From: Gemmatimonadota bacterium
GTDB lineage: Bacteria > Latescibacterota > UBA2968 > UBA8231
Reading direction: 5' to 3'
Assembly: GCA_038128265.1 (NCBI GenBank)
Contig: JAYPJE010000013.1
Location: 9,077-73,076, forward strand
DNA: 64,000 nucleotides
The notes under the pieces are model-generated. The model saw nothing but the letters and a program-made list of their open reading frames with translations. It was not told the origin of the DNA and ran no database searches. Below are positions 1 to 64,000 of this stretch, one piece after another. A program made the position numbers and the translations under genes. How positions within the stretch are numbered: the stretch's first letter is position 1; each line of letters begins with the position of its first letter.

Positions 1-930
1 CAACGCAGGACCTTTATTCGCCTCTCTACGGGTGCTAGTGTGGGACTGGGATTGGGAATGGCACAGGCCGATTCATCGCGCGGACTGCCCACGCGCCCGC
101 TGGGCCAGACCGGCGAGCGCGTATCGCTGCTGTGCTTGGGCGGCTATCACATTGGCCAAGCGCACTTGAGCGAGGGCGAGTCGCTGCGTCTGATGCACGC
201 GGCCATCGACGGCGGGATCAACTTTTTTGACAATGCTTGGGAATACAATAACGGTCGCAGCGAAGAGCTTATGGGCAAGGCCCTGCAGGGGGCGCGTCGC
301 CAGCGCGTGCTGCTAATGACCAAGCACCTCGGACGCGAACCAGCCACCGCGCTGCGACAATTGGAAGACAGTCTGCGCCGCCTGCGCACCGATTGCATCG
401 ACCTGTGGCAGTTTCATTCGATTCGCACGCCGGCCGATGTCAACTTGATTTACGAAAGCGGTGCGCTGGAGATTGCACGACAGGCGCGCGCGCAGGGCAA
501 GGTGCGCTTTATCGGCTTTACGGGACACTATAGGCCCGATCGCCACCTGGAAATGCTAGCCGGAGACTTTGACTGGGATACCGTGCAAATGCCGCTCAGC
601 CCGTTTGACTACCACTACGAGAGTTTTGCCCAGCGCGTGCTGCCCGTGCTAACCGAGCGCTCGATTGGTTCGATTGCTATGAAGACGATGGGTGGAGGAG
701 ACGGTGTATTTCTACGCTCGGGGGCAATACAGGCGGCCGAACTGCTGCGGTATGCCATGTCCCTACCGGTCTCCAGCGTGTGCGTTGGCATGGACCAGAT
801 GGAGACGCTGCGGGCCAATATGGAGCTGGCGCGCAACTTTATACCGTTCGATGAGAGCGAAATGGCGGCGCTGCGTCAGCGCTGCCTTCCCTTGGCAGAC
901 GGGGGCAAGATCGAAAATTATAAGGGCTGA
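1..930 (+). CDS. Aldo/keto reductase with twin-arginine (Tat) signal; 5' end runs off the window
   Basis: Frame is open from base 1: QRRTFIRLSTGASVGLGLGMAQA, then AKR motifs LGQTGERVSLLCLGG, FFDNAWEY (Asp/Tyr), LMTK, LWQFH, GKVRFIGFTGH. Confidence 0.88.
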   Translation, partial: QRRTFIRLSTGASVGLGLGMAQADSSRGLPTRPLGQTGERVSLLCLGGYHIGQAHLSEGESLRLMHAAIDGGINFFDNAWEYNNGRSEELMGKALQGARRQRVLLMTKHLGREPATALRQLEDSLRRLRTDCIDLWQFHSIRTPADVNLIYESGALEIARQARAQGKVRFIGFTGHYRPDRHLEMLAGDFDWDTVQMPLSPFDYHYESFAQRVLPVLTERSIGSIAMKTMGGGDGVFLRSGAIQAAELLRYAMSLPVSSVCVGMDQMETLRANMELARNFIPFDESEMAALRQRCLPLADGGKIENYKG

Positions 931-1183
931 TCGGCCTATCAGAATAGGGCGCTCTGCGACGCCAATCCACCCATCTCAAATAGGTTAATGGTCGCGGCTT
1001 TATTCCGGAGGCTGATGGTTAGCGTGGGTTTTCTTTTCCGAAAAACGCCCACAGCGCGGAGACTGCGAATACGTATTCAATCCATACGGATACAAATGCG
1101 TTTGAAGCATAGATGCTTTGGTCGAACTCATAAACTCAGTAAGTTGCTCTCTTGTTGTGTGCACATGCTGATTGATATCTGTG

Positions 1184-1783
1184 TTACAGGTCGGCAATCA
1201 TATGGTAGTTGGGCGCTTTGGTCGTAAACTCGGCAACCGTGCGAAACCCGAATCGCTCATAAAAGCGGATGGCCTGTTTGTTGTGCTGCCTTACGCCCCC
1301 TAACAAGACCATGCGTTGGTATCCGAGGGCGCGGAAGAGCTCGACTAAGTGGCTCAGCATGATACTGCCCAGCCCCGTCCCCTGGTAATCATCTGCGGCG
1401 GAAGGGGCGATCTGACAATCGGTTTTGTCGCTCAGTGGTATACCCCATTCCTCGTAGCGCTTAGCGTCGCCGTCGTATATGTAGAAAAGTGTGATGAAAT
1501 AGGCGACGACGCGCTCTGTTTTTCCTTCTTTTGCAACGGCCAGTAGCCGCATTTCTCGCGTGCTGTCAATCTGAGCGCAAAGCGCGTCTGCAGTCGCTTG
1601 ATCAAACGGATGCGGTGCAAAAAGACTGCGCGTCTCTTGCGATAGAGAGAGGAAATAGCTGCCCAAGATCGACGCATCGTCTGGGCGCAGCGGACGGAGG
1701 AGCACCTCTTGTCCGTTTGAAAGGACAGTCTGTTTGGAGACTTTTTCGGGGTGGGCGTCGAAATCGGCTAAAGAAATGTTCAT
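1184..1783 (-). CDS. GNAT-family N-acetyltransferase
   Basis: N-terminal LRPLRPDD, acetyl-CoA motif A (YQGTGLGS), and NKQAIRFYERFGF. Confidence 0.9.
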   Translation of the reverse strand: MNISLADFDAHPEKVSKQTVLSNGQEVLLRPLRPDDASILGSYFLSLSQETRSLFAPHPFDQATADALCAQIDSTREMRLLAVAKEGKTERVVAYFITLFYIYDGDAKRYEEWGIPLSDKTDCQIAPSAADDYQGTGLGSIMLSHLVELFRALGYQRMVLLGGVRQHNKQAIRFYERFGFRTVAEFTTKAPNYHMIADL

Positions 1784-1972
1784 TCTCTGTATTCTACGTT
1801 TTTCGCTGTACTAGCGTGCAGTCTGAAGATACTGTTTGCCAGCCCACAATGGAAGGGCGCTCCTGCACGTGAACGGAGAGAAAGCCGGTCGGGTCTTGGT
1901 TTTAGCAAGCGCGTGCGTTTCGTACACTTGAGACGAGCAAAAAATTAAATGCTCTGTTAAAAGGAACACTCC

Positions 1973-3394
1973 ATGAATCTCATTGTCATTATGCTCGACA
2001 GTCTGCGCACCGATTACGTCGGTGCCTACGTAAATGGAAAAGCCAACGCCAAGACGCCCAATATGGATCGCTTTGCCTCTGAGGCGATTGTCTTTGACAA
2101 AGCGTACGCCGGCTCGTTTCCGACGCTGCCCTGTCGCCGAGATCTTTTTACCGGGCGCTGGGGACATCCGTTTAACACGTGGAATCGCATGGAGCGCGAC
2201 GTGCCGACGCTGGCCGGGCGCCTGCGCGCCGACGGATACACTACCGGCCTGGTGTTCGATACGCCGATGTTTATGACTGAGGGCAACAACCTCGATCGCG
2301 GTTTTGGCTCGATCGAGTGGATTCGTGGCCAGGGCGGCGAGCCGTGGGTCAGCGACGGCTTTATCGACGTGCCGTGGCCGGGCGGGCCCGACAAGGTCAA
2401 GCCCGGCGTGCAGCGCTACCTGGCCAATATGTCGCGGCGCCTGTTTGAAACGGACTATCTCGGGCCGCAGGTCATGCAGAAGGCGGTGCACTGGCTCGAG
2501 CGCAACTATGCAAGAGAACACTTTTTTCTGTGGATCGACTCGTGGGATCCGCACGAGCCGTGGGATCCGCCGCAGCACTACGTCGACCTCTATGACCCCG
2601 GCTACGAGGGTGACGAATTGATCTATCCGTGCTACGGCTTTATCGACGAAATTATGAGCGAGCGCGAGGCCGAGCACGTGCGCGCGCTCTACGCGGCCGA
2701 GACGACGATGGTCGACCGCTGGCTGGGCTATCTGCTCGACAGCATTGAATTATTTGGTCTGCGCGAGAACACGATGGTGGTGCTGATGTCCGACCACGGG
2801 CACTACTTTGGCGACCACGGGCTGCAGGGCAAACCGTGGGGCGATCTGGGCCAGCTCTACGAGCCGATGACGCATTTGTGCTTTATGGTGCAGCATCCAG
2901 AGGCCGCGCCTGGTCGCAGCGATGCGCTGGTGCAGCCGGTCGACCTATTTCCCACCGTATGCGAGTTGAGCGGCCTATCGGCACCGGCCGGACTGCAGGG
3001 CCAGTCGTTTGCGGCCGCGCTACTGGGCCGTGAAGGCGATCGGCGCTCCTATGCCATCACGGGGCGCAATCTGGACGACCATTGGGGCACGGTGCCGGCT
3101 ACGGTGACAGACGGCACGTGGACGCTGATCTACTGGCCCAACAAAGACTTGGCCTATCGTGGCAAACCTGTGCGCACCGAGCGCCATCGCACGATTGGCT
3201 ATCCGGAGCGCCGCGTCGATGAGCTGTTCTATATGCCGGATGACCCCGCGCAGCAGCACAACGTGCTGGAGTCGCATCCGGATGAAGCGCAGCGTTTACA
3301 CCAGGCGCTGTTGGCGCTGATGGCCGGAGCCGATGTCGATGTGGAAATTGCCCGGACATACCGCCGTCTGCCGGGGGAAAACTACCATCTGTAG
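1973..3394 (+). CDS. Sulfatase-like hydrolase (alkaline phosphatase superfamily) with non-canonical T-x-P-x-R active-site motif
   Basis: NLIVIMLDSLRTD, TPNMDRFA, SFPTLPCRRDLFTGR, DPHEPW, SDHG, VDLFPT, ELFY..DP.Q..N. AGGA RBS upstream. No signal peptide. Confidence 0.9.
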   Translation: MNLIVIMLDSLRTDYVGAYVNGKANAKTPNMDRFASEAIVFDKAYAGSFPTLPCRRDLFTGRWGHPFNTWNRMERDVPTLAGRLRADGYTTGLVFDTPMFMTEGNNLDRGFGSIEWIRGQGGEPWVSDGFIDVPWPGGPDKVKPGVQRYLANMSRRLFETDYLGPQVMQKAVHWLERNYAREHFFLWIDSWDPHEPWDPPQHYVDLYDPGYEGDELIYPCYGFIDEIMSEREAEHVRALYAAETTMVDRWLGYLLDSIELFGLRENTMVVLMSDHGHYFGDHGLQGKPWGDLGQLYEPMTHLCFMVQHPEAAPGRSDALVQPVDLFPTVCELSGLSAPAGLQGQSFAAALLGREGDRRSYAITGRNLDDHWGTVPATVTDGTWTLIYWPNKDLAYRGKPVRTERHRTIGYPERRVDELFYMPDDPAQQHNVLESHPDEAQRLHQALLALMAGADVDVEIARTYRRLPGENYHL

Positions 3395-3463
3395 ATCTGC
3401 TTGATAGGTCGTTATAGCAGCGGTATATTGACTGCTGTCCCACCTTGCACAAGGGAGCATACA

Positions 3464-5950
3464 ATGGCGGACTTTACACCGGTTGACTTGAGTGCACACT
3501 ACAATACGGGCGGAGAAAATGGGCCGTCCGAAGAGCGCGAATGGCTGTGGCCAGCCCCCGCTGATAGGGCGGACGATACACCGCTTAAAGGCATGCTGAA
3601 GGGCGCGCGTTCGTTTTGGGGCATTCCCTTTGCGCTAGCGCCCGAGGAGAGTGCGCACGTAGCTATACAGGTAGCCGATGGAGCCAAAGGGGTGCCAGCG
3701 TCCGTAGCCGTAGCCGTGGGTGCCACGGCGCGTCGGCTGCTCTTTGCCCACGCCTGTGCGCCCGTCAAGGGAGCACAGGCCACCGTGGAGGGCACGGGGG
3801 AGCGCATCGGCACGTACCGAGTGGTCTACGCCGACGGCAGCCATCTCGAGCAGCCGCTGCGCCGTCGCTTTGAAATACACGACATCAACGTGCCCTGGGG
3901 ACACCACCCCTTTCTATGCCGCAACTGCCGCGAGTTTCGCTCGGTGCCGCTGTCTGATCGCAGCATGTCCTATGGGATGGTGCAGGTCGGGACCTATACG
4001 CCGGACGGACACGATTTGCAGGGCTGGTGGCTCTACGATTGGAAAAACCCCCATCCTGAAAAGGCCATCCAAACGGTCGAATTGGTTGCCACCGGCTCTA
4101 CCCCATTGGCCTTGGCCGGCATCACGCTCTGTGCAGAAGACGGCGATCCCTTTCTATGGGAGGCACGCCGTGAAATTGCCGTAGAAGTCGACGGTGGTGA
4201 GGCCCCTCAGGTGGAGATGGAGCGCGGCGTCGTCGTGCATCAGGACGACCTCTTTGCGCCGGACGATGATTTTCTGAGCAGTCCACAAAGGGGCTGGGGG
4301 CGCGGCGGTCAGCAGGTTAAAAAGGGTGGCTATGTTGAAATCCACGGCGCGCGCGAAGGGCAGCTGAAGATCAAGGCTGGCGACGAGGGCGAAGAGATCG
4401 TGCGCTGGGGCGACGTCCTCGAGCAAAAAGAGATTGAACAGGGCCGCGTGCGCATCGAGATGGTCTCGCCCGAGGGCAAGCAGTGGCTGCACGTGCGCGT
4501 AGAAGATGAAGATACCGGCGAAGCGGTCGGTTCACGCGTGCACTTCCGCACGCAAAGCGGCGCCTATGTCGCTCCGCACGGCCATCAGACAGACGTCAAT
4601 ATCGCCTGGTTTGAAGACATGGGCGGTGACTGCAAAGTCAACGGCGTGCCCTACGCCTATATCGACGGGACGTGCCAGGTCGACATGCCCGTTGGTTCGG
4701 TGTACGTCGAAGTCGTTCGCGGTTTTGAATACGAGCCCGTGCGCAAGCTGGTTGAGATCAAGCCGGGGCAGCGCGACCTGACGCTGAAGATCAAGCGCGC
4801 TTTCGATATGAAAGAGCGCGGCTGGTACTCGGGCGATACGCACGTGCACTTCCTGTCGTCGCAGTCGGCCCACCTCGAGGCGGCCGCCGAAGATCTCAAC
4901 GTTACCCATCTGCTGGCAAGCCAGTGGGGTCGGCTCTTTACCTCGTGGGAGGAGTTCACCGGTGGGCTCGCACCCACCTCGAGCGAGGATTACAAGATTT
5001 GGGTGAGCCAAGAAAACCGCCAGCACGTCCTCGGCCATATCAGCTTGCTCGGTCTCAAGGATATGGTGGCCCCCATCTGCACGGGCGGGGCCAACGAGGA
5101 CTGGATTGGCGGCGAAGTGGGGGCGCTGATGGCCGACTGGGCCGAGGCCTGCAAAAAGCAGGGCGGTCTGGTGATTATGCCGCATATGCCGCTGCCCGAC
5201 TTTGAGAACGCCGCGAATATCGTCATGGGACACGCCGATGCCGGTGAGATGTGCTGGCTGTGGGAAGGCGAGAAAATCAGCTCGGCCGAGCGCGGTTACT
5301 ACCGCTGGCTCAACGTTGGGCAGAAATTGCCCATCGTCGGCGGCACCGACAAGATGTCCAACGGGCGCATTCTCGGTGGGTCGCGCACCTACGCACGGCT
5401 GCGCGCCGGCGAGGAGTTTACCTTTGATGCCTGGTGCCAGGCCGTTAAGCGCGGTTCGACCTTTGCCAGCACCGGCGCGGTGATCGATCTGCAGGTCGAG
5501 GGCCAGCCGATGGGCAGCGAAATTCGCCTTAAAGGCAACGGCGGCACGGTGGAAGTCGAGGTCGTAGCCGAGAGCGTCTTTCCACTGACGGGTGTGGAGA
5601 TCGTCGTTAACGGCGAGCAGGTCGCGCGCGAGGAGAGTGAGCACGGGGCTACCAAGCTGCGGCTCAAGCACAAGGTGAAGACCGAACTGTCGTGCTGGGT
5701 GGTGGCGCGCTGCTGGGGTCCGCACCACACGGATGCCGGTCCGGTTATGGCACACTCTTCGCCCGTCTACATAGACGTGGGCCGGCGCTGTGCTTTTGTC
5801 GAGGTCGAGGGCAATTACCTAATGACCCATATGGAGGGCGGCATCGCCTGGGCGGAGACGATTGGCGTATTTCGCGACGAAGGGGTGCGCCAGCGCTTGA
5901 TTGGTCTCTTTAGCGAGGCCAAGCGCGAGCTGGTCCGCAGAATGAGCTAG
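3464..5950 (+). CDS. CehA/McbA-type PHP-fold metallohydrolase with N-terminal beta-sandwich domain
   Basis: GWYSGDTHVH, ENRQHVLGHI, MPH, VGGTD, RTYA, GSTFAST and AHSSPVYI motifs. Start moved to ATG 3464, which follows GGGAG. Confidence 0.8.
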   Translation: MADFTPVDLSAHYNTGGENGPSEEREWLWPAPADRADDTPLKGMLKGARSFWGIPFALAPEESAHVAIQVADGAKGVPASVAVAVGATARRLLFAHACAPVKGAQATVEGTGERIGTYRVVYADGSHLEQPLRRRFEIHDINVPWGHHPFLCRNCREFRSVPLSDRSMSYGMVQVGTYTPDGHDLQGWWLYDWKNPHPEKAIQTVELVATGSTPLALAGITLCAEDGDPFLWEARREIAVEVDGGEAPQVEMERGVVVHQDDLFAPDDDFLSSPQRGWGRGGQQVKKGGYVEIHGAREGQLKIKAGDEGEEIVRWGDVLEQKEIEQGRVRIEMVSPEGKQWLHVRVEDEDTGEAVGSRVHFRTQSGAYVAPHGHQTDVNIAWFEDMGGDCKVNGVPYAYIDGTCQVDMPVGSVYVEVVRGFEYEPVRKLVEIKPGQRDLTLKIKRAFDMKERGWYSGDTHVHFLSSQSAHLEAAAEDLNVTHLLASQWGRLFTSWEEFTGGLAPTSSEDYKIWVSQENRQHVLGHISLLGLKDMVAPICTGGANEDWIGGEVGALMADWAEACKKQGGLVIMPHMPLPDFENAANIVMGHADAGEMCWLWEGEKISSAERGYYRWLNVGQKLPIVGGTDKMSNGRILGGSRTYARLRAGEEFTFDAWCQAVKRGSTFASTGAVIDLQVEGQPMGSEIRLKGNGGTVEVEVVAESVFPLTGVEIVVNGEQVAREESEHGATKLRLKHKVKTELSCWVVARCWGPHHTDAGPVMAHSSPVYIDVGRRCAFVEVEGNYLMTHMEGGIAWAETIGVFRDEGVRQRLIGLFSEAKRELVRRMS

Positions 5951-5952
5951 TG

Positions 5953-5961
5953 TGATAAGAT
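5953..5961 (+). promoter_or_regulatory. Possible extended -10 promoter (TGaTAAGAT) for the PhyH gene
   Basis: TGnTAAGAT in the short gap after the upstream stop codon, about 30 nt before ATG 5990. Confidence 0.3.
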
Positions 5962-5989
5962 CGGACAGACAACCCTATTGGAGAGTGCC

Positions 5990-6859
5990 ATGTTAACGCA
6001 AGTGCAAGTGGACGAATTCGAACGCAATGGTTTTTTAAACGGCGGGAAGATTATTAGCGATGCCGAACTGACGGGGCTGACGGCCGCGCTGGACAGCGTG
6101 TTGGACAAGGGGCCGGATGGGTTTGTCGAAGGGGAGCGCCAGCCGGTTTCGTTTCGAAGCCTGAGCGGCAACCTCGAACAGCCCGTTTGGCAGATCGTCA
6201 ACATATGGGAAGCGACCGATGCCTTTGAGCGGTTGATCTACCATCCGGAGGTCGTCAGCGGAATTAGCCAGTTGACGGGTCATAAAGATCTGATGGTGTG
6301 GCACGACCAGATCCAGTATAAGCCAGCCCAGTACGGCGGTGCGACGACTTGGCATCAGGATGCGCCGCTGTGGCCGATCATCAAACCCATGACGCCGGTT
6401 TCGGCGTGGATTCCCCTCGACGATGCCGACGAGGAAAATGGCTGTATGTGGATGGTGCCCGGCAGCCATAAGTGGGGCAATCAGATCGATTTTTTGCGCA
6501 CCCAGGGCGAGCTAAAGCAGCGTGAGGATTTTAAAAACCTGGCCGTCTTTTCCCCGCCAGACGATGCCGAGATCACTCAGGTTGAAGCCGTACCGTGGCC
6601 AGTCAAGCGCGGGGAGGTGTCCTTTCACCACTCGCTGACCTGGCACGGCTCGCCGTTTAACCGCTCCGGTCGCCCGCGCCGCGCCATTGCCATTCACTAT
6701 ATGACGGGTGCTGCGCGCTACGATGCGGGAGGCGATCATCTAATGAAGCAGTTTGTCGACCTGCCAGACGGGGCGCCAATGGCCGAGGCCGGGGCGCACT
6801 TTCCCAGCGTATGTCGCGACGGCGTGCCGGTGGGTGTGCCGGCTCACTTATCGGCGTAG
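5990..6859 (+). CDS. Phytanoyl-CoA dioxygenase (PhyH) family Fe(II)/2-oxoglutarate dioxygenase
   Basis: QVDEFERNGFL, WHQD (HxD), SAWIPLDDADEENGCMWMVPGSH, HGS..NRS.RPRRA. ATG 5990 follows GGAGAG. Confidence 0.92.
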   Translation: MLTQVQVDEFERNGFLNGGKIISDAELTGLTAALDSVLDKGPDGFVEGERQPVSFRSLSGNLEQPVWQIVNIWEATDAFERLIYHPEVVSGISQLTGHKDLMVWHDQIQYKPAQYGGATTWHQDAPLWPIIKPMTPVSAWIPLDDADEENGCMWMVPGSHKWGNQIDFLRTQGELKQREDFKNLAVFSPPDDAEITQVEAVPWPVKRGEVSFHHSLTWHGSPFNRSGRPRRAIAIHYMTGAARYDAGGDHLMKQFVDLPDGAPMAEAGAHFPSVCRDGVPVGVPAHLSA

Positions 6860-6882
6860 ATGCGCTCCCTAGAATAGGTGGT

Positions 6883-6918
6883 AGATGCCCTGTGCCGAGA
6901 GCGCAGGGCATCTTTGTT
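6883..6918 (+). terminator. Probable intrinsic terminator after the PhyH gene
   Basis: AGATGCCCTGTGC-cgaga-GCGCAGGGCATCT (13 bp stem including one G-U pair) followed by TTGTT. Confidence 0.65.
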
Positions 6919-7069
6919 CGTGTGGATGAGCAGTCGTATCAGCAGAGCGTTCCGCGCCACAGGCTTTTTCAAAGAAAACAATCCTTCTGTTGGCATCAGT
7001 TGCATACCGTTGCATTAACTGAAACCAAACCGCTATCCGGGCGCGGACAGCGGATGGGCAAATACTCTG

Positions 7070-10000
7070 ATGAATAGCATGCGCACCGTATTGCTGCTGC
7101 TCCTGTCGTTTGTCGTCTGGTGTGGCGCAGAAGAGCAGGGCATACGCGGGACCATTGAGCGGTTGGCCGCTGTCGAATCGCGCGTAGTTGGCTATCCGGG
7201 CTATGTAGAGACGGCTGATTACGTCGAATCGCGCCTGCGTGCTAGCGGTGCTGTCGAGGTGCGTCGAGACTCGTTTCCCGTCGTTGTTCCCGTGGACTTA
7301 GGTGCTTCGGTGGCCGTGCTGGGCGAGGCCCCCGTGCGTCTATGGGGGCTGTGGCCCAACGGTGCGCGCACGCCCACGGTACCCAGTGCTGGTTTGCGCG
7401 CGCCGATGTTCTATGCAGGGCAGGGGGAGTGGCGCGACTTTAACGGCCGCCAGGTCGACGGGCGCGTCGTCCTAATGGAATTTACGAGTGCGGCTAATTG
7501 GCTCAACGCCGCGCTGCTCGGCGCGCGCGCTGTAATCTTTATTGCGCCGGTCTCCACTTCGCTGCGCGAAATGGAAGACAAGGTGGCCGACGTGCCGCTG
7601 GACGTGCCGCGTTTTTGGATCGACCAGGGCGACGGCGAGGCGCTGCGGCGCAGGGTCGCCGATGGCGAAGTCACCGTAGAGCTGTTTAGCCGCATGGAGT
7701 GGCAGCGCGAGACGGCGTGGAATATTTGGGCGCGCTTTCCCGGCAGCGACGTCCAGCGCCGCGAAGAAACCCTGCTCGTTTCCTCCTACTACGACGCGAA
7801 TTCGCTCGTTCCAGCGCGTGCTCCGGGCGCCGAAGCGGCCGTGGGCATAGGCGCTCTGCTCGAACTGGCTGACCGCTTGGGGCGCGAAGAGGTGCCGCGC
7901 TCGGTCATTGTGCTGGCCAGTGGGGCCCATTTCCAAGACCGCCAGGGAATCGGTGCGTTTCTTCAGCGCTATATGCGCCGCTACCCGCACTATCGCGCCC
8001 AGCAGAGCGACTCGCTCGATATCGATCTCTTTATTGGCCTGGATCTCTCTTCGCAAAGCGGCGAACTGGGGATTTGGGATAATGCCAGCGATTTTACCTT
8101 CAAGCGCTTCTTTGCTCCTTTTGGTAGGCGTTTTGTGCGCTATGCAGAGGAGGCAGATATATCGGTCGCTGCGGAGCGCGAGGCGTTGGCCAACGGCATC
8201 AGTCCCATTCGCGGAATGGATTGGTCTTCGTACGTGCCCGGTGGTTTGAGCAGCGAGGGGCAGCGCGTTATCGAGGGGGGGCACGTTGCGCTGACGTTGG
8301 CGACGGTCTTTGACGGACGCCAGGGCGTGAATTCTCCGCTCGACTTACCCGAACGCGTGCAGTATCACCATGCGCAGCGCCAGAGCGATCTAATTGGCAC
8401 GATCGTACTGCAGGCTGCTCGAGACGATAGCCTATTGCTCGGAGCCGATGCGCTGCGCGCGCGGCTCGAGGATAAGCTGCGCGATGTGCGCTTTAAGATG
8501 AGGGCGTTCCCGCGCCGTTCACAGGTGCCCGATCGCCCCATTAGCGGTTTGGTGACGCTGGGGGGAGTGCGGCCCGGCGACGTGAAAGGCGTGCGCTCGG
8601 CGCGCTACCTATTGGGAGATGAAAACGGCGTCGCTACGGCTACGGCATTGCCCATCGGCAGCTATCTGATGGCTGCCTACGCTTTTGACGATGAAGGGGC
8701 TATTGCCTATGCGCCGGATCTGAGCGAGCGAGCCCAGAAATTCACGGGTAAGGCGACGGGCAAGGGGTTTATACCGGTTGGCGTGCGCTGGGAGACGCAC
8801 GATCAGACGGTCGTGCTCTTTCCCGCTCTGGGGCGCCCTCTCTATGGCCTAATCGAACCGCGGTCCCTGCGTGCGGTAAACGCGGTGAAGATCCTCGATG
8901 GTCGCGGCGTCGAACCGCGGCAGTACGGCTATGCGATCGGCCAGAGAGCCCAGCAGGTTTTTGGCGTGCTATTTGGCGCGACCAGCATGGAGGAAGAGGA
9001 TCGACTGAAGCTGCTAATTGGCGATGTCGACCAGCGTCAGCTCTTGCTCAATAGCAGCGGGTATCGCGACGAAGACGAGGCGCGTGGACGCGGCTTTTTG
9101 GTGGGTGATGATCCCCTGGGCTTTACGGCACTACAGGCTGCGCGCGATATGTGGAATCTAGACGAGGCGCGCATTCGTTCGATGCGCCGTCACGCCATTG
9201 AAAACGCGCGGATTGACCGGCTGCACGAGCGGGTTGCGGCCCTGATTGATGGCGCAGAAAGTGCGCGGGATCAGCTCGATTGGGAGCGCTACGTGGCGCT
9301 ATCGCGCGAGGCGCTGGGCATTGAAGCGCGGACCTACCCGGAAGTGCTCGGCGTGCTCAACGACGTGATAAAAGGCATGGTGTTTTTTCTCGTGCTCGTC
9401 GTGCCCGCTGCTTTCTTTGGCGAGCGGCTGCTCTTTGCCGCATCGGACATACGCCGCCAGCTCGTGGGCTTCTTCGCGCTGCTGCTGCTTGTTTGGATGG
9501 CCATTTCCAGCGTGCACCCGGCATTTGAAATTGCCCATCCGCTCGTCGTCTTGCTGGCCTTTGCCATTATGGCATTGGCCGCGTTCGTCCTCTTTATGCT
9601 CATCGGTCGCTTTCGGCGCTACGTAGACGAAAACAGACGCCGAATGGCCAAGGTGCACGATCGCGATATAAGCAGGCTGAGCGCGGCGTATAGCGCCTTT
9701 ATGCTAGGCATCTCCAATATGCGGCGCCGGCGCTTGCGCACGGGCCTGACGTTGGCTACGCTGGTGCTTCTCACCTTTACGTTGCTCTCGTTCGCTACGT
9801 TTGACAGCGGTATTCGCTTTGTTGCGCTCAACTTGGATCGACCGGCCCCGTACGAGGGCGTGCTGTTGCGCACGCGCGGTTGGGATGAATTGGGAGAGCC
9901 GTTAGCCGAATACGCTCGCTCGCACTTTGCCCGCGGCAGCACGCTGACGCCCCGTCTGTGGTACACGCCCGACAGCGGACATGATAAGAGCTATATCGTC

Positions 10001-13000
10001 GTCGATGCCGGGACGCGCCGGGCCCGGGCGCTGGGGTTGCTGGGGCTCGGGCCGGACGAGACCGAGATCACGGGCCTCGACCGCACCCTGCTGGCCGGCC
10101 GCTTCTTCAATCGCCCCGACGAAGAAGCGTGTATCCTGTCTGAAGAGATGGCCAGTGAACTAGGCTTCGGTTTGGAGGACGTGGGGCGGGCACAGGTAGA
10201 AGTATTTGGTCGCTCTCTGCGCGTGATCGGACTAGTTGATGCCGAAAAGTTCAACGCGCTGCGCGATTTGGACGGCGAGCCGCTCACGCCGGCTGATTTT
10301 CAGATGTCGGCTTTTCAAAGCTACAACGCCGCACAGGAAGTGCGCGTTGAAGAGAGCGATGACCTGGAAGATATCAAGCCCTTTGTTCATCTCGACGCAG
10401 CGCGCGTTCTGATTGCATCGAGCGGCGTGCTGCGCGATGCGGGCGGCCGTTTGCGGTCGTTGGCGCTGCGCTTTGATGGCCGCGCTAAGCCTCAGCAGCT
10501 GGTGGAAGATTTTCTGCTGCGCATTGAAACGGCGCTCTTTGTGGGCAAGAGGAGCGGCGACGGCCGTCTCGAGACGGTTGCGTACTCTTCTTTTGGCATG
10601 ACGTCGGTCCAGGGGATGGGGGCGCTCATTATCCCTGCTATGATTGCGGCGCTCATCGTACTCAATGCCATGATGGGGGCCGTGTACGAGCGCTTTCGCG
10701 AAATCGGCATCTATTCCTCAGTCGGTCTCGCTCCCGTGCATATTTCGCTGCTCTTTATCGCCGAGGCCTGCGTATACGCCGTCCTCGGTGCGGCGCTGGG
10801 CTACCTGATGGGACAGGGGGTTGGTCGTGTGCTGCTGGCGGCCGACATGCTGTCTGGTTTGACGCTGAACTACTCTTCTACGGCGGCCATTTCCTCGGCA
10901 ATCGCCGTTATGGTAGTGGTGCTCCTGTCGACGGTGTATCCAGCGCGCCTTGCCGCGCGCGCCGCCGTGCCCGACGTGATTCGGCGCTGGGAGCCCGAGC
11001 CGCCCACCGACGATCGCTGGGGCTTTCGCTTTCCCTTTATGGTGGGGGCATCCGAAGTAAAGGGCATCAGCGGTTTTCTATATAGCTACTTTCGCTCGTT
11101 TAGCGCGGGAGCGGTGGGACATATGCACGCCGACAAGGTGCGCGTGAGCGAGATACATGGCCGTCTGTGCGTCACGTTCGATCTATGGTTGGCCCCGTTT
11201 GACTTGGGTGTGAGCCAAGAGGTCCGGCTGGAATTTGTCCAAACCGATGCCGCGCGGATGTTTGCCATGGATGTATCGCTGCAGCGTCTCAGCGGTGAGC
11301 GCTTTTACTGGCAGCGGCTCAACGGCCGCTTTCTCAACGCGCTGCGCAAACAGCTGCTGATTTGGCATGCGCTCGAAGAAGACGTGCGCCTCGAACATCG
11401 CCAGCAGGCCGAGGAACTGCTGAACGAGACCGAAGAAGTCGCCGCGCTGGAAACTGATGCGCCGTCCTTGGCCGTTGAGGAAACGCCCGCTGAAGGACGC
11501 TCTCCGTTCACTTGGAAAGGGTTGGCTGTTGGCACCGCCGGTGCGCTGGCTATCGGCATCGGCGCGCCCTATGGCGTCATGCTGCTCAAGGGGTCGTTTA
11601 TGGCCCGCAACAGCTCTTCGCCAGCGGCCATCTTTCTGTTTTTTCTCCTTGTTTTCTTTGGCAATGCGCTGTTGGGTGGCCTGCGGCGCACGCTGGCCCT
11701 GACGCGGGCTGACCTCGTGTTGGTCTATTCGATGCTGCTGATGGCGGTGGCCGTGCCTACGCAGGCTTTCGTCGGCTATCTCATTCCCGTTATCAGCGGA
11801 CTCTACTATTACGCGACGCCGGAAAACAAGTGGGCGGAGCTGTTTTTTCCCCACGTCGAACGCTGGTTGGCGCCCACTGATATGGAGGCCATCCGCCAGT
11901 TGCACGAGGGGTCGCCCGGCGGACACATACCGTGGTCGGCGTGGCTGGAGCCGCTGGGCGCGTGGTATGCGTTCTTTATCGCACTCAGCTTTTTGATGAT
12001 CTGCATGTCATCGATCTTGCATCGGCAGTGGGCGCAAAACGAGCGGCTGGCCTACCCGATGGTCGAGCTGCCGCTGCGCATGATCGAAGGGAGCGAAGGG
12101 CCCTTTCAGTGGGTGTTGCCCTTTTTCCGCCGACGCGCTCTATGGGCGGGTTTTGCCGTAGCTTTTCTGCTACCCGGCCTGTCCGGCATGCACCACTATT
12201 GGCCGGCCTGGCCCGATTGGAAGATGTCGCTGACCGGTTTGCAGCTCTTTGGCGCCAATGTGTATTTGCCTTTGGATTACGGTTTCGCCTGGATAGGATT
12301 TTTCTATTTAGTCAATCTCGATATTTCGCTCAGCATCTGGGTATTTTACGTGTTGGGCAAGGTGCAGGAGAGCGTCTTTAAGAGCTTGGGTATTGCTTCA
12401 ACAGAGCAGCTTAGCCTCTACTCCTTTTCGCAGACGGCCGATCTGACGCATCAGTCGATGGGCGCTTGCCTCGTATTTGTCCTGTATTCACTGTGGATTG
12501 GCCGCCATCATCTCGCCGCAGTGTGGCGCAAGGCGTGGAGCGGCGATAGCGATCTGGACGATAGCGGGGAACTGCTGTCGTATCGCACGGCTGTCTTCGG
12601 CTTTTTCGGTAGCTTGGCTTTTGTCGCCTACTGGCTATGGGCTTCCGGTATTCCGCTGATTGTCCTGCCTACGTTTCTCGCTACCAGCCTGCTATTCTAC
12701 GTCTTTGTAACGCGCGTGGTCGCTGCTGCTGGGGTGCCGACGGCGCGTTCGCCTATGATCGCCGCCTTTGTCGTCTTTTCCGGCATTGGTTCGTCGATCG
12801 TCGGGGCCAAGGGATTGGTCGCGATGACGTTCACCTACATATGGCAGTCGGAGATGCGTCTGTTCCCGATGATTGCCTGCGCCAATAGCCTGAAGTTGGC
12901 CGATTCGGTAAAGGGGCCCAAGGGGCGTCTGTTCTGGGGCATGGTCTTGGCCATAGTGGTCTCGCTCGTGGGAGCGACCTGGATTATCCTCGATATGTGC

Positions 13001-13426
13001 TATACGCACGGCGGCATCAACCTACATTCGTTTTTTATGCGCCATCAGGCACAGCGCACCTTTGCCGATATGGCGCGGGTGATTGTCGAGCCGCAGGGAC
13101 CGGTGTGGCGCGGGTGGCTATTTACCGGTATCGGTGGTTTTATAGAGGGACTCCTAATGTGGGGGCACCACCGCTTCTATTGGTGGCCACTGCATCCGCT
13201 GGGTTTCGTGATTAGCATTGGTTGGCTAACGGGTCAGGTGTGGTTTTCCGTCTTTGTCGCCTGGCTATCCAAGCTAACCATAACCCGCCTTGGCGGCGCG
13301 CTGTTCTACGAACGGTGCAAACCCTTTTTCCTCGGTCTAATTTTGGGCGAGGCGGTGGCCGCTGGCTTTTGGCTCGTCATCGATTACGCCGTGGACGGTT
13401 CGGGTAATCCAATCACGATTATGTAG
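7070..13426 (+). CDS. 2118-aa fusion: signal peptide, degenerate M28-peptidase/PA domain, FtsX/MacB-like permease, DUF6785/DUF6784-like polytopic membrane domain
   Basis: PA-like GRVVLMEF...LLGARAVIFI and an M28-like core. FtsX-like SNMRRRRLRTGLT and VYERFREIGIYSSVGLAP...AEA. An acidic linker near 11410-11505 precedes a ~640-aa domain homologous to the ORFs at 56608 and 59591 (YYATPENxW, ERLAYP, WPLHPLG, PFFLGLILG). Confidence 0.8.
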   Translation: MNSMRTVLLLLLSFVVWCGAEEQGIRGTIERLAAVESRVVGYPGYVETADYVESRLRASGAVEVRRDSFPVVVPVDLGASVAVLGEAPVRLWGLWPNGARTPTVPSAGLRAPMFYAGQGEWRDFNGRQVDGRVVLMEFTSAANWLNAALLGARAVIFIAPVSTSLREMEDKVADVPLDVPRFWIDQGDGEALRRRVADGEVTVELFSRMEWQRETAWNIWARFPGSDVQRREETLLVSSYYDANSLVPARAPGAEAAVGIGALLELADRLGREEVPRSVIVLASGAHFQDRQGIGAFLQRYMRRYPHYRAQQSDSLDIDLFIGLDLSSQSGELGIWDNASDFTFKRFFAPFGRRFVRYAEEADISVAAEREALANGISPIRGMDWSSYVPGGLSSEGQRVIEGGHVALTLATVFDGRQGVNSPLDLPERVQYHHAQRQSDLIGTIVLQAARDDSLLLGADALRARLEDKLRDVRFKMRAFPRRSQVPDRPISGLVTLGGVRPGDVKGVRSARYLLGDENGVATATALPIGSYLMAAYAFDDEGAIAYAPDLSERAQKFTGKATGKGFIPVGVRWETHDQTVVLFPALGRPLYGLIEPRSLRAVNAVKILDGRGVEPRQYGYAIGQRAQQVFGVLFGATSMEEEDRLKLLIGDVDQRQLLLNSSGYRDEDEARGRGFLVGDDPLGFTALQAARDMWNLDEARIRSMRRHAIENARIDRLHERVAALIDGAESARDQLDWERYVALSREALGIEARTYPEVLGVLNDVIKGMVFFLVLVVPAAFFGERLLFAASDIRRQLVGFFALLLLVWMAISSVHPAFEIAHPLVVLLAFAIMALAAFVLFMLIGRFRRYVDENRRRMAKVHDRDISRLSAAYSAFMLGISNMRRRRLRTGLTLATLVLLTFTLLSFATFDSGIRFVALNLDRPAPYEGVLLRTRGWDELGEPLAEYARSHFARGSTLTPRLWYTPDSGHDKSYIVVDAGTRRARALGLLGLGPDETEITGLDRTLLAGRFFNRPDEEACILSEEMASELGFGLEDVGRAQVEVFGRSLRVIGLVDAEKFNALRDLDGEPLTPADFQMSAFQSYNAAQEVRVEESDDLEDIKPFVHLDAARVLIASSGVLRDAGGRLRSLALRFDGRAKPQQLVEDFLLRIETALFVGKRSGDGRLETVAYSSFGMTSVQGMGALIIPAMIAALIVLNAMMGAVYERFREIGIYSSVGLAPVHISLLFIAEACVYAVLGAALGYLMGQGVGRVLLAADMLSGLTLNYSSTAAISSAIAVMVVVLLSTVYPARLAARAAVPDVIRRWEPEPPTDDRWGFRFPFMVGASEVKGISGFLYSYFRSFSAGAVGHMHADKVRVSEIHGRLCVTFDLWLAPFDLGVSQEVRLEFVQTDAARMFAMDVSLQRLSGERFYWQRLNGRFLNALRKQLLIWHALEEDVRLEHRQQAEELLNETEEVAALETDAPSLAVEETPAEGRSPFTWKGLAVGTAGALAIGIGAPYGVMLLKGSFMARNSSSPAAIFLFFLLVFFGNALLGGLRRTLALTRADLVLVYSMLLMAVAVPTQAFVGYLIPVISGLYYYATPENKWAELFFPHVERWLAPTDMEAIRQLHEGSPGGHIPWSAWLEPLGAWYAFFIALSFLMICMSSILHRQWAQNERLAYPMVELPLRMIEGSEGPFQWVLPFFRRRALWAGFAVAFLLPGLSGMHHYWPAWPDWKMSLTGLQLFGANVYLPLDYGFAWIGFFYLVNLDISLSIWVFYVLGKVQESVFKSLGIASTEQLSLYSFSQTADLTHQSMGACLVFVLYSLWIGRHHLAAVWRKAWSGDSDLDDSGELLSYRTAVFGFFGSLAFVAYWLWASGIPLIVLPTFLATSLLFYVFVTRVVAAAGVPTARSPMIAAFVVFSGIGSSIVGAKGLVAMTFTYIWQSEMRLFPMIACANSLKLADSVKGPKGRLFWGMVLAIVVSLVGATWIILDMCYTHGGINLHSFFMRHQAQRTFADMARVIVEPQGPVWRGWLFTGIGGFIEGLLMWGHHRFYWWPLHPLGFVISIGWLTGQVWFSVFVAWLSKLTITRLGGALFYERCKPFFLGLILGEAVAAGFWLVIDYAVDGSGNPITIM

Positions 13427-13434
13427 TCGGCACT

Positions 13435-15384
13435 GTGTGCATTGGGCCGAATCGCGGCTCGTGTCAAGTGTGCTTGCCCTTAAGGGGTAGGCCTCTATTT
13501 TTACGGACAAAGATACGGATTGTTGCCGTGCGCACCGTGCTGCCCGTAAGCGTTTCGACCTCGCTTGGAGATCTTGCTATTTATCGTCTTCTACTCGCCT
13601 TATTTGTGCTTGTTGGCCTCCATGCCTGCGGTGGGGTGGATCCATCTGGACCGCACTTTGTCGACGGCACGCGGGAGGCGGGCATTGCCTTCCGGCATAC
13701 CAGCGGCGCGCGCGGCGATTACTTCCTATTTGAAACCATGGGTTCAGGAGCTGCTTTTGTCGACTACGACGGCGATGGCTGGCTGGATATCTACTTGGTC
13801 GACGGGTTTGATCTGGCGCCCTGGAGAGGGGTTTTTCGCCCGTCGAATGAGGTTGCCGACGATGAGGATGGCCATTGGGTAGTCGAAGCGTATCAGGCTC
13901 CGCTGCGCTTTGATGGACTGGTCGACAGCGCAGTAGTTGCCATACGACAAGAGCCGTCGGGCGAGGTGTTGCGCAACCGCCTGCTGCGCAGTCAGGAAGC
14001 GGTCTTTGCCGACGTGAGCGCTCAGAGCGGTGCGGACGATGCAGGCTATGGTATGGGCGTGGCCGTTGGTGATTATGACGGCGATGGGCATGCCGATTTA
14101 TACGTGACGAATTACGGCGTCAATGCCCTCTATCGGAACGGCGGAAGAGGCTCCTTTATCGATGAGACGGCCAGCGCGGGCGTGGGCGATCCGCACTGGG
14201 GCAGCAGCGCTGCGTTTTTTGATGCAGACAACGACGGCGATCTCGATCTATACGTGGTGAATTACCTCGACGCGAGTCCAGCGAATAATCGCCTGTGCGG
14301 CAGTGCTGTATCGACGGCCAACAGTTCGGTGGGGCGCTCGCTGTTGGTGCCGCGCGATCGCCGCACGTATTGCAGCCCGCGTCGCTACAACGGTGCCCCC
14401 GACGTGCTCTATCGCAACGAGGGCGACGGGACGTTTACCGATATATCGCGTGACAGCGGCGTGTTTAACGTCTACGGTAAAGGCTTGGGCGTGGCGGCTG
14501 CCGATCTGGATCTGGACGGCGACGTCGACTTGTTTGTCGCCAATGATGGAATGCGCAATTTCTTCTACCGCAACGACGGTGAACGCTTTGTCGAGACGGC
14601 CTTAGAAGCGGGGTTGGCCTACAATGGCCAGGGGCAGCCCGAAGCGGGTATGGGCATAGCCGCTGCCGACTACGACTACGACGAAGACGTCGATTTGCTT
14701 GTGACCAATTTCTCGCGCGAGAGCAATACGCTCTATCGCAACGAGGGGCAGGGAAAGTTTAGCGATGGGAGCGACGTTGTCGGATTGCAGGAGAGCACGT
14801 TTCTGCCCTTGGGCTTTGGCGCGCTCTTTTTTGATGCCGATAACGATACAGACCAAGATGTCTTTATTGCCAACGGGCACGTCCTCGATCGCGTGGCACA
14901 GCAGGATGCCGATTTGCGCTACGAGCAGGCCAACCAGCTTTTCCTCTACCGAGACAGCGCGTTTGTAGATGCTTCTGCAGAGAGCGGTCCAGCCTTTGCG
15001 TTGGAATGGGTTTCGCGCGGTGCCGCATCCGGCGACTACGACAACGACGGCGATATCGACCTGTTGGTCACTAATGGAAATGGCCCCGCCGTTCTCTATC
15101 GAAACGACAGCCCTGCGCGCCACTGGCTCTCTGTTGAACTGGTCGGCGTTGGAGACAACCGCGATGCCGTCGGCGCCCGCGTGCAGCTGCGCTGTGGCCA
15201 GCAGGTGCAGACGCGTCAGCGATTAGGGGGAGGATCCTATTTGTCCGCCAGTGACCCTCGTCTGCACTTTGGCTTGGGAACCTGCGCGTCCGTAGACGAG
15301 TTGGTAATTACCTGGCCAAGCGGTCAGCGTCAAGCACTGGCCGGCGTGTCTGCAAATCAATTTCTGCGCGTCATTCAGGAGTGA
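13435..15384 (+). CDS. CRTAC1-family protein (FG-GAP/VCBS propeller plus ASPIC/UnbV domain), probable lipoprotein; start codon uncertain
   Basis: Repeated DYDxDGxxDLYVxN and LYRNxG motifs, C-terminal GGGSYLSASDPRLHFGLG...WPSG, lipobox-like LHAC. Confidence 0.85.
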   Translation: MCIGPNRGSCQVCLPLRGRPLFLRTKIRIVAVRTVLPVSVSTSLGDLAIYRLLLALFVLVGLHACGGVDPSGPHFVDGTREAGIAFRHTSGARGDYFLFETMGSGAAFVDYDGDGWLDIYLVDGFDLAPWRGVFRPSNEVADDEDGHWVVEAYQAPLRFDGLVDSAVVAIRQEPSGEVLRNRLLRSQEAVFADVSAQSGADDAGYGMGVAVGDYDGDGHADLYVTNYGVNALYRNGGRGSFIDETASAGVGDPHWGSSAAFFDADNDGDLDLYVVNYLDASPANNRLCGSAVSTANSSVGRSLLVPRDRRTYCSPRRYNGAPDVLYRNEGDGTFTDISRDSGVFNVYGKGLGVAAADLDLDGDVDLFVANDGMRNFFYRNDGERFVETALEAGLAYNGQGQPEAGMGIAAADYDYDEDVDLLVTNFSRESNTLYRNEGQGKFSDGSDVVGLQESTFLPLGFGALFFDADNDTDQDVFIANGHVLDRVAQQDADLRYEQANQLFLYRDSAFVDASAESGPAFALEWVSRGAASGDYDNDGDIDLLVTNGNGPAVLYRNDSPARHWLSVELVGVGDNRDAVGARVQLRCGQQVQTRQRLGGGSYLSASDPRLHFGLGTCASVDELVITWPSGQRQALAGVSANQFLRVIQE

Positions 15385-15388
15385 ATAC

Positions 15389-17029
15389 ATGAAGGTTGTT
15401 GCTGCGATAGGCGCGCTGGTCGCTGCGCTCAACGGACAGGTAATAGCCGAGGGGCTGTATTTTGTCGATGCGACCGGCGCTGCGGGTATTGAATTGGTCA
15501 ACACCTCGGGTTCCGACCAGCGCTATATTGTCGAGGGTATGATGGGAGGCTCGGCCTTTTTCGACTACGATAACGATGGCGATGTCGACCTCTATATAGC
15601 CAACGGCTCGTCGTTTGATGGCTTTGAAGAGGGCCAACATCCGCGCAATGCGCTCTATCGCAACGACGGCAGCGGGTTGTTTCACGACGTGACGGCATCC
15701 GCGGCTGTCGGCGACACCAGCTGGTCTATGGGCTGCGCTGTCAGCGACTACGATAACGACGGCGATGCCGACCTATACGTGAGCAATTACGGTCGCAATA
15801 CGCTCTATCAAAACGAGGGTAATGGCACCTTTGTCGATGCGACGGACGCGGCCGGCGTGGGAGATCGCCGATGGGGAACGGGCGTGGCGTTTGCCGATTA
15901 TGACCGCGATGGCGATGCGGATCTCTACGTGGCTAACTACGTAGACTTTTCGCTCGAATACGAGTCGCCGATTCCCTGCCTGTGGAAAAATGTCAGCGTG
16001 TACTGCGGTCCCGTAGGGTTGCTGCCGGCCGCCGATGTGCTCTATCGCAACGAGGGCGACGGCACCTTTGTCGACGTGACAAAGACCGCTGGCCTTTCGG
16101 CTGAAAAATTCTACGGGATGAGTGCGCTGTGGGGCGATTACGACGACGACGGTTGGCCCGACCTCTTTGTCGCCGATGATTCGACGCCAAACAAACTCTA
16201 CCACAACGAGGGCGATGGCACCTTTGTCGAGTCTGCGCTGATGGCCGGCGTCGCCTACAGCGGCGAAGGGGTAGAGCAGGGGTGCATGGGCGTGGCATGG
16301 GGCGATTATAACGACAATGGGCGCGCCGATATCTTTGTGACCAATTTTGCCGACGAGGCCAACGCGCTCTACGACAACGAAGGCGGCGGCTTTTTCACCG
16401 ACGTCGCATTTTCATCGGGTATAGGCCGTGCAGATCGCCGGCTGGTCGCTTGGGGTACGGGTTTTTTCGATGCGGATAACGACGGTGACCTCGACCTCTT
16501 TGTCGCCAATGGGCATACCTATCCGGAGGCAAATAGACCTCTGCTCAACTCGAGCTACGAGCAGCTCAACTCGCTCTTTGAAAATCGCGGCGGTCAGTTT
16601 GTCGAAGTGACGGCCGATGCCGGTCCGGGGTTATCCGTGCGCAGCGTGAGTCGCGGGGCGAGCTTTGCCGATTACGATGCGGATGGGGACGTGGATATTT
16701 TCGTCCTAAACCTCAATGCGCTGCCGACGCTGCTGCGCAACGACGGCCACGCGCAGCGTCACTACCTACAGGTGAAGCTGGTTGGCAGGGACAGCAATCG
16801 CGATGGCATCGGTGCCCGCGTCCGCGTCGAGGCTGGTGGACGCATCCGGCACGCCGAGGTGCAGAGCGGGGGCAGCTACCTGTCGCACAGCGATATGCAG
16901 CTGCACTTTGGCCTGGGCACTAGCGAGCGCGTAGATCGTCTGATTGTCGACTGGCCCAGCGGACGACGGCAGGAGATGGTTGAGATCGGGGCCGATCAGC
17001 AGCTCACGGTGTATGAGCCAATCGACTAA
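15389..17029 (+). CDS. CRTAC1-family protein (FG-GAP plus ASPIC/UnbV)
   Basis: Signal peptide, about 7 DYDNDGDxDL-type repeats, SGGSYLSHSDMQLHFGLG...WPSG. Confidence 0.9.
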   Translation: MKVVAAIGALVAALNGQVIAEGLYFVDATGAAGIELVNTSGSDQRYIVEGMMGGSAFFDYDNDGDVDLYIANGSSFDGFEEGQHPRNALYRNDGSGLFHDVTASAAVGDTSWSMGCAVSDYDNDGDADLYVSNYGRNTLYQNEGNGTFVDATDAAGVGDRRWGTGVAFADYDRDGDADLYVANYVDFSLEYESPIPCLWKNVSVYCGPVGLLPAADVLYRNEGDGTFVDVTKTAGLSAEKFYGMSALWGDYDDDGWPDLFVADDSTPNKLYHNEGDGTFVESALMAGVAYSGEGVEQGCMGVAWGDYNDNGRADIFVTNFADEANALYDNEGGGFFTDVAFSSGIGRADRRLVAWGTGFFDADNDGDLDLFVANGHTYPEANRPLLNSSYEQLNSLFENRGGQFVEVTADAGPGLSVRSVSRGASFADYDADGDVDIFVLNLNALPTLLRNDGHAQRHYLQVKLVGRDSNRDGIGARVRVEAGGRIRHAEVQSGGSYLSHSDMQLHFGLGTSERVDRLIVDWPSGRRQEMVEIGADQQLTVYEPID

Positions 17030-17042
17030 TAAGGGCCGATTT

Positions 17043-19241
17043 ATGTGCCGGAGTGTCGGAAGTGCCAGTCGGTCGGCGGTGGCGTGTGCAGTGTATCTTT
17101 TCATATGCGCTACTGCGGTTGCCGAAGAAGGTGGCCGCGAAGTGGCGAACCGGCTGCGCGCACTTGCCCACACGACTCAGGTTGAGCTGAACGGAGATCT
17201 CAACCGAATGCGGATTGACTCGCTGCGCCGAGCGATTGCGGAAGCCCCCAACTGGTCGCGTGCGGCGCGGCTGCGCTTGGAACTGGGCGATCAACTGCTG
17301 CGCGCCGGCCGCACGCGCGAGTCGATTGATGCATTTCGCTACGTGCAGCATGAGCTAGTGCGGCGCAAGAGCACGGCGCCGCTGCGGGCAACGTGGCCGC
17401 TGCACGCGTTTTTGGGTCTGGCCCACATGCGTTTGGCCGAGCAGGAAAACTGCCTGGAACTCCACAACACCGAATCGTGCCTACTGCCCATATCGCCGGC
17501 CGGCGTGCATGCGCTGCAGGAAAGCGCGCGCCAGGCGCTCTCTGAATACGGCCAGGTGTTGGCGCAGCGACCAGACGACGGCGCGGCGCGGTGGCTGCTG
17601 AATATTATCCACATGACCTTAGGTGACTATCCGCACGGAGTGCCGGCAGCGTGGCGCATTGACCCCGAAGTCTTTGCATCAGAAGGCGATATGGGTCGCT
17701 TGCGCGACGTAGCGTCGGCGCTGGGCGTCGATGCGCTGGGGCTTTCCGGTGGCAGCATCGTCGAAGATTTCGACGGCGATGGCGACCTAGATATCATGGC
17801 TTCCTCGTGGGGGTTGGACGATCCGCTGCAGCTCTTTCTCAATGGGGGCGATGGCACCTTTACCCAACGCGGTGCCGCGGCCGGCCTGAGCGAACAGCTC
17901 GGCGGCTTGAACATGGTGCACGCAGACTACGACAACAACGGTTATGCCGATGTGCTCGTCCTTAGGGGAGCGTGGTGGAACAGGGAGGGGCATCATCCCA
18001 ATTCGCTGTTGCGCAACGAAGGCGGCCGCTTTGTCGACACCACCGTAGAGACGGGCTTGCTCTCGTTCCATCCCACGCAGACGGCGGCGTGGGGCGACTA
18101 TGACAACGATGGGTTTGTCGACCTATATATTGGCAACGAGTCGAACGACTGGGAGCGGCACCCCTGCGAACTCTTCAACAATAGAGAGGGAGTCAAATTC
18201 GTCGAACGGGCGCAGAGTGAAGGGGTCGATAATGTGGGCTATGTCAAGGGCGTTGCTTGGGGCGACTACGACAACGACGGCGATATCGATCTCTTCCTTT
18301 CGCGCATGGGTCAGGTGAATGCGCTCTACCGCAACGACGGCGAGCAGGGGTTCAGCGAACGGGGTGCCGATGCTGGTGTGACCGAGCCGGTGTGGAGCTT
18401 TCCCACGTGGTTTTTCGACTACGACAACGACGGTTGGCTCGACCTATTTGTCGCCGGCTACGACAACGATGCAATTGATATCGCTGCCGTCTATTTGGGG
18501 CAGGCATCGTCGGCTTCGCGCTCTCAGCTATTTCGCAACGGCACAGATGGTCGTTTCACCGCGATCGAATCGGGTCTGGAAGGGGCGGTGTTGGTCATGG
18601 GGGCCAACTACGGCGATGTGGACAACGACGGTTTCGCCGACGTGTACTTGGGTACCGGCAATCCGGATTTGCGTTCGCTATTGCCCAATCGGATGTTTCG
18701 CAACGACGGGGGACAGCGGTTCCTAGACGTGACCAGCGCGGCGGGCATGGGCCATCTGCAAAAGGGGCACGGCATCGGCTTTGGCGATTTGGACAACGAC
18801 GGCGACCAGGATGTCTACCAGGTAATGGGCGGTGCCTACTCGGGGGATGGGTATTACAATGTGCTCTACGCCAACCCCGGTCATGACAACCGCTGGATAA
18901 CGCTTAAGCTAGAGGGCGTATCGTCGAGCCGGGACGCAATCGGAGCGCGGATTCAGGTGCGCGTGCGCGAGCATGACGGCGAGCGCGATATATGGGTGGT
19001 TGCCGGAAGTGGGGGGAGTTTCGGCGGATCCAGTCTGCAGCAGGAAGTCGGTCTGGGAAGGGCCGATGCAATTGATTTTGTCGACGTGCGCTGGCCGGCA
19101 ACCGGTATCGTAGAGCGCTTTGACGGTGTTGCGATGGATGAGGCGTGGCTGCTGCGCGAAGGAGCGGGAAGGGCGGTGCCTATAAAACGGTCGGTGTTCG
19201 ACCTGATGCAGGCGGCAGAGCAGGGCAATGGACATCACTGA
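17043..19241 (+). CDS. CRTAC1-family protein with N-terminal TPR-like helical region
   Basis: ENCLELHNTESCLLPI and ARWLLNI helical region, FG-GAP repeats, HLQKGHG, SGGSFGGSSLQQEVGLG. Start moved to ATG 17043, just after the upstream stop. Confidence 0.85.
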   Translation: MCRSVGSASRSAVACAVYLFICATAVAEEGGREVANRLRALAHTTQVELNGDLNRMRIDSLRRAIAEAPNWSRAARLRLELGDQLLRAGRTRESIDAFRYVQHELVRRKSTAPLRATWPLHAFLGLAHMRLAEQENCLELHNTESCLLPISPAGVHALQESARQALSEYGQVLAQRPDDGAARWLLNIIHMTLGDYPHGVPAAWRIDPEVFASEGDMGRLRDVASALGVDALGLSGGSIVEDFDGDGDLDIMASSWGLDDPLQLFLNGGDGTFTQRGAAAGLSEQLGGLNMVHADYDNNGYADVLVLRGAWWNREGHHPNSLLRNEGGRFVDTTVETGLLSFHPTQTAAWGDYDNDGFVDLYIGNESNDWERHPCELFNNREGVKFVERAQSEGVDNVGYVKGVAWGDYDNDGDIDLFLSRMGQVNALYRNDGEQGFSERGADAGVTEPVWSFPTWFFDYDNDGWLDLFVAGYDNDAIDIAAVYLGQASSASRSQLFRNGTDGRFTAIESGLEGAVLVMGANYGDVDNDGFADVYLGTGNPDLRSLLPNRMFRNDGGQRFLDVTSAAGMGHLQKGHGIGFGDLDNDGDQDVYQVMGGAYSGDGYYNVLYANPGHDNRWITLKLEGVSSSRDAIGARIQVRVREHDGERDIWVVAGSGGSFGGSSLQQEVGLGRADAIDFVDVRWPATGIVERFDGVAMDEAWLLREGAGRAVPIKRSVFDLMQAAEQGNGHH

Positions 19242-19253
19242 AGAGTCGGCGTT

Positions 19254-20996
19254 CTAGTGGCCTGCTTCCAAAGCGGCTATGGCACCGGCTACGCGTTCGG
19301 CTCCGGCACTGTGCACGCCGAGTCGTTCGTACAGGGCGCGCGCCTTGCGCAGGTGTTCCAGGGCCTGCGCACCGTTGCCCTGATCGCGAAGGACGAGCCC
19401 TATATTGCCCAGACAGTCCGCCTGGCCGCGCGGATGGTCGATCAGATCGAATATGTAGAGCGCATTTTGAAACGATGCGAGTGCTTGCCCGAGCCGGTTC
19501 TGATTAAAGTGAATGTTGCCAATATTGCTCAACTCGGCGGCCTGTCCCTGGCGATGGCCGATGCGAGTAAAAATGTGCAGCGCCTCGTCGTATGCCGTTA
19601 GTGCCTGGTCGAAAGCGCCCCGCTGCACGTGCACGGCCCCGATATTGTCCAGCTGAGTTGCTCCTTCGATATGGCGGTCAAAACGCCGATAGATTTGCAG
19701 CGCCTCGCGGTAGGCGACCAGTGCGTCTTCTAACCGACCAAGGCCTTGGTTAAGCGCCCCGAGCTTGTCCAGCTGTTCGGCCTGTCCGCTGGGGTGATCG
19801 ATCTGGCGAAAGAGCGCGAGGGCGCGCTGGTAAAAGGCCAACGCCTCCTGCCGGCGTCCCTGCAGAATGTGGATTGTGCCGATGTGATCGAGCTGGGTGG
19901 CCTGTTCGCGAAATTGGTTGGTGGCGACGAATATCTCGAGCGCCGCCCGGTGGGAGCGCAGCGCTTGCTCCAACTGTCCCTGAAGAAAATAGACCTTGCC
20001 GACCTCGGCGTGCAGCGCCCCCGTCTCGCTGTCCGGCGCGATTTGCTTGCTCAGTATGAGCGACTGCTCAAGCGCGCTGAGCGTTTTTTCGAGGTCGCCC
20101 TGACGGCGGTGAACTAGCCCAATTCCGTTGAGCTGGGTGAGCTGTCCGCGCAGGTAGCCTACGTCGCGGTAGACCGCTAGCGCATCTTCGTAGGATTTGA
20201 GAGCGTGGTCGAACTGTCCGCGCTCAAAGCGCACGTTGCCGATGTTGCCAAGCGCGCGCCCTTGTCCGCGCTTATAGCCAATGGCCTGGTTGATCGCCAG
20301 CGCTTCCTTGTAGTGGGTGAGTGCGCTGTCGAGCTGTCCGCGCAGAATATGGATGGTGCCGAGGCGATCCAAATCCTGTGCCTCCCCGCGGCGGTAGGCG
20401 ACCTGGCGGTTTGTGGCGAGCGCCGTAGTCAGAGCGGTATGCGCGCTATCCAAATCGCTTCGCAAGAAATAGACCATGCCGATATTGCCCAAGCTCGCCG
20501 CAATACCGGTCGGCTGGTCGACGGTTTGGTAGATTGTCAGCGCTTCCTGAAAGCTGGCTAGCGCCTGATCCAAGCTGTTTTGATTGGCATATGCGTTGCC
20601 GAGGTTGCCGAGAAAAGCCGCGGTGAGAAAGCGATCATCGCGCTGCCGACTGAGCGCAAGTCCAGCGCTCAGCTCCCGCGCTGCGGATGCGAGATCGGAC
20701 ATGCTGATAAGAGCGATCCCCAAGTTGAGCCGTGTCGCCAGCGTTGGCGTGTGTTCAATGGATTGTCGATAGGCGGTAGATGCCGCGTCAAAGCGGTTTG
20801 CGGCAAAGTGCGTTTCGGCCTGTGTGAAGAGCTGGCCGGCCGGGCTGTCGAGGTCGGCCTCAGCTGAAAAACCAGCCGCAGTCGCCTTGGGGGCAACGGC
20901 TCCGCCGGGGCCCTCGTACGGTTCGAGCAGCGGTGGTGGTTCAGCGCAGGAAATGCAGAGAGCTACAATAGCCCAGCGTGCATGTGTGTTGGACAT
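19254..20996 (-). CDS. TPR lipoprotein with about 11 tandem ~40-aa repeats (TPR_12-like)
   Basis: Repeat consensus A..LGNIG.V....G..D.AL..Y..AL.I...I....G. N-terminal WAIVALCISC lipobox-like signal. Confidence 0.88.
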   Translation of the reverse strand: MSNTHARWAIVALCISCAEPPPLLEPYEGPGGAVAPKATAAGFSAEADLDSPAGQLFTQAETHFAANRFDAASTAYRQSIEHTPTLATRLNLGIALISMSDLASAARELSAGLALSRQRDDRFLTAAFLGNLGNAYANQNSLDQALASFQEALTIYQTVDQPTGIAASLGNIGMVYFLRSDLDSAHTALTTALATNRQVAYRRGEAQDLDRLGTIHILRGQLDSALTHYKEALAINQAIGYKRGQGRALGNIGNVRFERGQFDHALKSYEDALAVYRDVGYLRGQLTQLNGIGLVHRRQGDLEKTLSALEQSLILSKQIAPDSETGALHAEVGKVYFLQGQLEQALRSHRAALEIFVATNQFREQATQLDHIGTIHILQGRRQEALAFYQRALALFRQIDHPSGQAEQLDKLGALNQGLGRLEDALVAYREALQIYRRFDRHIEGATQLDNIGAVHVQRGAFDQALTAYDEALHIFTRIGHRQGQAAELSNIGNIHFNQNRLGQALASFQNALYIFDLIDHPRGQADCLGNIGLVLRDQGNGAQALEHLRKARALYERLGVHSAGAERVAGAIAALEAGH

Positions 20997-20999
20997 GGG

Positions 21000-22649
21000 C
21001 TACGGTGCCGGTGTGGGCTGAACTACGCGCAGGATCTGGTTGGCGGCCACGTCTTTAACCTGCTGTATCTGGCCATCGGGCCAGCGTATTTCGAGGTCGG
21101 CTTGAGTCGCTGTGCCCAGGCCGAAGTGCAGCCGTGGATCATGCGATGAAAGGTAAGATCCCCCCGATTGGCGCTCGCGGATTTGCGGTGGACCCGCCGC
21201 CGCGATTGCCGTAACGAGCGTGCCGAGTGCGTCGCGCTGCTGGGCTCCAACCAACTCGACGGTCAGCCAGTTGTTTTGGTTGCCGCCGTCGTTGCGCAGC
21301 AGGCGTGGCGGATCGGCTACGCCGTTTACCAAAAGGTCGAGGTCGCCGTCGTTGTCGTAGTCGGCTACCGCAGTGCCTCGACCCACATTCCTGACGGCGA
21401 AGCTCGCGCCAGACTGGGCCGAAACGTCGAGAAAGCGCCGCTTGCCTGCCCTCATGTCGTTGCGCAGGAGCTGATTGGTCTGGTAGTAGGATAGGTTGCC
21501 GGTAGTATCTATATCATCCATTAGGTCGAGGACGTGGCCGTTGGCAACAAAGAGATCGAGATCGGCATCGTTGTCGTAGTCGAGGAATTTGGTGCCGAAG
21601 CCAAGCGGGTCATAGGTGGGTTCTGCTAGGTCGACCTCGGCCGATACATCGGCGAAGTAGGTTCCTTCGCTGTTGCGATACAGCGTATTGGTCTCAAAGC
21701 CGAAGTTGGTTACAAAGATATCCTGGTAGCCGTCGTTGTCGTAGTCGCCAAAATCGACGCCCATACCCGCTTCGGCGCGTCCGTCTTCGTTGTAGCGCGT
21801 GCCGGCCTGCAGGCCGATTTCGGCGAAGTGCCCGCGGCGGTTTTCGTAGAGGAAATTCATGGTGCCGTCGTTGGCGACGTAGATGTCGGTGTCGCCGTCG
21901 CGATCAAAATCCGCCAGGGCCACCCCGAGTCCGCGCCCGGCCAATTCGATGCCGGCCTCGTCCGTCACGTCGGTGAAGCGTTCGCCGTCGTTGCGGTAGA
22001 GCAGGTCACCGACGGGCTCGTAGGCCTGAGGGCGGCAATAGGTGCGGATTCTCCCCTCTTTGCAGATGACGTTGCGATCGAGATCGAAGTCGACGTAGTT
22101 GGTGGCGAAGAGGTCTAGATCGCCGTCGAGGTCGTAGTCGATAAAGGCACAGCTCGTGCCCCAACGGCGATCGCCGACGCCCGCTTCTTGGGTCGCGTCG
22201 ACAAAGTGTCCTCCGTCATTCCTATAGAGTGCGTTGGGACCAAAGTTGGTCACGTAGAGATCGGCGTCGCCGTCGTTGTCGTAGTCGCCGACGGCAACCC
22301 CCATTCCATACCGCATATCGGCAGCGCCGGCATCGACCCGTGCAAAGGTGCCATCGCCTCTGTTGCGATAGAGTTGGTTGGCGGGTAGTGGATCGGGAGC
22401 AAGGCCCTTGAGATAGGTTCCGTTGACTAGGTAGATATCGAGCCAGCCGTCGCCGTCGTAGTCGACGAAAGCCGAACCCGGTCCAAAGGTTTCCACGTAG
22501 TAGTACTCTTCAGAGAACCCGTTGTAGTGCTCGAAATCCAGGCCGACGTCCACCTCTTCGTAGTGAACGGGAGCGGCGGTAGCTATGGGTTTGGAATCGG
22601 GAGAACAGCCGGCTAAGAGCGCGGCGCAACCGATGAGAAAACGCAGCAT
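21000..22649 (-). CDS. CRTAC1-family lipoprotein (FG-GAP plus ASPIC/UnbV)
   Basis: Lipobox LAGC, FG-GAP repeats, SGGSYLSSHDPRLHFGLG...WPDG. Confidence 0.9.
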   Translation of the reverse strand: MLRFLIGCAALLAGCSPDSKPIATAAPVHYEEVDVGLDFEHYNGFSEEYYYVETFGPGSAFVDYDGDGWLDIYLVNGTYLKGLAPDPLPANQLYRNRGDGTFARVDAGAADMRYGMGVAVGDYDNDGDADLYVTNFGPNALYRNDGGHFVDATQEAGVGDRRWGTSCAFIDYDLDGDLDLFATNYVDFDLDRNVICKEGRIRTYCRPQAYEPVGDLLYRNDGERFTDVTDEAGIELAGRGLGVALADFDRDGDTDIYVANDGTMNFLYENRRGHFAEIGLQAGTRYNEDGRAEAGMGVDFGDYDNDGYQDIFVTNFGFETNTLYRNSEGTYFADVSAEVDLAEPTYDPLGFGTKFLDYDNDADLDLFVANGHVLDLMDDIDTTGNLSYYQTNQLLRNDMRAGKRRFLDVSAQSGASFAVRNVGRGTAVADYDNDGDLDLLVNGVADPPRLLRNDGGNQNNWLTVELVGAQQRDALGTLVTAIAAAGPPQIRERQSGGSYLSSHDPRLHFGLGTATQADLEIRWPDGQIQQVKDVAANQILRVVQPTPAP

Positions 22650-22656
22650 AGGGCCC

Positions 22657-24186
22657 TTACCGAAAACCGACGAGGGCGGCTATGAACAGGCCCAGGCAGA
22701 GCCAGCCGATCAACGCCTGGACGATGGCCAACCCGCGCGTCAGGCGCTGGGCTTCGGCCGGCGGCCCAAGGCGAAAAAAGGCCTGTGCGCTGAAGTAGAG
22801 GCCGTCGATCCAGCGGACGGGATGGCCCGGCGCAAGGCGGTAGAGCAGGGAAAAGAGGAGTATGCAGACTGTGACAAAGAGGGCCAGGCGGCTCAAGTCG
22901 GCGCCGTAATACGTGGTGAAGCGCCACAGCTGCAGGCCGTACCAGTCTGCGTTGGTCGGGCCGAGGGCGCGGCGCTTGTGTTCCATGGCAGCGGCAAAAC
23001 AGGCCCGTGCATCTTCTGTGAGGCCTTCGGTCAGCAGGTAGTGGTGGAGTTTGGCATAGACCGGCTGCAGGTCGGCAGCGGTGCTATCCTCGGTGGCCAG
23101 CCGGCCGGCCAGCTGCGGCCAGCGGAAGGACGCGCGGGCAAAATTGGCGTGCTGTAGATAGAGGCGAGCCGTATCCGTCAGCGTAGAGTCGGGATTTTGC
23201 ACATCGCGCGCATCGACTGCTGGTAAGAGGTCGAGATGGGGACCTCTGCTATGGCGCAGATCGATCGCGCTTTTAAAGTCGGCGTTGAGGTCGAGGTCTG
23301 CGTGAAAGCGGCCGCCGCTTAAATCAACGGCTTTCTTGAAATGACTGCCAGCAAATGTGACCGGCTGGTGGAACTCCGCGCCGGCAAAGCCGACGGGGTG
23401 GACAAAGGTGATGTGGCGAAAGTGCGCTGGCCCCGAAAAAACGGCCTTTCCAAAGGATATTTCACCGCGACTGCGGGCGTTGTCGAATAGGGCGCGCCGG
23501 GCAAAATGGGACTGCCAGAAGCGGGTGCGCTGTATGAAGCGCGCGCCGCCAAAGTCTACATCGCCGTTGAAGCGGACATTTTTAAACTGTGCGTTGCCCT
23601 CGAAAAATGCGTCCCGGAAATCGGCTTCGGCCGCAAACGCGGCGCGTTCAAAATAGGCTTCTCCGGCAAAGCGCGCGTGGGAGAAGGTCGACTGCGAAAA
23701 ATGCGTCTCAATAAAGGACGCAGTCTGCTCAAACGCGCTGCCCGAAAAGTCACTCCCGGCGGCAAAAGACGCCTGTTTGAAGTTGGTATGTCGTCGCGAA
23801 GTGCTCTGTTTGAGCGCGAAGTCGGCGTCAAAGCGCGTCTTGAAAGCGGAAACGCCGCCGCGGAATTCAATGTGTTCGCCGCGAAAGTCGGCGGCGAACA
23901 CGACGTTGCTCAGCGCGACTTCGCCGAGAAAAATGACGTCAGTTAGCGAGAGCGTCGCGCGCACGGTGTCGAGACCAGACGTGGGGGCAAATACCGGACC
24001 ACGCACGGCCGTAGCGCTGTATTCAATCTGGGTGCCGGCTTTCGCCGTGCGCAGAGCGGTGAGGAAATCGGTGGCATCGATCTGCGCGTAGCGCTGTCCC
24101 TTGATGGTCGTATCGCCTATTGCAGGAGCTTGGGCCTGTGCGGTGGCTGCTATAAACAGGGTGGCCAAAGCGGTGTAAAAGCGCAT
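22657..24186 (-). CDS. Exported pentapeptide-repeat protein with C-terminal 2TM K+-channel-like membrane domain
   Basis: Signal peptide, ~11-aa periodic F..A.F....A.F repeats (Pentapeptide_3-like), C-terminal YG....R...TM, DGLYFS, and a final TM (IVQALIGWLCLGLFIAAL). Confidence 0.78.
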   Translation of the reverse strand: MRFYTALATLFIAATAQAQAPAIGDTTIKGQRYAQIDATDFLTALRTAKAGTQIEYSATAVRGPVFAPTSGLDTVRATLSLTDVIFLGEVALSNVVFAADFRGEHIEFRGGVSAFKTRFDADFALKQSTSRRHTNFKQASFAAGSDFSGSAFEQTASFIETHFSQSTFSHARFAGEAYFERAAFAAEADFRDAFFEGNAQFKNVRFNGDVDFGGARFIQRTRFWQSHFARRALFDNARSRGEISFGKAVFSGPAHFRHITFVHPVGFAGAEFHQPVTFAGSHFKKAVDLSGGRFHADLDLNADFKSAIDLRHSRGPHLDLLPAVDARDVQNPDSTLTDTARLYLQHANFARASFRWPQLAGRLATEDSTAADLQPVYAKLHHYLLTEGLTEDARACFAAAMEHKRRALGPTNADWYGLQLWRFTTYYGADLSRLALFVTVCILLFSLLYRLAPGHPVRWIDGLYFSAQAFFRLGPPAEAQRLTRGLAIVQALIGWLCLGLFIAALVGFR

Positions 24187-24191
24187 GCGAA

Positions 24192-25721
24192 TTAACTCCC
24201 CTCCTTCAGTTCGCGCGCTCGCGCTCGGTGCGCTTCGCTGCGTGAACCGTCTCCCAGTTGGGCATAGGCATCGCTCAAATACATGTGGATGCGGACGTTG
24301 TCTGGGTCGAGTTCGGCAACCTGCAAATACGAGTCGATGGCGGCGGCGGGCTGGTTGAGCCGCATGCGGGTGACGCCGAGGTTCATCAGCGCCTCAGCGT
24401 AGTCGGGTCGCAGCTGGCTGGCGTGCGCGAAATGGGCCGCGGCGGCATCCATCTGTCCTTGGCGCGCTTCAACTAGACCCAGACCATAGGCGGCTTCGGC
24501 CAGCGCATCGTCTAAGACGAGCGCCATTTCGAGCTCGGCCCGTGCTGGGTAGAGGCGGCCTTGTTTGTAGTAAACCATACCCAACCGAGTGCGGTTGATG
24601 GGGTCTTGCGGATCGAGGTCGACGGCGCGGCGCAGCGATTGTGCGGCGCCATCAAGCTCACCTTTCCACGTTAGCAAGATGCCCAAACCGCTGTGCGCAT
24701 CTTTGAGGTCAGGGTTGAGCTCGAGTGCGTTCTGATAGGCGATAATAGCTTCCTCATACTGGCCGCGCAGGGCCAAGTTGAGGGCCATATTATAGCGTGC
24801 AGTTGCTGGGCCAATGGCGACGGCCCCCCCGCTGGGTTGGGATATCTCGGAGCCAATTCCGCGCTCCTTCTGACGCAGGATCTCCGAGCGGCGCAGCGCT
24901 TGCTGGCCTTCGCTGCGCTGCCCTAGTCGCAGGTGCACACCCGCTATATTTGAGTGGATTTGAGGAGAATGTGGGTTGAGTTTAGCGGCGTGCGCCAGGT
25001 GCGAGAGCGCGTCTTCAAAGCGCCCGCTCTCGCGATAGAGCATACCGAGGTAAAAGCTCGCTTCGGCGTCGTCGGGCGCATGGCGCACGGCCTGTGAGAA
25101 GAGGGTGATCGCCCCATCTCGGTCGCCCTCTTCGCGCGCCATCATGCCGAGTTTTTTATAGGCGGGGGACAGCGTAGAGTCGGCGGCTAAGGCGCGTTGA
25201 TAGGCCTGCTGTGCTCGCTCGCTGCTGTCGCGATAGGCATAGACCAGGCCGATATTGTAATGGGCGTGTGCGCGGACGGAATCCAGGTCGATGGCCTTTT
25301 GAAAAGCGGTCAAGGCTTCGTCTGTATCGCGGTAGTGCGCTTGGGAAAACGCGCGTGCCATATGGATCGCGCCGAGAATATCGTAGAGTTCGGCGCTCGT
25401 GGTGTCGGCACTGAGTGCGCGTTCGATATGCGTCTGTGCCGAGTCGTAGCGCCCGAGCGCCAGGTGTGCCCGAGCGAGGTCGCGTCGGAGTAGCGGCACG
25501 TCCGGGTCGCTCTCTAAAGCCAGGGCTAGAGAGCCTAGCGCTTCAGCATAGCGTCCGGCGCTGAGGTGCTGGCGGCCCGCCTCCGCGGGGCCCATTGCAG
25601 CGGCTTGTTCGGCCTGACCCTCGGGTGGAGTGTGTGCTCCATCATCGCACGCGGTTACAATGGCCAGCAGGGCGATAGGGTAGAGCGCTCTGAGTGTCGG
25701 ATTTCGGTGTGCGGGTAGCAA
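24192..25721 (-). CDS. TPR lipoprotein (about 12 34-aa TPRs)
   Basis: Lipobox VTAC, repeated AHYNIG/AY..LG...A...F..A...P motifs. TTG start is uncertain. Confidence 0.85.
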   Translation of the reverse strand: MLPAHRNPTLRALYPIALLAIVTACDDGAHTPPEGQAEQAAAMGPAEAGRQHLSAGRYAEALGSLALALESDPDVPLLRRDLARAHLALGRYDSAQTHIERALSADTTSAELYDILGAIHMARAFSQAHYRDTDEALTAFQKAIDLDSVRAHAHYNIGLVYAYRDSSERAQQAYQRALAADSTLSPAYKKLGMMAREEGDRDGAITLFSQAVRHAPDDAEASFYLGMLYRESGRFEDALSHLAHAAKLNPHSPQIHSNIAGVHLRLGQRSEGQQALRRSEILRQKERGIGSEISQPSGGAVAIGPATARYNMALNLALRGQYEEAIIAYQNALELNPDLKDAHSGLGILLTWKGELDGAAQSLRRAVDLDPQDPINRTRLGMVYYKQGRLYPARAELEMALVLDDALAEAAYGLGLVEARQGQMDAAAAHFAHASQLRPDYAEALMNLGVTRMRLNQPAAAIDSYLQVAELDPDNVRIHMYLSDAYAQLGDGSRSEAHRARARELKEGS

Positions 25722-25835
25722 GGGCGATTCTCAGTCGTCGACGCAGATGGAGGCGCTTTGTCGCGGAGGAAAGATACCGCATGAGCCGGTCAGTGCCAAC
25801 GGACAATACAAAGGGCGCCGAGCCTGCAGCGCGAT

Positions 25836-25880
25836 CGCCGTGTTCGGGAAAACAGGTGAAATGGATGCCCGAACACGGCG
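25836..25880. repeat. Perfect 13-bp inverted repeat with 19-nt loop in the intergenic gap
   Basis: CGCCGTGTTCGGG (25836-25848) and CCCGAACACGGCG (25868-25880). Confidence 0.8.
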
Positions 25881-25964
25881 TAAATCTGCTCGTATGTTCG
25901 CACCGCGTGCGGTTAGCTTGATGGGCGGAACCTAGCGCGCGGTTGCCAACGGTGGATAGTGCAT

Positions 25965-27629
25965 TTACGAACTGGGCGCGGCACTGACTCGCTTTAGGGC
26001 TTCTTCGTCAATTGTGACGGGATACTTGTCTCGCAGCGAACGCACATACTGGACGTAGCTGCGCCTGGCCTTATCTACTTTGACGTAGGCCGTTGAGCGG
26101 CGCTGCGACTCCTTGTTGTAGGGAGCTTTTTCCTGTTTGCGCTCGAGCACTTTGAATACGGAGTAACCCGCGCCCGTCTTGACCGGTCCTCCCACCTGGC
26201 CGATTTCCAAACTCTGTACAATTTCGGAAATCTCGGGAAAGAAAGCCTGGTTGTAGGCGTTGATGTCGAGGCGGCCGTTGTGGTGTGCTGCTTCTTCGCG
26301 CAGCGAGTACTGATCGTAGAGAGCCTGCGGATCTTCGCCCTCTTGCAGCAGGCGCTTCACGCGCTGTGCGAGCGTGTCGCTGGCCACCAGGATTTCGGCT
26401 GCCGTCGTCGTCGCTGGGGGGATGAACTTCTGCGGATTCGCATCGTAAAAGGCGCGTGCTTCATCCTCCGTGACGGCGATATACTGATCGACCTGGCGCT
26501 TGCGCAGCATGTTCAATAGGGCTGCCGGCTTGCGTTCGGCCAGATGCTCTGCTATGACGGGATCTTTGTCCAAGCCCATTTCGTACGCTTCCGACATGAA
26601 CAGGTGGGCTGGAATAAAAATTCGGTTGAGAATGGTCGTTACTTCGGCCGGTTTGGCGAAGTCGCGGGGATTTACGTGTGCTTCTTTGGCATCGTGAAGA
26701 AATTCGTCGAGCGTTATTTCTCCACCCGCGAAGCTCACCAGGGGCATCTGCCCTTCGTCGCCGGGCAGCACGAGCGGGTCGTCGTTGCCGGCATCACTCA
26801 GCTTGGCTAATAGCCCCATATTATCTTCCCGAATTTCCGGCTTGTACTTGTCGTTTATAAATGCCAGCAATTCGGTTATGCGCTCTGCGCGCTTGCGCGC
26901 GAAGACTTCTTCCTTTACGCGTTGGTACGTTGCGTCGAGGGAAACGGGCATTTCGTCAAAGACTTTGAATACGACAAAGTGAATTTTCTGTTCGTGCGGC
27001 ACAGGCGTCGGATCGGATATTTCCCCGACGGCCAGCGGAAAGACGCTCTCGGCGATTGCTGGAATGGTCTGATCGCGCAGCTTATAGCCGCCGCTGTCCC
27101 CTCCGCGCTCGGCCGTCTCGCGGTGGACGGAGTGCTCGGCGGCCAGCGCTTGGAAATCGCCTCCGGCTTCGAGCAGGGCAATGATTTGCTCGGCTTCCTC
27201 TTTTGTTTCGACCATGATGCCGCTAAAGCGCAGCGCGCGGTCGCGGTAGGTTGCTCGCTGATGCTCTTCGAGCTCTTCGTCGCTGACGGATATCTTTTCG
27301 ACAATTTCCTGTTGCTGGTAGAGTCCGAAGATCTTGCTCTTGACCTCTTTGGCTTCCTGTGCGCGAAACGCGGGATCGTTTTCCAGGTCGAGCGATCGCG
27401 CCTCGGCTAGGAGCACGGTCTTGTCGATTAGGCTCTCGAGTAGGTTGCGGTTGATATCCAGTGGAGAGCCGCCGGTTTTCATGCCATCGGGTATACTGGC
27501 CGTAAACGACGCGAACTCTTCCGCCGTAATCTGTTCGTCGCCTACAGTGACCAGCACGTTGGACTCTTCTTCGGGGGTGCTGCAGCCGCTCAACGCGGCA
27601 AAGATGAGGATGTATAATGCAATTTGCAT
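25965..27629 (-). CDS. PpiC/parvulin-type peptidyl-prolyl isomerase lipoprotein chaperone (PrsA/SurA-like, two tandem modules)
   Basis: MQIALYILIFAALSGC lipobox after an AGGAGG RBS. GGDFQALAAEHS..TAERGGDSG, LAVGEISDP, and a second module GEDPQALYDQYS..NGRL..LEIGQVGGPVKT..GYSVFKV. Confidence 0.88.
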   Translation of the reverse strand: MQIALYILIFAALSGCSTPEEESNVLVTVGDEQITAEEFASFTASIPDGMKTGGSPLDINRNLLESLIDKTVLLAEARSLDLENDPAFRAQEAKEVKSKIFGLYQQQEIVEKISVSDEELEEHQRATYRDRALRFSGIMVETKEEAEQIIALLEAGGDFQALAAEHSVHRETAERGGDSGGYKLRDQTIPAIAESVFPLAVGEISDPTPVPHEQKIHFVVFKVFDEMPVSLDATYQRVKEEVFARKRAERITELLAFINDKYKPEIREDNMGLLAKLSDAGNDDPLVLPGDEGQMPLVSFAGGEITLDEFLHDAKEAHVNPRDFAKPAEVTTILNRIFIPAHLFMSEAYEMGLDKDPVIAEHLAERKPAALLNMLRKRQVDQYIAVTEDEARAFYDANPQKFIPPATTTAAEILVASDTLAQRVKRLLQEGEDPQALYDQYSLREEAAHHNGRLDINAYNQAFFPEISEIVQSLEIGQVGGPVKTGAGYSVFKVLERKQEKAPYNKESQRRSTAYVKVDKARRSYVQYVRSLRDKYPVTIDEEALKRVSAAPSS

Positions 27630-28028
27630 GGGTGAAATCGCCTCCTGACCATGCGGGTTCCCTGCGAACAATGCGTAGGTAAGATACGAAATTCAGGGAT
27701 TTTGGTCAGTCTAATCGCGAATTTGTTGTGCGGGAGGGTTTGCCCAAATGACTTTGTTTGAGCAATGGATGGGCGAAATGAGGGAGTGTTGAGGTGGGAC
27801 CATCTCTATCGGCCACCGCCAAATCGGATGCGTAAAAAACGCTTGCTCTCCAACCTTGGGTGGGTTATTAATATACCGACATTGGCCACACCTGCATGTC
27901 GAAAGAGACATTGAAACGGTGAACTTTAAGGGCAATTCGTCGGTTGATAGGTTTTCTAAATACCTGTCCCAACGGCTTTTATCTACAATACTACCGATCT
28001 GATCGATCCATTGGCTAGGACGCATGCG

Positions 28029-30287
28029 ATGTCGCTGAAGGCGCGAAAATTGAGCAGGAGCTTCTCTCTGGTTTTGGTCCTACTCATCTGCGGGAGGGCG
28101 GCGGAGGTCGATGCTGAGGTCTTTGTGATAGGGGGACAGGGGCTCAGTTGGGAAGGTGGAGGCGACGGTATCGAGCCGACGGTTATCCGCGGTGCGCGCA
28201 AGGTGGAGCACACCAATGCTCCTGGTGGCGTCATTGACTTTCAGGTCGAGGGGCTGAGCAACTGGATTTTTCCCCAGCGCGCCGATACAACCCTCAATAT
28301 CGCGGTCGGCGCGGCTTCGGAGGATCGCGGCGGCGAAATCACCTCGCCTAACGCTCAGCGCATCCGCGCGGACTTGCCCAACATGATCGACAACGACGGT
28401 GCCACGGCGCTCGATTTGCGCGTGGCAGCCGGACAGTCGGCTCAGGTGCTGGGAATTATTATCGACCTCGATTTGGGTGCACGCTTCGGCATCGACCGCT
28501 TCAAATTTTTTCCGCGCAATGCCGATCCTGCTTTTCCCGCGCCGGCGTTTCCCTTCCAAAATGATTTCATGCGCGGGTTCGAGCTCTTTCTCAACGATGG
28601 CACAGATCAGACCCAGCTGGAAGGACGGCCCATCTACGAGACCATATTTCTCGAATCCCTCAACGAAAATGCCGTCGTAGACCTGCGGATCGAGCCACAG
28701 TACGTGCGCCATATTCGACTCAAGTCGCTGACGACGGCTGGTTTTGAAATTGCCGAGTTTCAGGTGTTTGGCACGGGGTTTGTGCCCGAGGCTAGCTACC
28801 TGTCAGACGTGCTCGACTTTGGCGACTTAGCCCTCTTGGGCAATCTGCGCTGGATTCAGGACAAGGAAGGTGATGCAGCGCTTTCCAAGGTGGAGGTGCG
28901 CACGCGCGTTGGTCGAGACATAGACCCGGTTGAGTACAATAAGATCCGCCCCGGCGAGCGCATTTTCCGCAGCGGTGGTGGCGCGACGTCGGGCAATCGC
29001 TCCGGCACCACCACATCGGGCGATGCCGTGCCCTGGAAATTTGCCTCTGACGTCGACGATGCGGAGCTAAAGGAACTGGTCGAGACGGTGCTTGACAACG
29101 ATCAGGTGGGCCTGCGCAATGCCATCGAGGCGTTTAATGAGCTGCCGCTCGATAAGCAGATACTGGTCACGTTGGAAGAAGACGAGTACAACAAGCTGAA
29201 AAACGAAGACAAGGGCGATATACGCGACGACCTAACCAACTGGAGCGGTTGGTCGCCCCCCTATGCGCCGAGCGCCGTGGTTGCGGTGGAAGACATCGAG
29301 AATCCGTCGATGGGCGTGCCGATTATCGCCGCTGACCCTCGCCGCTACTTCCAGTTCGCCGTCGACCTATTCAGCGAGGATTTTGCCGCTGCTACGGGCG
29401 TTGGTTCGCTCTCCTTTGAGGTTGTGACGCCCCCTTTTGCAGAGCGTATTATCGGCGAGATCTCGCCGCGCGAGGCGGCGGTCGGACAGCGAACGCGCTT
29501 CGTCTATGCGGTGCGCAACCAGTCGCGTCCCGGTCAGGACCGCGGCTTTGATCGCTTTCGCATCGATACGCCGCTCAGGGCTGAAGCCGTTGGGCAGATA
29601 TCGATCACGCGTCCCGGTGGCTCCACTACGTCGGCCGATTTTTCCGGTGCGGCGCTCGACGCGCTGCCGCTGACGCAGAACGGGATCAGCATTCTCGAGG
29701 TGAGCGATAACGCACTGGTCGTCGGTTTCCCGCTGATTGACGAGCACGGCACGGAGCTCAAAGTCGGCTTTGACTGTGCGGTGCTGCGCTTTGGGACTAC
29801 TTTTACCGGCCAGGCGCTCAACTTTGCCGCTAGCGAAACGCTGGGACAGAATGCGGTGGCGGGCAACGCGGCCGACCTGAGCGCCGATGGGTTAGCGGAT
29901 ACCGACTTGCAGCCGCTGGGAACGCCGCTTACGGGCAATTTGTCGGTAGTCGTGCCGATTGCGCGCGACCTGTTGGTAAACGTCGATGTCGTGCCGATGG
30001 CGTTTACCCCCAACGGAGACGGCATCAACGATGCCGCCGAAATTCAGTACGATATTACCAATATTGCGCGCCCAGCGCCGGTGGCAATACACATCTACGA
30101 CGTGTCCGGTCGCCCGGTGCGCGTGCTGTACGACGACTTAGATACGAGCGGCCGCTTTGCTCGGGCGTGGGACGGGCGCGACGATGCCGGTGCGATGGTG
30201 CCACCGGGCAACTATCTGGTTTCTGTATCGCTGAGTGCCGGCACCGGCAGCCAGCGACAGATTGGCGTCGTTGCCGTGGCCTATTGA
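28029..30287 (+). CDS. Exported discoidin-like protein with C-terminal FlgD-Ig/CHU_C-like domain (class A)
   Basis: Signal peptide, IDNDGAT..IDLDLG..VRHIRL..EIAEFQVFG, WSGWSPPY, C-terminal FTPNGDGIND..IYDVSGR..WDGRDDAG.MVPPGNY..VAVAY. Confidence 0.8.
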   Translation: MSLKARKLSRSFSLVLVLLICGRAAEVDAEVFVIGGQGLSWEGGGDGIEPTVIRGARKVEHTNAPGGVIDFQVEGLSNWIFPQRADTTLNIAVGAASEDRGGEITSPNAQRIRADLPNMIDNDGATALDLRVAAGQSAQVLGIIIDLDLGARFGIDRFKFFPRNADPAFPAPAFPFQNDFMRGFELFLNDGTDQTQLEGRPIYETIFLESLNENAVVDLRIEPQYVRHIRLKSLTTAGFEIAEFQVFGTGFVPEASYLSDVLDFGDLALLGNLRWIQDKEGDAALSKVEVRTRVGRDIDPVEYNKIRPGERIFRSGGGATSGNRSGTTTSGDAVPWKFASDVDDAELKELVETVLDNDQVGLRNAIEAFNELPLDKQILVTLEEDEYNKLKNEDKGDIRDDLTNWSGWSPPYAPSAVVAVEDIENPSMGVPIIAADPRRYFQFAVDLFSEDFAAATGVGSLSFEVVTPPFAERIIGEISPREAAVGQRTRFVYAVRNQSRPGQDRGFDRFRIDTPLRAEAVGQISITRPGGSTTSADFSGAALDALPLTQNGISILEVSDNALVVGFPLIDEHGTELKVGFDCAVLRFGTTFTGQALNFAASETLGQNAVAGNAADLSADGLADTDLQPLGTPLTGNLSVVVPIARDLLVNVDVVPMAFTPNGDGINDAAEIQYDITNIARPAPVAIHIYDVSGRPVRVLYDDLDTSGRFARAWDGRDDAGAMVPPGNYLVSVSLSAGTGSQRQIGVVAVAY

Positions 30288-30339
30288 CCACCGCGCAGAT
30301 TTAAATATCAGAACTCGACCGCAAAGGGAGGGATTGAGT

Positions 30340-33126
30340 TTGAAAGCCTACAGTAATTGGAGTTTGCTCTGTCTGGCATGCCTGCAGTTTTGGGCCGTGG
30401 CGGCGTCGGGTCAGGATTACGGCGATCGACTTGGCGTTCAGCGAGGGGGCAAAGTGTCCTTTGAGCCACAGGGCTCCGGGGTGATGTTTGGTGCGCTCGA
30501 TCCAGCCGTTAAAAAGTGGTATGTGCCACAGGAGTTGGCCACGGAGTACGGCTGGCGCCAGTGGGAATACTCCAACTATGCGCGCGACCCATACCAGCGC
30601 TACGTCAGCACCACGCTGGAGGGCGATTACTTCTACGATTTCTACGGCAATTTTATTGGCCGCGGTTGGCTAATCTACGACTGGCGTCAGGATCAGCCCC
30701 AGCAGTTGGGCAGCAGTATTTTCCAAAATACGCGGTTTTCGTCGTGGTTTAACTCGGTGACTATTGGCGGCGAGTCCAAGGGCCAGTATCACTACGCCAT
30801 TACCGTTGGTGATCGCATTCGCACTACGCTGACGCCAATGACTTTTTCCAAGCCCACGTTTAATGGCGTGCAGATTGACTTTGCCTCCGATAAATACGCG
30901 GCGACGATCTTGGCTTCGCGCGCTAGTGAGCCGATCCGCGGAGCGACAAACCAGCCGATTACGCGCACCAATGCCACCAGCCTGTTTGGCGGTCGTGCGA
31001 CATTCCAGCTAGGCGACTTTGTCGAATTGGGCGCGACGTTGGTCAATGCGCGCAACTCCAATACCAGCCTCGATCTGTTCAGCGGCGATATGATTGCCGG
31101 CACTCTGACCTCAGGTCAGAGCAGCACGCCGCTGACGGCGATTGCCATCGTTCTCAGCGACGACAGCCCGGCCGATGGAGAGGGCGGTGCGGCGCTGTTC
31201 TCACACGACGTGCGCATCACCAGCAAGAATTTCGAGACGGGCCGAGAGGAAGTCTTCACGCTGCAACAGGTGGTGCGAGCCGGCGCAGAGTGGCCCATTA
31301 TTTTCGGTGGGTTTCAGCGCTCGGGTTTCTTAGCCGCCGACGGTCCAGAGCGCATTGTGCTCAACTACGATTTCGACGATCCGTCCTATATCGGTCCCGA
31401 TCCGACTTCGATTATCAACGTCGAATTCGACTACGTGATGGCCAACGACTTCAAGGTTGAGATGTGGTCGAGCCAGCAGACGGGGCAGCGGCCCATGCCG
31501 TCGGCGCCGCTGAGTCCCGAGTCGATTGACGCTTCTGAACCAGCTTTTATCAACGTGAAGCGGGCTGACGGCAATGTGCAGGACATATCCAATCTGCAGC
31601 GCGTGCGCTTTGAGTACGGTCTGCCAACGGGCAATCTGGTCGGCGGATTCTCCATTGAGGGAACGGACCTGCTGGGCTTTGACTTCTACGGCGAGTGGGA
31701 TCGCAACAAGAAGTATTTCCAGTATCCCAACGCCGCCACCTTCACCGCTGGCAAGCAGCACGAAATTTCCTCGCTGGATGCCGATGCGTGGCATTTCAAC
31801 CTATCCAAGCAGGCCTATCCCTACTACCTGTTCGGCGAGGCCTACTCGTTTGATCGCGCCTATTCGACGACGGCTTACCTAGCCGACAACAACGGCGATG
31901 TGCAGTACGACAATACGCAGCGCTATCTCTACGAGTTTGTCGAAGACAACGATGACTTAGATCGCTTCCCGGACTGGACGCGCTTCGGTCAGCTTGACGA
32001 TCGACTGATTTTTCCCGGCTGGGACCAGAACAACGACTTTATCAACGACTTTAATCAGAACGACAACGCGACCGTAACCAATATCTTGCCCGACTACGAG
32101 GAGCCCTTTCTGCGCTTTGAAGTGGATCGTCCGGAATTCCTCTTTGGCATTGATCACAACAACAACAACTGGATTGATCGCTTTGAAGACGACGATTTGC
32201 CCGACTATCCCTACAAGGCAGATCGCCGCGGCTACAACTTCTACGTCGGAGCCTTTGTCACGCCTCACATTAAGCTGAGCGTGGGGCGCACCGATGAGGA
32301 CATGATTTCGGTCAATCGCTCCAATCGGACCAATTTCCTGCTCTTTACCTTTGACCGCGACTATCCGGGGTTGGGTCGACTGCAGATCTTTGAGTCGCTA
32401 AAGCGCAGCGAGGATACGATTCCCGACGATCGTCGCGAACCGACCCCCTTTGTTGAGGCCACCGGTGTGCAGCCGCTGGTCCGCGATATACTGCCGGCGC
32501 AGGATACCTGGATTAATTCTTCTTTTATTGGCTTTGACTACGAGGGCATCGAAAACCTGCGAGTAGCCAACAAGTTTAAGTGGGAGGTCTTTAACCAGGC
32601 TAGCAGCGGCATGCGGGATATCGACAATCGGCCACTGCGCGACAACTCGAGCTTTTTGGGAGCAATTAACAAGGTCGACTACCTGTATGAACTCGGACGC
32701 CTGAGTCTGCGCCCGCGCTTTAAAAGCGAATACCTGCGTATGACTCCTTTCTTGCAGAGCGAAGACAAGCGCCGGCAGTGGACCGGCACCGGCATTCTAC
32801 TCGCCCAAATGCCGGCTCTGCAAAACACGCTGCTGCAGGCGGGTGTCGAACTGCTGTGGCTGCGCGACCTGGTCGCCGACGAAGAGGAAATGGTCGACCT
32901 AGGCATCACGCGGGAAACGGGTGACGTAAACTCGCGCACCGTTGCGGTCCAGCTGTCAAATATCTCCAACTATCAGGGGTATGTGCTAACGACTCAGATC
33001 GGTCTGCGCTTCTCGCGGATACTCACTGAGGGCGTGACCGAAAATGCCAACGGCGGCTTCGATATTGGCAACGAAGCAAGCAGCGTCACGACCAGCTTCT
33101 TGACCGTATACGCGGGGCTACAGTAA
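30340..33126 (+). CDS. Large exported hypothetical protein, putative outer-membrane beta-barrel (paralogue 1)
   Basis: TTG start after GGAGG, signal peptide ending ASG|Q, many alternating amphipathic strands, a D/N-rich block, C-terminus SFLTVYAGLQ. Strongly similar to 33126..36071. Confidence 0.7.
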   Translation: MKAYSNWSLLCLACLQFWAVAASGQDYGDRLGVQRGGKVSFEPQGSGVMFGALDPAVKKWYVPQELATEYGWRQWEYSNYARDPYQRYVSTTLEGDYFYDFYGNFIGRGWLIYDWRQDQPQQLGSSIFQNTRFSSWFNSVTIGGESKGQYHYAITVGDRIRTTLTPMTFSKPTFNGVQIDFASDKYAATILASRASEPIRGATNQPITRTNATSLFGGRATFQLGDFVELGATLVNARNSNTSLDLFSGDMIAGTLTSGQSSTPLTAIAIVLSDDSPADGEGGAALFSHDVRITSKNFETGREEVFTLQQVVRAGAEWPIIFGGFQRSGFLAADGPERIVLNYDFDDPSYIGPDPTSIINVEFDYVMANDFKVEMWSSQQTGQRPMPSAPLSPESIDASEPAFINVKRADGNVQDISNLQRVRFEYGLPTGNLVGGFSIEGTDLLGFDFYGEWDRNKKYFQYPNAATFTAGKQHEISSLDADAWHFNLSKQAYPYYLFGEAYSFDRAYSTTAYLADNNGDVQYDNTQRYLYEFVEDNDDLDRFPDWTRFGQLDDRLIFPGWDQNNDFINDFNQNDNATVTNILPDYEEPFLRFEVDRPEFLFGIDHNNNNWIDRFEDDDLPDYPYKADRRGYNFYVGAFVTPHIKLSVGRTDEDMISVNRSNRTNFLLFTFDRDYPGLGRLQIFESLKRSEDTIPDDRREPTPFVEATGVQPLVRDILPAQDTWINSSFIGFDYEGIENLRVANKFKWEVFNQASSGMRDIDNRPLRDNSSFLGAINKVDYLYELGRLSLRPRFKSEYLRMTPFLQSEDKRRQWTGTGILLAQMPALQNTLLQAGVELLWLRDLVADEEEMVDLGITRETGDVNSRTVAVQLSNISNYQGYVLTTQIGLRFSRILTEGVTENANGGFDIGNEASSVTTSFLTVYAGLQ

Positions 33127-36071
33127 TGGCGAGTCCATTCTACCGCGCGGCGGTCTTATTTGGGCTGCTGATCTGCGCTTCTGACGCGCTGGCTCAGATG
33201 GACTACGGCAACCGCCTGGGACGTCGGGTCGGCGACCGCAGCACCTATTCGGCTTCGGGGCTGTCCATTGATATCGGAGCCCTGGATCCCACCGTCCAGC
33301 GCTGGTACCTGCCGCAGGAGCTCTTTACCGAATACGGCCTGCGCCAGCGCGAGTATACCAACTACGCCAGGGAATCCTACCTCCGCTACATCGATCGCAA
33401 TCAGGAGGGCTTTTACTTTTACGACAGCTTTGGCGAATTGATTACGCGCGGCCGGTTGGTCTACGACTGGCGCCAGCGCCAACCGCTGTCTTTTGAGTCG
33501 AGCGAGGTGACCAAGCCGGGTATTTACGGAAGCTGGTTTAACCGTTTGGTCATCGCCTCAGACCAGAGCGGCGATTATAGCTACTCCATTATGATCGGCG
33601 ACGAAATTAATACGACCTTGACGCCGATGACCTTCCGCAAGGCCGGTTTCAACGGCGTGGTGATTAGCGCGGCCAATAGCAACGTCGAAGTTACGGGTCT
33701 GTTTTCGCGCATATCGAATCCCATTATCTCAATTGACGCCGAAATTCCTACGCGTCCGGCATCGCACTTTACCAACCTGATGGGCGGTCGCGTCGAAGCG
33801 GCCGTTACCAACTCGCTGACCCTAGGAGCGACGTTTGTCAACGCGCACAACGGCACGGGCGCGCGCGAGAGCTTTCAGGACAACCCGTTCAAGGGCCTGT
33901 TGACCGGTGGTCAAATTGAGCAGCGCCAGACGCTGTTGGTTGTTCGACTCTCCGATGATAGCCCCGAGGATGGCGCCGGGGGAGCCGTGCTCTTTAGCGA
34001 GGATGTGCAGATTACTACGACTCTAATGCGAGAGGTCGAAGGTCCAATGGGCATGGAGTTGGTGCCCAGGGATACGGTTATCACCGGTTCGAGCATTGGC
34101 TTTCGCGCCGCGCGCGAGGGCGGTAGTGTGCGAGACGGTTTTCTCACGGCGGACGGAGCCGAAAGCATAACGCTGAAGTATCAGCTGACCGGCACGGAGG
34201 ACGATCAGGAAAGCTCGCTGCGTCTGCGCCTACAGCAGGGCTTGGGCCTGACGCTGGCCGAAGCCGAAGATGCGGTGACGGCGATAAAAAACGTGCGCGT
34301 GCGCATGGTGGTGGCCAACGACTATCGCATTGAGGTCGCCTCCGATCGCCAGGTCAACAACGTTGGGCAGCCGCAGTTTATCGTGGTGTCGCGTGCGCCG
34401 GGCAATATTCGCAACCGGCTCAATCAGCGCGAGGTCGTATTCGACTATGGCCTGCCCACGGCAAACCAGATCTTTGGTGCCACGGCCGAGCTGCGCGATT
34501 TTCACGGCTTTGATTTTTACGGTGAGTTCAACGTCAACAACCAGTACCGAAAGTACCCTTCGGTCAACGCCAAAAATCGTCCGGCTATAAGCGGGATTGT
34601 CGACGACGAGCGGGCGATCGGCTGGATGGCCAATCTGTCAAAGCAGGCGGGGCCCTGGCACTTTTTTCTGGAGGCATTTGGCATGGACGAAGAGTACAAT
34701 TCGTCCGTGCGACCGGTTAACCCGCGCGGCACGGTGGACTACTCGCCGGAAGCGACCAACCGCAACTACGATTTCGTAGAGGACAACGACGACAACGACC
34801 GCCATCCAGACCAGCTGCGTTTTAATCAGGGTAGCCTAGTTCCCATTCCCGGGCAGCTGTTTAGCGTGACGCCGGAGGGCGTGGCCGATCCGGCCGTGTT
34901 CCCCGGTTTTGATGAGAACGGCGATTTCCTCTCCGACTTTAATCAGAACAGCAACGGCGATCGGCAGAATTTCTTTCCCGACTACGACGAGCCGTTTCTG
35001 CGCTATCACGTCGACCGCCCCGAGTTTCTCTTTGGAATAGACCTCAACAACAACGGCTGGGTCGATCGCTTTGAAAACGACGACGAACCCGACTACCCCT
35101 ACAAGCGCGACCACTGGGGCCACAACGCATACGGCAGCGTTGAGGTTTCACCGGAAATAAAGCTCACGCTGGGGCGGCTCGACGAGGAAATGCGCGGCGC
35201 GGACCGACACAATACGACGACGTACGGCATGTTTACTTTTGAGAAGAGCCTGCCGACCGTGGGGAGGGTGCGCGTCTTTAATATGCTGCGGCAGGCGGAG
35301 GATACGATTCACGACCACCTCTCGCAGTGGGTCCTACCCCGACCCCGCTTCGGCAATCCGGTTGAGACCAGCGGCCGCAACGAACCGGTGGTTGACCTGT
35401 TGGCAGCAGAAGATACGTGGATCAACTCGCTGGCTGCCGACTGGCAGTACTCCAGTCCGCGCAACTGGGGTATGCGCCACCGTTTCAAGTGGGACTGGTG
35501 GCAACAGCGCAATGCCGATGTCGAACTGCTGCGCGACGAAGCGGGCGAAGCTGTTCTCGATGAAGCGGGTGAGGCCATTGTTCTCTTCGATCCGCTCGGC
35601 CCAGACGGTCGCAACGGGCGCGAGACGTCGAGCTTTTTGGGCGTGATCAACAAGGCCGACTATTTGCTTAACTGGGGGCGTCTGTCCCTATCGCCCAAGG
35701 TCAAAAGCGAGTTTCTGCGCGAAGTGCCCTTTAGTCGCAGTGCCGCAAAGCAGCGCAGCTGGGACGTGCTGCTCTTTCTCCAGGCCAGCTTTCCGCTGCT
35801 GCAGTCTACGCGGATAGAAGTAGGGCTCGAACAGCGAAACTTTTCCAATTTACTCGGCGATGAAGACGAGATGGAAGCGGGGATGCTGACCGGTGATTTT
35901 CGCGGGACAGTGCTCGCGTTGCAGTTGACAAATACGCGGCCTTATTTAGGCTATAATATGACCACGCAAGTTGGCGTCCGCTACGATCGGCGCTCGCTTG
36001 AGGTCATCGAGCAAGACCGCGAGTCGCGCACTGCGGGCGTGGCTTTCATATCGGTTTTTGCGGGATATTAG
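33126..36071 (+). CDS. Large exported hypothetical protein, putative outer-membrane beta-barrel (paralogue 2)
   Basis: TAATG overlap with the upstream stop, signal ALA|Q, shared motifs GALDP..WY.PQEL, TTLTPMTF.K..FNGV and VDRPEFLFGID, C-terminus AFISVFAGY. Confidence 0.7.
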   Translation: MASPFYRAAVLFGLLICASDALAQMDYGNRLGRRVGDRSTYSASGLSIDIGALDPTVQRWYLPQELFTEYGLRQREYTNYARESYLRYIDRNQEGFYFYDSFGELITRGRLVYDWRQRQPLSFESSEVTKPGIYGSWFNRLVIASDQSGDYSYSIMIGDEINTTLTPMTFRKAGFNGVVISAANSNVEVTGLFSRISNPIISIDAEIPTRPASHFTNLMGGRVEAAVTNSLTLGATFVNAHNGTGARESFQDNPFKGLLTGGQIEQRQTLLVVRLSDDSPEDGAGGAVLFSEDVQITTTLMREVEGPMGMELVPRDTVITGSSIGFRAAREGGSVRDGFLTADGAESITLKYQLTGTEDDQESSLRLRLQQGLGLTLAEAEDAVTAIKNVRVRMVVANDYRIEVASDRQVNNVGQPQFIVVSRAPGNIRNRLNQREVVFDYGLPTANQIFGATAELRDFHGFDFYGEFNVNNQYRKYPSVNAKNRPAISGIVDDERAIGWMANLSKQAGPWHFFLEAFGMDEEYNSSVRPVNPRGTVDYSPEATNRNYDFVEDNDDNDRHPDQLRFNQGSLVPIPGQLFSVTPEGVADPAVFPGFDENGDFLSDFNQNSNGDRQNFFPDYDEPFLRYHVDRPEFLFGIDLNNNGWVDRFENDDEPDYPYKRDHWGHNAYGSVEVSPEIKLTLGRLDEEMRGADRHNTTTYGMFTFEKSLPTVGRVRVFNMLRQAEDTIHDHLSQWVLPRPRFGNPVETSGRNEPVVDLLAAEDTWINSLAADWQYSSPRNWGMRHRFKWDWWQQRNADVELLRDEAGEAVLDEAGEAIVLFDPLGPDGRNGRETSSFLGVINKADYLLNWGRLSLSPKVKSEFLREVPFSRSAAKQRSWDVLLFLQASFPLLQSTRIEVGLEQRNFSNLLGDEDEMEAGMLTGDFRGTVLALQLTNTRPYLGYNMTTQVGVRYDRRSLEVIEQDRESRTAGVAFISVFAGY

Positions 36072-36140
36072 GATTGTCTGATGCGCCGGTGCGGTGCCGG
36101 TTGCTGACCCTTCCCCAAAGGCTTTTACGGGTATTTGACG

Positions 36141-37880
36141 ATGAGCAACAGTAGCGCCTCCCAGGGCTGGATTATCAACCGGGTCAGCGATTCGCTGTTC
36201 TTTATCGGCACGCCTCTGCTATCGCTGGTCCTCCTACAGGCGGCGGCCAACTACTTTAGTTCCTTCGACATCGCCCTCTTTGTGCTGGCTTTTTTCGCCG
36301 TGGGACATCACCTACCCGGTCTGATGCGGGCCTATGGCGAGCGCGAACTATTCGACCGCTATAAGGCCCGCTTTATTATATCTCCGCTGGTCATTGTCGC
36401 CTGCGTGGGCTGGAGCGTTTTTAACGGCCATCTGGGCTTCTTTATTTTTCTCGCTCTGTGGGATATGTGGCACTTTTTTATGCAGCATTACGGTTTTATG
36501 CGCATATACGAAGTCAAGCGCCACAAGCCCTCCCGTTTGAGCGGCCGCTTGGACTGGTTGCTCACGGCGATATGCTTTACCTACATCGTCGTTGCCAGTC
36601 CGCACTATCTCGTCAATTTTATGGAGCGCTGTCACCGCTACGGCTTTGGGTTATACACCTGGTTTCAACCCGAATACGTGCCCCTACTACGTCAGGCCCT
36701 GCTCGTGCTGGCGGTGGCCATATCCGTAGTCTACGTAGTCCATTTGGTGCGTTCGAGCCGGCAGGGGGCGCCCGTTGTCTGGCCCAAATTGGCGATTACG
36801 GCGACTACCTTTCTCACCGTCTACTATGCTTACATCGTGCTGGATGACGTCATTTTGGGCTATGCGATGACGGCGCTTGCACACGACATACAGTACTTTG
36901 CCATCGTTTGGATCTACAACCACGGCGTCCTTAAGCGCTCGAAGCGATTGGGCTCGTCTTTCTTTCGCTATCTCTTTGCCGACGGCCGCTTTCGCATCAT
37001 CCTGATCTATTTGGCGTTGATTTTGGCCTACGGTGGCGTCGAGGCGATGGCGCGGGCCACTGAGAATTACCTCATATACGATTTGGTCAAGGTGCTGATC
37101 GCCACGACGGCCTTTATGCATTACTACTACGACGGATTTATGTGGAAGGTGCACAAGAGGGAAATTCGCCAGAATTTTGTGGCTGACGAGGGGGCCACAG
37201 ACGAAGCCGAAGCGCGCCTGGGCTTGGTCGATCGCCTGCGCTTGTTGGGTAACCGATGGACGGGATTTTCCTACGTGTTCGAGACGGGAAAACAGCTGGT
37301 TTACTTTGGCGTGCCCATTCTGTTCTTTGCCTGGACGGATGCGACGTACTCGATGTCGACATTGGAGGCCAAAGAATATCTGGCGCGCCTGACACCGGAG
37401 GTGGCCAAGGTGCACGATGACCTTGGCGTGGCGTACAGCCGCGAGGGCAAAGTTTCGCAGGCTATTGCCTCACACAAGCGGGCGCTTGCAGTCGATAGCA
37501 GCTATGCTACGGCCTACACGCATTTGGGCATTGCCTATTCGGTGGCGGGGCAGCGACAGCAGGCCATTCGCTATCACAAACAGGCACTGGTGCGCGACGC
37601 CGACTTTGCGCCGGCCCACTACAATTTGGGAGTAGAGTATTTCCAGATGGGTCGCTTGGACAAAGCCGTGGAGGCTTTCAAGCAGGCTGTAGAACTCGAC
37701 GAGGGATATGAGCGGGCCTATTTGGCGTTGAGCAAAGCCTATGGGCGTCAGGGCAAATCGGAGGAAATGGAAAAATATCTCGACAAAGCACGTCAACTGC
37801 AGCAGGTGGCCCTGCGCAAAGAACTGAGTCGCAGCGCGATGCCCTGGGCTACGGGCACGCCCGTGAAAGGAGATTCCTGA
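36141..37880 (+). CDS. Polytopic membrane protein with His-containing motifs plus C-terminal TPR domain
   Basis: About 9-10 hydrophobic helices, motifs GHHLPG, WHFFMQHYG, HDIQY and HYYYDG, then about 4 TPRs. Confidence 0.78.
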   Translation: MSNSSASQGWIINRVSDSLFFIGTPLLSLVLLQAAANYFSSFDIALFVLAFFAVGHHLPGLMRAYGERELFDRYKARFIISPLVIVACVGWSVFNGHLGFFIFLALWDMWHFFMQHYGFMRIYEVKRHKPSRLSGRLDWLLTAICFTYIVVASPHYLVNFMERCHRYGFGLYTWFQPEYVPLLRQALLVLAVAISVVYVVHLVRSSRQGAPVVWPKLAITATTFLTVYYAYIVLDDVILGYAMTALAHDIQYFAIVWIYNHGVLKRSKRLGSSFFRYLFADGRFRIILIYLALILAYGGVEAMARATENYLIYDLVKVLIATTAFMHYYYDGFMWKVHKREIRQNFVADEGATDEAEARLGLVDRLRLLGNRWTGFSYVFETGKQLVYFGVPILFFAWTDATYSMSTLEAKEYLARLTPEVAKVHDDLGVAYSREGKVSQAIASHKRALAVDSSYATAYTHLGIAYSVAGQRQQAIRYHKQALVRDADFAPAHYNLGVEYFQMGRLDKAVEAFKQAVELDEGYERAYLALSKAYGRQGKSEEMEKYLDKARQLQQVALRKELSRSAMPWATGTPVKGDS

Positions 37881-37952
37881 TACCGCGACACGCTGAGCGC
37901 GGACGGCTCCCGAAAGAAGATAATAAATCGACCGATCGAAGTGAGAATTTAC

Positions 37953-37981
37953 TTGACATGTATTAAAAGTCAAATTAGATT
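37953..37981 (+). promoter_or_regulatory. Sigma70-type promoter TTGACA-17-TAGATT upstream of 38082
   Basis: Perfect -35 at 37953-37958, 17-nt spacer, TAGATT at 37976-37981, in an AT-rich gap. Confidence 0.7.
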
Positions 37982-38081
37982 GCCCACTAGTTTTGTCTGC
38001 AACGTACATGCATGTCCATATTCCACTGGGATTGTTCGTTTTTCCCACCGCTTCTGACCAGACCTTGCAAGGAGGTTACTA

Positions 38082-38990
38082 ATGAAGAAGCTGATTGCAC
38101 TGGCGGCCGTCGCAGCGTTGTCTGCAGCGCCCGCTTCGGCGCACGTCCCCGAGGGCCTCATCTTTGGCGCTTGGAACTGGCCGACGTCGCACCTGCCCAA
38201 CTTGGATGGTGATATTTCCGAATGGGATGTCTTGCCGGCCGAACTGTGGCTCGAGATCAATGGCGATCTGTTCGCCGTTGATGATGGTAGCGGTAAGCCC
38301 GTAGATACTTCTGACTTGTGGTTCCGCTTTGCGATGGGCTGGAACGACGAGTTGGATCGCATTTACTACGTGTACGATCGCTATGACAACGTGTGGGACC
38401 GCGACGCGGGTGGTGTTGGCTGCTGCGGTCAGGACGATAGCATCGAGGTCGGTCTCGACGCCGACCACAGCGGTGACTGGTTCTGGAGCCAGGAAGGCCA
38501 GACCGAAGAAGAAGCGCTGCGCACGCGCGGTCGTCAGGCCCAGACGGGTCACTACCGCTGGCCGGCTCTCGAGCCCTTTGGCTGGTACTGGTTCTGGATG
38601 ACCACCGCTGACTGGCACGACGAAGAGCCCCATTCCTGCTGCACCGATTCGTTCACGCTGGACGGTGTGCACGGCTCTGAGGCCACGATTCAGGCCGAGT
38701 GGTACACGGTCGCTTGGGACGATTTTAACTTTGCCGGTCCGGATCAGAGCGTCCGCCACGACTTTGTCGAAGGTGAGATCATTGGTGCCGGTCTGCAGGT
38801 CGTCGATAACGACAACGGCACCGAAGACGATCCCAAGACCTGGAAGTGGGTTTTGGGTGGCCAGTCCGATATCTTCGGCAATGCCAGCTCTTTCAGCGAT
38901 TTCATCCTCCTCCCGGTCGACTTGGCTAACCTGCCGACCGCCGTCGAGAATGATAGCTGGGGTCACATCAAGGCTTCGGTTGCCCGCTAG
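38082..38990 (+). CDS. Exported CBM9/DOMON-like protein with N-terminal His and C-terminal TAVExxSWGxIK tail
   Basis: AGGAGG RBS, signal APASA|H, PNLDGDISEWD, DSIEVGLDAD, GEIIGAGLQVVDND, ends PTAVENDSWGHIKASVAR. Confidence 0.78.
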   Translation: MKKLIALAAVAALSAAPASAHVPEGLIFGAWNWPTSHLPNLDGDISEWDVLPAELWLEINGDLFAVDDGSGKPVDTSDLWFRFAMGWNDELDRIYYVYDRYDNVWDRDAGGVGCCGQDDSIEVGLDADHSGDWFWSQEGQTEEEALRTRGRQAQTGHYRWPALEPFGWYWFWMTTADWHDEEPHSCCTDSFTLDGVHGSEATIQAEWYTVAWDDFNFAGPDQSVRHDFVEGEIIGAGLQVVDNDNGTEDDPKTWKWVLGGQSDIFGNASSFSDFILLPVDLANLPTAVENDSWGHIKASVAR

Positions 38991-39026
38991 TCTGATGTAG
39001 CGCCTATAAGTTGGTCTTAGACCACA

Positions 39027-39068
39027 TAAAAAAGAGGGGAGATCGCGGTTGATCTCCCCTCTTTTTTA
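39027..39068. terminator. Bidirectional intrinsic terminator
   Basis: TAAAAAAGAGGGGAGATC-gcggtt-GATCTCCCCTCTTTTTTA, a perfect 18-bp inverted repeat with A6/T6 tracts. Confidence 0.9.
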
Positions 39069-39132
39069 ATATATAATGTTATAGCGAATTCCGGGCTGTT
39101 ACCCTCACGCTGCTGAGCGAGGTAATCGAATC

Positions 39133-41046
39133 ATGAGAATATGGGGATGGTTTGCCATTTTCTGTCTCGCCGTCGCGCCGTCTGCCAGCGCTGTGACGAT
39201 TTATCGAATCGGCGGTGAAGATATGCCGCAGCCCGAATTGGACGTACCCTACGATTTTGTGCAGATGTCCTGGTCGGAAGTCGATCCCGCTCGCCACGGC
39301 AGTGCCTACCTTTTGCAGATTGCTCCCGATTTTATCGCGCCGCAGCAGCTCGATCCGACGGTGAACCTAACGCCGCAGCTCGAGGCGCTGGGCGGCCGCA
39401 TTCTCTCATTGACTTGGACGGGATGGGGACCGGCCTTTGGCCGCGATCTCAAGATGTTTGACGGCGATTCTGCGACGGCTTTTCTCGGAGACGGCGATTG
39501 GGGGGGGGACTACGGGGTCATACGCCAGAAGTCGATGATCTTTGATCTGGGCGGCGTCTTCCTGTTGGATCGCATTGAACTCTCGCCGCGCGATCGCTTT
39601 CTCAACGATCGCTTTATAGAGACGCTGACCATTGGTTTAAACGATGGGGATCCGCTTAAAGACGGCACGCGTGAGTTTGTATCCGGGCATAGAGACCAGT
39701 ACTTTGATTTTGATATCGCTCACCAGCTGTTTGAGAATACGGAGTCGCAGCTAAACCTGAAGCTCCCGCAGGTGCCCGTGCGCATGCTGCTATTCGAAGC
39801 GCCGGAAAATGCGCGCGGGATATGGGAGGTCGCCGAGCTCGAGCTGTACGGTATCGGTTTTGCGCCGCAGTCGAGCTATATATCCAACATAATTGATCTC
39901 GGTGCCCCGGCCAGTCTCGGCGAGGTGGTGTGGTCCGGTCGTCAGGACACCGCTTCGGAGGTCGATATTGCCATGCGCGCCGGCGACGACGAAGATCCCA
40001 ACAACTACTGGCGTTTCACCTTCAGGGGCGACGAGCGCGCGCGCTTTGATGTCAACGGGGTGCCGCTGGTGCTGAAGAGCTATAACAAGCTTGATTCGGG
40101 TGAAAAAGCCGGAGTCACTCACGATACGGAGAATTGGGATTTTTGGTCGACTCCCTACGAATTCGGTGCGCTGAGCGGCGATCTCGTAAGCAATAAACCG
40201 CGTCGTTTTGTGCAGTTCAAAGCCGATTTTACCTCGGGCTTGGCCACGGGAGGCCAGCTCGACTATCTGCAGTTCAAGGTTTCTATTCCGCCGGTGGCCA
40301 ACGAGGTGATGGCCGAGATCACGCCCAATCAGGTGCCTGCGGGAACGGTCGCTCCCTTCACGTACAAGATAAAACCCCGCCTTAAGGCCGATGATCTTGG
40401 CTTCGACAGTATTTCCATCGATACGCCGGCTCGACCCGCTAGCATCGATGCGGTGCGCGTTGGCGGCATCGATGCGCGCTTCGAGGTGGTTGCTCTGGGC
40501 GACGGTGGGTTTACCATCCGCATTCCCCGCATAGACACGGATCAGACCGGAGAGTTGATAGAAGTCGACTTTCGGGCCGAGGTGTTTAAATTCGGTACCG
40601 TGTTTTCGGGGCGCGTCTTTGACAGCGAGCGCCCGGAGGAAGTTCACCAGACGATGACGCCGGGCGATGCGGACCCCCTAGTCGACGCCGACGCGGTGCG
40701 GGTCGATTTACAGGGTCTATCGCAGCAGACCATTCAGGCCATGAGTCTGTCGTCGCCGGTGCTAACGCCCAACGGCGATGGCATTAACGACGAAGTCGAA
40801 ATAGAGTACGATTTGCTCAATTTGATAGGCACGGTGCCGGCGGTGATAGAAATCTACGACCTGGCGGGCCGGCGCCTGGCTGCCGTGTCCTCGGGAACGG
40901 CTGAGAGCGGCCGGTTTTCCATCGCATGGGATGGACGCGGTACCAGTGGAGCGGTGCTGCCGCCCGGCACGTATATCGTCCGCCTCGCAGTGGAAACAGA
41001 CGGCGGCACGGCCGTTCGCGAGCGCATTGTTTCGGTGGCGTATTGA
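39133..41046 (+). CDS. Exported discoidin-like protein with FlgD-Ig/CHU_C-like C-terminal domain (class B, copy 1)
   Basis: Signal ASA|V, MFDGDSAT..IFDLGG..WEVAELELYG, WDFWSTPY, LTPNGDGIND..WDGR..LPPGTY..VSVAY. Confidence 0.82.
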   Translation: MRIWGWFAIFCLAVAPSASAVTIYRIGGEDMPQPELDVPYDFVQMSWSEVDPARHGSAYLLQIAPDFIAPQQLDPTVNLTPQLEALGGRILSLTWTGWGPAFGRDLKMFDGDSATAFLGDGDWGGDYGVIRQKSMIFDLGGVFLLDRIELSPRDRFLNDRFIETLTIGLNDGDPLKDGTREFVSGHRDQYFDFDIAHQLFENTESQLNLKLPQVPVRMLLFEAPENARGIWEVAELELYGIGFAPQSSYISNIIDLGAPASLGEVVWSGRQDTASEVDIAMRAGDDEDPNNYWRFTFRGDERARFDVNGVPLVLKSYNKLDSGEKAGVTHDTENWDFWSTPYEFGALSGDLVSNKPRRFVQFKADFTSGLATGGQLDYLQFKVSIPPVANEVMAEITPNQVPAGTVAPFTYKIKPRLKADDLGFDSISIDTPARPASIDAVRVGGIDARFEVVALGDGGFTIRIPRIDTDQTGELIEVDFRAEVFKFGTVFSGRVFDSERPEEVHQTMTPGDADPLVDADAVRVDLQGLSQQTIQAMSLSSPVLTPNGDGINDEVEIEYDLLNLIGTVPAVIEIYDLAGRRLAAVSSGTAESGRFSIAWDGRGTSGAVLPPGTYIVRLAVETDGGTAVRERIVSVAY

Positions 41047-41084
41047 CCGATTGTGTAAACGGGTATTCCCGGATGGAGAACGCT

Positions 41085-43004
41085 ATGAATCGCTTCGGAA
41101 TGTTGGGCTGTGCACTCTTTGCGTTGGCGTTGGGATGGAGTGCGGATGCGGGTGCGCTCACGATCTTTCGCATCGGCGGTGAAAATCTACCGCGGCCTGA
41201 GGTTGGCGGTGACTTCGAGTTTGTTCAGCTCAGCTGGGGCGAGGCAGAAGAGGCGCGTCACGGCAGCTTGGAGTTGCTAGAAGTCAGTCCGGACTACATC
41301 AAACCGCGCGAACTCGATCCCAGCGTGAATCTCACACCCGCGCTCGAAAGCAACGGGGGGCAGATCTTGGCTTTGGGTTGGACGGGGTGGGAGCGCCGAC
41401 TCGAGGAGGATCTGGTCTTTTTTGACGAGGATCCCAGTACCGCCTACTTAGGCGATGGGCACTTTGCCGCCCATGCGCCGCCGCAGAAGCACTTGATCTT
41501 TGATTTCGGCGGACGCTTTCTAATTCAGCGCATTCGCTTTTTTCCGCGCGAAAAGCACGAGCACGATCGCTTCATACAAAAGTTTGTCATTGGCATTAGC
41601 GACGGGGACCCGCTCAAGGACGGTATGCGTGACCGCGACTTTGGCACCCGCGGTCACTTCGTCAACTTTGACGTCGCGCACGAAATAACCGAGAACACAG
41701 TGTCGGATATTACGCTGGAAATGCCGCCGGTGCCCATCAAGCAGATTCTGTTTCAGGGTTTTGAAAACACGCGTGGCATCTGGGAAGTCGCGGAGTTTCA
41801 GATTTTTGGTATCGGCTATGCTCCATTTGCCCACTACGTGTCCAACGTCATCGACCTCGGAAAACCGGCTAGCTTAGGTCAGTTGACCTGGCTGGGGCGC
41901 CAGGATCAGGATGCAAAAATCGATATAGCCATGCGCGCCGGTGATGATGACGATCCCAACAACTACTGGCGCTTCACATTCAGAGGCGATGAGCGCACCC
42001 GTTTCGCCACCAGCGGTCGGCCGCTCAAGCTGGCTGACTACAAGAAACTTGAATCGGGTGAGAAGGCGGGCATTACCCACGATACGGAGAATTGGGATTT
42101 TTGGTCGACGCCCTACGACTTCGAAGCAGACGGTGGCAATTTGGTCGGCAACAAACCGCATCAATTTGTGCAGTTTAAAGTCGACTTTCTCTCTGGGTTA
42201 GAGGCTAGCGGACAGCTCGACTACCTGCAGTTTTCGGTGGCGATACCGCCCATTGCCAGCGAAGCGCTGGCCGAAATCGAGCCAAACCGAGCGCCAGCGG
42301 GCGAGGTGACGTCGTTTACATACAAGATCAAGCCGAACCTCGATAGCGGCGATTTGGGATTCGATAGCATATCAATTGACACGCCAGCCCGTGCCGTTGG
42401 CGTCGATGCCGTGCGCATTGGCGGCGTCGAAGAGGAATTTGAACTCGTCGATTTAGATGATACTGGCTTTACGGTTCGCGTTCCGCCGATCAGCATCCAG
42501 CAGACGGAAGAGCTGATCGAAGTCGACTTTCGCGCCGAGGTCTTTAAGTTTGGCACCGTGTTTTCAGGTAGGGTGTTTAACAGCGAAATGGTCGATGAGG
42601 TATATCAAACGCTGACGCCGGGCAATGCCGACGACCTGTTTGACGGCGACGTGCTGCGCGTGGACTTAGCGGGACTTGAATCAAATACGATCCAAGCGAT
42701 GCACCTGTCTTCGCCGGTTTTGACTCCGAATAACGACGGCGTCAACGATCGCGTCACGATCGAGTACGATTTGCTCAACTTGGCGGGGTCTGTGCCGGCG
42801 ACCGTCGATATTTACTCGCTTTCGGGGCAGCGCCTCAGCTCGGTGCCGGTGGCCAGCGTTGCCAGCGGTCGATTTTCAACCCAATGGGACGGCCGCGATG
42901 AAGGGGGCAAGATCTTGCCCCCGGGTATGTACATTCTGCGTTTGGAAGTAGCTGCTGATCAGGGATCGGATGCCGTCGAACGCATCGTTTCGCTGGCCTA
43001 TTGA
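41085..43004 (+). CDS. Exported discoidin-like protein with FlgD-Ig/CHU_C-like C-terminal domain (class B, copy 2)
   Basis: ATG 41085 after GGAG. Collinear paralogue of 39133 (identical PNNYWRFTFRGDER and HDTENWDFWSTPY). Ends VSLAY. Confidence 0.82.
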   Translation: MNRFGMLGCALFALALGWSADAGALTIFRIGGENLPRPEVGGDFEFVQLSWGEAEEARHGSLELLEVSPDYIKPRELDPSVNLTPALESNGGQILALGWTGWERRLEEDLVFFDEDPSTAYLGDGHFAAHAPPQKHLIFDFGGRFLIQRIRFFPREKHEHDRFIQKFVIGISDGDPLKDGMRDRDFGTRGHFVNFDVAHEITENTVSDITLEMPPVPIKQILFQGFENTRGIWEVAEFQIFGIGYAPFAHYVSNVIDLGKPASLGQLTWLGRQDQDAKIDIAMRAGDDDDPNNYWRFTFRGDERTRFATSGRPLKLADYKKLESGEKAGITHDTENWDFWSTPYDFEADGGNLVGNKPHQFVQFKVDFLSGLEASGQLDYLQFSVAIPPIASEALAEIEPNRAPAGEVTSFTYKIKPNLDSGDLGFDSISIDTPARAVGVDAVRIGGVEEEFELVDLDDTGFTVRVPPISIQQTEELIEVDFRAEVFKFGTVFSGRVFNSEMVDEVYQTLTPGNADDLFDGDVLRVDLAGLESNTIQAMHLSSPVLTPNNDGVNDRVTIEYDLLNLAGSVPATVDIYSLSGQRLSSVPVASVASGRFSTQWDGRDEGGKILPPGMYILRLEVAADQGSDAVERIVSLAY

Positions 43005-43010
43005 TACGCC

Positions 43011-45611
43011 ATGAGACGGTCGCCCCGCAACGTTATACCGTGGCTGTGCTGCATTGCGCTGCTATCGATGAGTGCAGCCGAGGGGCAAGGCCATCGCATT
43101 GCGGCCAATCAGGTCGTTGTAGAGGGCAGGCATTGGAATAACTGGACCTTTCCCGCCGGCACGCTGGACATATCCAATCGGGGCGAGGTGATGCCCCGCG
43201 TTCTGCACAAAAATATCAACGCCTCGTTTGATATCCTCGATTATTTGCGCCTCCATCCGCCGCCGGCACTCGGCAGCAAAGCGCCCGAAGACATCCAATT
43301 GATCGATGCAATACAGGCGGGGTCCAATCGCGAAGGCGTAGTGCATATTCTCGACGGTGATATGTCGACCTATTGGGAGCCCGACCTGCTGCAGCCAGAC
43401 GTCGACCTCGAGTCGCAGTGGTGGTTCACTATTGATCTCGGGCGCTTTGTCTTTATTGAAAAACTGGTGCTGAAATTTGTCGACGAGGAATTGGGCGATC
43501 CGTTCCTGCTGTTTGACGTTCTCGTCTCCAACGGTCTGAATCCAGTCCGCGTTCCGGGCTCAAAATCTCCTGAGTATAAGACCGTCTTACGCAACCTACA
43601 GCCGAATAAGAGCCAACGCGTATTTGAGATTGATTTCAGCAAGGTGCCCGAAGCGCAGAGCGAAGGGGTGCGCTTTGTGCAGGTAGTCGTCAACGGCAGC
43701 GACTTGCAGCAGGGCCGTGAGGTCGATCGCGAGGTCTACGACGCGCTTGATGCGGATAGTCGGGGGGCGGTCCAGTACAACAAGAAAATGGCTGACGGGC
43801 GCGAGGTAGTAATTAAACAGAGCGTTTACGAGCAGCTCGAAGGGGAGCGACAGGGTTCCATACGCTACTTCATGCGCGAGCGTCCCCGCTTGGCGGAGCT
43901 CGAAGTATGGGCCACGGGCGATGAAATTGTCGGCGGTACGGTCGAACGCGGTGGCTTTATCACATCGACTCAGCAGATCAATACGGCGACCGTCATCGAC
44001 GGCGATATCCAGAGCTTTGGCACGGTGACGACCACCATCGCGGAGATTACCGATCCCAATGAATTGAATTTGGATATGTTTTTTGACCTGGGTTCGTTCT
44101 ATTGGATCGACACGCACCGTATCGTCTACAACCCGGGCAATGTGCACGCGCGCAGTTTCTTTGATTACCAACTAGACTTTTCCGACGGATCGCGTGCACC
44201 GGATGGCGAGCTGAGCTGGTTTACTGCGCTCTTCCGCCGGCAGGAGGCTACGCTCAAGGCCGTTATTGAAGGCAATCGCTTTGCACCGGTAAAAGCCCGT
44301 TTTTTTCGCCTGCAGGCCAAGGCGCGCAATATGCGGGGCAATGCGCTGGTACCCGTCGCGGAAATGCAGCTTTACGGCGAGGGATTTCAGCCGCGCGTCG
44401 AGTTGGAGTCGGATCTGATCCGCCTTGGCGGGAGCCGCAACCTGCTGTCGATCCGCTGGGATGCCGATACGCCACCGGGCACGAGCGTGCAGATTCAGAC
44501 GCGCACCGGTAATGAACTTGGCGAGGTGCTGCACTACTTCAAGAAAGACGGCACGGAGGTTACGGAGTCGCAGTATGGCAAGCTGCTATCGCTATTCAAG
44601 GGAGAAGTTGTTCCCGAGGAAGTGCCGGGCAACGATTGGAGCGATTGGAGCGAGCCGTATACGCTCGCGTCGGGTAGCCCGATTACCTCGCCGTCGCCGC
44701 GCGAATATCTCAAGGTGCGGGCGACGCTGGTCTCTGACGATCCAGCCGCCGCCGCCGCGCTGCGCTCTATCCGCCTCGATTTCGTCGATCCGGTAGCGCA
44801 GGGCTTGGTGGGTGAGGTCGTTCCGTTTCAGGTCGATTCGCTGGGCGTAGAGCAGCCCTTCTCGCTGTATATCCGCCCCGACTTTGTGCGCAGCGATAGC
44901 GGCTTTGACGAACTACTGCTGGTGGCGCCGTCGGATATGGCACTCGACTTTGTTGGTTTTTACGCGGGCAAAGAGGATGATTTCCTAGGTGATGGGCGCG
45001 ATATAAACGGCCTAGCGGTGGCCGATGTAGAATTGGTGACTAGCGGAGGAGACAGCCTGCAGGTGGCTTTCCCCCCGATTACCCCGGGAGACGATGTCGA
45101 TGTGTTGCGCTTGGATTTCCGCACCGCCCTTTTCTCGACGGGAGCGGTCTTGCGACCCGCGCTGCAGCAGCGTGGCAGTGCCAACAGCGCATGGCAGCGC
45201 GTCGATTCGGGTAATGCCATCGCCCTGGGTCAGGGCAATACGACCACGTTGGTAGGCGCTGTCGGTAGCAATCAGCTGATTCGCGACGTGTCGGTGAACC
45301 CCAGGGTCTTTTCTCCGAACGGCGATGGGATCAACGACGAGACGGCATTTGAATTTACCGTTGTTCGCGTGGGCGATAGCAGCCCGGCTGAGGTGATTGT
45401 CTACGATCTGAGCGGTCGTCAGGTGCGGCGCTTGGTCGAGCAGCGCTTGGTGAGCACGGGCGCGCGTGCGCTGCACTGGGATGGTCGCAGCGATGCGGGC
45501 GATATGGTAATGCCCGGCGTGTACTACGCCCGTCTACGCGTCGCCACAGAAACCGCCGGTGCGGGAATTGACAATGCCGAGGCTCTGCGGCCCATTGTCG
45601 TCGTTTACTGA
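43011..45611 (+). CDS. Exported protein with two discoidin-like domains and FlgD-Ig/CHU_C-like C-terminal domain (class C, copy 1)
   Basis: Signal AEG|Q, LDGDMSTYW..WWFTIDLG..RFVQV..LAELEVW, second domain IDGD..FFDLG..ARFFR..AEMQLYG, FSPNGDGIND..WDGR..VVVY. Confidence 0.82.
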   Translation: MRRSPRNVIPWLCCIALLSMSAAEGQGHRIAANQVVVEGRHWNNWTFPAGTLDISNRGEVMPRVLHKNINASFDILDYLRLHPPPALGSKAPEDIQLIDAIQAGSNREGVVHILDGDMSTYWEPDLLQPDVDLESQWWFTIDLGRFVFIEKLVLKFVDEELGDPFLLFDVLVSNGLNPVRVPGSKSPEYKTVLRNLQPNKSQRVFEIDFSKVPEAQSEGVRFVQVVVNGSDLQQGREVDREVYDALDADSRGAVQYNKKMADGREVVIKQSVYEQLEGERQGSIRYFMRERPRLAELEVWATGDEIVGGTVERGGFITSTQQINTATVIDGDIQSFGTVTTTIAEITDPNELNLDMFFDLGSFYWIDTHRIVYNPGNVHARSFFDYQLDFSDGSRAPDGELSWFTALFRRQEATLKAVIEGNRFAPVKARFFRLQAKARNMRGNALVPVAEMQLYGEGFQPRVELESDLIRLGGSRNLLSIRWDADTPPGTSVQIQTRTGNELGEVLHYFKKDGTEVTESQYGKLLSLFKGEVVPEEVPGNDWSDWSEPYTLASGSPITSPSPREYLKVRATLVSDDPAAAAALRSIRLDFVDPVAQGLVGEVVPFQVDSLGVEQPFSLYIRPDFVRSDSGFDELLLVAPSDMALDFVGFYAGKEDDFLGDGRDINGLAVADVELVTSGGDSLQVAFPPITPGDDVDVLRLDFRTALFSTGAVLRPALQQRGSANSAWQRVDSGNAIALGQGNTTTLVGAVGSNQLIRDVSVNPRVFSPNGDGINDETAFEFTVVRVGDSSPAEVIVYDLSGRQVRRLVEQRLVSTGARALHWDGRSDAGDMVMPGVYYARLRVATETAGAGIDNAEALRPIVVVY

Positions 45612-45646
45612 TTGGTCAGGTTAATAGAGGACCGGAGTTAATTCTT

Positions 45647-48250
45647 ATGTCATTGAGCGCTCTTTATTCAAACAGCAACCGCTTGATACCGGCGTTGTGT
45701 ATGGCCATATGGGCGATGGGTTCCGCCGATTCGGCGCGGGCTCAGGGGTACCGGTTGAGTGCGAGTCAGGTTATTGTTGAGACCCAGCGCCACTGGGAAA
45801 ACTGGGTATTTGCCCAGGGCACGCTGCAAATTGATGGAGGACAGGTGCAGCCGTCGGCCATGCGGCGCAATACCAACGCCGTATTTGATATCGTCGATTT
45901 TCTGCGGCTGAATACCCCGTCTGAAATCAAGAAAGACGCCGAAGACATCGAGCTGATTGATGCCGTTAAAGCGGGTTCGAATCGCGCCGGTGTGGTCAAT
46001 ATTATGGACGGTGATATGTCCACCTACTGGCAGCCCGATCGCGCTGAAGAAGGGAGCGACCTAGCGACGCAATGGTGGTTTGTCATCGATTTGGGCCGCT
46101 TTGTCTTTGCCAAGAAGCTTGTGCTAAAGTTCGTCGACGAAGAACTGGGCGACCCCTTCCTGCTCTTCGATGTATTGGTTTCCGATGGACTGGCACCGCC
46201 GCGCGTTCCGGGTTCAAAAGTGCCGCGCTACCAAACGGTGCTCCGGACGCTGCAAGAGAACAAAGACCAGCGCGTATTTGAAATTGACTTAGATGGGCTG
46301 AGTGACGAAGCCGAGAGCGAGGGCATTCGATATGTGCAAGTCGTCGTAAACGGCACGGATGCGGGCCGCGGACGGGAAGTCACCAAGGAAGCATACGATG
46401 GATTGCTTGCGGCCGACCGAGGTGATATCGAATACAATAAAAAGTTGATTAACGGGGGCGAAGTGCCGGTTCGGCAGGATGTTTTTGAACAGCTAGAGCT
46501 CGAGCGCCAAGGCGCCGTGCGCTACTTTCGTCAGGAGCGCCCGCGGTTGGCCGAGCTCGAAGTTTGGGGTTTGGGCGACGAAATTCTCAGCGGAACCGTT
46601 TCGCGCGGCGGCTTTATTTTTGCAACCGAGCCCAACGTGGCGCTCAGTTCATTTGTCGACGGCGACCGCGGCACGATCTCCCAGATGGTTTGGGACGCGC
46701 AGCCCGGCGCTACGCAGATCTTTGATCGCGAGCTCTTTTTCGACCTCGGTTCGTTTTATTGGATCGACACACACCGCATGGCCTACGGCGGCCTATTTCG
46801 CCGCTTTGGCGACTATCAACTACAGTTCTCCGACGGATCGCTCGCCCCGGATGGGACGTTGCAGTGGTGGACGTCTTTCGACCGTTCGCAGGCCGGGCGC
46901 GTGCGCGAAAACTTTGAAGGAAACGATTTTGATCCGATTAAAGCGCGTTTCTTTCGCATGTTTTGGAAGATAAAAGAGCGCGGTAGCAATCGCGTTGAAC
47001 TGGCAGAGATTCAGCTCTACGGCCAAGGCGTGCAGCCGCGCGTCGAATTGGAATCGGATTTGATCCGCCTGGGGGGCAGCCGCAATCTCCTGTCCATAGA
47101 GTGGGATGCCGATACGCCGCCGGGCACGAGCGTGCAGATTCAAACGCGCACGGGTAACGAACTGGGCGAAGTGCTCCACTACTTTAAAAAAGATGGCACC
47201 GAAGTGACCGAGGCGCAGTATGGAAAGCTGCTGTCGCTGTTTAGGGGTGATATTGTGCCGGAGGAAGTGCCGGGCAACGACTGGAGCGATTGGAGTGAGC
47301 CGTACGCGCTCTCGTCGGGCAGTCCAATTACGTCGCCGTCGCCGCGCGAATACCTTAAAGTGCGGGCAACGCTGGTGTCCGACGATCCAAACGTCGCGGC
47401 CACGCTGCGCTCTATTCGACTCAACTTTGTCGATCCGGTAGCACAGGGCCTAGTGGGTGAGTTGGTGCCGTTTCAGGTCGATTCGCTGGGCGTAGAACGC
47501 CCGTTTTCTCTGTATATCCGACCGGACTTTGTGCGCAACGACAGCGGCTTTGATGAACTGCTACTCGTCGCACCTTCCGACATGAGTCTGGACTTTACGG
47601 GGCTCTTTGCTGGAGCAGAGGCCGACTTTGTAGCGGGGAGCGACCTTGAAGCGATGGTTCCCGAAGGAGTGGACGTAGCCGCTAGTGGCGGCGACAGCCT
47701 GCGCGTCGCCTTTGCCCCTATTGGCCCCAACGACAATATTGACCTCTTGCGGCTCGACTTTCGCACGGCGCTTTTCTCGACGGGGGCCGTATTGAAACCT
47801 CTGCTTCAGCAGCGTGGAGCAACAAACGCTTGGCAGCGAGTGGACGCGGGTAACGCCGTCTCACTGGGAGAGGGCAATACGACGACGCTGGTCGGCGCCG
47901 TCGGTCGCAAAGAACTTATTCGCCATGCCGAAGTAGTGCCGCGCGTATTTTCACCTAATGGCGACGGCGTCAACGACGAAGCGGCCTTCGAGTTTACCGT
48001 TATTCGGGTGAGTGATAGCAGCCCAGCCGAAGTGACGGTATACGATCTGAGCGGCCGTCGGGTGCGCCATCTGGTCGAGCAGCGAGCCGTTAGCACCGGT
48101 CCGCGCTCCCTGCGTTGGGATGGTCGCGATGACGCGGGTCAACTCGTGGCGCCGGGCGTGTACTATGCGCGGTTACGTGTTGCCACGGAAACGTCGGGCG
48201 CCGGCATTGAAAGCGCCGAAGCACTGCGCGCCGTATCGGTGGCATATTAA
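45647..48250 (+). CDS. Class C paralogue, copy 2
   Basis: Collinear with 43011. Near-identical ESDLIRLGGSRNLLSI..GTSVQIQTRTGNELGE..SPSPREYLKVRATLVSDDP block. Ends VSVAY. Confidence 0.82.
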   Translation: MSLSALYSNSNRLIPALCMAIWAMGSADSARAQGYRLSASQVIVETQRHWENWVFAQGTLQIDGGQVQPSAMRRNTNAVFDIVDFLRLNTPSEIKKDAEDIELIDAVKAGSNRAGVVNIMDGDMSTYWQPDRAEEGSDLATQWWFVIDLGRFVFAKKLVLKFVDEELGDPFLLFDVLVSDGLAPPRVPGSKVPRYQTVLRTLQENKDQRVFEIDLDGLSDEAESEGIRYVQVVVNGTDAGRGREVTKEAYDGLLAADRGDIEYNKKLINGGEVPVRQDVFEQLELERQGAVRYFRQERPRLAELEVWGLGDEILSGTVSRGGFIFATEPNVALSSFVDGDRGTISQMVWDAQPGATQIFDRELFFDLGSFYWIDTHRMAYGGLFRRFGDYQLQFSDGSLAPDGTLQWWTSFDRSQAGRVRENFEGNDFDPIKARFFRMFWKIKERGSNRVELAEIQLYGQGVQPRVELESDLIRLGGSRNLLSIEWDADTPPGTSVQIQTRTGNELGEVLHYFKKDGTEVTEAQYGKLLSLFRGDIVPEEVPGNDWSDWSEPYALSSGSPITSPSPREYLKVRATLVSDDPNVAATLRSIRLNFVDPVAQGLVGELVPFQVDSLGVERPFSLYIRPDFVRNDSGFDELLLVAPSDMSLDFTGLFAGAEADFVAGSDLEAMVPEGVDVAASGGDSLRVAFAPIGPNDNIDLLRLDFRTALFSTGAVLKPLLQQRGATNAWQRVDAGNAVSLGEGNTTTLVGAVGRKELIRHAEVVPRVFSPNGDGVNDEAAFEFTVIRVSDSSPAEVTVYDLSGRRVRHLVEQRAVSTGPRSLRWDGRDDAGQLVAPGVYYARLRVATETSGAGIESAEALRAVSVAY

Positions 48251-48280
48251 ACGGTTTGGATACCCATGGGAGAAACGCAG

Positions 48281-50872
48281 ATGATCGGTAGGTGCCGGTG
48301 GCTGTGCGGTGTGCTGGTGGCCGTTTTCGCCTCGATGCTATTGGTTGGTGAACTGCGGGCACAGGGCCACAGGGTTAGTGCCAATCAGGTTGTTATCAAC
48401 GCGCAGAATCACTGGGAAAACTGGGTGTTTCCGCAGGGCACGCTCAGTGTCGTCGATGGCACCGTGCGGCCAAAGAGCATGCAGCGGAATACCAATGCGG
48501 TTGTCGATATCGTCGACTTTCTGCGTCTCAATACGCCCGATCACATCAAGAAAGACCCCGAAGATATCGGTCTGGTCGACGCAGTCAAAGCCGGCTCAAA
48601 TCCCGCCGATGCATTTAAGGCGATCGACGGCGATCCCACCACCTATTGGGAGCCAGCGCCGGTGCCCGCAGGCATTGACCTGCCTGCGCAGTGGTGGTAC
48701 AACCTCGACTTGGGCCGCTTTGTCTTCGCAAAGAAAATCGTCCTAAAATTTGTCGATGAAGACCTGGGCGACCCATTCTTGCTCTTTGACGTGCTTGTTT
48801 CCGACGGACTCAAACCCAAGCTCGCCCCCCTGTCGACGACGCCAAACTATTCTACGGTCATGCGTCTGTTACAGGAAAACAAGAGCCAGCGCGTCTTTGA
48901 AATCGACCTGCAAAATGCCGACAAAGAGACGCGCAGTCAGGGGCTGCGGTTTATTCAGATCGTGGTCAATGGAACCGACGGTGCGCGCGGCCGGCAGGTC
49001 ACAGAGGCCGAATACGACGAACTGCCGGCCGCCGAGCGCGGTGCAGTTGAATACTACAAATATCTGCTCGACGGCGGTCAGCTACAGGTAGACCAGGATG
49101 TCTACGAAAAGCTGAGCCCGGAAAAGCGAGCCGATATCCGCCACTTTCGTCGCGAGCGACCGCGCCTGGCCGAAATTGAGGTGTGGGGTGAAGGAGACGA
49201 GATTCTGAGTGGCACCGTTTCGCGCGGCGGCTTTATCTCCACAACGGAGCCGGGCGTGGCGTTGGGCCCCTTTATCGATGGCCGGCGAGAGAGCTCTTCC
49301 ATCGTCGTTTGGGGCGTGGGTGGTTGGACCGGGGCTACCACCGACATCAACAATCGCGAACTGTTTTTCGACCTAGGTACATTCTACTGGGTCGATACGC
49401 ATCTATTGGCCTACGGCGGCCGCAGCTTTGGGGACTACCGCATCGAAGTGTCGGACGGCAGCCTGGCCCCAGACGGCAGTTTGGAGTGGAATCGCGTGCT
49501 GAATCGCGATCAGGGCGGCGTGTACCAGCGCCCGTTTGAAGGCAACCGATTTGATCCCGTACAGGCGCGCTTTTTTCGCATGCAGTGGACGGTTGCCGCC
49601 TTTGGTGCCAGCGCTATACTGGCCGAAGTGCAGCTCTACGGCGAGGGATTTTTGCCGCGTTTGTCGCTTGAATCCGATTTGATTCGCCTCGGGGGAAGTC
49701 GAAACCTGCTCTCCATCGAATGGGACGCCGATACGCCGCCGGGGACGAGTGTGCAGATTCAGACGCGCACGGGTAATGAATTGGGCGAAATCTTGCACTA
49801 CTTCAAAAAGGACGGCACCGAAGTAACCGAGGCGCAATATGGCAAGCTGCTGTCGCTGTTCAAGGGAGATATTATTCCCGAAGAAGTGCCGGGCAACGAT
49901 TGGAGTGATTGGAGCGAACCCTATACTATTCCTTCCGGTAGTGTGATTACTTCGCCGTCGCCGCGCGAATATCTCAAGGTGCGCGCGACCTTGGTTTCGG
50001 ACGATCCGTCGGCTGCGGCTGCGCTGCGCTCTATTCGACTCAACTTCGTCGATCCGGTAGCGCAGGGACTGGTTGGAGAGGTCGTGCCCTTTCAGGTCGA
50101 TTCGCTGGGCATCGAGCGCCCTTTCTCCCTGTACATCCGACCGGATTTTTTGCGCAATGACAGCGGTTTTGACCAACTGCTTCTGGTTGCTCCTTCCGAT
50201 ATGGAATTGGCGTTTGCCGGCCTCTATGCCGGTTCGGAAGACGACTTTATTGCCGGGGGGGATATGGAACGCATGCGCGTGGAGGATGCGCTGGTGGCTG
50301 AAACCAATGCGGACAGTCTGCAGCTTCGCTTTCCGCTTGTTGGGCCCAATGGCGACGCGGAGCTACTGCGTCTCGATTTTCGCACGGCGCTGTTTTCTAC
50401 GGGTGCGGTGCTGCGGGCTTCACTGCAAAATGGATCCGGCGGATCGGCTGCCTGGCAGCGCGTAGACGCGGGTAATGCCGTTGCGCTGGGCGCGGGTAAT
50501 ACGACGACGCTGGTCGGCGCGGTCGGTCGCAACGAGCTACTCTATGACGTGCGGGTTGAGCCGCGTGCATTCTCACCCAACGGCGACGGGATTAATGACG
50601 ACACGGTCTTCGAGTTTACCGTTGTGCGCGTGGGCGATAGCAGTCCGGCAGAAGTAATTATCTACGATCTGAGCGGTCGTTCGGTGCGGCGCTTAGTTGA
50701 GCAGCGCGCGGTTAGCACGGGACCTCGATCTCTGCGCTGGGACGGGCGCGATGACGCCGGTCACGTCGTCATGCCGGGTATCTATTACGCGCGCCTGCGC
50801 GTTGCGACGGAAACGGCCGGTGCCGATATAGACAATGCCGAGGTGCTGCGTACGATATCGGTGGCCTACTGA
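48281..50872 (+). CDS. Class C paralogue, copy 3
   Basis: ATG 48281 after GGGAGA, signal LRA|Q, collinear with 43011 and 45647. Ends ISVAY. Confidence 0.82.
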   Translation: MIGRCRWLCGVLVAVFASMLLVGELRAQGHRVSANQVVINAQNHWENWVFPQGTLSVVDGTVRPKSMQRNTNAVVDIVDFLRLNTPDHIKKDPEDIGLVDAVKAGSNPADAFKAIDGDPTTYWEPAPVPAGIDLPAQWWYNLDLGRFVFAKKIVLKFVDEDLGDPFLLFDVLVSDGLKPKLAPLSTTPNYSTVMRLLQENKSQRVFEIDLQNADKETRSQGLRFIQIVVNGTDGARGRQVTEAEYDELPAAERGAVEYYKYLLDGGQLQVDQDVYEKLSPEKRADIRHFRRERPRLAEIEVWGEGDEILSGTVSRGGFISTTEPGVALGPFIDGRRESSSIVVWGVGGWTGATTDINNRELFFDLGTFYWVDTHLLAYGGRSFGDYRIEVSDGSLAPDGSLEWNRVLNRDQGGVYQRPFEGNRFDPVQARFFRMQWTVAAFGASAILAEVQLYGEGFLPRLSLESDLIRLGGSRNLLSIEWDADTPPGTSVQIQTRTGNELGEILHYFKKDGTEVTEAQYGKLLSLFKGDIIPEEVPGNDWSDWSEPYTIPSGSVITSPSPREYLKVRATLVSDDPSAAAALRSIRLNFVDPVAQGLVGEVVPFQVDSLGIERPFSLYIRPDFLRNDSGFDQLLLVAPSDMELAFAGLYAGSEDDFIAGGDMERMRVEDALVAETNADSLQLRFPLVGPNGDAELLRLDFRTALFSTGAVLRASLQNGSGGSAAWQRVDAGNAVALGAGNTTTLVGAVGRNELLYDVRVEPRAFSPNGDGINDDTVFEFTVVRVGDSSPAEVIIYDLSGRSVRRLVEQRAVSTGPRSLRWDGRDDAGHVVMPGIYYARLRVATETAGADIDNAEVLRTISVAY

Positions 50873-51070
50873 TAACGCTCTCCCCACACAATGCGTGCGA
50901 ACCCATATCGGCTGCCATCGGTGCAGTGTGCCGGCTTGCAGGTGCCAAGCCGGCGGCGCCAAATCTATTGCTCAGAAATTTGTTTTTGCGTTTGTGCGTG
51001 AGCGACCGCGTTGCTGGGCGTGTGTGCCAATTCAGGTGGGCCTGAGCCGCGTACTATGAGGGGAATGCGT

Positions 51071-52738
51071 ATGTTCGCTGCCATATATGCCGTGCGCCGG
51101 GGGTGGATCCTTCCCCTTACAGTCTGTATGGTTGCGGCCGTAGAGGGCGATCCGTTGCGGCTGCCTGGTGAGGGGGTAGGGGGGGGGCAATCGGAGGAGA
51201 TGGTGCAGCATCCAGTGCGTCCACAGCACCAGAAGGTTCAATCCGTTACGCCGGCTGACGAAGCGATACCGGGGCGGGCCGAAGCGATACTCTATTGTCA
51301 GACGTGTCATATTTTCGCCGAGCCCGATCTACTCGATCGCGCGACGTTGCACAACTTCGTGCTGCCTTTTCTCTCGGAGCGCCTGGGAATTCCTCCTGGC
51401 ACTACGTCGTTACCTGCCAATCCCATCGGTCGGCAGAAAGATCCCAAAGCGCTTGAGATCGTCAACAGGGCAGGCATCTACCCGGCGTACCCACTCGTGC
51501 CGCCGGATGCGTGGGAGAAGATCGTAGACTACTATTTGCAGGCTGCTCCCGAGGAGCCTTTGCCGCGCACGGAAGAACCGTCGATTCGCGCGGAATTGCC
51601 GCAGTTTGAGGTTTTCAAGCCGCGCTATCGTACGCCGTATCCCTTCACCACGTTAGTCGAGATCGATACGCTGCGAGGATGGATCTATGCGGGTGATTCG
51701 GCCGATAATTCACTGGTCATACTCGATGGTCAGGGACGGGAATTGCAAAAGATTCCTTCGATGCCCTCGCCGGTGGCCATCGAAAATCGAGCCGGAGCGG
51801 TGTGGGTGGCCTCCATTGGTTCGGTTTTTCCCTCCGACAATCCACGGGGCAAACTCGTCGCGTTCGAAAAAGATGGGCAGGGGCTGCTGAATATTCCTCC
51901 ACGCGATGTATTAACCGACCTGGCGCGGCCGACCTTTGCAACCTACGGCGACCTGAACGGCGACGGCAGGGAAGACATTGTCATGTCAAACTTTGGCTAT
52001 CGAGTGGGCCACCTTTCGTGGTTTGAAAACGCGGGGGAGGGGCGCTATAGAGAGCATATACTCAATGGCGAACCCGGTGCGCTTAGCAGTGTGCTGCACG
52101 ATTTTGATGGAAACGGCCTGCTCGATATTGCCGTGTTAATGGGGCAGGCGCGCGAAGGCGTGTTTATTTATTACAACGAAGGCGATGGGCACTTTACCGA
52201 GTCGTATGAGATTCAGTGGCCACCGTCGTACGGAGCGGCCCATATGACGCTGGTCGATTTTGACGGCGACGGTGCCATGGACATCCTAACGGCCAACGGC
52301 GACAATGCCGACTACACGCCGTTTGCCAAGCGCTATCACGGGGTGCGGCTGTATATGAACGACGGCACGAACCGCTTTACCGAGGTGCTCTTCTATCCGC
52401 AGCACGGATCCTATAAGGCGCTGCCCGTCGATTTCGATCAGGATGGCGATTTGGACATTGCCGCCATTTCGTTTTTTCCGGACTACGCTTCGGCACCGCA
52501 AGAGTCGTTTGTCTATTTGCAAAATAGGGGCAATATGCAGTTTGTCGCTCACACCTTTGCCGAGGCGCAGGACGCCCGCTGGTTGACGATGGATGCCGGA
52601 GACGTCGATTTGGACGGAGATGCGGATATTGTGTTGGGCGCTTTTGTGCGCGGAGGAAGCAATGTGCCGAAAGAGGTCGAGCAGCGCTGGCAGCGGGAGG
52701 CGACATCCGTGCTTATTTTGCGCAACAAACTGTTCTGA
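51071..52738 (+). CDS. FG-GAP/VCBS propeller protein with N-terminal c-type heme motif
   Basis: YCQTCHIFAEPDLLD (CxxCH), WEKIVDYY, then DLNGDGREDI, DFDGNGLLDI, DFDGDGAMDI, DFDQDGDLDI, DVDLDGDADI. Start chosen after GAGGGG. Confidence 0.82.
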   Translation: MFAAIYAVRRGWILPLTVCMVAAVEGDPLRLPGEGVGGGQSEEMVQHPVRPQHQKVQSVTPADEAIPGRAEAILYCQTCHIFAEPDLLDRATLHNFVLPFLSERLGIPPGTTSLPANPIGRQKDPKALEIVNRAGIYPAYPLVPPDAWEKIVDYYLQAAPEEPLPRTEEPSIRAELPQFEVFKPRYRTPYPFTTLVEIDTLRGWIYAGDSADNSLVILDGQGRELQKIPSMPSPVAIENRAGAVWVASIGSVFPSDNPRGKLVAFEKDGQGLLNIPPRDVLTDLARPTFATYGDLNGDGREDIVMSNFGYRVGHLSWFENAGEGRYREHILNGEPGALSSVLHDFDGNGLLDIAVLMGQAREGVFIYYNEGDGHFTESYEIQWPPSYGAAHMTLVDFDGDGAMDILTANGDNADYTPFAKRYHGVRLYMNDGTNRFTEVLFYPQHGSYKALPVDFDQDGDLDIAAISFFPDYASAPQESFVYLQNRGNMQFVAHTFAEAQDARWLTMDAGDVDLDGDADIVLGAFVRGGSNVPKEVEQRWQREATSVLILRNKLF

Positions 52739-52759
52739 GAGGAAGCGAAGAGGTACGCG

Positions 52760-53626
52760 ATGAAATATAGGCGATTTGGGCGGACAAATTTAGAGGTGAG
52801 CGCGGTAAGTTTGGGCGGAGCGTATATTGGCGGCCGCGATCCAGAGCGCGCGCAGGAGAATGCGGTAGAAATTGTATCGAGGGCGTGGGAGGCGGGGTGC
52901 AACTACATCGACACCGCGCCTCTATACGGCGACAGCGAACAGCTATTAGGACAAGCGCTTGCGCGGGTTGGACAGCCATTTTCGATAGCGACGAAGGTGG
53001 GCTTCAAGCCGGAGGGTTTCGACTACAAGCGCGATTCCGTAGTGGCAAGCATAGAGCGCAGCCTGGGGCTGCTCGGCGTCGAAAAGGTTGCGGTGGCGCA
53101 AATACACGAGGTAAATCTGGCTGGCTGGGAGCGCATTATGGAGCCAGGTGGCACGCTTGAGGGCCTGCGCGAAGCCCAGCGAAGAGGGCTATGTGACTTT
53201 GTCGGCATTACTGCGCGAGCCATCTCGCTGCTGGCCGAACTGGCGCAGACCGGTGAATTCGACACGGTGCTGTGCTATCACGATTACCACCCCTGCAAGA
53301 AGTTGGCTGCTGAGGAGGTCGTGCCGGCAGCGGCCGCTAACGATATGGGTATAGTAATTGCCACGCCGCTGGCCGGTGGAATTTACGTTGATAACGACGA
53401 GCAGGCAGCGGCCGTTGAGCAGTGGTTTGAAGAGGCGGACAGACCGCGCGTGTGGGGCATAATAGAAGAAATGAAACGGGCGCAGTCGACCCTGCCACAG
53501 AGCGCGTTTCGCTGGATCCTGGGCGACGGTCGCGTGTCGACGGTGTCGAGCGGTCCGTCAAACGTCGTCGAGTGGGACGAGGTCGTTGCGGCGGCGGATA
53601 TGGAGCCGCTCGCCCTCACCACGTGA
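52760..53626 (+). CDS. Aldo/keto reductase
   Basis: MKYRRFGRTNLEVSAVSLGG, IDTAPLYG, ATKVG, QIHE. Confidence 0.92.
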   Translation: MKYRRFGRTNLEVSAVSLGGAYIGGRDPERAQENAVEIVSRAWEAGCNYIDTAPLYGDSEQLLGQALARVGQPFSIATKVGFKPEGFDYKRDSVVASIERSLGLLGVEKVAVAQIHEVNLAGWERIMEPGGTLEGLREAQRRGLCDFVGITARAISLLAELAQTGEFDTVLCYHDYHPCKKLAAEEVVPAAAANDMGIVIATPLAGGIYVDNDEQAAAVEQWFEEADRPRVWGIIEEMKRAQSTLPQSAFRWILGDGRVSTVSSGPSNVVEWDEVVAAADMEPLALTT

Positions 53627-53702
53627 GGCACTTTGTGCAACGCTATAATCCCTGTGGCTTAGGTGCAAATATGGAGTGGATGCGGAAGAGGGGTGGCACG
53701 CT

Positions 53703-55538
53703 GTGACAGATAGAAGCATCCGGGGATATGGGTCGCTGTGGCTCGTATTGGGATTGGGCTTTGCCCTGCGCGTTGCCTATGTCTTTGAGATTGACCAGAG
53801 TCCACTTTTTTTCTATCCCGCCGTTGATTCGGAAACCTATACGCACCAGGCCGAGCGCATAGCCGCTGGCAACTGGCTCTATGCGGGGCAGGGCCCCTTC
53901 TGGCAGCCACCGCTCTACCCCTACGTTCTAGCCGCGTTTAAAACGCTCTTTCCGGATTGGTTTTTCCACGTCGTACGCCTTTTTCAGGCGCTGCTGGGTG
54001 CGCTGGTGTGCGGCATGGCGTGGTGGATTGGACGCTACCTGTTCAATGGAACGGTTGGACTAATCGCCGGCACGTTGGTCGCTCTTTCTGGGTCGCTGAT
54101 CTTTTTTGACGGCGAATTGTTGCCCGCTTCGTTGGCGACGTTCCTCAATATGGCAGCACTGGTTGCGCTGCTGTGCGCCTGGCGTTATCCCACAGTTGGG
54201 CGCTTTGCCATCTGTGGTGTGGCGCTGGGGACGGCCGCTGTAACCGTTCCAACCGTGCTGCTTTTTGCCGCGGCAGTGCCCGTAGGTCTGCTGCGAAAAT
54301 TTGCCAATCGGCAGGGCGGTATATTTGCCGCCGTTTTCCTCGTGGGGTTGGCGCTGCCGATCGCGCCGGTTGCCGCTCGAAACTACGCCGTTGGCGGCGA
54401 TGCCGTTCTGATCTCCTACAACATGGGAATCAACTTTTACATTGGCAACAACGCCGAGTACGAGCGCACGGTGGCCATTCGTCCGGGCTGGGAATGGGAC
54501 GAGCTGGTCGCTCTACCTGCTCAGTCTGGCATTACGCGTCCGTCGGAAAAGTCGGCCTACTTTATGCGTCGGGCATGGGACTATATTGCGGCAGACACGG
54601 CGGGTTGGACGGCGCTGATGGTGGGCAAACTCGCCCAGTTCTGGCACGGCGACGAGCAGGGACGCAACCAGCCCATCTACTTTTGGCGCAATGATTCAAC
54701 GGTGCTCTCTGCGACCTTGTGGAAAGCCGGTATAGCCTTTCCCTTTGGCCTTGTCGCTCCGATGGCCCTATGGGGCTTGCTGATGAGCTTGCGGCGCGTG
54801 GGGCCGACGTGGCCAGCGGTGTATGCCTTGAGCTACTGGCTGGCGGTCGCGCTGTTTTTTGTCGCGGCGCGCTATAGGGTGCCGGCGCTGCCCGTACTCG
54901 CCGTATTTGCTGCATACGGTGCGTGGTCCATAGTCGACTTGTTGCGCGCTGGTCACTGGCGCAATGCGGGTTTGGGGCTGGCGGTGTGTGTGGCCTTTGC
55001 CGTCCCGGCCAATTGGAACACGGGTTCGATGAACATGGGTGGAGATACGGCCATTCACTACAACCTGGGCAATGCCTATGCCAAAGCCGGCGATCGCCAC
55101 AGGGCGATGGCCGCTTTTGCCCAGTCCGTTAGGGAGGATTCGCTGCACTGGCAGGCGTGGCTGAATTTGGGCAGCGTCAAAGGATCGCTGGGCGATGTGC
55201 GCGGCGCCGGAGAGATCTTTGAGCGACTGGCGCGCGCGGCGCCCAACCAGGTCGAACCGTGGGTTAACCTGGCCCACGTTCGGGTTATGCAGCGCGATGC
55301 TGACGGTGCGTTTGCCGCCTATGAACAGGCGCTTGCACTCAATCCCAAGCTGCTAGCAGTCTATGTCGAAATGATGACGCTATACGGCCAGTTGGGCGAT
55401 CTGGCACAGGCCGCACAGGTGCTCAAGCGCTCAATTGACCAACTTCCCGGCGAACGCGCGCGGCTGCGCCAGCTATACGACAGTGTGCAAATGCGCGCGC
55501 TGTCGCAGGGGCGCGATGGGCAGGGAATGAATCGCTAG
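53703..55538 (+). CDS. GT-C superfamily (PMT_2/ArnT-like) membrane glycosyltransferase fused to C-terminal TPRs
   Basis: ALRVAY..DSETY..A, PFWQPPLYPYVLA, RNY, GINFYIGNN, RYRVP, about 11 TM segments, then about 4 TPRs. GTG start inferred. Confidence 0.82.
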   Translation: MTDRSIRGYGSLWLVLGLGFALRVAYVFEIDQSPLFFYPAVDSETYTHQAERIAAGNWLYAGQGPFWQPPLYPYVLAAFKTLFPDWFFHVVRLFQALLGALVCGMAWWIGRYLFNGTVGLIAGTLVALSGSLIFFDGELLPASLATFLNMAALVALLCAWRYPTVGRFAICGVALGTAAVTVPTVLLFAAAVPVGLLRKFANRQGGIFAAVFLVGLALPIAPVAARNYAVGGDAVLISYNMGINFYIGNNAEYERTVAIRPGWEWDELVALPAQSGITRPSEKSAYFMRRAWDYIAADTAGWTALMVGKLAQFWHGDEQGRNQPIYFWRNDSTVLSATLWKAGIAFPFGLVAPMALWGLLMSLRRVGPTWPAVYALSYWLAVALFFVAARYRVPALPVLAVFAAYGAWSIVDLLRAGHWRNAGLGLAVCVAFAVPANWNTGSMNMGGDTAIHYNLGNAYAKAGDRHRAMAAFAQSVREDSLHWQAWLNLGSVKGSLGDVRGAGEIFERLARAAPNQVEPWVNLAHVRVMQRDADGAFAAYEQALALNPKLLAVYVEMMTLYGQLGDLAQAAQVLKRSIDQLPGERARLRQLYDSVQMRALSQGRDGQGMNR

Positions 55539-55572
55539 CGCTCGGCCTATTGGCATCAGCGCGCCAAGTGCG

Positions 55573-56433
55573 CTAATCAAATAGGCCGGTCTCTATTGGC
55601 ATCAGCTTAAAATCGGAGATGTACTCGCCGCTGCAGTATAGTTTCTGCTCTTTGGAAAGAGACCAAAAGGCATCAAAGCCGTTGTCCTTCTCGTCGGCGT
55701 CCAGAAAAGCCCAGCCCAGCCCAATAATGGCATTTTCCGTCAAGTCGTGCACCGCGCTGTGTTCGGGCCCGTCCGGATGGAGATCGTCAAAGGGCGTAAT
55801 GTAGAACTCGTACACTATGCGGCCAGAATCCAAGTGTTGCACCTGACCGCTCCAGCCAACCGAAGAAAACTCCTCGCGCTTTGTCCACAGGGCTTTGCCC
55901 CACAGCCAGTGCCAGTAGTGTCCGTTTAGCGGCGGCATATACAGGTGGTAGTTCTGTGTATAGGCGCTGCGATAGCGGAACTCGGCTTCGGGCTCTTCCG
56001 AGAAGTTGATTACGCGGTCGCCGGCGTGGTCGGCATCGACGACGATTTCCCATATATCAGAACCGTGCACATAGGCACCGGCCATGCGGCTGTGTGGCGT
56101 GTCTAACGAGTCCGTGTTGAAATGTGAGAAGCGCCAGACGTCGTCGTATACTTCGGCGATGAAGTAGAGGCGGTTGAGCCCGTCGTTCCAGCCGACGGCG
56201 GCGCGAATGAGGTGGAGGTCAAGCGTGTCAGCTACCGTGCTGTCGTGTAGTGTTTCTTTGTAGACCGAGTTGCCGATAAAGTAGCTGTCGGGGACGACCG
56301 CCCAGTCGGAAAAGTCGCCGTCCATGGAGGGCACGTGCCCGTCGGGAAACTGAAATACCGAAAATACGTGCTCCTCTGGAAAGTGGGCGCTGGCCGGTAG
56401 CACGAGGGCGAGTAGAAAGGCGATAAGGCGCAT
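55573..56433 (-). CDS. Exported CBM9/DOMON-like protein with N-terminal His (paralogue of 38082, no WGxIK tail)
   Basis: Signal LPASA|H, PSMDGDFSDW, GWNDGLNRLY, DIWEIVVDADHAGD, IIGLGWAFLDAD, ends SDFKLMPIETGLFD. Confidence 0.78.
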   Translation of the reverse strand: MRLIAFLLALVLPASAHFPEEHVFSVFQFPDGHVPSMDGDFSDWAVVPDSYFIGNSVYKETLHDSTVADTLDLHLIRAAVGWNDGLNRLYFIAEVYDDVWRFSHFNTDSLDTPHSRMAGAYVHGSDIWEIVVDADHAGDRVINFSEEPEAEFRYRSAYTQNYHLYMPPLNGHYWHWLWGKALWTKREEFSSVGWSGQVQHLDSGRIVYEFYITPFDDLHPDGPEHSAVHDLTENAIIGLGWAFLDADEKDNGFDAFWSLSKEQKLYCSGEYISDFKLMPIETGLFD

Positions 56434-56570
56434 GGGGTTCTCCTCTTTGGGGTGCTGGCAAGATAGTGCAAGTTGGCCTTTGGCTCAAGCCCATAGCGCA
56501 TAGTGGAGCCACCGTCTGAAAAGGAATCTATTCGGCGCAAAACAGCGCAAAATAGGGTTCTATGCCGTGC

Positions 56571-56599
56571 TTGCTCGCGCTCGTAAAAAAATGTATACT
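56571..56599 (+). promoter_or_regulatory. Sigma70-type promoter TTGCTC-17-TATACT, likely giving a leaderless mRNA
   Basis: The -10 ends 8 nt before ATG 56608, and no Shine-Dalgarno lies in between. Confidence 0.55.
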
Positions 56600-56607
56600 G
56601 CACGGAC

Positions 56608-58548
56608 ATGACCGCAAAAATAACGCTGCGCGCCCTGCTCGTCGGTGCGCTATTCTCGCTTGTAATCAACGTCTTCTTTGCCTACGCACGGCTAGCCATG
56701 GCCACGGCCGGTATGTCGTCGGACTATATAACCGCCGGTGCCGTTTTTCTCTTCTTTGTATTTATAGCAACCGTGAATCCGCTCATTAAGCTGTGCCGGC
56801 GCTCGTGGGGTTTTGATCGATCCGAACTGATCGTTATTTACTGCATGATGATCGTCGCTTCGGCGATTCCTACCTGGGGTTTTACTGGAAACCTAATCGC
56901 CATGCTGCCCGGTATCTACTACTACGCTACGCCGGAGAATAACTGGGCTGAGCTACTGCACCCCTTTGTTCGCGAATGGTTGGTGCCGCACGACGCCATG
57001 GCGATCAAATATTTTTTCGAGGGATTGCCCCAGGGACAGCGCCTCCCTTGGGAGCACTGGGTGCGGCCGCTGCTGGCCTGGTCCTCGTTTATTATCTCAA
57101 TCTACCTGATGATGATTACCATCATGTCGATTATTCGCCGCCAGTGGGTCGACTACGATCGCCTGACTTTCCCGCTGCTGCAGCTACCGCTAGATATGAC
57201 GGAAGAGGGGCGGGATGGATCGATTTTCAACGCCTTCCTGAAAAGCCCGCTCATGTGGCTGGGGTTTTCCATTCCCTTTATCATCTTCAGTACCAATGCG
57301 CTCAACCACTATTTCCCCTTTGTGCCGCCCATTCAGCTGCGCAACAGCCTGCCCCTATTTAATCACGCGCTGGTTTTGCAGACCAACGTCAATTTTATCG
57401 CCATCGGTTTAGCCTATTTTCTCAGCTTAGACGTTGGCCTTGGCATTTGGCTTTTTCACCTGCTGACCAAAGGGCAGATCGCCATGGAAAACGTGCTGGG
57501 ATACAGCATCCCCGGGCGCAGCGATCTATTTATGGAAGGCTCTATGGCCGTTTCCTATCAGGGCATGGGCGCTATGCTCGTATTGGTGCTCTATGGTCTG
57601 TGGAACAGTCGCACGCACCTGCGTCAGGTATGGCAACAGGCCTGGCGCGGCAATGCAATAGACGACAGCCAGGAGATTCTGTCCTATCGCTCTGCGTTAA
57701 TCATACTCGGTTGCGCCAGCGCCTATGCCACGGGCTGGCTGACGCTTTCGGGTGTCCCGTTGGGCATTGCCCTGTTTTTTCTATTTATCGCCTTCTGCGT
57801 ATTCTACGGCCTAGCGCGCATCGTTGCGGAGGGGGGATTGGGTTTTGCGCGCGCGCAGATGACGGCGCAGCCCTTTGTAATACACGCGGTGGGAACCGAA
57901 GCCGTGACGCCTAGTGGGTTGGTTAGTCTGGGTATGACGTTTAGCTGGGCGGGCGATTTGCGCACGATGATTATGGCCTCGACGATCAACAGTCTCAAAT
58001 TGGCCGATGCCGGCAACGTGCGCGGCCGGCCGCTGTTTTGGGCCATTGCAATTTCTATTGTCGTCGGGCTTGCCGGATCGGTATGCATGGTCGTGTGGAT
58101 GGGCTATACGTATGGGGGGATCAATCTGGATTGGTGGTTTTACAACCGCTTCGGTGAAATAATTCACGGCGATACTGCGCATAAAATTGCCAATCCCACG
58201 CACCCGCTGCGCGATTGGTCTAGCGTTGCACCGCGCTATCTTTTTTCGCTGGTTGGCGCCGGTGTAATGGGCATGTTGATGTGGGCGCGACATCACATCC
58301 TGTGGTGGCCTATCCACTACCTCGGCTTTCCAATCGGCGCGACGCTGACCATTGTCTATACTTGGTTCAGTATTTTTATAGGCTGGGTTTTGAAAGGTAC
58401 CATTCTTAAGTACGGAGGCGTGCACCTATATCGCCAACTGCGGCCATTTTTCCTCGGTCTGATACTTGGCCACGTTTTTGTATCGGGTTTCTGGGTGGTA
58501 TTTGATTTTATAACGGGTGAGACCGGCAACCGAATTCCCATCTTTTAA
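56608..58548 (+). CDS. DUF6785/DUF6784-like polytopic membrane protein (putative transporter)
   Basis: About 16 hydrophobic segments, YYATPENNW, RRQWVDYDRLTFP, WWPIHYLG, PFFLGLILG. Confidence 0.78.
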   Translation: MTAKITLRALLVGALFSLVINVFFAYARLAMATAGMSSDYITAGAVFLFFVFIATVNPLIKLCRRSWGFDRSELIVIYCMMIVASAIPTWGFTGNLIAMLPGIYYYATPENNWAELLHPFVREWLVPHDAMAIKYFFEGLPQGQRLPWEHWVRPLLAWSSFIISIYLMMITIMSIIRRQWVDYDRLTFPLLQLPLDMTEEGRDGSIFNAFLKSPLMWLGFSIPFIIFSTNALNHYFPFVPPIQLRNSLPLFNHALVLQTNVNFIAIGLAYFLSLDVGLGIWLFHLLTKGQIAMENVLGYSIPGRSDLFMEGSMAVSYQGMGAMLVLVLYGLWNSRTHLRQVWQQAWRGNAIDDSQEILSYRSALIILGCASAYATGWLTLSGVPLGIALFFLFIAFCVFYGLARIVAEGGLGFARAQMTAQPFVIHAVGTEAVTPSGLVSLGMTFSWAGDLRTMIMASTINSLKLADAGNVRGRPLFWAIAISIVVGLAGSVCMVVWMGYTYGGINLDWWFYNRFGEIIHGDTAHKIANPTHPLRDWSSVAPRYLFSLVGAGVMGMLMWARHHILWWPIHYLGFPIGATLTIVYTWFSIFIGWVLKGTILKYGGVHLYRQLRPFFLGLILGHVFVSGFWVVFDFITGETGNRIPIF

Positions 58549-58559
58549 AGGAGTCAACG

Positions 58560-59594
58560 ATGAGGGCAAGCGATCGCCAGCGCGTGGGTGCGCAGGGATT
58601 GGAAGTGACGCGCCTTGGACTGGGCGGCACGGCATTTGGCAATATGTATGCCCGGCTAGACGAGGCGGCCGCAGAAGAAATTGTCGCAGCGGCCTATGCC
58701 GAGGGTATTTGCTACTGCGACACGGCGCCGCTCTACGGTTATGGCATGAGCGAGACGCGCTTGGGACAGGGTTTGAAAAGCGTGCCGCGCGACCAGATGG
58801 TTCTCTCTTCCAAGGTGGGCTATATGCTGGTGCCGCGGCCCGAGGGGCAGGAGGACCACACCCCCTTTGTCGACATTCCGCCGCTGGCCAGTGTGTTCGA
58901 CTATTCGCGCGATGCAACGCTGCGCTCAATCGAGGGCAGCCTGGAGCGACTGCAGACAGATCGGCTGGATATCGTGCTGATTCACGATCCCGACGAATCG
59001 CGCAGCAACGATCCGGGTTGGCAGCCCGGCGATCGCGGCCATTTTGACGAGGTGATGGAGGGCGCCTACCCGGCGCTGTGCGAACTGCGCTCAGCGGGAG
59101 TTATCGGAGCGATTGGGTTGGGTATGAACCAGTGGCAAATGCTGGCCGACTTTGCGCGCGCCGGCGATTTCGACTGCTTCTTGCTGGCCGGGCGCTATAC
59201 GCTGCTAGAGCAGGAGTCGCTGCGCGAACTGCTGCCGCTGTGCCTGCAAAAAGACGTCCGCATTATTATTGGCGGTCCCTACAACTCGGGCATTTTGGCG
59301 ACGGGCGCGACCGAGGGCGCCATGTATAATTACGCACCGGCCGACGAGGCGGTGCTGAGGCGCGTGCGGCAGATTGAGGCCGTTTGTGCGCGCCACGAAG
59401 TGCCGCTGAGGGCGGCGGCGCTGCAGTTTCCCTTTGGGCACGCGGCGGTGGCCACGACCATTCCCGGTGCGCGTTCGGCAGAGGAGATCCGCGACAACGT
59501 GCGTTTGATCGAACATCCAATCCCCAACGACTTTTGGGCCGAGCTCAAGGCCGAGAATCTAGTCGCGTCGGAAGCGCCAACGCCTAGCGGTTAG
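58560..59594 (+). CDS. Aldo/keto reductase, D-threo-aldose/L-fucose 1-dehydrogenase-like subfamily
   Basis: DTAPLYGYGMSE.RLG, SSKVG, FDYSRD..LRSIE.SL.RL, LIHDPD, LLAGRYTLLEQ, GGPYNSGILATG. Confidence 0.88.
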   Translation: MRASDRQRVGAQGLEVTRLGLGGTAFGNMYARLDEAAAEEIVAAAYAEGICYCDTAPLYGYGMSETRLGQGLKSVPRDQMVLSSKVGYMLVPRPEGQEDHTPFVDIPPLASVFDYSRDATLRSIEGSLERLQTDRLDIVLIHDPDESRSNDPGWQPGDRGHFDEVMEGAYPALCELRSAGVIGAIGLGMNQWQMLADFARAGDFDCFLLAGRYTLLEQESLRELLPLCLQKDVRIIIGGPYNSGILATGATEGAMYNYAPADEAVLRRVRQIEAVCARHEVPLRAAALQFPFGHAAVATTIPGARSAEEIRDNVRLIEHPIPNDFWAELKAENLVASEAPTPSG

Positions 59595-61507
59595 TAGTAG
59601 TAGAATGCGTAGAGCAGGGAGGCACCGCCAATGCCGACGCTGGTTCCCAAGATCAAGCCGATAAAGAGGGGCAGCATGCGCCGGTAGAGCACGATGCCGC
59701 CGTAGCGCAGGATGAGCAGCTTGATCAGCCAGGTGATAAACATACCGAACCAGTCAATGCTGACGGTATTGGTCAATGCCACCGCTAGGCCAACCGGGTG
59801 CAGCGGCCAGCTGACCCAGCGGTAGGAAGCCAGCGAAAGCAGGCCCGCCCACGCCGCGCCTATGAAAACAAAGAGTGCAGCTAGCGGCTCGGGTGGGTTG
59901 GGGTTGTTTATGGTATTGGCAACCCAAGACCAGTGGTACTGCGGCGACATGACGAAGTACCATACGTAGCCGTGCACCAAGCCGTGGCGATAGCCTAGAT
60001 AAATATACGAGACAATTGTAGTGACCAGCCCTACGGCCATGGCTGCGCCGAGAAAGACCAGTAGCCTGCGGCCGCTTATCCGCAGCCGCGCCGGTTCGCA
60101 GACCTTAAAGGCGTGCGCTAGCGTCCCCATGAGAAAAAGCTGCAGGTCGGCTGCCCAGACCATACTGAGCCCCAGTGCGCTAATGCCTTGAGCGCCGATG
60201 GTCTCCGAGCCGGCGATATTGGTTATGATGGGAGGCGTTGATGTGGGCGCGCGCAGGCGCCCAATGCCGGTCTGTGCCAGCAGACGCGCAATGCCAAAAA
60301 ACACCAGAAGCGACACGCCGAGAAAGACGATGCTCCAGCCCAGAGCTAGACCGCTGGCGTTGAGGAAGCCGGTCATATAGACTAGGCCAACCAAGCCGAG
60401 CACAACAGCCAGGCGCGGCGAAACAAGATTGTGGTCGTCGCTGCGCTTGCCGACGATGATATGCCACTGCTCGCGGAGAAAATCGCGCCCCAGCCACAGG
60501 GAGATGGCGACGATGCATAGTAGGGAGCCGACCTGCTGGTGGGCCAGTAGCACATTGGCTGGAGCATGAGGTTGGGCCGGCAGCGGTGCGCCGATGCCCA
60601 GATAGTCGAGCAGGCTGGCTTCGGCGCCGATCAGCAGGTGGAAAATCCAGATACTGGCCAGCACATTGAGGTTGACCAGATAGCTCAGCCCAACGACGAG
60701 TAAATCGGTGTTGAGCTGGTATGAGAGGCCAAATTGGCGCACTTCAATGCGGCCGCTGGGAATGCCCAAATGGCCGATGAGCTCAAAGTCAAAGAGTTGG
60801 TCGAGGGCGTTGATCGTGGGAAAGTGCCACGCAAAGAGAAAGCCCAGCCACAGCAGCTTGCTGCGCAATATGGAGGTGCGCGGTTTTTCGACGCTGTCCA
60901 ATAGCAAGTTGGGAACGGCGGCCAGCGGATAGGCGAGGCGCTCGCGCTGGGACCACTGGTTGTGCACCAGCGCGATAAGGGCAAAGCTGACGAGAAAAAA
61001 GGCCAGCATAAAGAGACCCCACCACAGCATGGGTTCCCACCACAGGCCCCAGGGAATGGCTGCGCCTTCTGCGGTTCCCTCGAAGAGCTGGCGAATGGCC
61101 TCTGCATCGCGCGGGGCGGCCCAAGATGGAATGTGCGGCCAGAGAATGTCGGACCAGTTATTTTCCGGTGTCGCGTAATAAAAGACCCCGGCGATCAGCG
61201 GGATAAAATAGCCGCCAAAGCCCATGGATGGCAGCACGGTAGCGACCATTAGGCCGGCGTAGATAAGAGCAAAATTGGCCGGTGAGAGAGCGAGAGTCGA
61301 ACGCAGTAAACGCAGGGCTAACGAGCACAGCGTAGTCCAGAATATTAGGAAGATGACGCCGATGGTGTTGAAGTGGTCCGTCAGGCCGGTGTACGAGCCG
61401 TAGAGCACGTAGGTGCGCACGCTGGTAAAGGTCATAAAGATCGAAAAGATCATGACCAGCACAAAGGAGAAGAACACGCCTGCGCGCGAGGAATGTGGAA
61501 GCGACAT
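59591..61507 (-). CDS. DUF6785/DUF6784-like polytopic membrane protein (putative transporter)
   Basis: YYATPENNW, QWSQRERLAYP, WPLHPVG, PLFIGLILG. Converges on the AKR gene with a 4-nt stop-codon overlap. Confidence 0.78.
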   Translation of the reverse strand: MSLPHSSRAGVFFSFVLVMIFSIFMTFTSVRTYVLYGSYTGLTDHFNTIGVIFLIFWTTLCSLALRLLRSTLALSPANFALIYAGLMVATVLPSMGFGGYFIPLIAGVFYYATPENNWSDILWPHIPSWAAPRDAEAIRQLFEGTAEGAAIPWGLWWEPMLWWGLFMLAFFLVSFALIALVHNQWSQRERLAYPLAAVPNLLLDSVEKPRTSILRSKLLWLGFLFAWHFPTINALDQLFDFELIGHLGIPSGRIEVRQFGLSYQLNTDLLVVGLSYLVNLNVLASIWIFHLLIGAEASLLDYLGIGAPLPAQPHAPANVLLAHQQVGSLLCIVAISLWLGRDFLREQWHIIVGKRSDDHNLVSPRLAVVLGLVGLVYMTGFLNASGLALGWSIVFLGVSLLVFFGIARLLAQTGIGRLRAPTSTPPIITNIAGSETIGAQGISALGLSMVWAADLQLFLMGTLAHAFKVCEPARLRISGRRLLVFLGAAMAVGLVTTIVSYIYLGYRHGLVHGYVWYFVMSPQYHWSWVANTINNPNPPEPLAALFVFIGAAWAGLLSLASYRWVSWPLHPVGLAVALTNTVSIDWFGMFITWLIKLLILRYGGIVLYRRMLPLFIGLILGTSVGIGGASLLYAFYYY

Positions 61508-61767
61508 AGGGCCTAGTTATAGCTGTGAGATATCGTGCGCTCAGGGGGTAACTTAGGGTATTTGGCGAACGCATCAATAGCCAATTTCTATATCCGGCAC
61601 GCGTTGACAAATAAGGGATAAATGTGTTAGTCATATGTCTGCGCAGTCGAGCGGGTATAAGCGGTTTCTGAACGGCACAATCGCCGTCGGCATCCCCTGC
61701 TGGCGAGTGCGCCGAGTTGGCCAGTAGCGCCTGTATGGATGCCTATTCCCACCTACGGAGAACGATT

Positions 61768-63510
61768 ATGTATCGCCTATTTATCGCCGCTTGCCTGGCC
61801 CTGACGGCCTGCACCGGTCAGCCATCAGACGATTCTACCGCACAGTCGCTCAAGAAGGTGCCGCGCAACCGCACGCTGATTATGGACTGCGCTGAGGGCA
61901 ATACCTGTGCGGGCCAGATACAGGATTACAACAGCTTTAACCCGTTTATCCCCGGCAGCATTTCGCGTATCGGCTTTAACTTTCTCTACGAGCCGCTCTA
62001 CTTTTTTAATGCCTACGAAACCAATTCCGAACTGATGCCGTGGATAGCCGAAAGCCATCAATTCAACGAGGATTTTACCGAATTAACGGTGCGCATCCGG
62101 CCGGGTGTCGAGTGGAGCGATGGCCATCCGTGGACGGCGCACGATTTTGTCTTCACGATCAATATGTTGCGCACGCACGCGCCGCAGCTAGTGCACTCGA
62201 CGGATATGGAGGCGTGGGTTAAAGACGCCGTTGCGCTCGATGATATGACGGCGCGCGTCGTTTTGAAAGCGCCCAATCCGCGCTTCTTGTTTAGCTACTT
62301 CGTGCACAGCGGTGACCAGGGCGTGCCCATCGTGCCGAAGCACATTTGGGAAGGCCAAGATCCGCTGACGTTTTCCAATTACGATCCGCAAAAGGGCTGG
62401 CCGGTGCTGACGGGTCCCTATTACATGGCCCTATCGGAGCCGGCTCAGCGCATTTGGGATCTGCGCGCGGATTGGTGGGCTAAAAAGATCGGCTTTCAAG
62501 AATTGCCCAAGGTAGAGCGACTGATTTACCTGACGTATATGGAAGAGACCAAACGCGTTCAGAACCTGATTACCAACGCGCTGGATACCTGTTTGGAACT
62601 GCGTCCCGCCAATATCGTATCGCTGCTAGAAGCCAACCCCAATATTACGACGTGGACCGGTCGACAGCCGCCCTACAGCTACATTACGTGGTGGCCTATT
62701 TCGCTTGGGTTTAATGCGCTCGAGGAGCCGTGGTCGGATCCAGAGATGCGCCGCGCGGTCAACTTTGCTATTGATCGCGACCAGCTCGTCGAAATCGGCT
62801 GGCAGAACTCGGGGGCGTGGTCGCACCTGCCGCTGCCCGATTTGCCGCAAATGCGCCCCTACTTTGATCTATCCGAGGACCTGATAGAAAAATACGAGAT
62901 TGGCGTATTTGACCTCGAGCGCAGTGCGGCTATTTTGCGCGCCAAAGGCTATGTGCGCACGGGCGAGTTCTGGGAAAGGGATGGGCGTCCCCTGAGCATG
63001 GTAATCGATATCTTTTCGCACTTTCAGGATTTTACGCCCGTGCTGGTGGCGCAGCTCAAACGCGCCGGCATCGATGCCTCTTTCCGCATGACGTCCGATT
63101 TTAACACGCGTCTGCGCATGGGCACGGCGCGTGCGTACTTATTTGGCAACTTTAGCTCCGTGCGCGACCCCTACTTTGTCCTGCGCCAGTATCACCAGCG
63201 CTTTGTCCATCCAACGGACCAGCCAGCCGACATGCCGTGGCGCTGGGATAACGAAGCGTACAGCAGTCTCGTCGACCGCATGGGGCAGACGCCGACGGAC
63301 GCCCCTGAAATGGCTGAGTTGTACCGCCAGGCCATGGATATATGGCTGCGCGAACTGCCGTCGATTCCCCTCGTGCAGTGGCCGCACCGCATTCCACACA
63401 ACGAGACCTACTGGACAAATTGGCCGACGCAGGACAATCCCTATATAAACAGCGCCTATTGGAGCAGAACGTGGCTGCTGGTGCTGCTTAATTTACAGCC
63501 GACTTCGTGA
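61768..63510 (+). CDS. ABC transporter substrate-binding lipoprotein, family 5 (peptide/oligosaccharide type)
   Basis: Lipobox LTAC after GGAG RBS, YEPL..PWIAES..IRPGVEWSDGHPWTAHDFVFT, TGPY, PWSDPEMRRAVNFAIDR. Confidence 0.9.
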   Translation: MYRLFIAACLALTACTGQPSDDSTAQSLKKVPRNRTLIMDCAEGNTCAGQIQDYNSFNPFIPGSISRIGFNFLYEPLYFFNAYETNSELMPWIAESHQFNEDFTELTVRIRPGVEWSDGHPWTAHDFVFTINMLRTHAPQLVHSTDMEAWVKDAVALDDMTARVVLKAPNPRFLFSYFVHSGDQGVPIVPKHIWEGQDPLTFSNYDPQKGWPVLTGPYYMALSEPAQRIWDLRADWWAKKIGFQELPKVERLIYLTYMEETKRVQNLITNALDTCLELRPANIVSLLEANPNITTWTGRQPPYSYITWWPISLGFNALEEPWSDPEMRRAVNFAIDRDQLVEIGWQNSGAWSHLPLPDLPQMRPYFDLSEDLIEKYEIGVFDLERSAAILRAKGYVRTGEFWERDGRPLSMVIDIFSHFQDFTPVLVAQLKRAGIDASFRMTSDFNTRLRMGTARAYLFGNFSSVRDPYFVLRQYHQRFVHPTDQPADMPWRWDNEAYSSLVDRMGQTPTDAPEMAELYRQAMDIWLRELPSIPLVQWPHRIPHNETYWTNWPTQDNPYINSAYWSRTWLLVLLNLQPTS

Positions 63511-63608
63511 CGGACTAAACTTCATTACAAATTTATTATTCTAAATCGCTGCGGCGTGCAGGCAGTGCCTGCGCACGCATGTGAGAAGGTCGACTAGAAA
63601 GGATCTAT

Positions 63609-64000
63609 ATGGATGTGGTACGCGTAGGCATTATTGGTTTGGGCGGTATGGGCAGTAACCACGCTGGCTATCTTTCGCGCGGCGAAATTCCCGGCGCAAC
63701 GCTGTCGGCCGTTTGCGACGTCGATGCGTCCCGGCTGCAGGGGGTGCAAGAGAAATACGGCGAAGGCGTGCAGGCCTTTGACTCGGCCGATGCACTCTTT
63801 GCTGCCAAGTGCGTCGATGCCGTCATTGTCGCGACGCCGCACTACTTTCATCCGCCGCTGGTCATTCAGGCGTTGGAATCTGGCCATCACGCCATGAGCG
63901 AGAAGCCAGCTGGTGTGTACACCAAGCAGGTGCGCGAAATGAACGAGGTGGCCGCCAAGAGCGATCGCGTCTTCGGCGTGATGTTTAACCAGCGCACCCG
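63609..64000 (+). CDS. Gfo/Idh/MocA-family oxidoreductase, truncated by the window end (missing from the ORF track)
   Basis: Manual translation gives MDVVRVGIIGLGGMGSNHA...AVCD...VDAVIVATPHYFHP...GHHAMSEKP...FGVMFNQRT. Confidence 0.9.
   Translation, partial: MDVVRVGIIGLGGMGSNHAGYLSRGEIPGATLSAVCDVDASRLQGVQEKYGEGVQAFDSADALFAAKCVDAVIVATPHYFHPPLVIQALESGHHAMSEKPAGVYTKQVREMNEVAAKSDRVFGVMFNQRT

Follow-up and report, generated by a model that had tools for sequence, protein, structure and literature searches.

Type B cargo of type IX secretion (T9SS) binds to a PorP/SprF barrel encoded with it, and relies on that barrel for its secretion or anchoring, according to two reports (PMC9143113; PMC12618676). 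Such cargo-barrel pairs of Bacteroidota, together with SusC/SusD loci, the SprA(Sov)-PorV-PPI translocon and the SlpA barrel of Deinococcus radiodurans, are the closest known systems to a gene block at positions 25965-50872 of the stretch analyzed here (the window: 64,000 nucleotides of contig JAYPJE010000013.1, assembly GCA_038128265.1, Latescibacterota). The block is a single copy of a multi-copy Latescibacterota cassette and represents its two-barrel variant, whose gene order is the best conserved; this gene set recurs many times in these uncultured bacteria and is undescribed. Its product is probably a complex for capture at the cell surface. Our leading reading, a tentative one of somewhat less than even confidence, is that the cassette is a type IX secretion accessory whose giant barrels are dedicated to lectin-like cargo; what we infer in it is export by T9SS, docking of the cargo on the barrels and the identity of the ligand.

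The cassette consists of a peptidyl-prolyl isomerase (PPIase) gene on the reverse strand and then ten forward-strand genes, in the order A, BB1, BB2, membrane/TPR protein, CBM9-like protein, B1, B2 and C1 to C3; all eleven genes named in the original prediction are present as open frames. A divergent intergenic region of 339 bases (27672..28010) separates the PPIase gene from A, and promoter calls in this spacer gave none above chance. Downstream, the A and BB1 frames overlap by 53 bases (counted from the first start codon), the BB1 stop and the BB2 start share the sequence TAATG, and the remaining junctions are tight, with gaps of 6 to 201 bases. TPR, FG-GAP/ASPIC and PMT_2-type GT-C/TPR genes lie on the borders of the block, just as had been described.

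The A, B and C proteins had been proposed to share one scaffold and a C-terminal domain, and our alignment of the six agrees: its invariant residues (G254-x-G256-x-x-P259; W411, W414-S415-x-P417-Y418; P443; and G512-F513-D514) fit the motifs read earlier. The three classes also hold, at 758 aa for A, 637 and about 640 aa for B, and 866-868 aa for C, which has an added N-terminal discoidin-like domain. Protein A (28011..30287, + strand, 758 aa), with a type-B-like C-terminal domain, matches CHU_C at 29.2 bits (cut-off 27) and FlgD_ig at 33.3 bits. For B1 (39133..41046, +, 637 aa), the matches are 38.6 bits to FlgD_ig and 26.9 bits to CHU_C, and the AF2 model (pLDDT 86.7) combines a CBM32 domain (4a44, TMt 0.62) with Ig/FN3-like sandwiches, with no enzyme fold or domain among its structural matches. 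B2 (40926..43004, +), 60% identical to B1, has a frame of 692 aa; its likely start near 41085 would give about 640 aa, with a signal peptide from frame residue 54. The class C proteins are C1 (43011..45611, +, 866 aa), C2 (45647..48250, +, 867 aa) and C3 (48266..50872, +, 868 aa), assigned by Pfam matches and alignment; C2 matches CHU_C at 29.5 bits (cut-off 27) and F5_F8_type_C_2 at 27.3 bits (cut-off 27.8), and all discoidin Pfam matches of the scaffold proteins are below cut-off.

Between A and the B and C genes lie BB1 (30235..33126, +, 963 aa) and BB2 (33126..36071, +, 981 aa), which are, judging from the BB2 model, giant outer-membrane barrels of no known family. They are 40% identical over their full length, as expected for the paralogues that they had been taken to be, and neither has a Pfam match, an NCBIfam match or a significant PDB sequence match; the Pfam scan gave no plug, TonB-dependent receptor, POTRA, usher plug or SLH domain in either. 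BB1 probably has its true start about 35-55 codons into the frame, and it carries a hydrophobic signal-like stretch ending in AVAASGQ. BB2 has a Sec signal peptide, a conserved N-terminal region of about 110 aa and an acidic insert, rich in Asp and Asn, whose EF-hand-like loop lies at residue 639. The AF2 model of BB2 (pLDDT 72) shows the expected barrel fold, built of about 30 long strands in antiparallel order: all 50 of the 50 matches listed by VIA are outer-membrane barrels (OprC at Z 13.4; SlpA at Z 13.1 with 427 residues aligned), as are the leading Foldseek rows, with E-values down to 5e-8. Model confidence is low in the N-terminal region and the acidic insert, and a lumen gate formed by them is therefore only putative.

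The PPIase (25965..27671, - strand) is a PpiC-type lipoprotein, as originally called, with a signal peptide leading to an LSGC lipobox and two parvulin-type rotamase domains over their Pfam cut-offs (Rotamase_2, 76 bits; Rotamase, 66 bits); its N-terminal region is weakly SurA-like (SurA_N_3, 24 bits, below cut-off). The 581-aa protein at 36135..37880 (+) is a multi-pass membrane protein with at least 6 strongly hydrophobic segments and C-terminal TPRs matched in Pfam. Its membrane part belongs to no named family, with homologues called "TPR protein" and no Pfam match there, and its gene is confined to the window's type of cassette. The exported 302-aa protein at 38082..38990 (+) has a signal peptide, lacks a secretion tail and gave no match in a direct Pfam search; it is called CBM9-like from its look-alike Atlas clusters, which have CBM9_1 on 13-37% of members, and from two same-genome paralogues that match CBM9_1 at 29.9 and 27.2 bits (cut-off 23.4).

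The gene block recorded in the original prediction recurs well beyond the window. We recovered 80 related loci, 59 of them with full flanks; they come several to an assembly, and such kin are not independent. Among the 59, the A gene and a BB1-like gene are present in every locus, a B or C gene in 58, the PPIase gene in 55, the CBM9-like gene in 48 and the membrane/TPR gene in 15; in 66 of all 80, the gene directly upstream of the BB1-like one is A. The genome that contains the window has 24 barrel frames, in about 13 barrel loci of which the window cassette is one (so that the set is not unique to this locus), and 60 scaffold frames. Of the 24 barrels, 16 follow a scaffold gene that lies directly upstream on the same strand, at distances of -130 to +109 bases, and this pairing, together with the gene order recurring in 80 loci, argues that the cassette is more than a chance arrangement. 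Across a phylum sample of 151 genomes, with overlap counted from listed genome handles, 93 have barrels and 81 have the scaffold: both families are found in 79 genomes, neither in 56, the scaffold only in 2 and the barrel only in 14, every one of these a weak match. The predicted synteny and co-distribution are thus both seen, and Pfam, NCBIfam, PDB sequences and the papers searched contain no described complex that matches the set.

The original prediction had also recognized no T9SS core gene, a lack that holds for the locus and does not extend to the genome. SprA_N matches a 2163-aa frame at 55.5 bits, and PorU, matched at 657 bits against a cut-off of 420, has a PorV-like gene (172 bits) beside it. 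In this 84%-complete genome, the GldL, GldM and GldN models gave no match and the GldK model only generic matches, because of which a working T9SS is something we infer from three components. PorU is over cut-off in 93 of the 151 phylum genomes, and barrels were found only in lineages that also carry PorU over cut-off; families f2 and f3 lack both barrels and scaffold, and their PorU-like matches all fall below it. The own genome encodes 102 tail-bearing frames, comprising the 60 scaffold proteins (all with a tail) and 42 others. The scaffold tails, of about 105 aa, have N[GN]DG.ND in 45 of 60 cases, and the others, of about 85 aa, in 0 of 42; the 4 sampled of the latter all match the type A model TIGR04183 (33-44 bits). 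In a quick tree of the 102 tails, the scaffold/other label switches once, compared with at least 24 switches in 200 shuffles. The six window tails match CHU_C from profile position 3-6 on at 25-29.5 bits (2 of 6 over the Pfam cut-off), and the type B model TIGR04131 at 17.9-21.1 bits (cut-off 35). Judged by sequence, the scaffold tails are a distinct, type-B-like class of T9SS-type Ig-like tail; a single scaffold-tail clade is also expected from common descent of the whole paralogues, and so does not prove a separate route.

Because the genome has SprA, PorU and a PorV-like gene, and the scaffold proteins carry a type-B-like tail, we read the cassette as a type IX accessory. A, B1, B2 and C1-C3 would be lectin-like beta-sandwich chains (CBM32/discoidin plus Ig-like) that are exported by Sec and then pass through the type IX translocon (SprA) by means of their distinct C-terminal domain. 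BB1 and BB2 would be their dedicated outer-membrane partners, taking the role that the small PorP/SprF proteins have for Bacteroidota type B cargo by receiving the cargo and holding it at the surface. The outcome would be a fixed complex of barrel(s), A, B and C, whose ligand outside the cell would most likely be a glycan. The parvulin lipoprotein may act as the cassette's own periplasmic chaperone, for barrels or cargo, and the CBM9-like protein as an extra binder on the periplasmic or inner-leaflet side. We note that several observations count against the accessory reading: the barrels are three times the size of PorP/SprF, more than a mere anchor needs, and show no detectable sequence likeness to it; a scaffold gene directly upstream is missing for 8 of 24 barrels, and about 44 of 60 scaffold genes do not directly precede a barrel; the tails are under the TIGR04131 cut-off; and GldL/M/N are unmatched.

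A possible, if somewhat unlikely, alternative is that the cassette captures and imports nutrients, as SusC/SusD loci do, and is this phylum's equivalent of them. The barrels would then be uptake channels fed by A/B/C and the CBM9-like protein as surface and periplasmic glycan binders, with the conserved N-terminal region and the acidic calcium-type insert as the putative gate. A barrel of some 30 strands exceeds any anchor's need; the expansion is transporter-like, with 24 barrel frames in the own genome, where TonB-dependent receptors have 5, and about 150 barrel candidates per genome in relatives (first-look counts), and the partner folds are CBM32-like and CBM9-like. The surroundings of the copies point the same way: the C16 and C18 loci have CUT1-type ABC importer genes at their flanks, several loci are close to genes for enolase-superfamily, GFO/IDH/MocA, PhyH, BNR_2, aldo-keto reductase and sulfatase proteins, and on C7 a divergent barrel locus has ExbB-ExbD-ExbD after it. 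However, BB1 and BB2 have no plug or TonB-dependent receptor domain in Pfam, the gate falls in the low-confidence parts of the model, the conserved core has no regulator or inner-membrane transporter, and 65 neighboring proteins scanned include no classical glycoside hydrolase or lyase family, one BNR_2 protein excepted.

The original prediction proposed a distinct envelope machine in which the two large paralogues export or anchor the A/B/C proteins. Its expectations of synteny, barrel fold and no described match are borne out, but the set reads better as an accessory of T9SS than as a distinct machine. A self-contained secretion device, with BB1 and BB2 themselves as the pores through which the neighboring A/B/C proteins would cross independently of SprA, is in our view very unlikely. 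The tight cargo-then-barrel order with overlapping stops and starts, the dedicated chaperone, the undetected GldL/M/N and the usher and two-partner-secretion barrels FimD, PapC and FhaC among the structural matches would all suit such a device, but those matches are generic to all large barrels, neither a POTRA nor an usher plug domain is found by Pfam, and the barrels were found only in lineages with PorU over cut-off. Since the six proteins carry T9SS-type Ig-like tails, export is assigned more simply to the type IX translocon, components of which are present, than to the barrels. We likewise think it improbable that the cassette forms a non-nutritional coat or adhesion array (S-layer-like, or for cell-cell or particle attachment) with no uptake, perhaps glycosylated by the neighboring GT-C/TPR enzymes. 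The best whole-length structural match of BB2 is SlpA, an S-layer-anchoring barrel (Foldseek ranks 2, 3 and 7), the biofilm scaffold RbmA and an archaeal S-layer protein are among the matches of B1, cassettes repeatedly have PMT_2-type GT-C/TPR genes next to them, and FG-GAP/ASPIC and LRR proteins are frequent neighbors; yet the S-layer protein matches are low-TM and of generic sandwich or barrel type, BB has no SLH domain in Pfam, and dozens of diverged copies per genome suit varied ligands better than a single coat.

Set beside the known systems, the cassette barrels resemble SlpA, a 30-strand barrel (PDB 8ae1, 8agd, 7zgx), in giving the best long BB2 alignment and in strand number; identity is 10% at an rmsd of 7.6 A, BB lacks an SLH domain or coiled-coil stalk, and the likeness is one of predicted fold only, with no S-layer or trimer indicated for the host. 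With the SprA(Sov)-PorV-PPI translocon (PDB 8gl6, 8gl8) the cassette shares a very large barrel, a peptidyl-prolyl isomerase and CTD-bearing substrates, and SprA is a Foldseek match to the BB2 model (E 3e-5). However, the genome has its separate 2163-aa SprA_N protein, and BB, with its 24 copies, is less than half as large and alike only as barrels in general are. As in SusC/SusD loci (utilisomes), there are many copies per genome, a barrel of about 1000 aa with surface carbohydrate-binding-type proteins, and sugar importer and sugar-acid catabolic genes near some copies; in contrast, the cassette has no TonB-dependent receptor/plug domain and no SusD-like TPR lipoprotein, its partners would come to the surface through a T9SS-type tail rather than as lipoproteins, and its core lacks glycoside hydrolases and hybrid two-component or ECF regulators. 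Compared with PorP/SprF pairs, the cassette barrels measure 880-1050 aa, are predicted to have about 30 strands and show no likeness to TIGR03519 (about 290 positions), they are often in tandem pairs, their company includes three classes of cargo as well as a parvulin lipoprotein and a CBM9-like protein, the tails are below the type B model cut-off, GldL/M/N are undetected, and the host is a member of Latescibacterota rather than Bacteroidota. What the cassette has in common with these pairs (SprB-SprF, Fjoh_3952-Fjoh_3951 and PG1035-PorP-PorE) is a sorting-domain surface protein encoded directly upstream of the barrel gene, in a genome that also carries a second (type A) tail class, SprA, PorU and a PorV-like gene.

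The original prediction described a set of eleven genes within positions 25965-50872, and all eleven are found there, in a window whose proteins have their nearest relatives in records named Candidatus Latescibacterota (the assembly itself amounts to 4.29 Mb in 102 contigs and is 84% complete). On the minus strand lies the gene for a parvulin lipoprotein (PPIase; 568 aa), whose two rotamase domains are of the PpiC type and whose N-terminal region is weakly SurA-like; its signal peptide ends in an LSGC lipobox. Beyond a 339-base divergent spacer, ten plus-strand genes follow one another with short or negative gaps: the scaffold protein A (758 aa), the giant predicted barrel paralogues BB1 (963 aa) and BB2 (981 aa; the end of BB1 and the start of BB2 have TAATG in common), a membrane/TPR protein (36135-37880; 581 aa), an exported CBM9-like protein (302 aa), the scaffold proteins B1 (637 aa) and B2 (about 640 aa from its likely start), and, last in order, the scaffold proteins C1-C3 (866-868 aa). 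The flanks contain TPR, FG-GAP/ASPIC-UnbV and PMT_2-type GT-C/TPR genes, as previously described, together with pentapeptide-repeat and aldo-keto reductase genes. Scans for promoters and terminators stayed at the level of shuffled sequence (9 versus 8.6 and 27 versus 21.6). Metagenomes from estuary, marine, freshwater and biofilm samples contain DNA nearly identical to the window, and none of the 23 runs listed is an RNA run.

We note in passing that the window also holds three DUF6785+DUF6784 proteins (7070-13426, 56608-58548 and 59591-61507), one of which forms the C-terminal part of a 2118-aa protein with PA, MacB-like periplasmic and FtsX permease domains, and that a solute-binding gene of the SBP_bac_5 type (61717-63510) comes after them; these may be inner-membrane transport partners of the surface cassettes.

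The two large proteins are 40% identical from end to end and thus paralogues, as had been proposed. Searches of Pfam and NCBIfam returned no family for either at E values up to 0.01, and a profile of 64 family members found only a chance match among PDB sequences (E 0.34). The nearest named protein-atlas cluster for BB2, DUF6029, was set aside, its value of 0.89 being below the trust level. An AlphaFold2 model of BB2, built with the 64-member family alignment (mean pLDDT 72), has about 30 long antiparallel strands; confidence is low over the first ~135 residues, though their sequence is highly conserved, and over an Asp/Asn-rich insert at residues ~520-660 that contains an EF-hand-like loop at residue 639. 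Among the leading matches, Foldseek with re-alignment by VIA recovered outer-membrane barrels alone, from many unrelated families (MtrB, SlpA, LptD, SprA, SusC, FimD, OprC, AlgE, porins and BamA, none prominent), and all 50 matches listed by VIA are membrane barrels (Z 10.8-13.4). BB2, which carries a signal peptide, is accordingly predicted to be an antiparallel barrel, in agreement with the fold that had been anticipated. Because Pfam, NCBIfam and the PDB offer no relative and the structural matches are generic, BB1 and BB2 are placed in an undescribed family of large outer-membrane barrels. Clustering at 90% gives at least 895 members, none of them named, and at 50% identity the family counts 958 clusters in 1.84 billion representatives. 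A complex prediction for BB1 (residues 70-963) with the tail, or C-terminal domain, of A (residues 653-758), run without controls and with both partners given as alignments, scored 0.00 twice, the mark being 0.32, and is uninformative either way.

The six A, B and C proteins align on a single scaffold followed by a common C-terminal domain, and the residues invariant among them reproduce the motifs listed in the original prediction. The model of B1 (pLDDT 86.7) is a chain of beta-sandwiches in which a CBM32/discoidin-like domain and Ig/FN3-like domains stand between a small N-terminal domain and the tail, with no enzyme fold; its comparison with CBM32-5 of CpGH89 (4a44) gave a TMt of 0.62 and an rmsd of 5.2 over 159 columns. 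Pfam discoidin (F5/8 type C) models score 20.5-27.3 bits in C1-C3, below the cut-offs of 27.8 and 28.2, and find no match in A, B1 or B2. Among the remaining partners, the PPIase matches Rotamase_2 (76.3 bits), Rotamase (65.9) and Rotamase_3 (54) in two stretches each, all above cut-off, and SurA_N_3 (24.4) and SurA_N_2 (20.8) below theirs; it reaches no NCBIfam equivalog model and is a parvulin-type PPIase of the SurA/PrsA/PpiD kind. The 302-aa protein has no Pfam match even at E 10. Two of its paralogues at other cassettes reach CBM9_1 (PF06452) at 29.9 and 27.2 bits (cut-off 23.4), and CBM9_1 is present in 13% and 37% of the members of its look-alike clusters. For the membrane part of the 581-aa protein, no family was found among 346 homologues, and the likeness of the protein to the neighbouring GT-C/TPR protein is confined to the TPRs. 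This membrane part has several conserved His residues and belongs to an unnamed family that also occurs in records named Bryobacterales, Blastocatellia, Planctomycetota and Pirellulales.

The cassette families recur together, as had been expected, in the best 80 loci from a scan of one genome per species that found at least 652 relatives of BB2. Several arrangements recur, and several are present in one assembly; the loci were picked by likeness to BB2 and are not independent. BB1-like and BB2-like genes are adjacent in 55 of the 80, a PPIase gene lies between the two barrels in 20, and an A-like gene is directly upstream of the first barrel in 66. At the 59 loci with full flanks, A and a BB1-like gene are always present (59/59 each), B or C almost always (58/59), a PPIase in 55/59, the CBM9-like gene in 48/59 and the membrane/TPR gene in 15/59.

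The window's own genome contains 24 barrel frames in about 13 loci and 60 scaffold frames, all with the tail, out of 102 tail-bearing frames in total. A scaffold gene lies directly upstream on the same strand of 16 of the 24 barrels, at gaps of -130 to +109 bases; the other 8 stand second or third in a tandem, lie close to the end of a contig, or have a scaffold gene at a distance of about 1 kb. Recurrent neighbours include parvulin PPIases, CBM9-like proteins, FG-GAP/ASPIC and TPR pairs, GT-C/TPR proteins and LRR proteins, and some cassettes have CUT1-type ABC importers and sugar-acid-type enzymes nearby. A Pfam scan of 65 of the 97 unlabelled neighbouring frames (mostly short ones were dropped) found no classical glycoside hydrolase family, one BNR_2 protein apart. 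The pairs of FG-GAP/ASPIC-UnbV (CRTAC1-like) and TPR genes stand beside barrel cassettes genome-wide, in the window at 13435-19241, 21000-22649 and 51011-52738 and elsewhere at loci L097, L098, L103 and L105, and LRR proteins of 430-621 aa lie between scaffold and barrel genes at L101, L102 and L106 (contigs C18 and C40 of this genome, G000). A further variant is seen at L096 (G000:C7:56000-75999; 14259-19165), where a divergent two-barrel locus is followed by a 1095-aa TPR/YfiO-like protein, ExbB, ExbD and again ExbD, an arrangement that suggests an energised variant of the barrel system.

Across the phylum, every co-distribution search used the same sample of 151 genomes. Barrels occur in 93 (E up to 1e-20) and the scaffold core in 81 (E up to 1e-10); 79 have both families, 56 neither and 2 the scaffold alone, while the 14 with a barrel alone all show weak matches and fall in families f7, f10 and f14. 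All 63 genomes of the window's own family have both barrels and the scaffold, and families f2 (0/30) and f3 (0/19) have neither. Barrels and scaffold proteins thus co-occur as originally predicted, a pattern that amounts to few gains or losses rather than 151 trials, because related genomes are not independent. The range given here is that within the phylum: of three records searched that bear other NCBI labels, two (Gemmatimonas phototrophica and Planctomycetota) share contig coordinates with own-family genomes. These records, at L092 and L090, have the same contig coordinates as G101 and G137, of the window's own GTDB family and genus, and the NCBI names on the two assemblies misstate the range of the family.

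The shared tail points toward type IX secretion. Besides matching FlgD_ig at 24-39 bits, it has weak matches to both T9SS tail models, type A and type B, and to PorU's own tail. Against the type B model TIGR04131, A (21.1 bits), B1 (18.5) and C2 (17.9) are all below the cut-off of 35, and B2, C1 and C3 are not listed; against CHU_C (PF13585; cut-off 27), A (29.2) and C2 (29.5) pass and the other four tails score 26.9, 26.0, 26.0 and 25.1. The type A cut-off (TIGR04183, 23) is reached among the six only by B1, at 23.5. All six tails end at the last residues of proteins whose N-terminal signal peptides can be read from the sequences, and 100 of the 102 tails genome-wide end within 15 aa of the C-terminus. 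The 60 scaffold tails are longer than the 42 others (mean about 105 versus about 85 aa), and an N[GN]DG.ND motif is present in 45 of the former and none of the latter. Motifs of the NGDG kind are typical of type B tails, and an NPF-type start of type A tails. All four of the other tails sampled match TIGR04183 at 33-44 bits from its first positions, and CHU_C is entered at position 3-6 in the six window tails versus position 19 onward in these. When all 102 tails are placed in a quick tree, there is one change of the scaffold/other label, compared with a minimum of 24 in 200 shuffles. The scaffold tails therefore form a class apart from the type A tails that this genome also encodes; a single scaffold-tail clade is also expected from joint descent of whole paralogues.

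The genome was searched for SprA, PorV and GldKLMN, as had been suggested. A 2163-aa protein carries SprA_N above cut-off, PorU is likewise above its own (657 bits; cut-off 420), and a PorV-like gene adjoins it below cut-off (172 versus 250 bits). The models for GldL, GldM and GldN find no match in this 84%-complete genome, the model controls being silent everywhere too, and the GldK model gives generic FGE-type matches only; since the genome is incomplete and the models were trained on Bacteroidota, these results do not amount to absence. The genome may have a T9SS whose motor and ring go unrecognised, or the genes may fall in gaps of the assembly. Elsewhere in the sample, PorU is above cut-off in 93 of the 151 genomes; in the barrel-less families f2 and f3 the only PorU-like protein scores below cut-off, and f8 has PorU and no barrels. 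A second PorU-like protein of about 1830-1900 aa (G000:C29:29781-31928) covers just the first 737 positions of the PorU model, and its type is the sole PorU-like match in f2 and f3, which lack barrels and scaffold alike. Two small PorV-like barrel frames (C14:49919-50527, 47 bits; C51:8453-9052, 31 bits) adjoin genes with type-A-style tails (C14:50833-54384 and C51:6711-8390) and may represent a second kind of cargo-barrel pairing.

In our reading, the cassette encodes a T9SS-linked complex at the cell surface, made up of giant barrels and lectin-like proteins, because it appears to follow the same logic as type B cargo with PorP/SprF, yet with a different barrel and extra partners. The barrels may serve only to dock the lectins, or may also conduct captured ligand inward in the manner of SusC/SusD. 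Import would suit the expansion of the family, the size of the barrels and the sugar-importer genes nearby; weighing against it is the fact that plug, TonB elements and hydrolases are all lacking. Assignment to the TonB-dependent transporters themselves was rejected, as neither BB1 nor BB2 has a Pfam match to PF00593 or to the plug PF07715; PF00593 is found in five other frames of the genome, none at a BB locus, and the structural match of BB2 to SusC and other such transporters is no better than to unrelated barrels. In its fullest form, the import reading would give these bacteria an uptake machine of their own in place of SusC/SusD logic. The giant barrels, a new family, would either lack a plug or be gated by a calcium loop, and lectins delivered by type IX secretion via a private tail class would cap them, with dozens of cassettes per genome each tuned to a different polymer; we regard this as fairly unlikely.

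Were the uptake-machine reading true, it would be the third design, and an independent one, by which glycans are captured and imported across an outer membrane, and a type-B-like T9SS route would have its first assigned role outside Bacteroidota. Latescibacterota, an uncultured phylum, are found widely in sediments and waters, and if the barrels import, their cassettes would be a new kind of nutrient-uptake locus that must be recognised in genome-based prediction of the phylum's role in carbon cycling. If the barrels partner the type-B-like tail, type IX secretion would have cargo-specific partners in the outer membrane that are older and more varied than PorP/SprF. About 24 barrel and 60 scaffold genes in a 4.3-Mb, 84%-complete genome are, in any case, a large investment in one unexplained surface system. 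Full-text searches on the phylum together with secretion, the outer membrane or the domains turned up nothing on the cassette, and the literature found on T9SS in the FCB group was Bacteroidota work only.

BB1 and BB2 are not themselves PorP/SprF proteins (TIGR03519; about 300 aa), giving no match to that model at 963 and 981 aa; the only PorP-like match in the genome is a 291-aa frame on contig C37, at 52.7 bits against a cut-off of 90.55. In Bacteroidota, the gene for type B cargo often stands beside that for a PorP/SprF-like barrel, which binds the cargo and on which its secretion or anchoring depends (PMC9143113; PMC12618676). The Latescibacterota cassette resembles these pairs in the position of the cargo gene, immediately upstream of that for a barrel, in its private tail class and in the probable T9SS that the genome encodes. 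It differs in that its barrel is non-homologous, three times larger and often doubled, and in that the cargo is of three classes and is joined by a CBM9-like protein and a parvulin lipoprotein dedicated to the cassette.

Follow-up and report, generated by a model that had tools for sequence, protein, structure and literature searches.

The three neighbouring genes A, B and C probably derive from an ancient tandem triplication, after which their ligand loops subfunctionalised and then came under purifying selection, leaving a fixed repertoire of lectin-type proteins. They lie in the 64,000-nucleotide stretch of DNA that was analysed as a whole (the window), as three head-to-tail ORFs on the plus strand, A at 43011-45611 (866 aa), B at 45647-48250 (867 aa) and C at 48266-50872 (868 aa), and their proteins are 64-70% identical in pairwise alignment. 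Pfam and the alignment of A, B and C gave the order of parts in A as a signal peptide, CBM32-like domain 1, CBM32-like domain 2, a conserved beta-rich core and a C-terminal domain of the FlgD_Ig/CHU_C type, and B and C have the same architecture. All 867 residues of B were modelled with AF2 (pLDDT 92.8, pTM 0.84); Foldseek searches with the whole model returned domain-level or generic multi-beta-sandwich matches and no whole-protein relative. The first-pass annotation had described domain 2 as antibody-like, with hypervariable loops. We found that the loops of each copy are conserved across species, so that the triad appears to consist of specialised binders that are old and stable, rather than to form an antibody-like system of variation.

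Domain 2 spans 43920-44381 in A, 46577-47026 in B (residues 311-460) and 49196-49645 in C, all on the plus strand; the limits in A and C come from the alignment to B residues 311-460, and the assignment in B from VIA-align and PDB profile matches. The predicted structure establishes a CBM32/F5-8-type-C fold for this domain, in agreement with its earlier description as discoidin-like. VIA superposed domain 2 of B on CpGH89 CBM32-6 (4a42_B) with a Z of 15.0 and an rmsd of 2.3 Å, with 125 of 126 residues aligned, and on more than 20 other CBM32 or lectin chains at Z 12.9-14.1. The best single-domain matches and most of the structural matches were bacterial carbohydrate-binding modules (4a42, 4zz5, 4a44, 2v72 and 7blg), and the family profiles matched CBM32 PDB chains over the whole of domain 2 (2j7m/2j1a; E 1.6e-5 and 2.4e-4). 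The Pfam F5_F8_type_C scores were 20.5-27.3 against a gathering cut-off of 28.2, and F5_F8_type_C_2 scored 27.3 on domain 2 of B against a cut-off of 27.8. Domain 1 of B (residues ~75-310; 45869-46576, plus strand) was assigned by VIA and Pfam to a discoidin/CBM32 fold with an inserted sub-region, with Z values of 14.2 to IFT25 (2yc4_A), 13.6 to 4zxe_A and 13.0 to 4lpl, and a weak Pfam F5_F8_type_C match.

Within domain 2, four segments (V1-V4) showed only 15-31% identity between A, B and C, as compared to 65-74% in the framework interleaved with them. The framework motifs listed in the first-pass annotation (RGGFI, DG, FFDLG.FYW.DTH, SDGS.APDG.L.W, EGN.F.P..ARFFR and AE.QLYG) were all recovered in place, and three of the four segments indeed differ in length, the values for A, B and C being 24, 23 and 26 for V1, 10, 7 and 5 for V2, 16 throughout for V3, and 16, 15 and 14 for V4. 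The difference between segments and framework was significant in each pair (Fisher's test): 9/61 identical positions in V1-V4 versus 56/81 in the domain-2 framework for A-B (p 5e-11), 10/59 versus 53/81 for A-C (p 8e-9) and 18/58 versus 61/82 for B-C (p 4e-7). In B, all on the plus strand, V1 covers residues 340-362 (46664-46732; in DSSP a short strand at 345-348 and a coil loop at 349-359), V2 residues 380-386 (46784-46804; coil loop 381-389), V3 residues 408-423 (46868-46915; strand 408-413 and coil loop 414-422) and V4 residues 438-452 (46958-47002; coil loop 442-448). The loops have the lowest pLDDT within domain 2, falling to 64 at 351-360 in V1, to 74 in V3 and to 76 in V4.

Divergence was also non-uniform in a larger, full-length alignment of 50 sequences, as the first-pass annotation would lead one to expect. 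The four 10-residue blocks of highest entropy were B 441-450, 341-350, 351-360 and 411-420, that is, in V4, V1 and V3, followed by 381-390 in V2; entropy was 3.6 bits in V4, the maximum for the protein, 3.3 bits in V1 and 3.0 bits in V2. Insertions occurred in V2, V3 and V4, and gaps in 351-360; the largest insertions of the family alignment lie in V3. In the eight other tandem arrays examined, V1-V4 were likewise the least conserved region, except for one pair from the same genome that was 100% identical throughout. A further variable, indel-bearing patch was observed at B 661-680, within an otherwise conserved part of the protein.

The proposal that the loops gather at one apex agrees with topology and homology, with their placement taken from the model. 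In the DSSP assignment of the B model, two strands separate each successive pair of V loops and one strand follows V4 before the domain exit, so that V1-V4 would all lie at the pole away from the termini. On one side of the modelled domain, long coil segments are confined to 349-359, 381-389, 414-422 and 442-448; the hairpins and the 396-407 loop at the other pole are made up of the conserved motifs. Strand parity and homology thus place V1-V4, as we infer, on one face of domain 2. According to one source, CBM32 binding sites are built from variable apical loops (PMC5291390). In the HMM alignment, V1, V2 and V4 take in the 2j1a segments with H-x2-W, R-x4-N and F, respectively: opposite V1 stands the H..W loop of the NagJ/GH84C CBM32, opposite V2 the R....N loop of 2j1a and opposite V4 its Phe-bearing loop. 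The canonical CBM32 galactose motif is given as H, Y, R, N and F, shared with 2J1E, in PMC3313936. Reading the alignment by eye, we found this motif (H / Y(W) / R / N / F) to be incomplete in A, B and C; the His, Asn and Phe are absent at the aligned positions in both the profile consensus and A, B and C, and B and C seem to retain only the motif Trp.

The stretch of about 170 aa after domain 2 had been called almost invariant, and it is: over B 466-645 the pairwise identity is 90-92%, and 157 of the 180 columns are invariant in all three proteins. Since synonymous sites differ in this block (pS 0.37-0.68 between A, B and C) while pN is 0.00-0.12, its invariance is not the product of recent gene conversion, a possibility that can be ruled out for the triad. 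The block belongs to the beta-rich core (B residues 461-760; 47027-47926, plus strand), which, by phmmer coverage, is common to about 58 paralogs in the same genome. The core has no Pfam match even at E<=5, and an Atlas search with it found only uncharacterised Latescibacterota clusters, at 0.88. It is followed in B by a C-terminal beta-sandwich of the FlgD_Ig/CHU_C type (47927-48247, plus strand; Pfam and profile matches). For A, B and C, the Pfam scores were 26, 29.5 and 25.1 bits for CHU_C and 24, 33.2 and 29.9 bits for FlgD_ig, the cut-off being 27 in both cases, and the profile of the domain matched the PorU C-terminus (6za2) and FlgD (3osv). It falls below the NCBIfam models of T9SS C-terminal domains of type A and type B that were used (TIGR04183, 16.2 versus 23; TIGR04131, 17.9 versus 35). 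The genome encodes a PorU sortase (656.9 bits, cut-off 420) and SprA (592.8 bits, cut-off 200); at a completeness of 84%, the genome gave no match to GldM_1st. From these matches, the C-terminal domain of B likely serves as a T9SS sorting and anchoring signal. With the fold and loops described above, and with core and anchor common to ~58 paralogs that differ in their heads, it is fair to speak, as was first proposed, of a lectin-type repertoire that is diversified on a constant stalk.

A-B-C triads in the same order were found in three other MAGs (L011, L012 and L013), with orthologue identities of 76-87% for A, 74-93% for B and 75-92% for C. In the tree, the 12 sequences form one clade with a support of 100, within which A, B and C form separate subclades, all three with the same order of species. 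Judged from these comparisons, the triad is ancient and has co-speciated in the four genomes. The V1-V4 segments are 59-97% identical within orthologues, as compared with 15-31% between paralogs. In seven of the nine orthologue comparisons they are 77-97% identical, with dS ranging from about 0.5 to above 1.8, and in the six of nine pairs with estimable dS the loop dN/dS is 0.018-0.167, which indicates that the loops are under purifying selection; the core of B gave a dN/dS of about 0.1 in the same kind of comparison. The V1 sequence of A recurs unchanged in L012 and almost unchanged in L013, at 85% and 76% identity of the whole proteins. B and its L013 counterpart share 59% of their loop positions versus 74% of the whole protein. 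Columns that are fixed within each orthologue group and different between groups make up 17/79 of V1-V4 versus 36/769 elsewhere (odds ratio 5.6, p 1e-6). Columns that vary within orthologue groups are also enriched in V1-V4 (60/79 versus 391/769, odds ratio 3.1), and since the loops are thus the fastest-changing part within these groups, a continuing change of specificity is possible. Positive selection was not detected, regional dN/dS being below 1 in all regions for both the orthologue pairs and younger tandem pairs. Loops conserved in this way within orthologues do not fit the term hypervariable.

No source of programmed variation was found either. The genome (84% complete) gave no match to a reverse transcriptase (RVT_1), and neither extra repeats nor a template repeat was found in 38000-53000; a DGR reading was rejected on these two grounds. 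A silent-cassette reading was likewise rejected, as the DNA of the three domain-2 segments, compared with the whole genome by blastn, matched only paralogs, at 69-80%, and no partial or silent donor copies. The first-pass annotation had also looked to variation within populations. Contigs from four metagenome studies differ from the three domain-2 segments by 0-8 letters per 324-731 nt; these are Logan contigs, which hide rare variants and differences in depth, and uncovered bins in contig sets X6 and X7 carry no meaning. One contig of set X5 departs from gene C at V2, as an insertion variant resembling C of L012. The near-identity of the contigs from the four studies, together with the age and co-speciation of the triad in four genomes, speaks against the suggestion that the loops serve escape from phage or host.

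Several other explanations of the contrast between loops and framework were weighed. V1-V4 might be unconstrained surface loops that have drifted neutrally since the old duplication, with differences that carry no function. Between paralogs, loop pN (0.51-0.64) is about equal to pS (0.62-0.70), as drift would have it, and the low pLDDT of the loops and the fact that loops are the usual sites of indels point the same way. Synonymous sites are saturated between A, B and C, and paralog comparisons are uninformative on selection at the time when the loops diverged. The 77-97% identity of most orthologue loops at low dN/dS, and the 17 of 79 loop columns that are group-fixed and group-distinct, argue against drift, which is disfavoured and seems to us quite improbable. 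The contrast would be mainly an artefact if gene conversion had homogenised the constant parts, with only the loops showing the true age of the duplication. Such mosaics do occur in other lineages: within the L010 pair, dS ranges from 0.09 (C-terminal domain) through 0.21 (core) and 0.41 (domain 1) to 0.75 (domain-2 framework), and domain 1 of L033 and L031 has a dS of 0.16-0.26. In the window, the N-terminal part shows a pS of 0.71-0.75 and the core a somewhat lower one, of 0.58-0.64. However, the synonymous divergence of the most conserved block, its low pN and its DNA identity of 81-84% indicate an old divergence under purifying selection, framework and loops of domain 2 alternate every 10-20 codons, which is finer than conversion tracts, and the A, B and C clades each match the species tree, so that no homogenisation has taken place since the four genomes split. 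We regard conversion as a very improbable source of the contrast. Ongoing diversifying selection or programmed hypervariation, with loops turned over by an arms race, a DGR or cassette recombination, would agree with the high entropy of the loops across the family, their enrichment for change within orthologue groups and the X5 contig that leaves gene C at V2, as well as with a loop dN/dS of 0.26-0.54 in younger tandem pairs elsewhere, which is 2-6 times that of the framework and below 1. It is at odds with the missing RVT_1 match in the 84%-complete genome, the restriction of domain-2 DNA copies to paralogs, dN/dS below 1 in every region, the persistence of V1 of A in L012 and L013, and the near-identical metagenome contigs within the limits given above, and we hold it to be very improbable.

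An explanation of a different kind concerns the ligand. The loops of domain 2 could bind non-glycan targets, such as a protein partner, a mineral or a cell surface, and the triad would then consist of adhesins or assembly adaptors; the copies might, for example, each dock to their own giant outer-membrane barrel or component of the surface. Peptides, lipids or proteins are bound by the discoidin fold in neuropilin b1b2, factor Va and IFT25, all of which match the B model at Z 13.7-14.2; the galactose motif, as read by eye, is not retained, and the locus contains two giant barrels, with like modules on at least 12 contigs. Against this, the best single-domain match and most structural matches are bacterial carbohydrate-binding modules, the sequence profiles match CBM32s only, and the window encodes a sulfatase and extracellular-type proteins. 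We consider non-glycan targets rather unlikely.

The preferred reading, an ancient triplication with divergence of the ligand loops, may be set out as follows. The ancestor would have been a secreted cell-surface protein of a Latescibacterota bacterium that was tandemly triplicated long ago. Each copy is predicted to carry a Sec signal peptide, two discoidin/CBM32-fold domains, the beta-rich core and a FlgD_Ig/CHU_C-type C-terminal domain, which most likely directs T9SS export and surface attachment. The V1-V4 pole of domain 2 would correspond to the carbohydrate-binding site of solved CBM32 modules. After the duplications, V1-V4 would have diverged nearly to randomness between the copies, and purifying selection would later have held the loops of each copy in place. 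Loops kept in this way imply three stable, different ligand specificities on a common body, the ligands most likely being glycans. Such a lectin repertoire would be germline-fixed through duplication and subfunctionalisation, with no system that generates variation. The analysis gives direct support for the fold, for where the loops lie, for orthology and for the mode of selection, and its searches found no diversification machinery; glycan binding, differing specificities, and T9SS export and anchoring are inferred.

Two genes just upstream of the triad (39133-43004, plus strand), for proteins of 637 aa and about 650-690 aa, belong to the same superfamily as B according to phmmer and Pfam matches to the C-terminal domain, sharing the core and this domain and having other or shorter heads; in phmmer searches against the genome's own ORFs, the 637-aa protein matched B 309-867 and the 692-aa ORF matched B 447-856. 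This pair ends 7 nt before A and is probably co-transcribed with it. Two paralogous genes at 30235-36071 (plus strand) encode predicted giant outer-membrane beta-barrels of ~960-980 aa, assigned by AF2 and Foldseek: a model built on 22 paralogs (pLDDT 72.6) shows long antiparallel strands, and all 50 matches listed are outer-membrane barrels (MtrB, SlpA, LptD, TBDTs and FimD), with low TM scores. Similar modules with interleaved barrel genes occur on at least 12 contigs, and among the further products encoded in the window are a sulfatase and other proteins of extracellular type. None of the papers listed by full-text literature searches dealt with the A/B/C protein family. It is conceivable, though in our judgement doubtful, that A, B and C belong to a hitherto undescribed surface apparatus of modular build in Latescibacterota, in which the core docks lectin heads onto the giant barrels. 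Such an apparatus would comprise ~58 paralogs per genome with one core, one T9SS-type anchor domain and interchangeable heads (two CBM32 domains, one CBM32 domain or others), encoded by genes interleaved with those of a new family of ~900-aa outer-membrane barrels with Asp-rich, calcium-type loops, and V1-V4 would determine which polymer each unit captures for uptake. If true, this would make it a functional analogue of the Sus-like glycan capture systems, built from wholly different parts.

Had the loops been hypervariable in the manner of antibodies, such a natural lectin would have been a remarkable find. What the evidence favours is a more ordinary alternative, namely duplicated CBM32-type heads whose loops diverged once and were then conserved. 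The triad nevertheless provides a clean natural case of specificity-loop swapping on a fixed CBM32 scaffold, and three ready-made constructs for finding ligands of an uncultured phylum that is widespread in marine and estuarine settings. It also draws attention to a very large, uncharacterised family of surface proteins tied to giant outer-membrane barrels. This family probably shapes the interaction of Latescibacterota with polymers or particles, and its size and giant-barrel neighbourhood are more interesting than the loops.

Among known systems, neuropilin b1b2 and the C1-C2 domains of coagulation factors V/VIII resemble A, B and C in having two consecutive discoidin domains, which superpose on residues 71-465 of the model (Z 13.7-14.2, 261-272 residues aligned, rmsd 5.4-6.2 Å; Foldseek TMt 0.46-0.47). 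The discoidin domains of neuropilin and factor V/VIII bind through apical 'spike' loops. These proteins are eukaryotic with peptide or lipid ligands, and at 12-15% identity the likeness is one of fold and arrangement only. DGR variable proteins, like A, B and C, confine variation to a few ligand-binding segments of an otherwise constant scaffold, but they have a C-type lectin or Ig fold, not CBM32, and for A, B and C no reverse transcriptase or template repeat was found and the loops are stable between species. The surface proteins of the Bacteroidota T9SS have a Sec signal and, at the C-terminus, a beta-sandwich for sorting; A, B and C pair a predicted Sec signal with a C-terminal beta-sandwich that is a likely sorting domain, although it falls short of the NCBIfam type A and type B cut-offs. 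Type B cargo adjoins genes for PorP/SprF-like outer-membrane partners, and here too the genes are interleaved with outer-membrane barrel genes in a genome that encodes PorU and SprA. To our knowledge, there is no study of such a pairing of T9SS cargo and barrels in Latescibacterota. Such cargo is encoded beside a dedicated outer-membrane partner (PMC12618676); the barrels neighbouring A, B and C, at about 900 aa, are far bigger than PorP/SprF.

The closest likeness in fold is to the CBM32s of C. perfringens (NagH, NagJ/GH84C, CpGH31 and CpGH89), which have the same beta-sandwich (Z 13-15, rmsd 2.3-2.9 Å), occur in multiple divergent copies in one organism and, according to PMC5291390 and PMC3313936, likewise vary in the sequence and length of their apical ligand loops around a conserved core. 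The C. perfringens modules are strung on one polypeptide beside a glycoside hydrolase, whereas A, B and C have no catalytic domain, are encoded by separate tandem genes, carry a second discoidin domain, an uncharacterised 300-aa core and a T9SS-type C-terminal domain, and, as read by eye, do not retain the canonical galactose motif. The NagH CBM32-2 is also the scaffold of the engineered nanoCLAMP antibody mimetics, two chains of which (7rga and 7rg7) are among the profile matches of domain 2. The nanoCLAMPs come from laboratory libraries with three randomised loops, while A, B and C represent natural variants, three in number and fixed, which diverge in four loops and lack a mechanism for generating variation.

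Genes A, B and C lie head-to-tail on the plus strand of the window at 43011-45611, 45647-48250 and 48266-50872, with gaps of 35 nt (A-B) and 15 nt (B-C). They encode paralogous, predicted surface proteins of 866, 867 and 868 aa, respectively, that share 64-70% pairwise identity. The conserved framework motifs and the variable segments V1-V4 that the first-pass annotation described in the second discoidin-like domain (domain 2) were found in their places, the identities in V1-V4 being 9/61 (A-B), 10/59 (A-C) and 18/58 (B-C), as compared with 56/81, 53/81 and 61/82 in the domain-2 framework. This contrast is correct and statistically solid (Fisher p of 5e-11 to 4e-7 for the three pairs). As had been noted, three of the segments differ in length among A, B and C (V1, 24/23/26; V2, 10/7/5; V4, 16/15/14), and V3 has 16 residues in each. 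The near-invariance of the next ~170 residues was also borne out: in B 466-645 (residue numbers refer to the B protein), directly after domain 2, 157 of 180 positions are invariant in all three proteins. Between paralogs this block shows pS of 0.37-0.68, pN of 0.00-0.12 and DNA identity of 81-84%, so that its constancy reflects purifying selection on old copies. Recent gene conversion as its source was ruled out by the diverged synonymous sites. A second variable patch with indels occurs at B 661-680 (window 47627-47686), within the otherwise conserved core; pN there is 0.31-0.46 between paralogs, and family members differ by gaps and insertions when aligned. The first-pass annotation had not listed this patch.

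The related-locus search located the family in MAGs of Candidatus Latescibacterota, including a few that bear the label Gemmatimonadota. Three MAGs, L011, L012 and L013, carry the A-B-C triad in conserved order and with similar lengths, and orthologues are 74-93% identical as compared with 57-69% for paralogs. In a 67-row tree, the triads formed a 12-row clade with support of 100, in which the A, B and C subclades each repeated the species order, so the triplication is older than the split of the four genomes. Several MAGs labelled Gemmatimonadota or Gemmatimonadetes (L011, L013, L026, L032, L038 and others) encode orthologous triads or closely related proteins of the family; their rows nest among Latescibacterota in the tree, and the taxonomic labels look inconsistent. 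Within orthologues, V1-V4 were 59-97% identical, V1 of A being identical in L012 and nearly identical in L013. Of the nine comparisons, six had an estimable dS (about 0.5-1.8), and in these the loop dN/dS was 0.018-0.167. Columns fixed within each orthologue group and different between groups were concentrated in the loops (17/79 vs. 36/769 elsewhere, odds ratio 5.6).

The first-pass annotation had interpreted the segments as antibody-like, hypervariable loops, possibly serving phage or host escape. The loop conservation and low dN/dS among orthologues argue against this, and searches of the genome revealed no template repeat for domain 2, no partial domain-2 copies and, in this 84%-complete MAG, no match to RVT_1. 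Across four metagenome studies that sampled different habitats, contig pieces showed 0-8 differences per 324-731 nt over the three domain-2 segments; contigs hide rare variants, and some microdiversity may therefore exist. One contig of the metagenome run X5 matches gene C up to V2 (window 49422) and then diverges with an insertion like that of L012_C, so that sample also contains a close relative whose V2 differs. The loops are nevertheless evolvable, since they show the most change within orthologue groups (varying columns, 60/79 vs. 391/769 elsewhere; B and L013_B, 59% identity in loops vs. 74% over the whole protein), the C orthologues of L012 and L013 have insertions in V2 and V3, and younger tandem pairs in other lineages show raised loop dN/dS (0.26-0.54 vs. 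0.04-0.25 in the framework). Regional dN/dS never reached 1, and the loops are not hypervariable.

A similar pattern was observed across the family, which had 316 cluster representatives at E<=1e-30 in a library of 1.84 billion proteins and a match at that threshold in 20 of the 61 genomes sampled from the phylum (the source genome counted), with a patchy distribution by family. When 50 full-length sequences were aligned, entropy over the whole protein peaked at B 341-360 (3.3 bits), 381-390 (3.0), 411-420 (3.1) and 441-450 (3.6), all with gaps or insertions; in a 50-row domain-2 alignment, gaps lay mainly in V1-V4, and smaller gaps occurred in the loop preceding V1. The 67-row tree contained independent tandem arrays in L014, L009/29/31/32/33, L010/15 and L040, and V1-V4 were the least conserved region in each of eight other arrays examined, except for one 100%-identical pair. 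This adjacent pair in the source genome (C9:24027-26618 and C9:26670-29186), identical over all aligned regions, reflects either tandem duplication in the very recent past or an artefact of the assembly. In the L010 pair, dS rose from 0.09 in the C-terminal domain (CTD) through 0.21 in the core to 0.75 in the domain-2 framework, and the tandem pairs L010 5107/7920, L015 5095/7602, L033 and L031 showed the same mosaic (CTD near zero, core low, domain 2 high). This indicates partial gene conversion sparing the loop-bearing domain in those pairs, which helps hold the body constant in some lineages.

Export of A, B and C by a T9SS is plausible, because both PorU and SprA are encoded in the genome, with scores of 656.9 bits (cut-off 420) and 592.8 bits (cut-off 200), respectively. 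The CTD scored below the NCBIfam cut-offs for T9SS CTDs of type A and type B, and the 84%-complete MAG gave no match to GldM_1st. The 4.29-Mb MAG contains ~58 ORFs with the B core and CTD, ~27 of which also have discoidin heads; the core-bearing ORFs are spread over at least 12 contigs, where they are interspersed with ~900-aa proteins that lack a known family. On contigs C6, C9, C11, C16, C18, C23, C24, C28, C35, C38, C40, C66, C88 and C98 we observed a recurrent module, in which a B-type protein of ~800 aa is accompanied by one or two predicted giant barrels of ~900 aa and by ~650-aa proteins with the same core and CTD; some copies also include TPR proteins and a ~300-aa protein without a family. 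Two such ~960-980-aa paralogs without a Pfam family lie at window 30235-33126 and 33126-36071. An AlphaFold2 model of the former (alignment of 22 paralogs, pLDDT 72.6) consists of long antiparallel strands, and all 50 Foldseek matches listed were outer-membrane barrels with low TM scores, including MtrB, SlpA, LptD, TonB-dependent transporters and FimD. Both proteins are predicted to form giant beta-barrels in the outer membrane; an Asp-rich, calcium-type loop region at about residues 575-660 has low pLDDT, and the genome contains at least 22 paralogs. The window also encodes three DUF6785/DUF6784 proteins (7070-13426, 56608-58548 and 59591-61507), one of them fused with MacB/FtsX-type permease domains (2118 aa), five FG-GAP/ASPIC-UnbV proteins and one sulfatase. 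The triad is set within an uncharacterised, much larger Latescibacterota surface system that merits separate study.

In Pfam, the two N-terminal regions matched F5_F8_type_C below threshold, and the CTD matched FlgD_ig/CHU_C, above the cut-offs in B. When a profile of 76 family members was searched against solved structures, positions 308-450 matched CBM32 modules at E of about 1e-5 (NagH/NagJ modules, the Micromonospora sialidase lectin domain, CpGH31 CBM32 and nanoCLAMPs), positions 96-191 matched other CBM32s, and the last 100 residues matched FlgD and the PorU C-terminus. In a confident AlphaFold2 model of B from the 76-member alignment (pLDDT 92.8, pTM 0.84), VIA-align superposed domain 2 (311-460) on CpGH89 CBM32-6 (Z 15.0, rmsd 2.3 Å, 125/126 residues), domain 1 (75-310) on IFT25 and chitosan-binding modules (Z 13.6-14.2), and the two jointly on neuropilin b1b2 (Z 13.7-14.2). 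Foldseek with the full B model found no whole-chain match among solved proteins. Residues 461-760 gave no Pfam match even at E<=5, and only uncharacterised Latescibacterota look-alikes in an Atlas search.

By DSSP of the model, strand 345-348 leads into coil 349-359 (V1), hairpin 360-380 into coil 381-389 (V2), strand 390-395 into the conserved loop 396-407 carrying the SDGS.APDG motif, strand 408-413 into coil 414-422 (V3), hairpin 423-441 into coil 442-448 (V4), and strand 449-459 into the core. Since successive V loops are two strands apart and a single strand follows V4, V1-V4 are all predicted to lie at the pole opposite the entry and exit of domain 2, and conserved motifs at the other. 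The expectation that the loops share one face agrees with strand parity and, for V1, V2 and V4, with the alignment to 2j1a, as deduced positions rather than measured distances. The pLDDT falls to 64, 83, 74 and 76 at V1 to V4, as compared with 96-98 in the adjoining strand blocks. In an HMM alignment of 50 domain-2 sequences, the H-x2-W, R-x4-N and Phe-bearing segments of the NagJ/GH84C CBM32 (2j1a/2j7m) fell on V1, V2 and V4; the galactose-motif residues in 2j1a were assigned by spacing and are putative. The canonical family 32 galactose motif is H, Y, R, N and F, which is shared with 2J1E according to PMC3313936.

We therefore favor, as fairly probable, the view that three lectin-type surface proteins with putative binding functions form a fixed repertoire, which arose by ancient duplication and subfunctionalization of the loops. 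Of the initial interpretation, CBM32 ligand-type loops on a constant body are supported; the antibody-like, hypervariable and escape elements are not. Such an arrangement would resemble the CBM32 sugar sites that PMC5291390 describes as built by apical loops of variable length.
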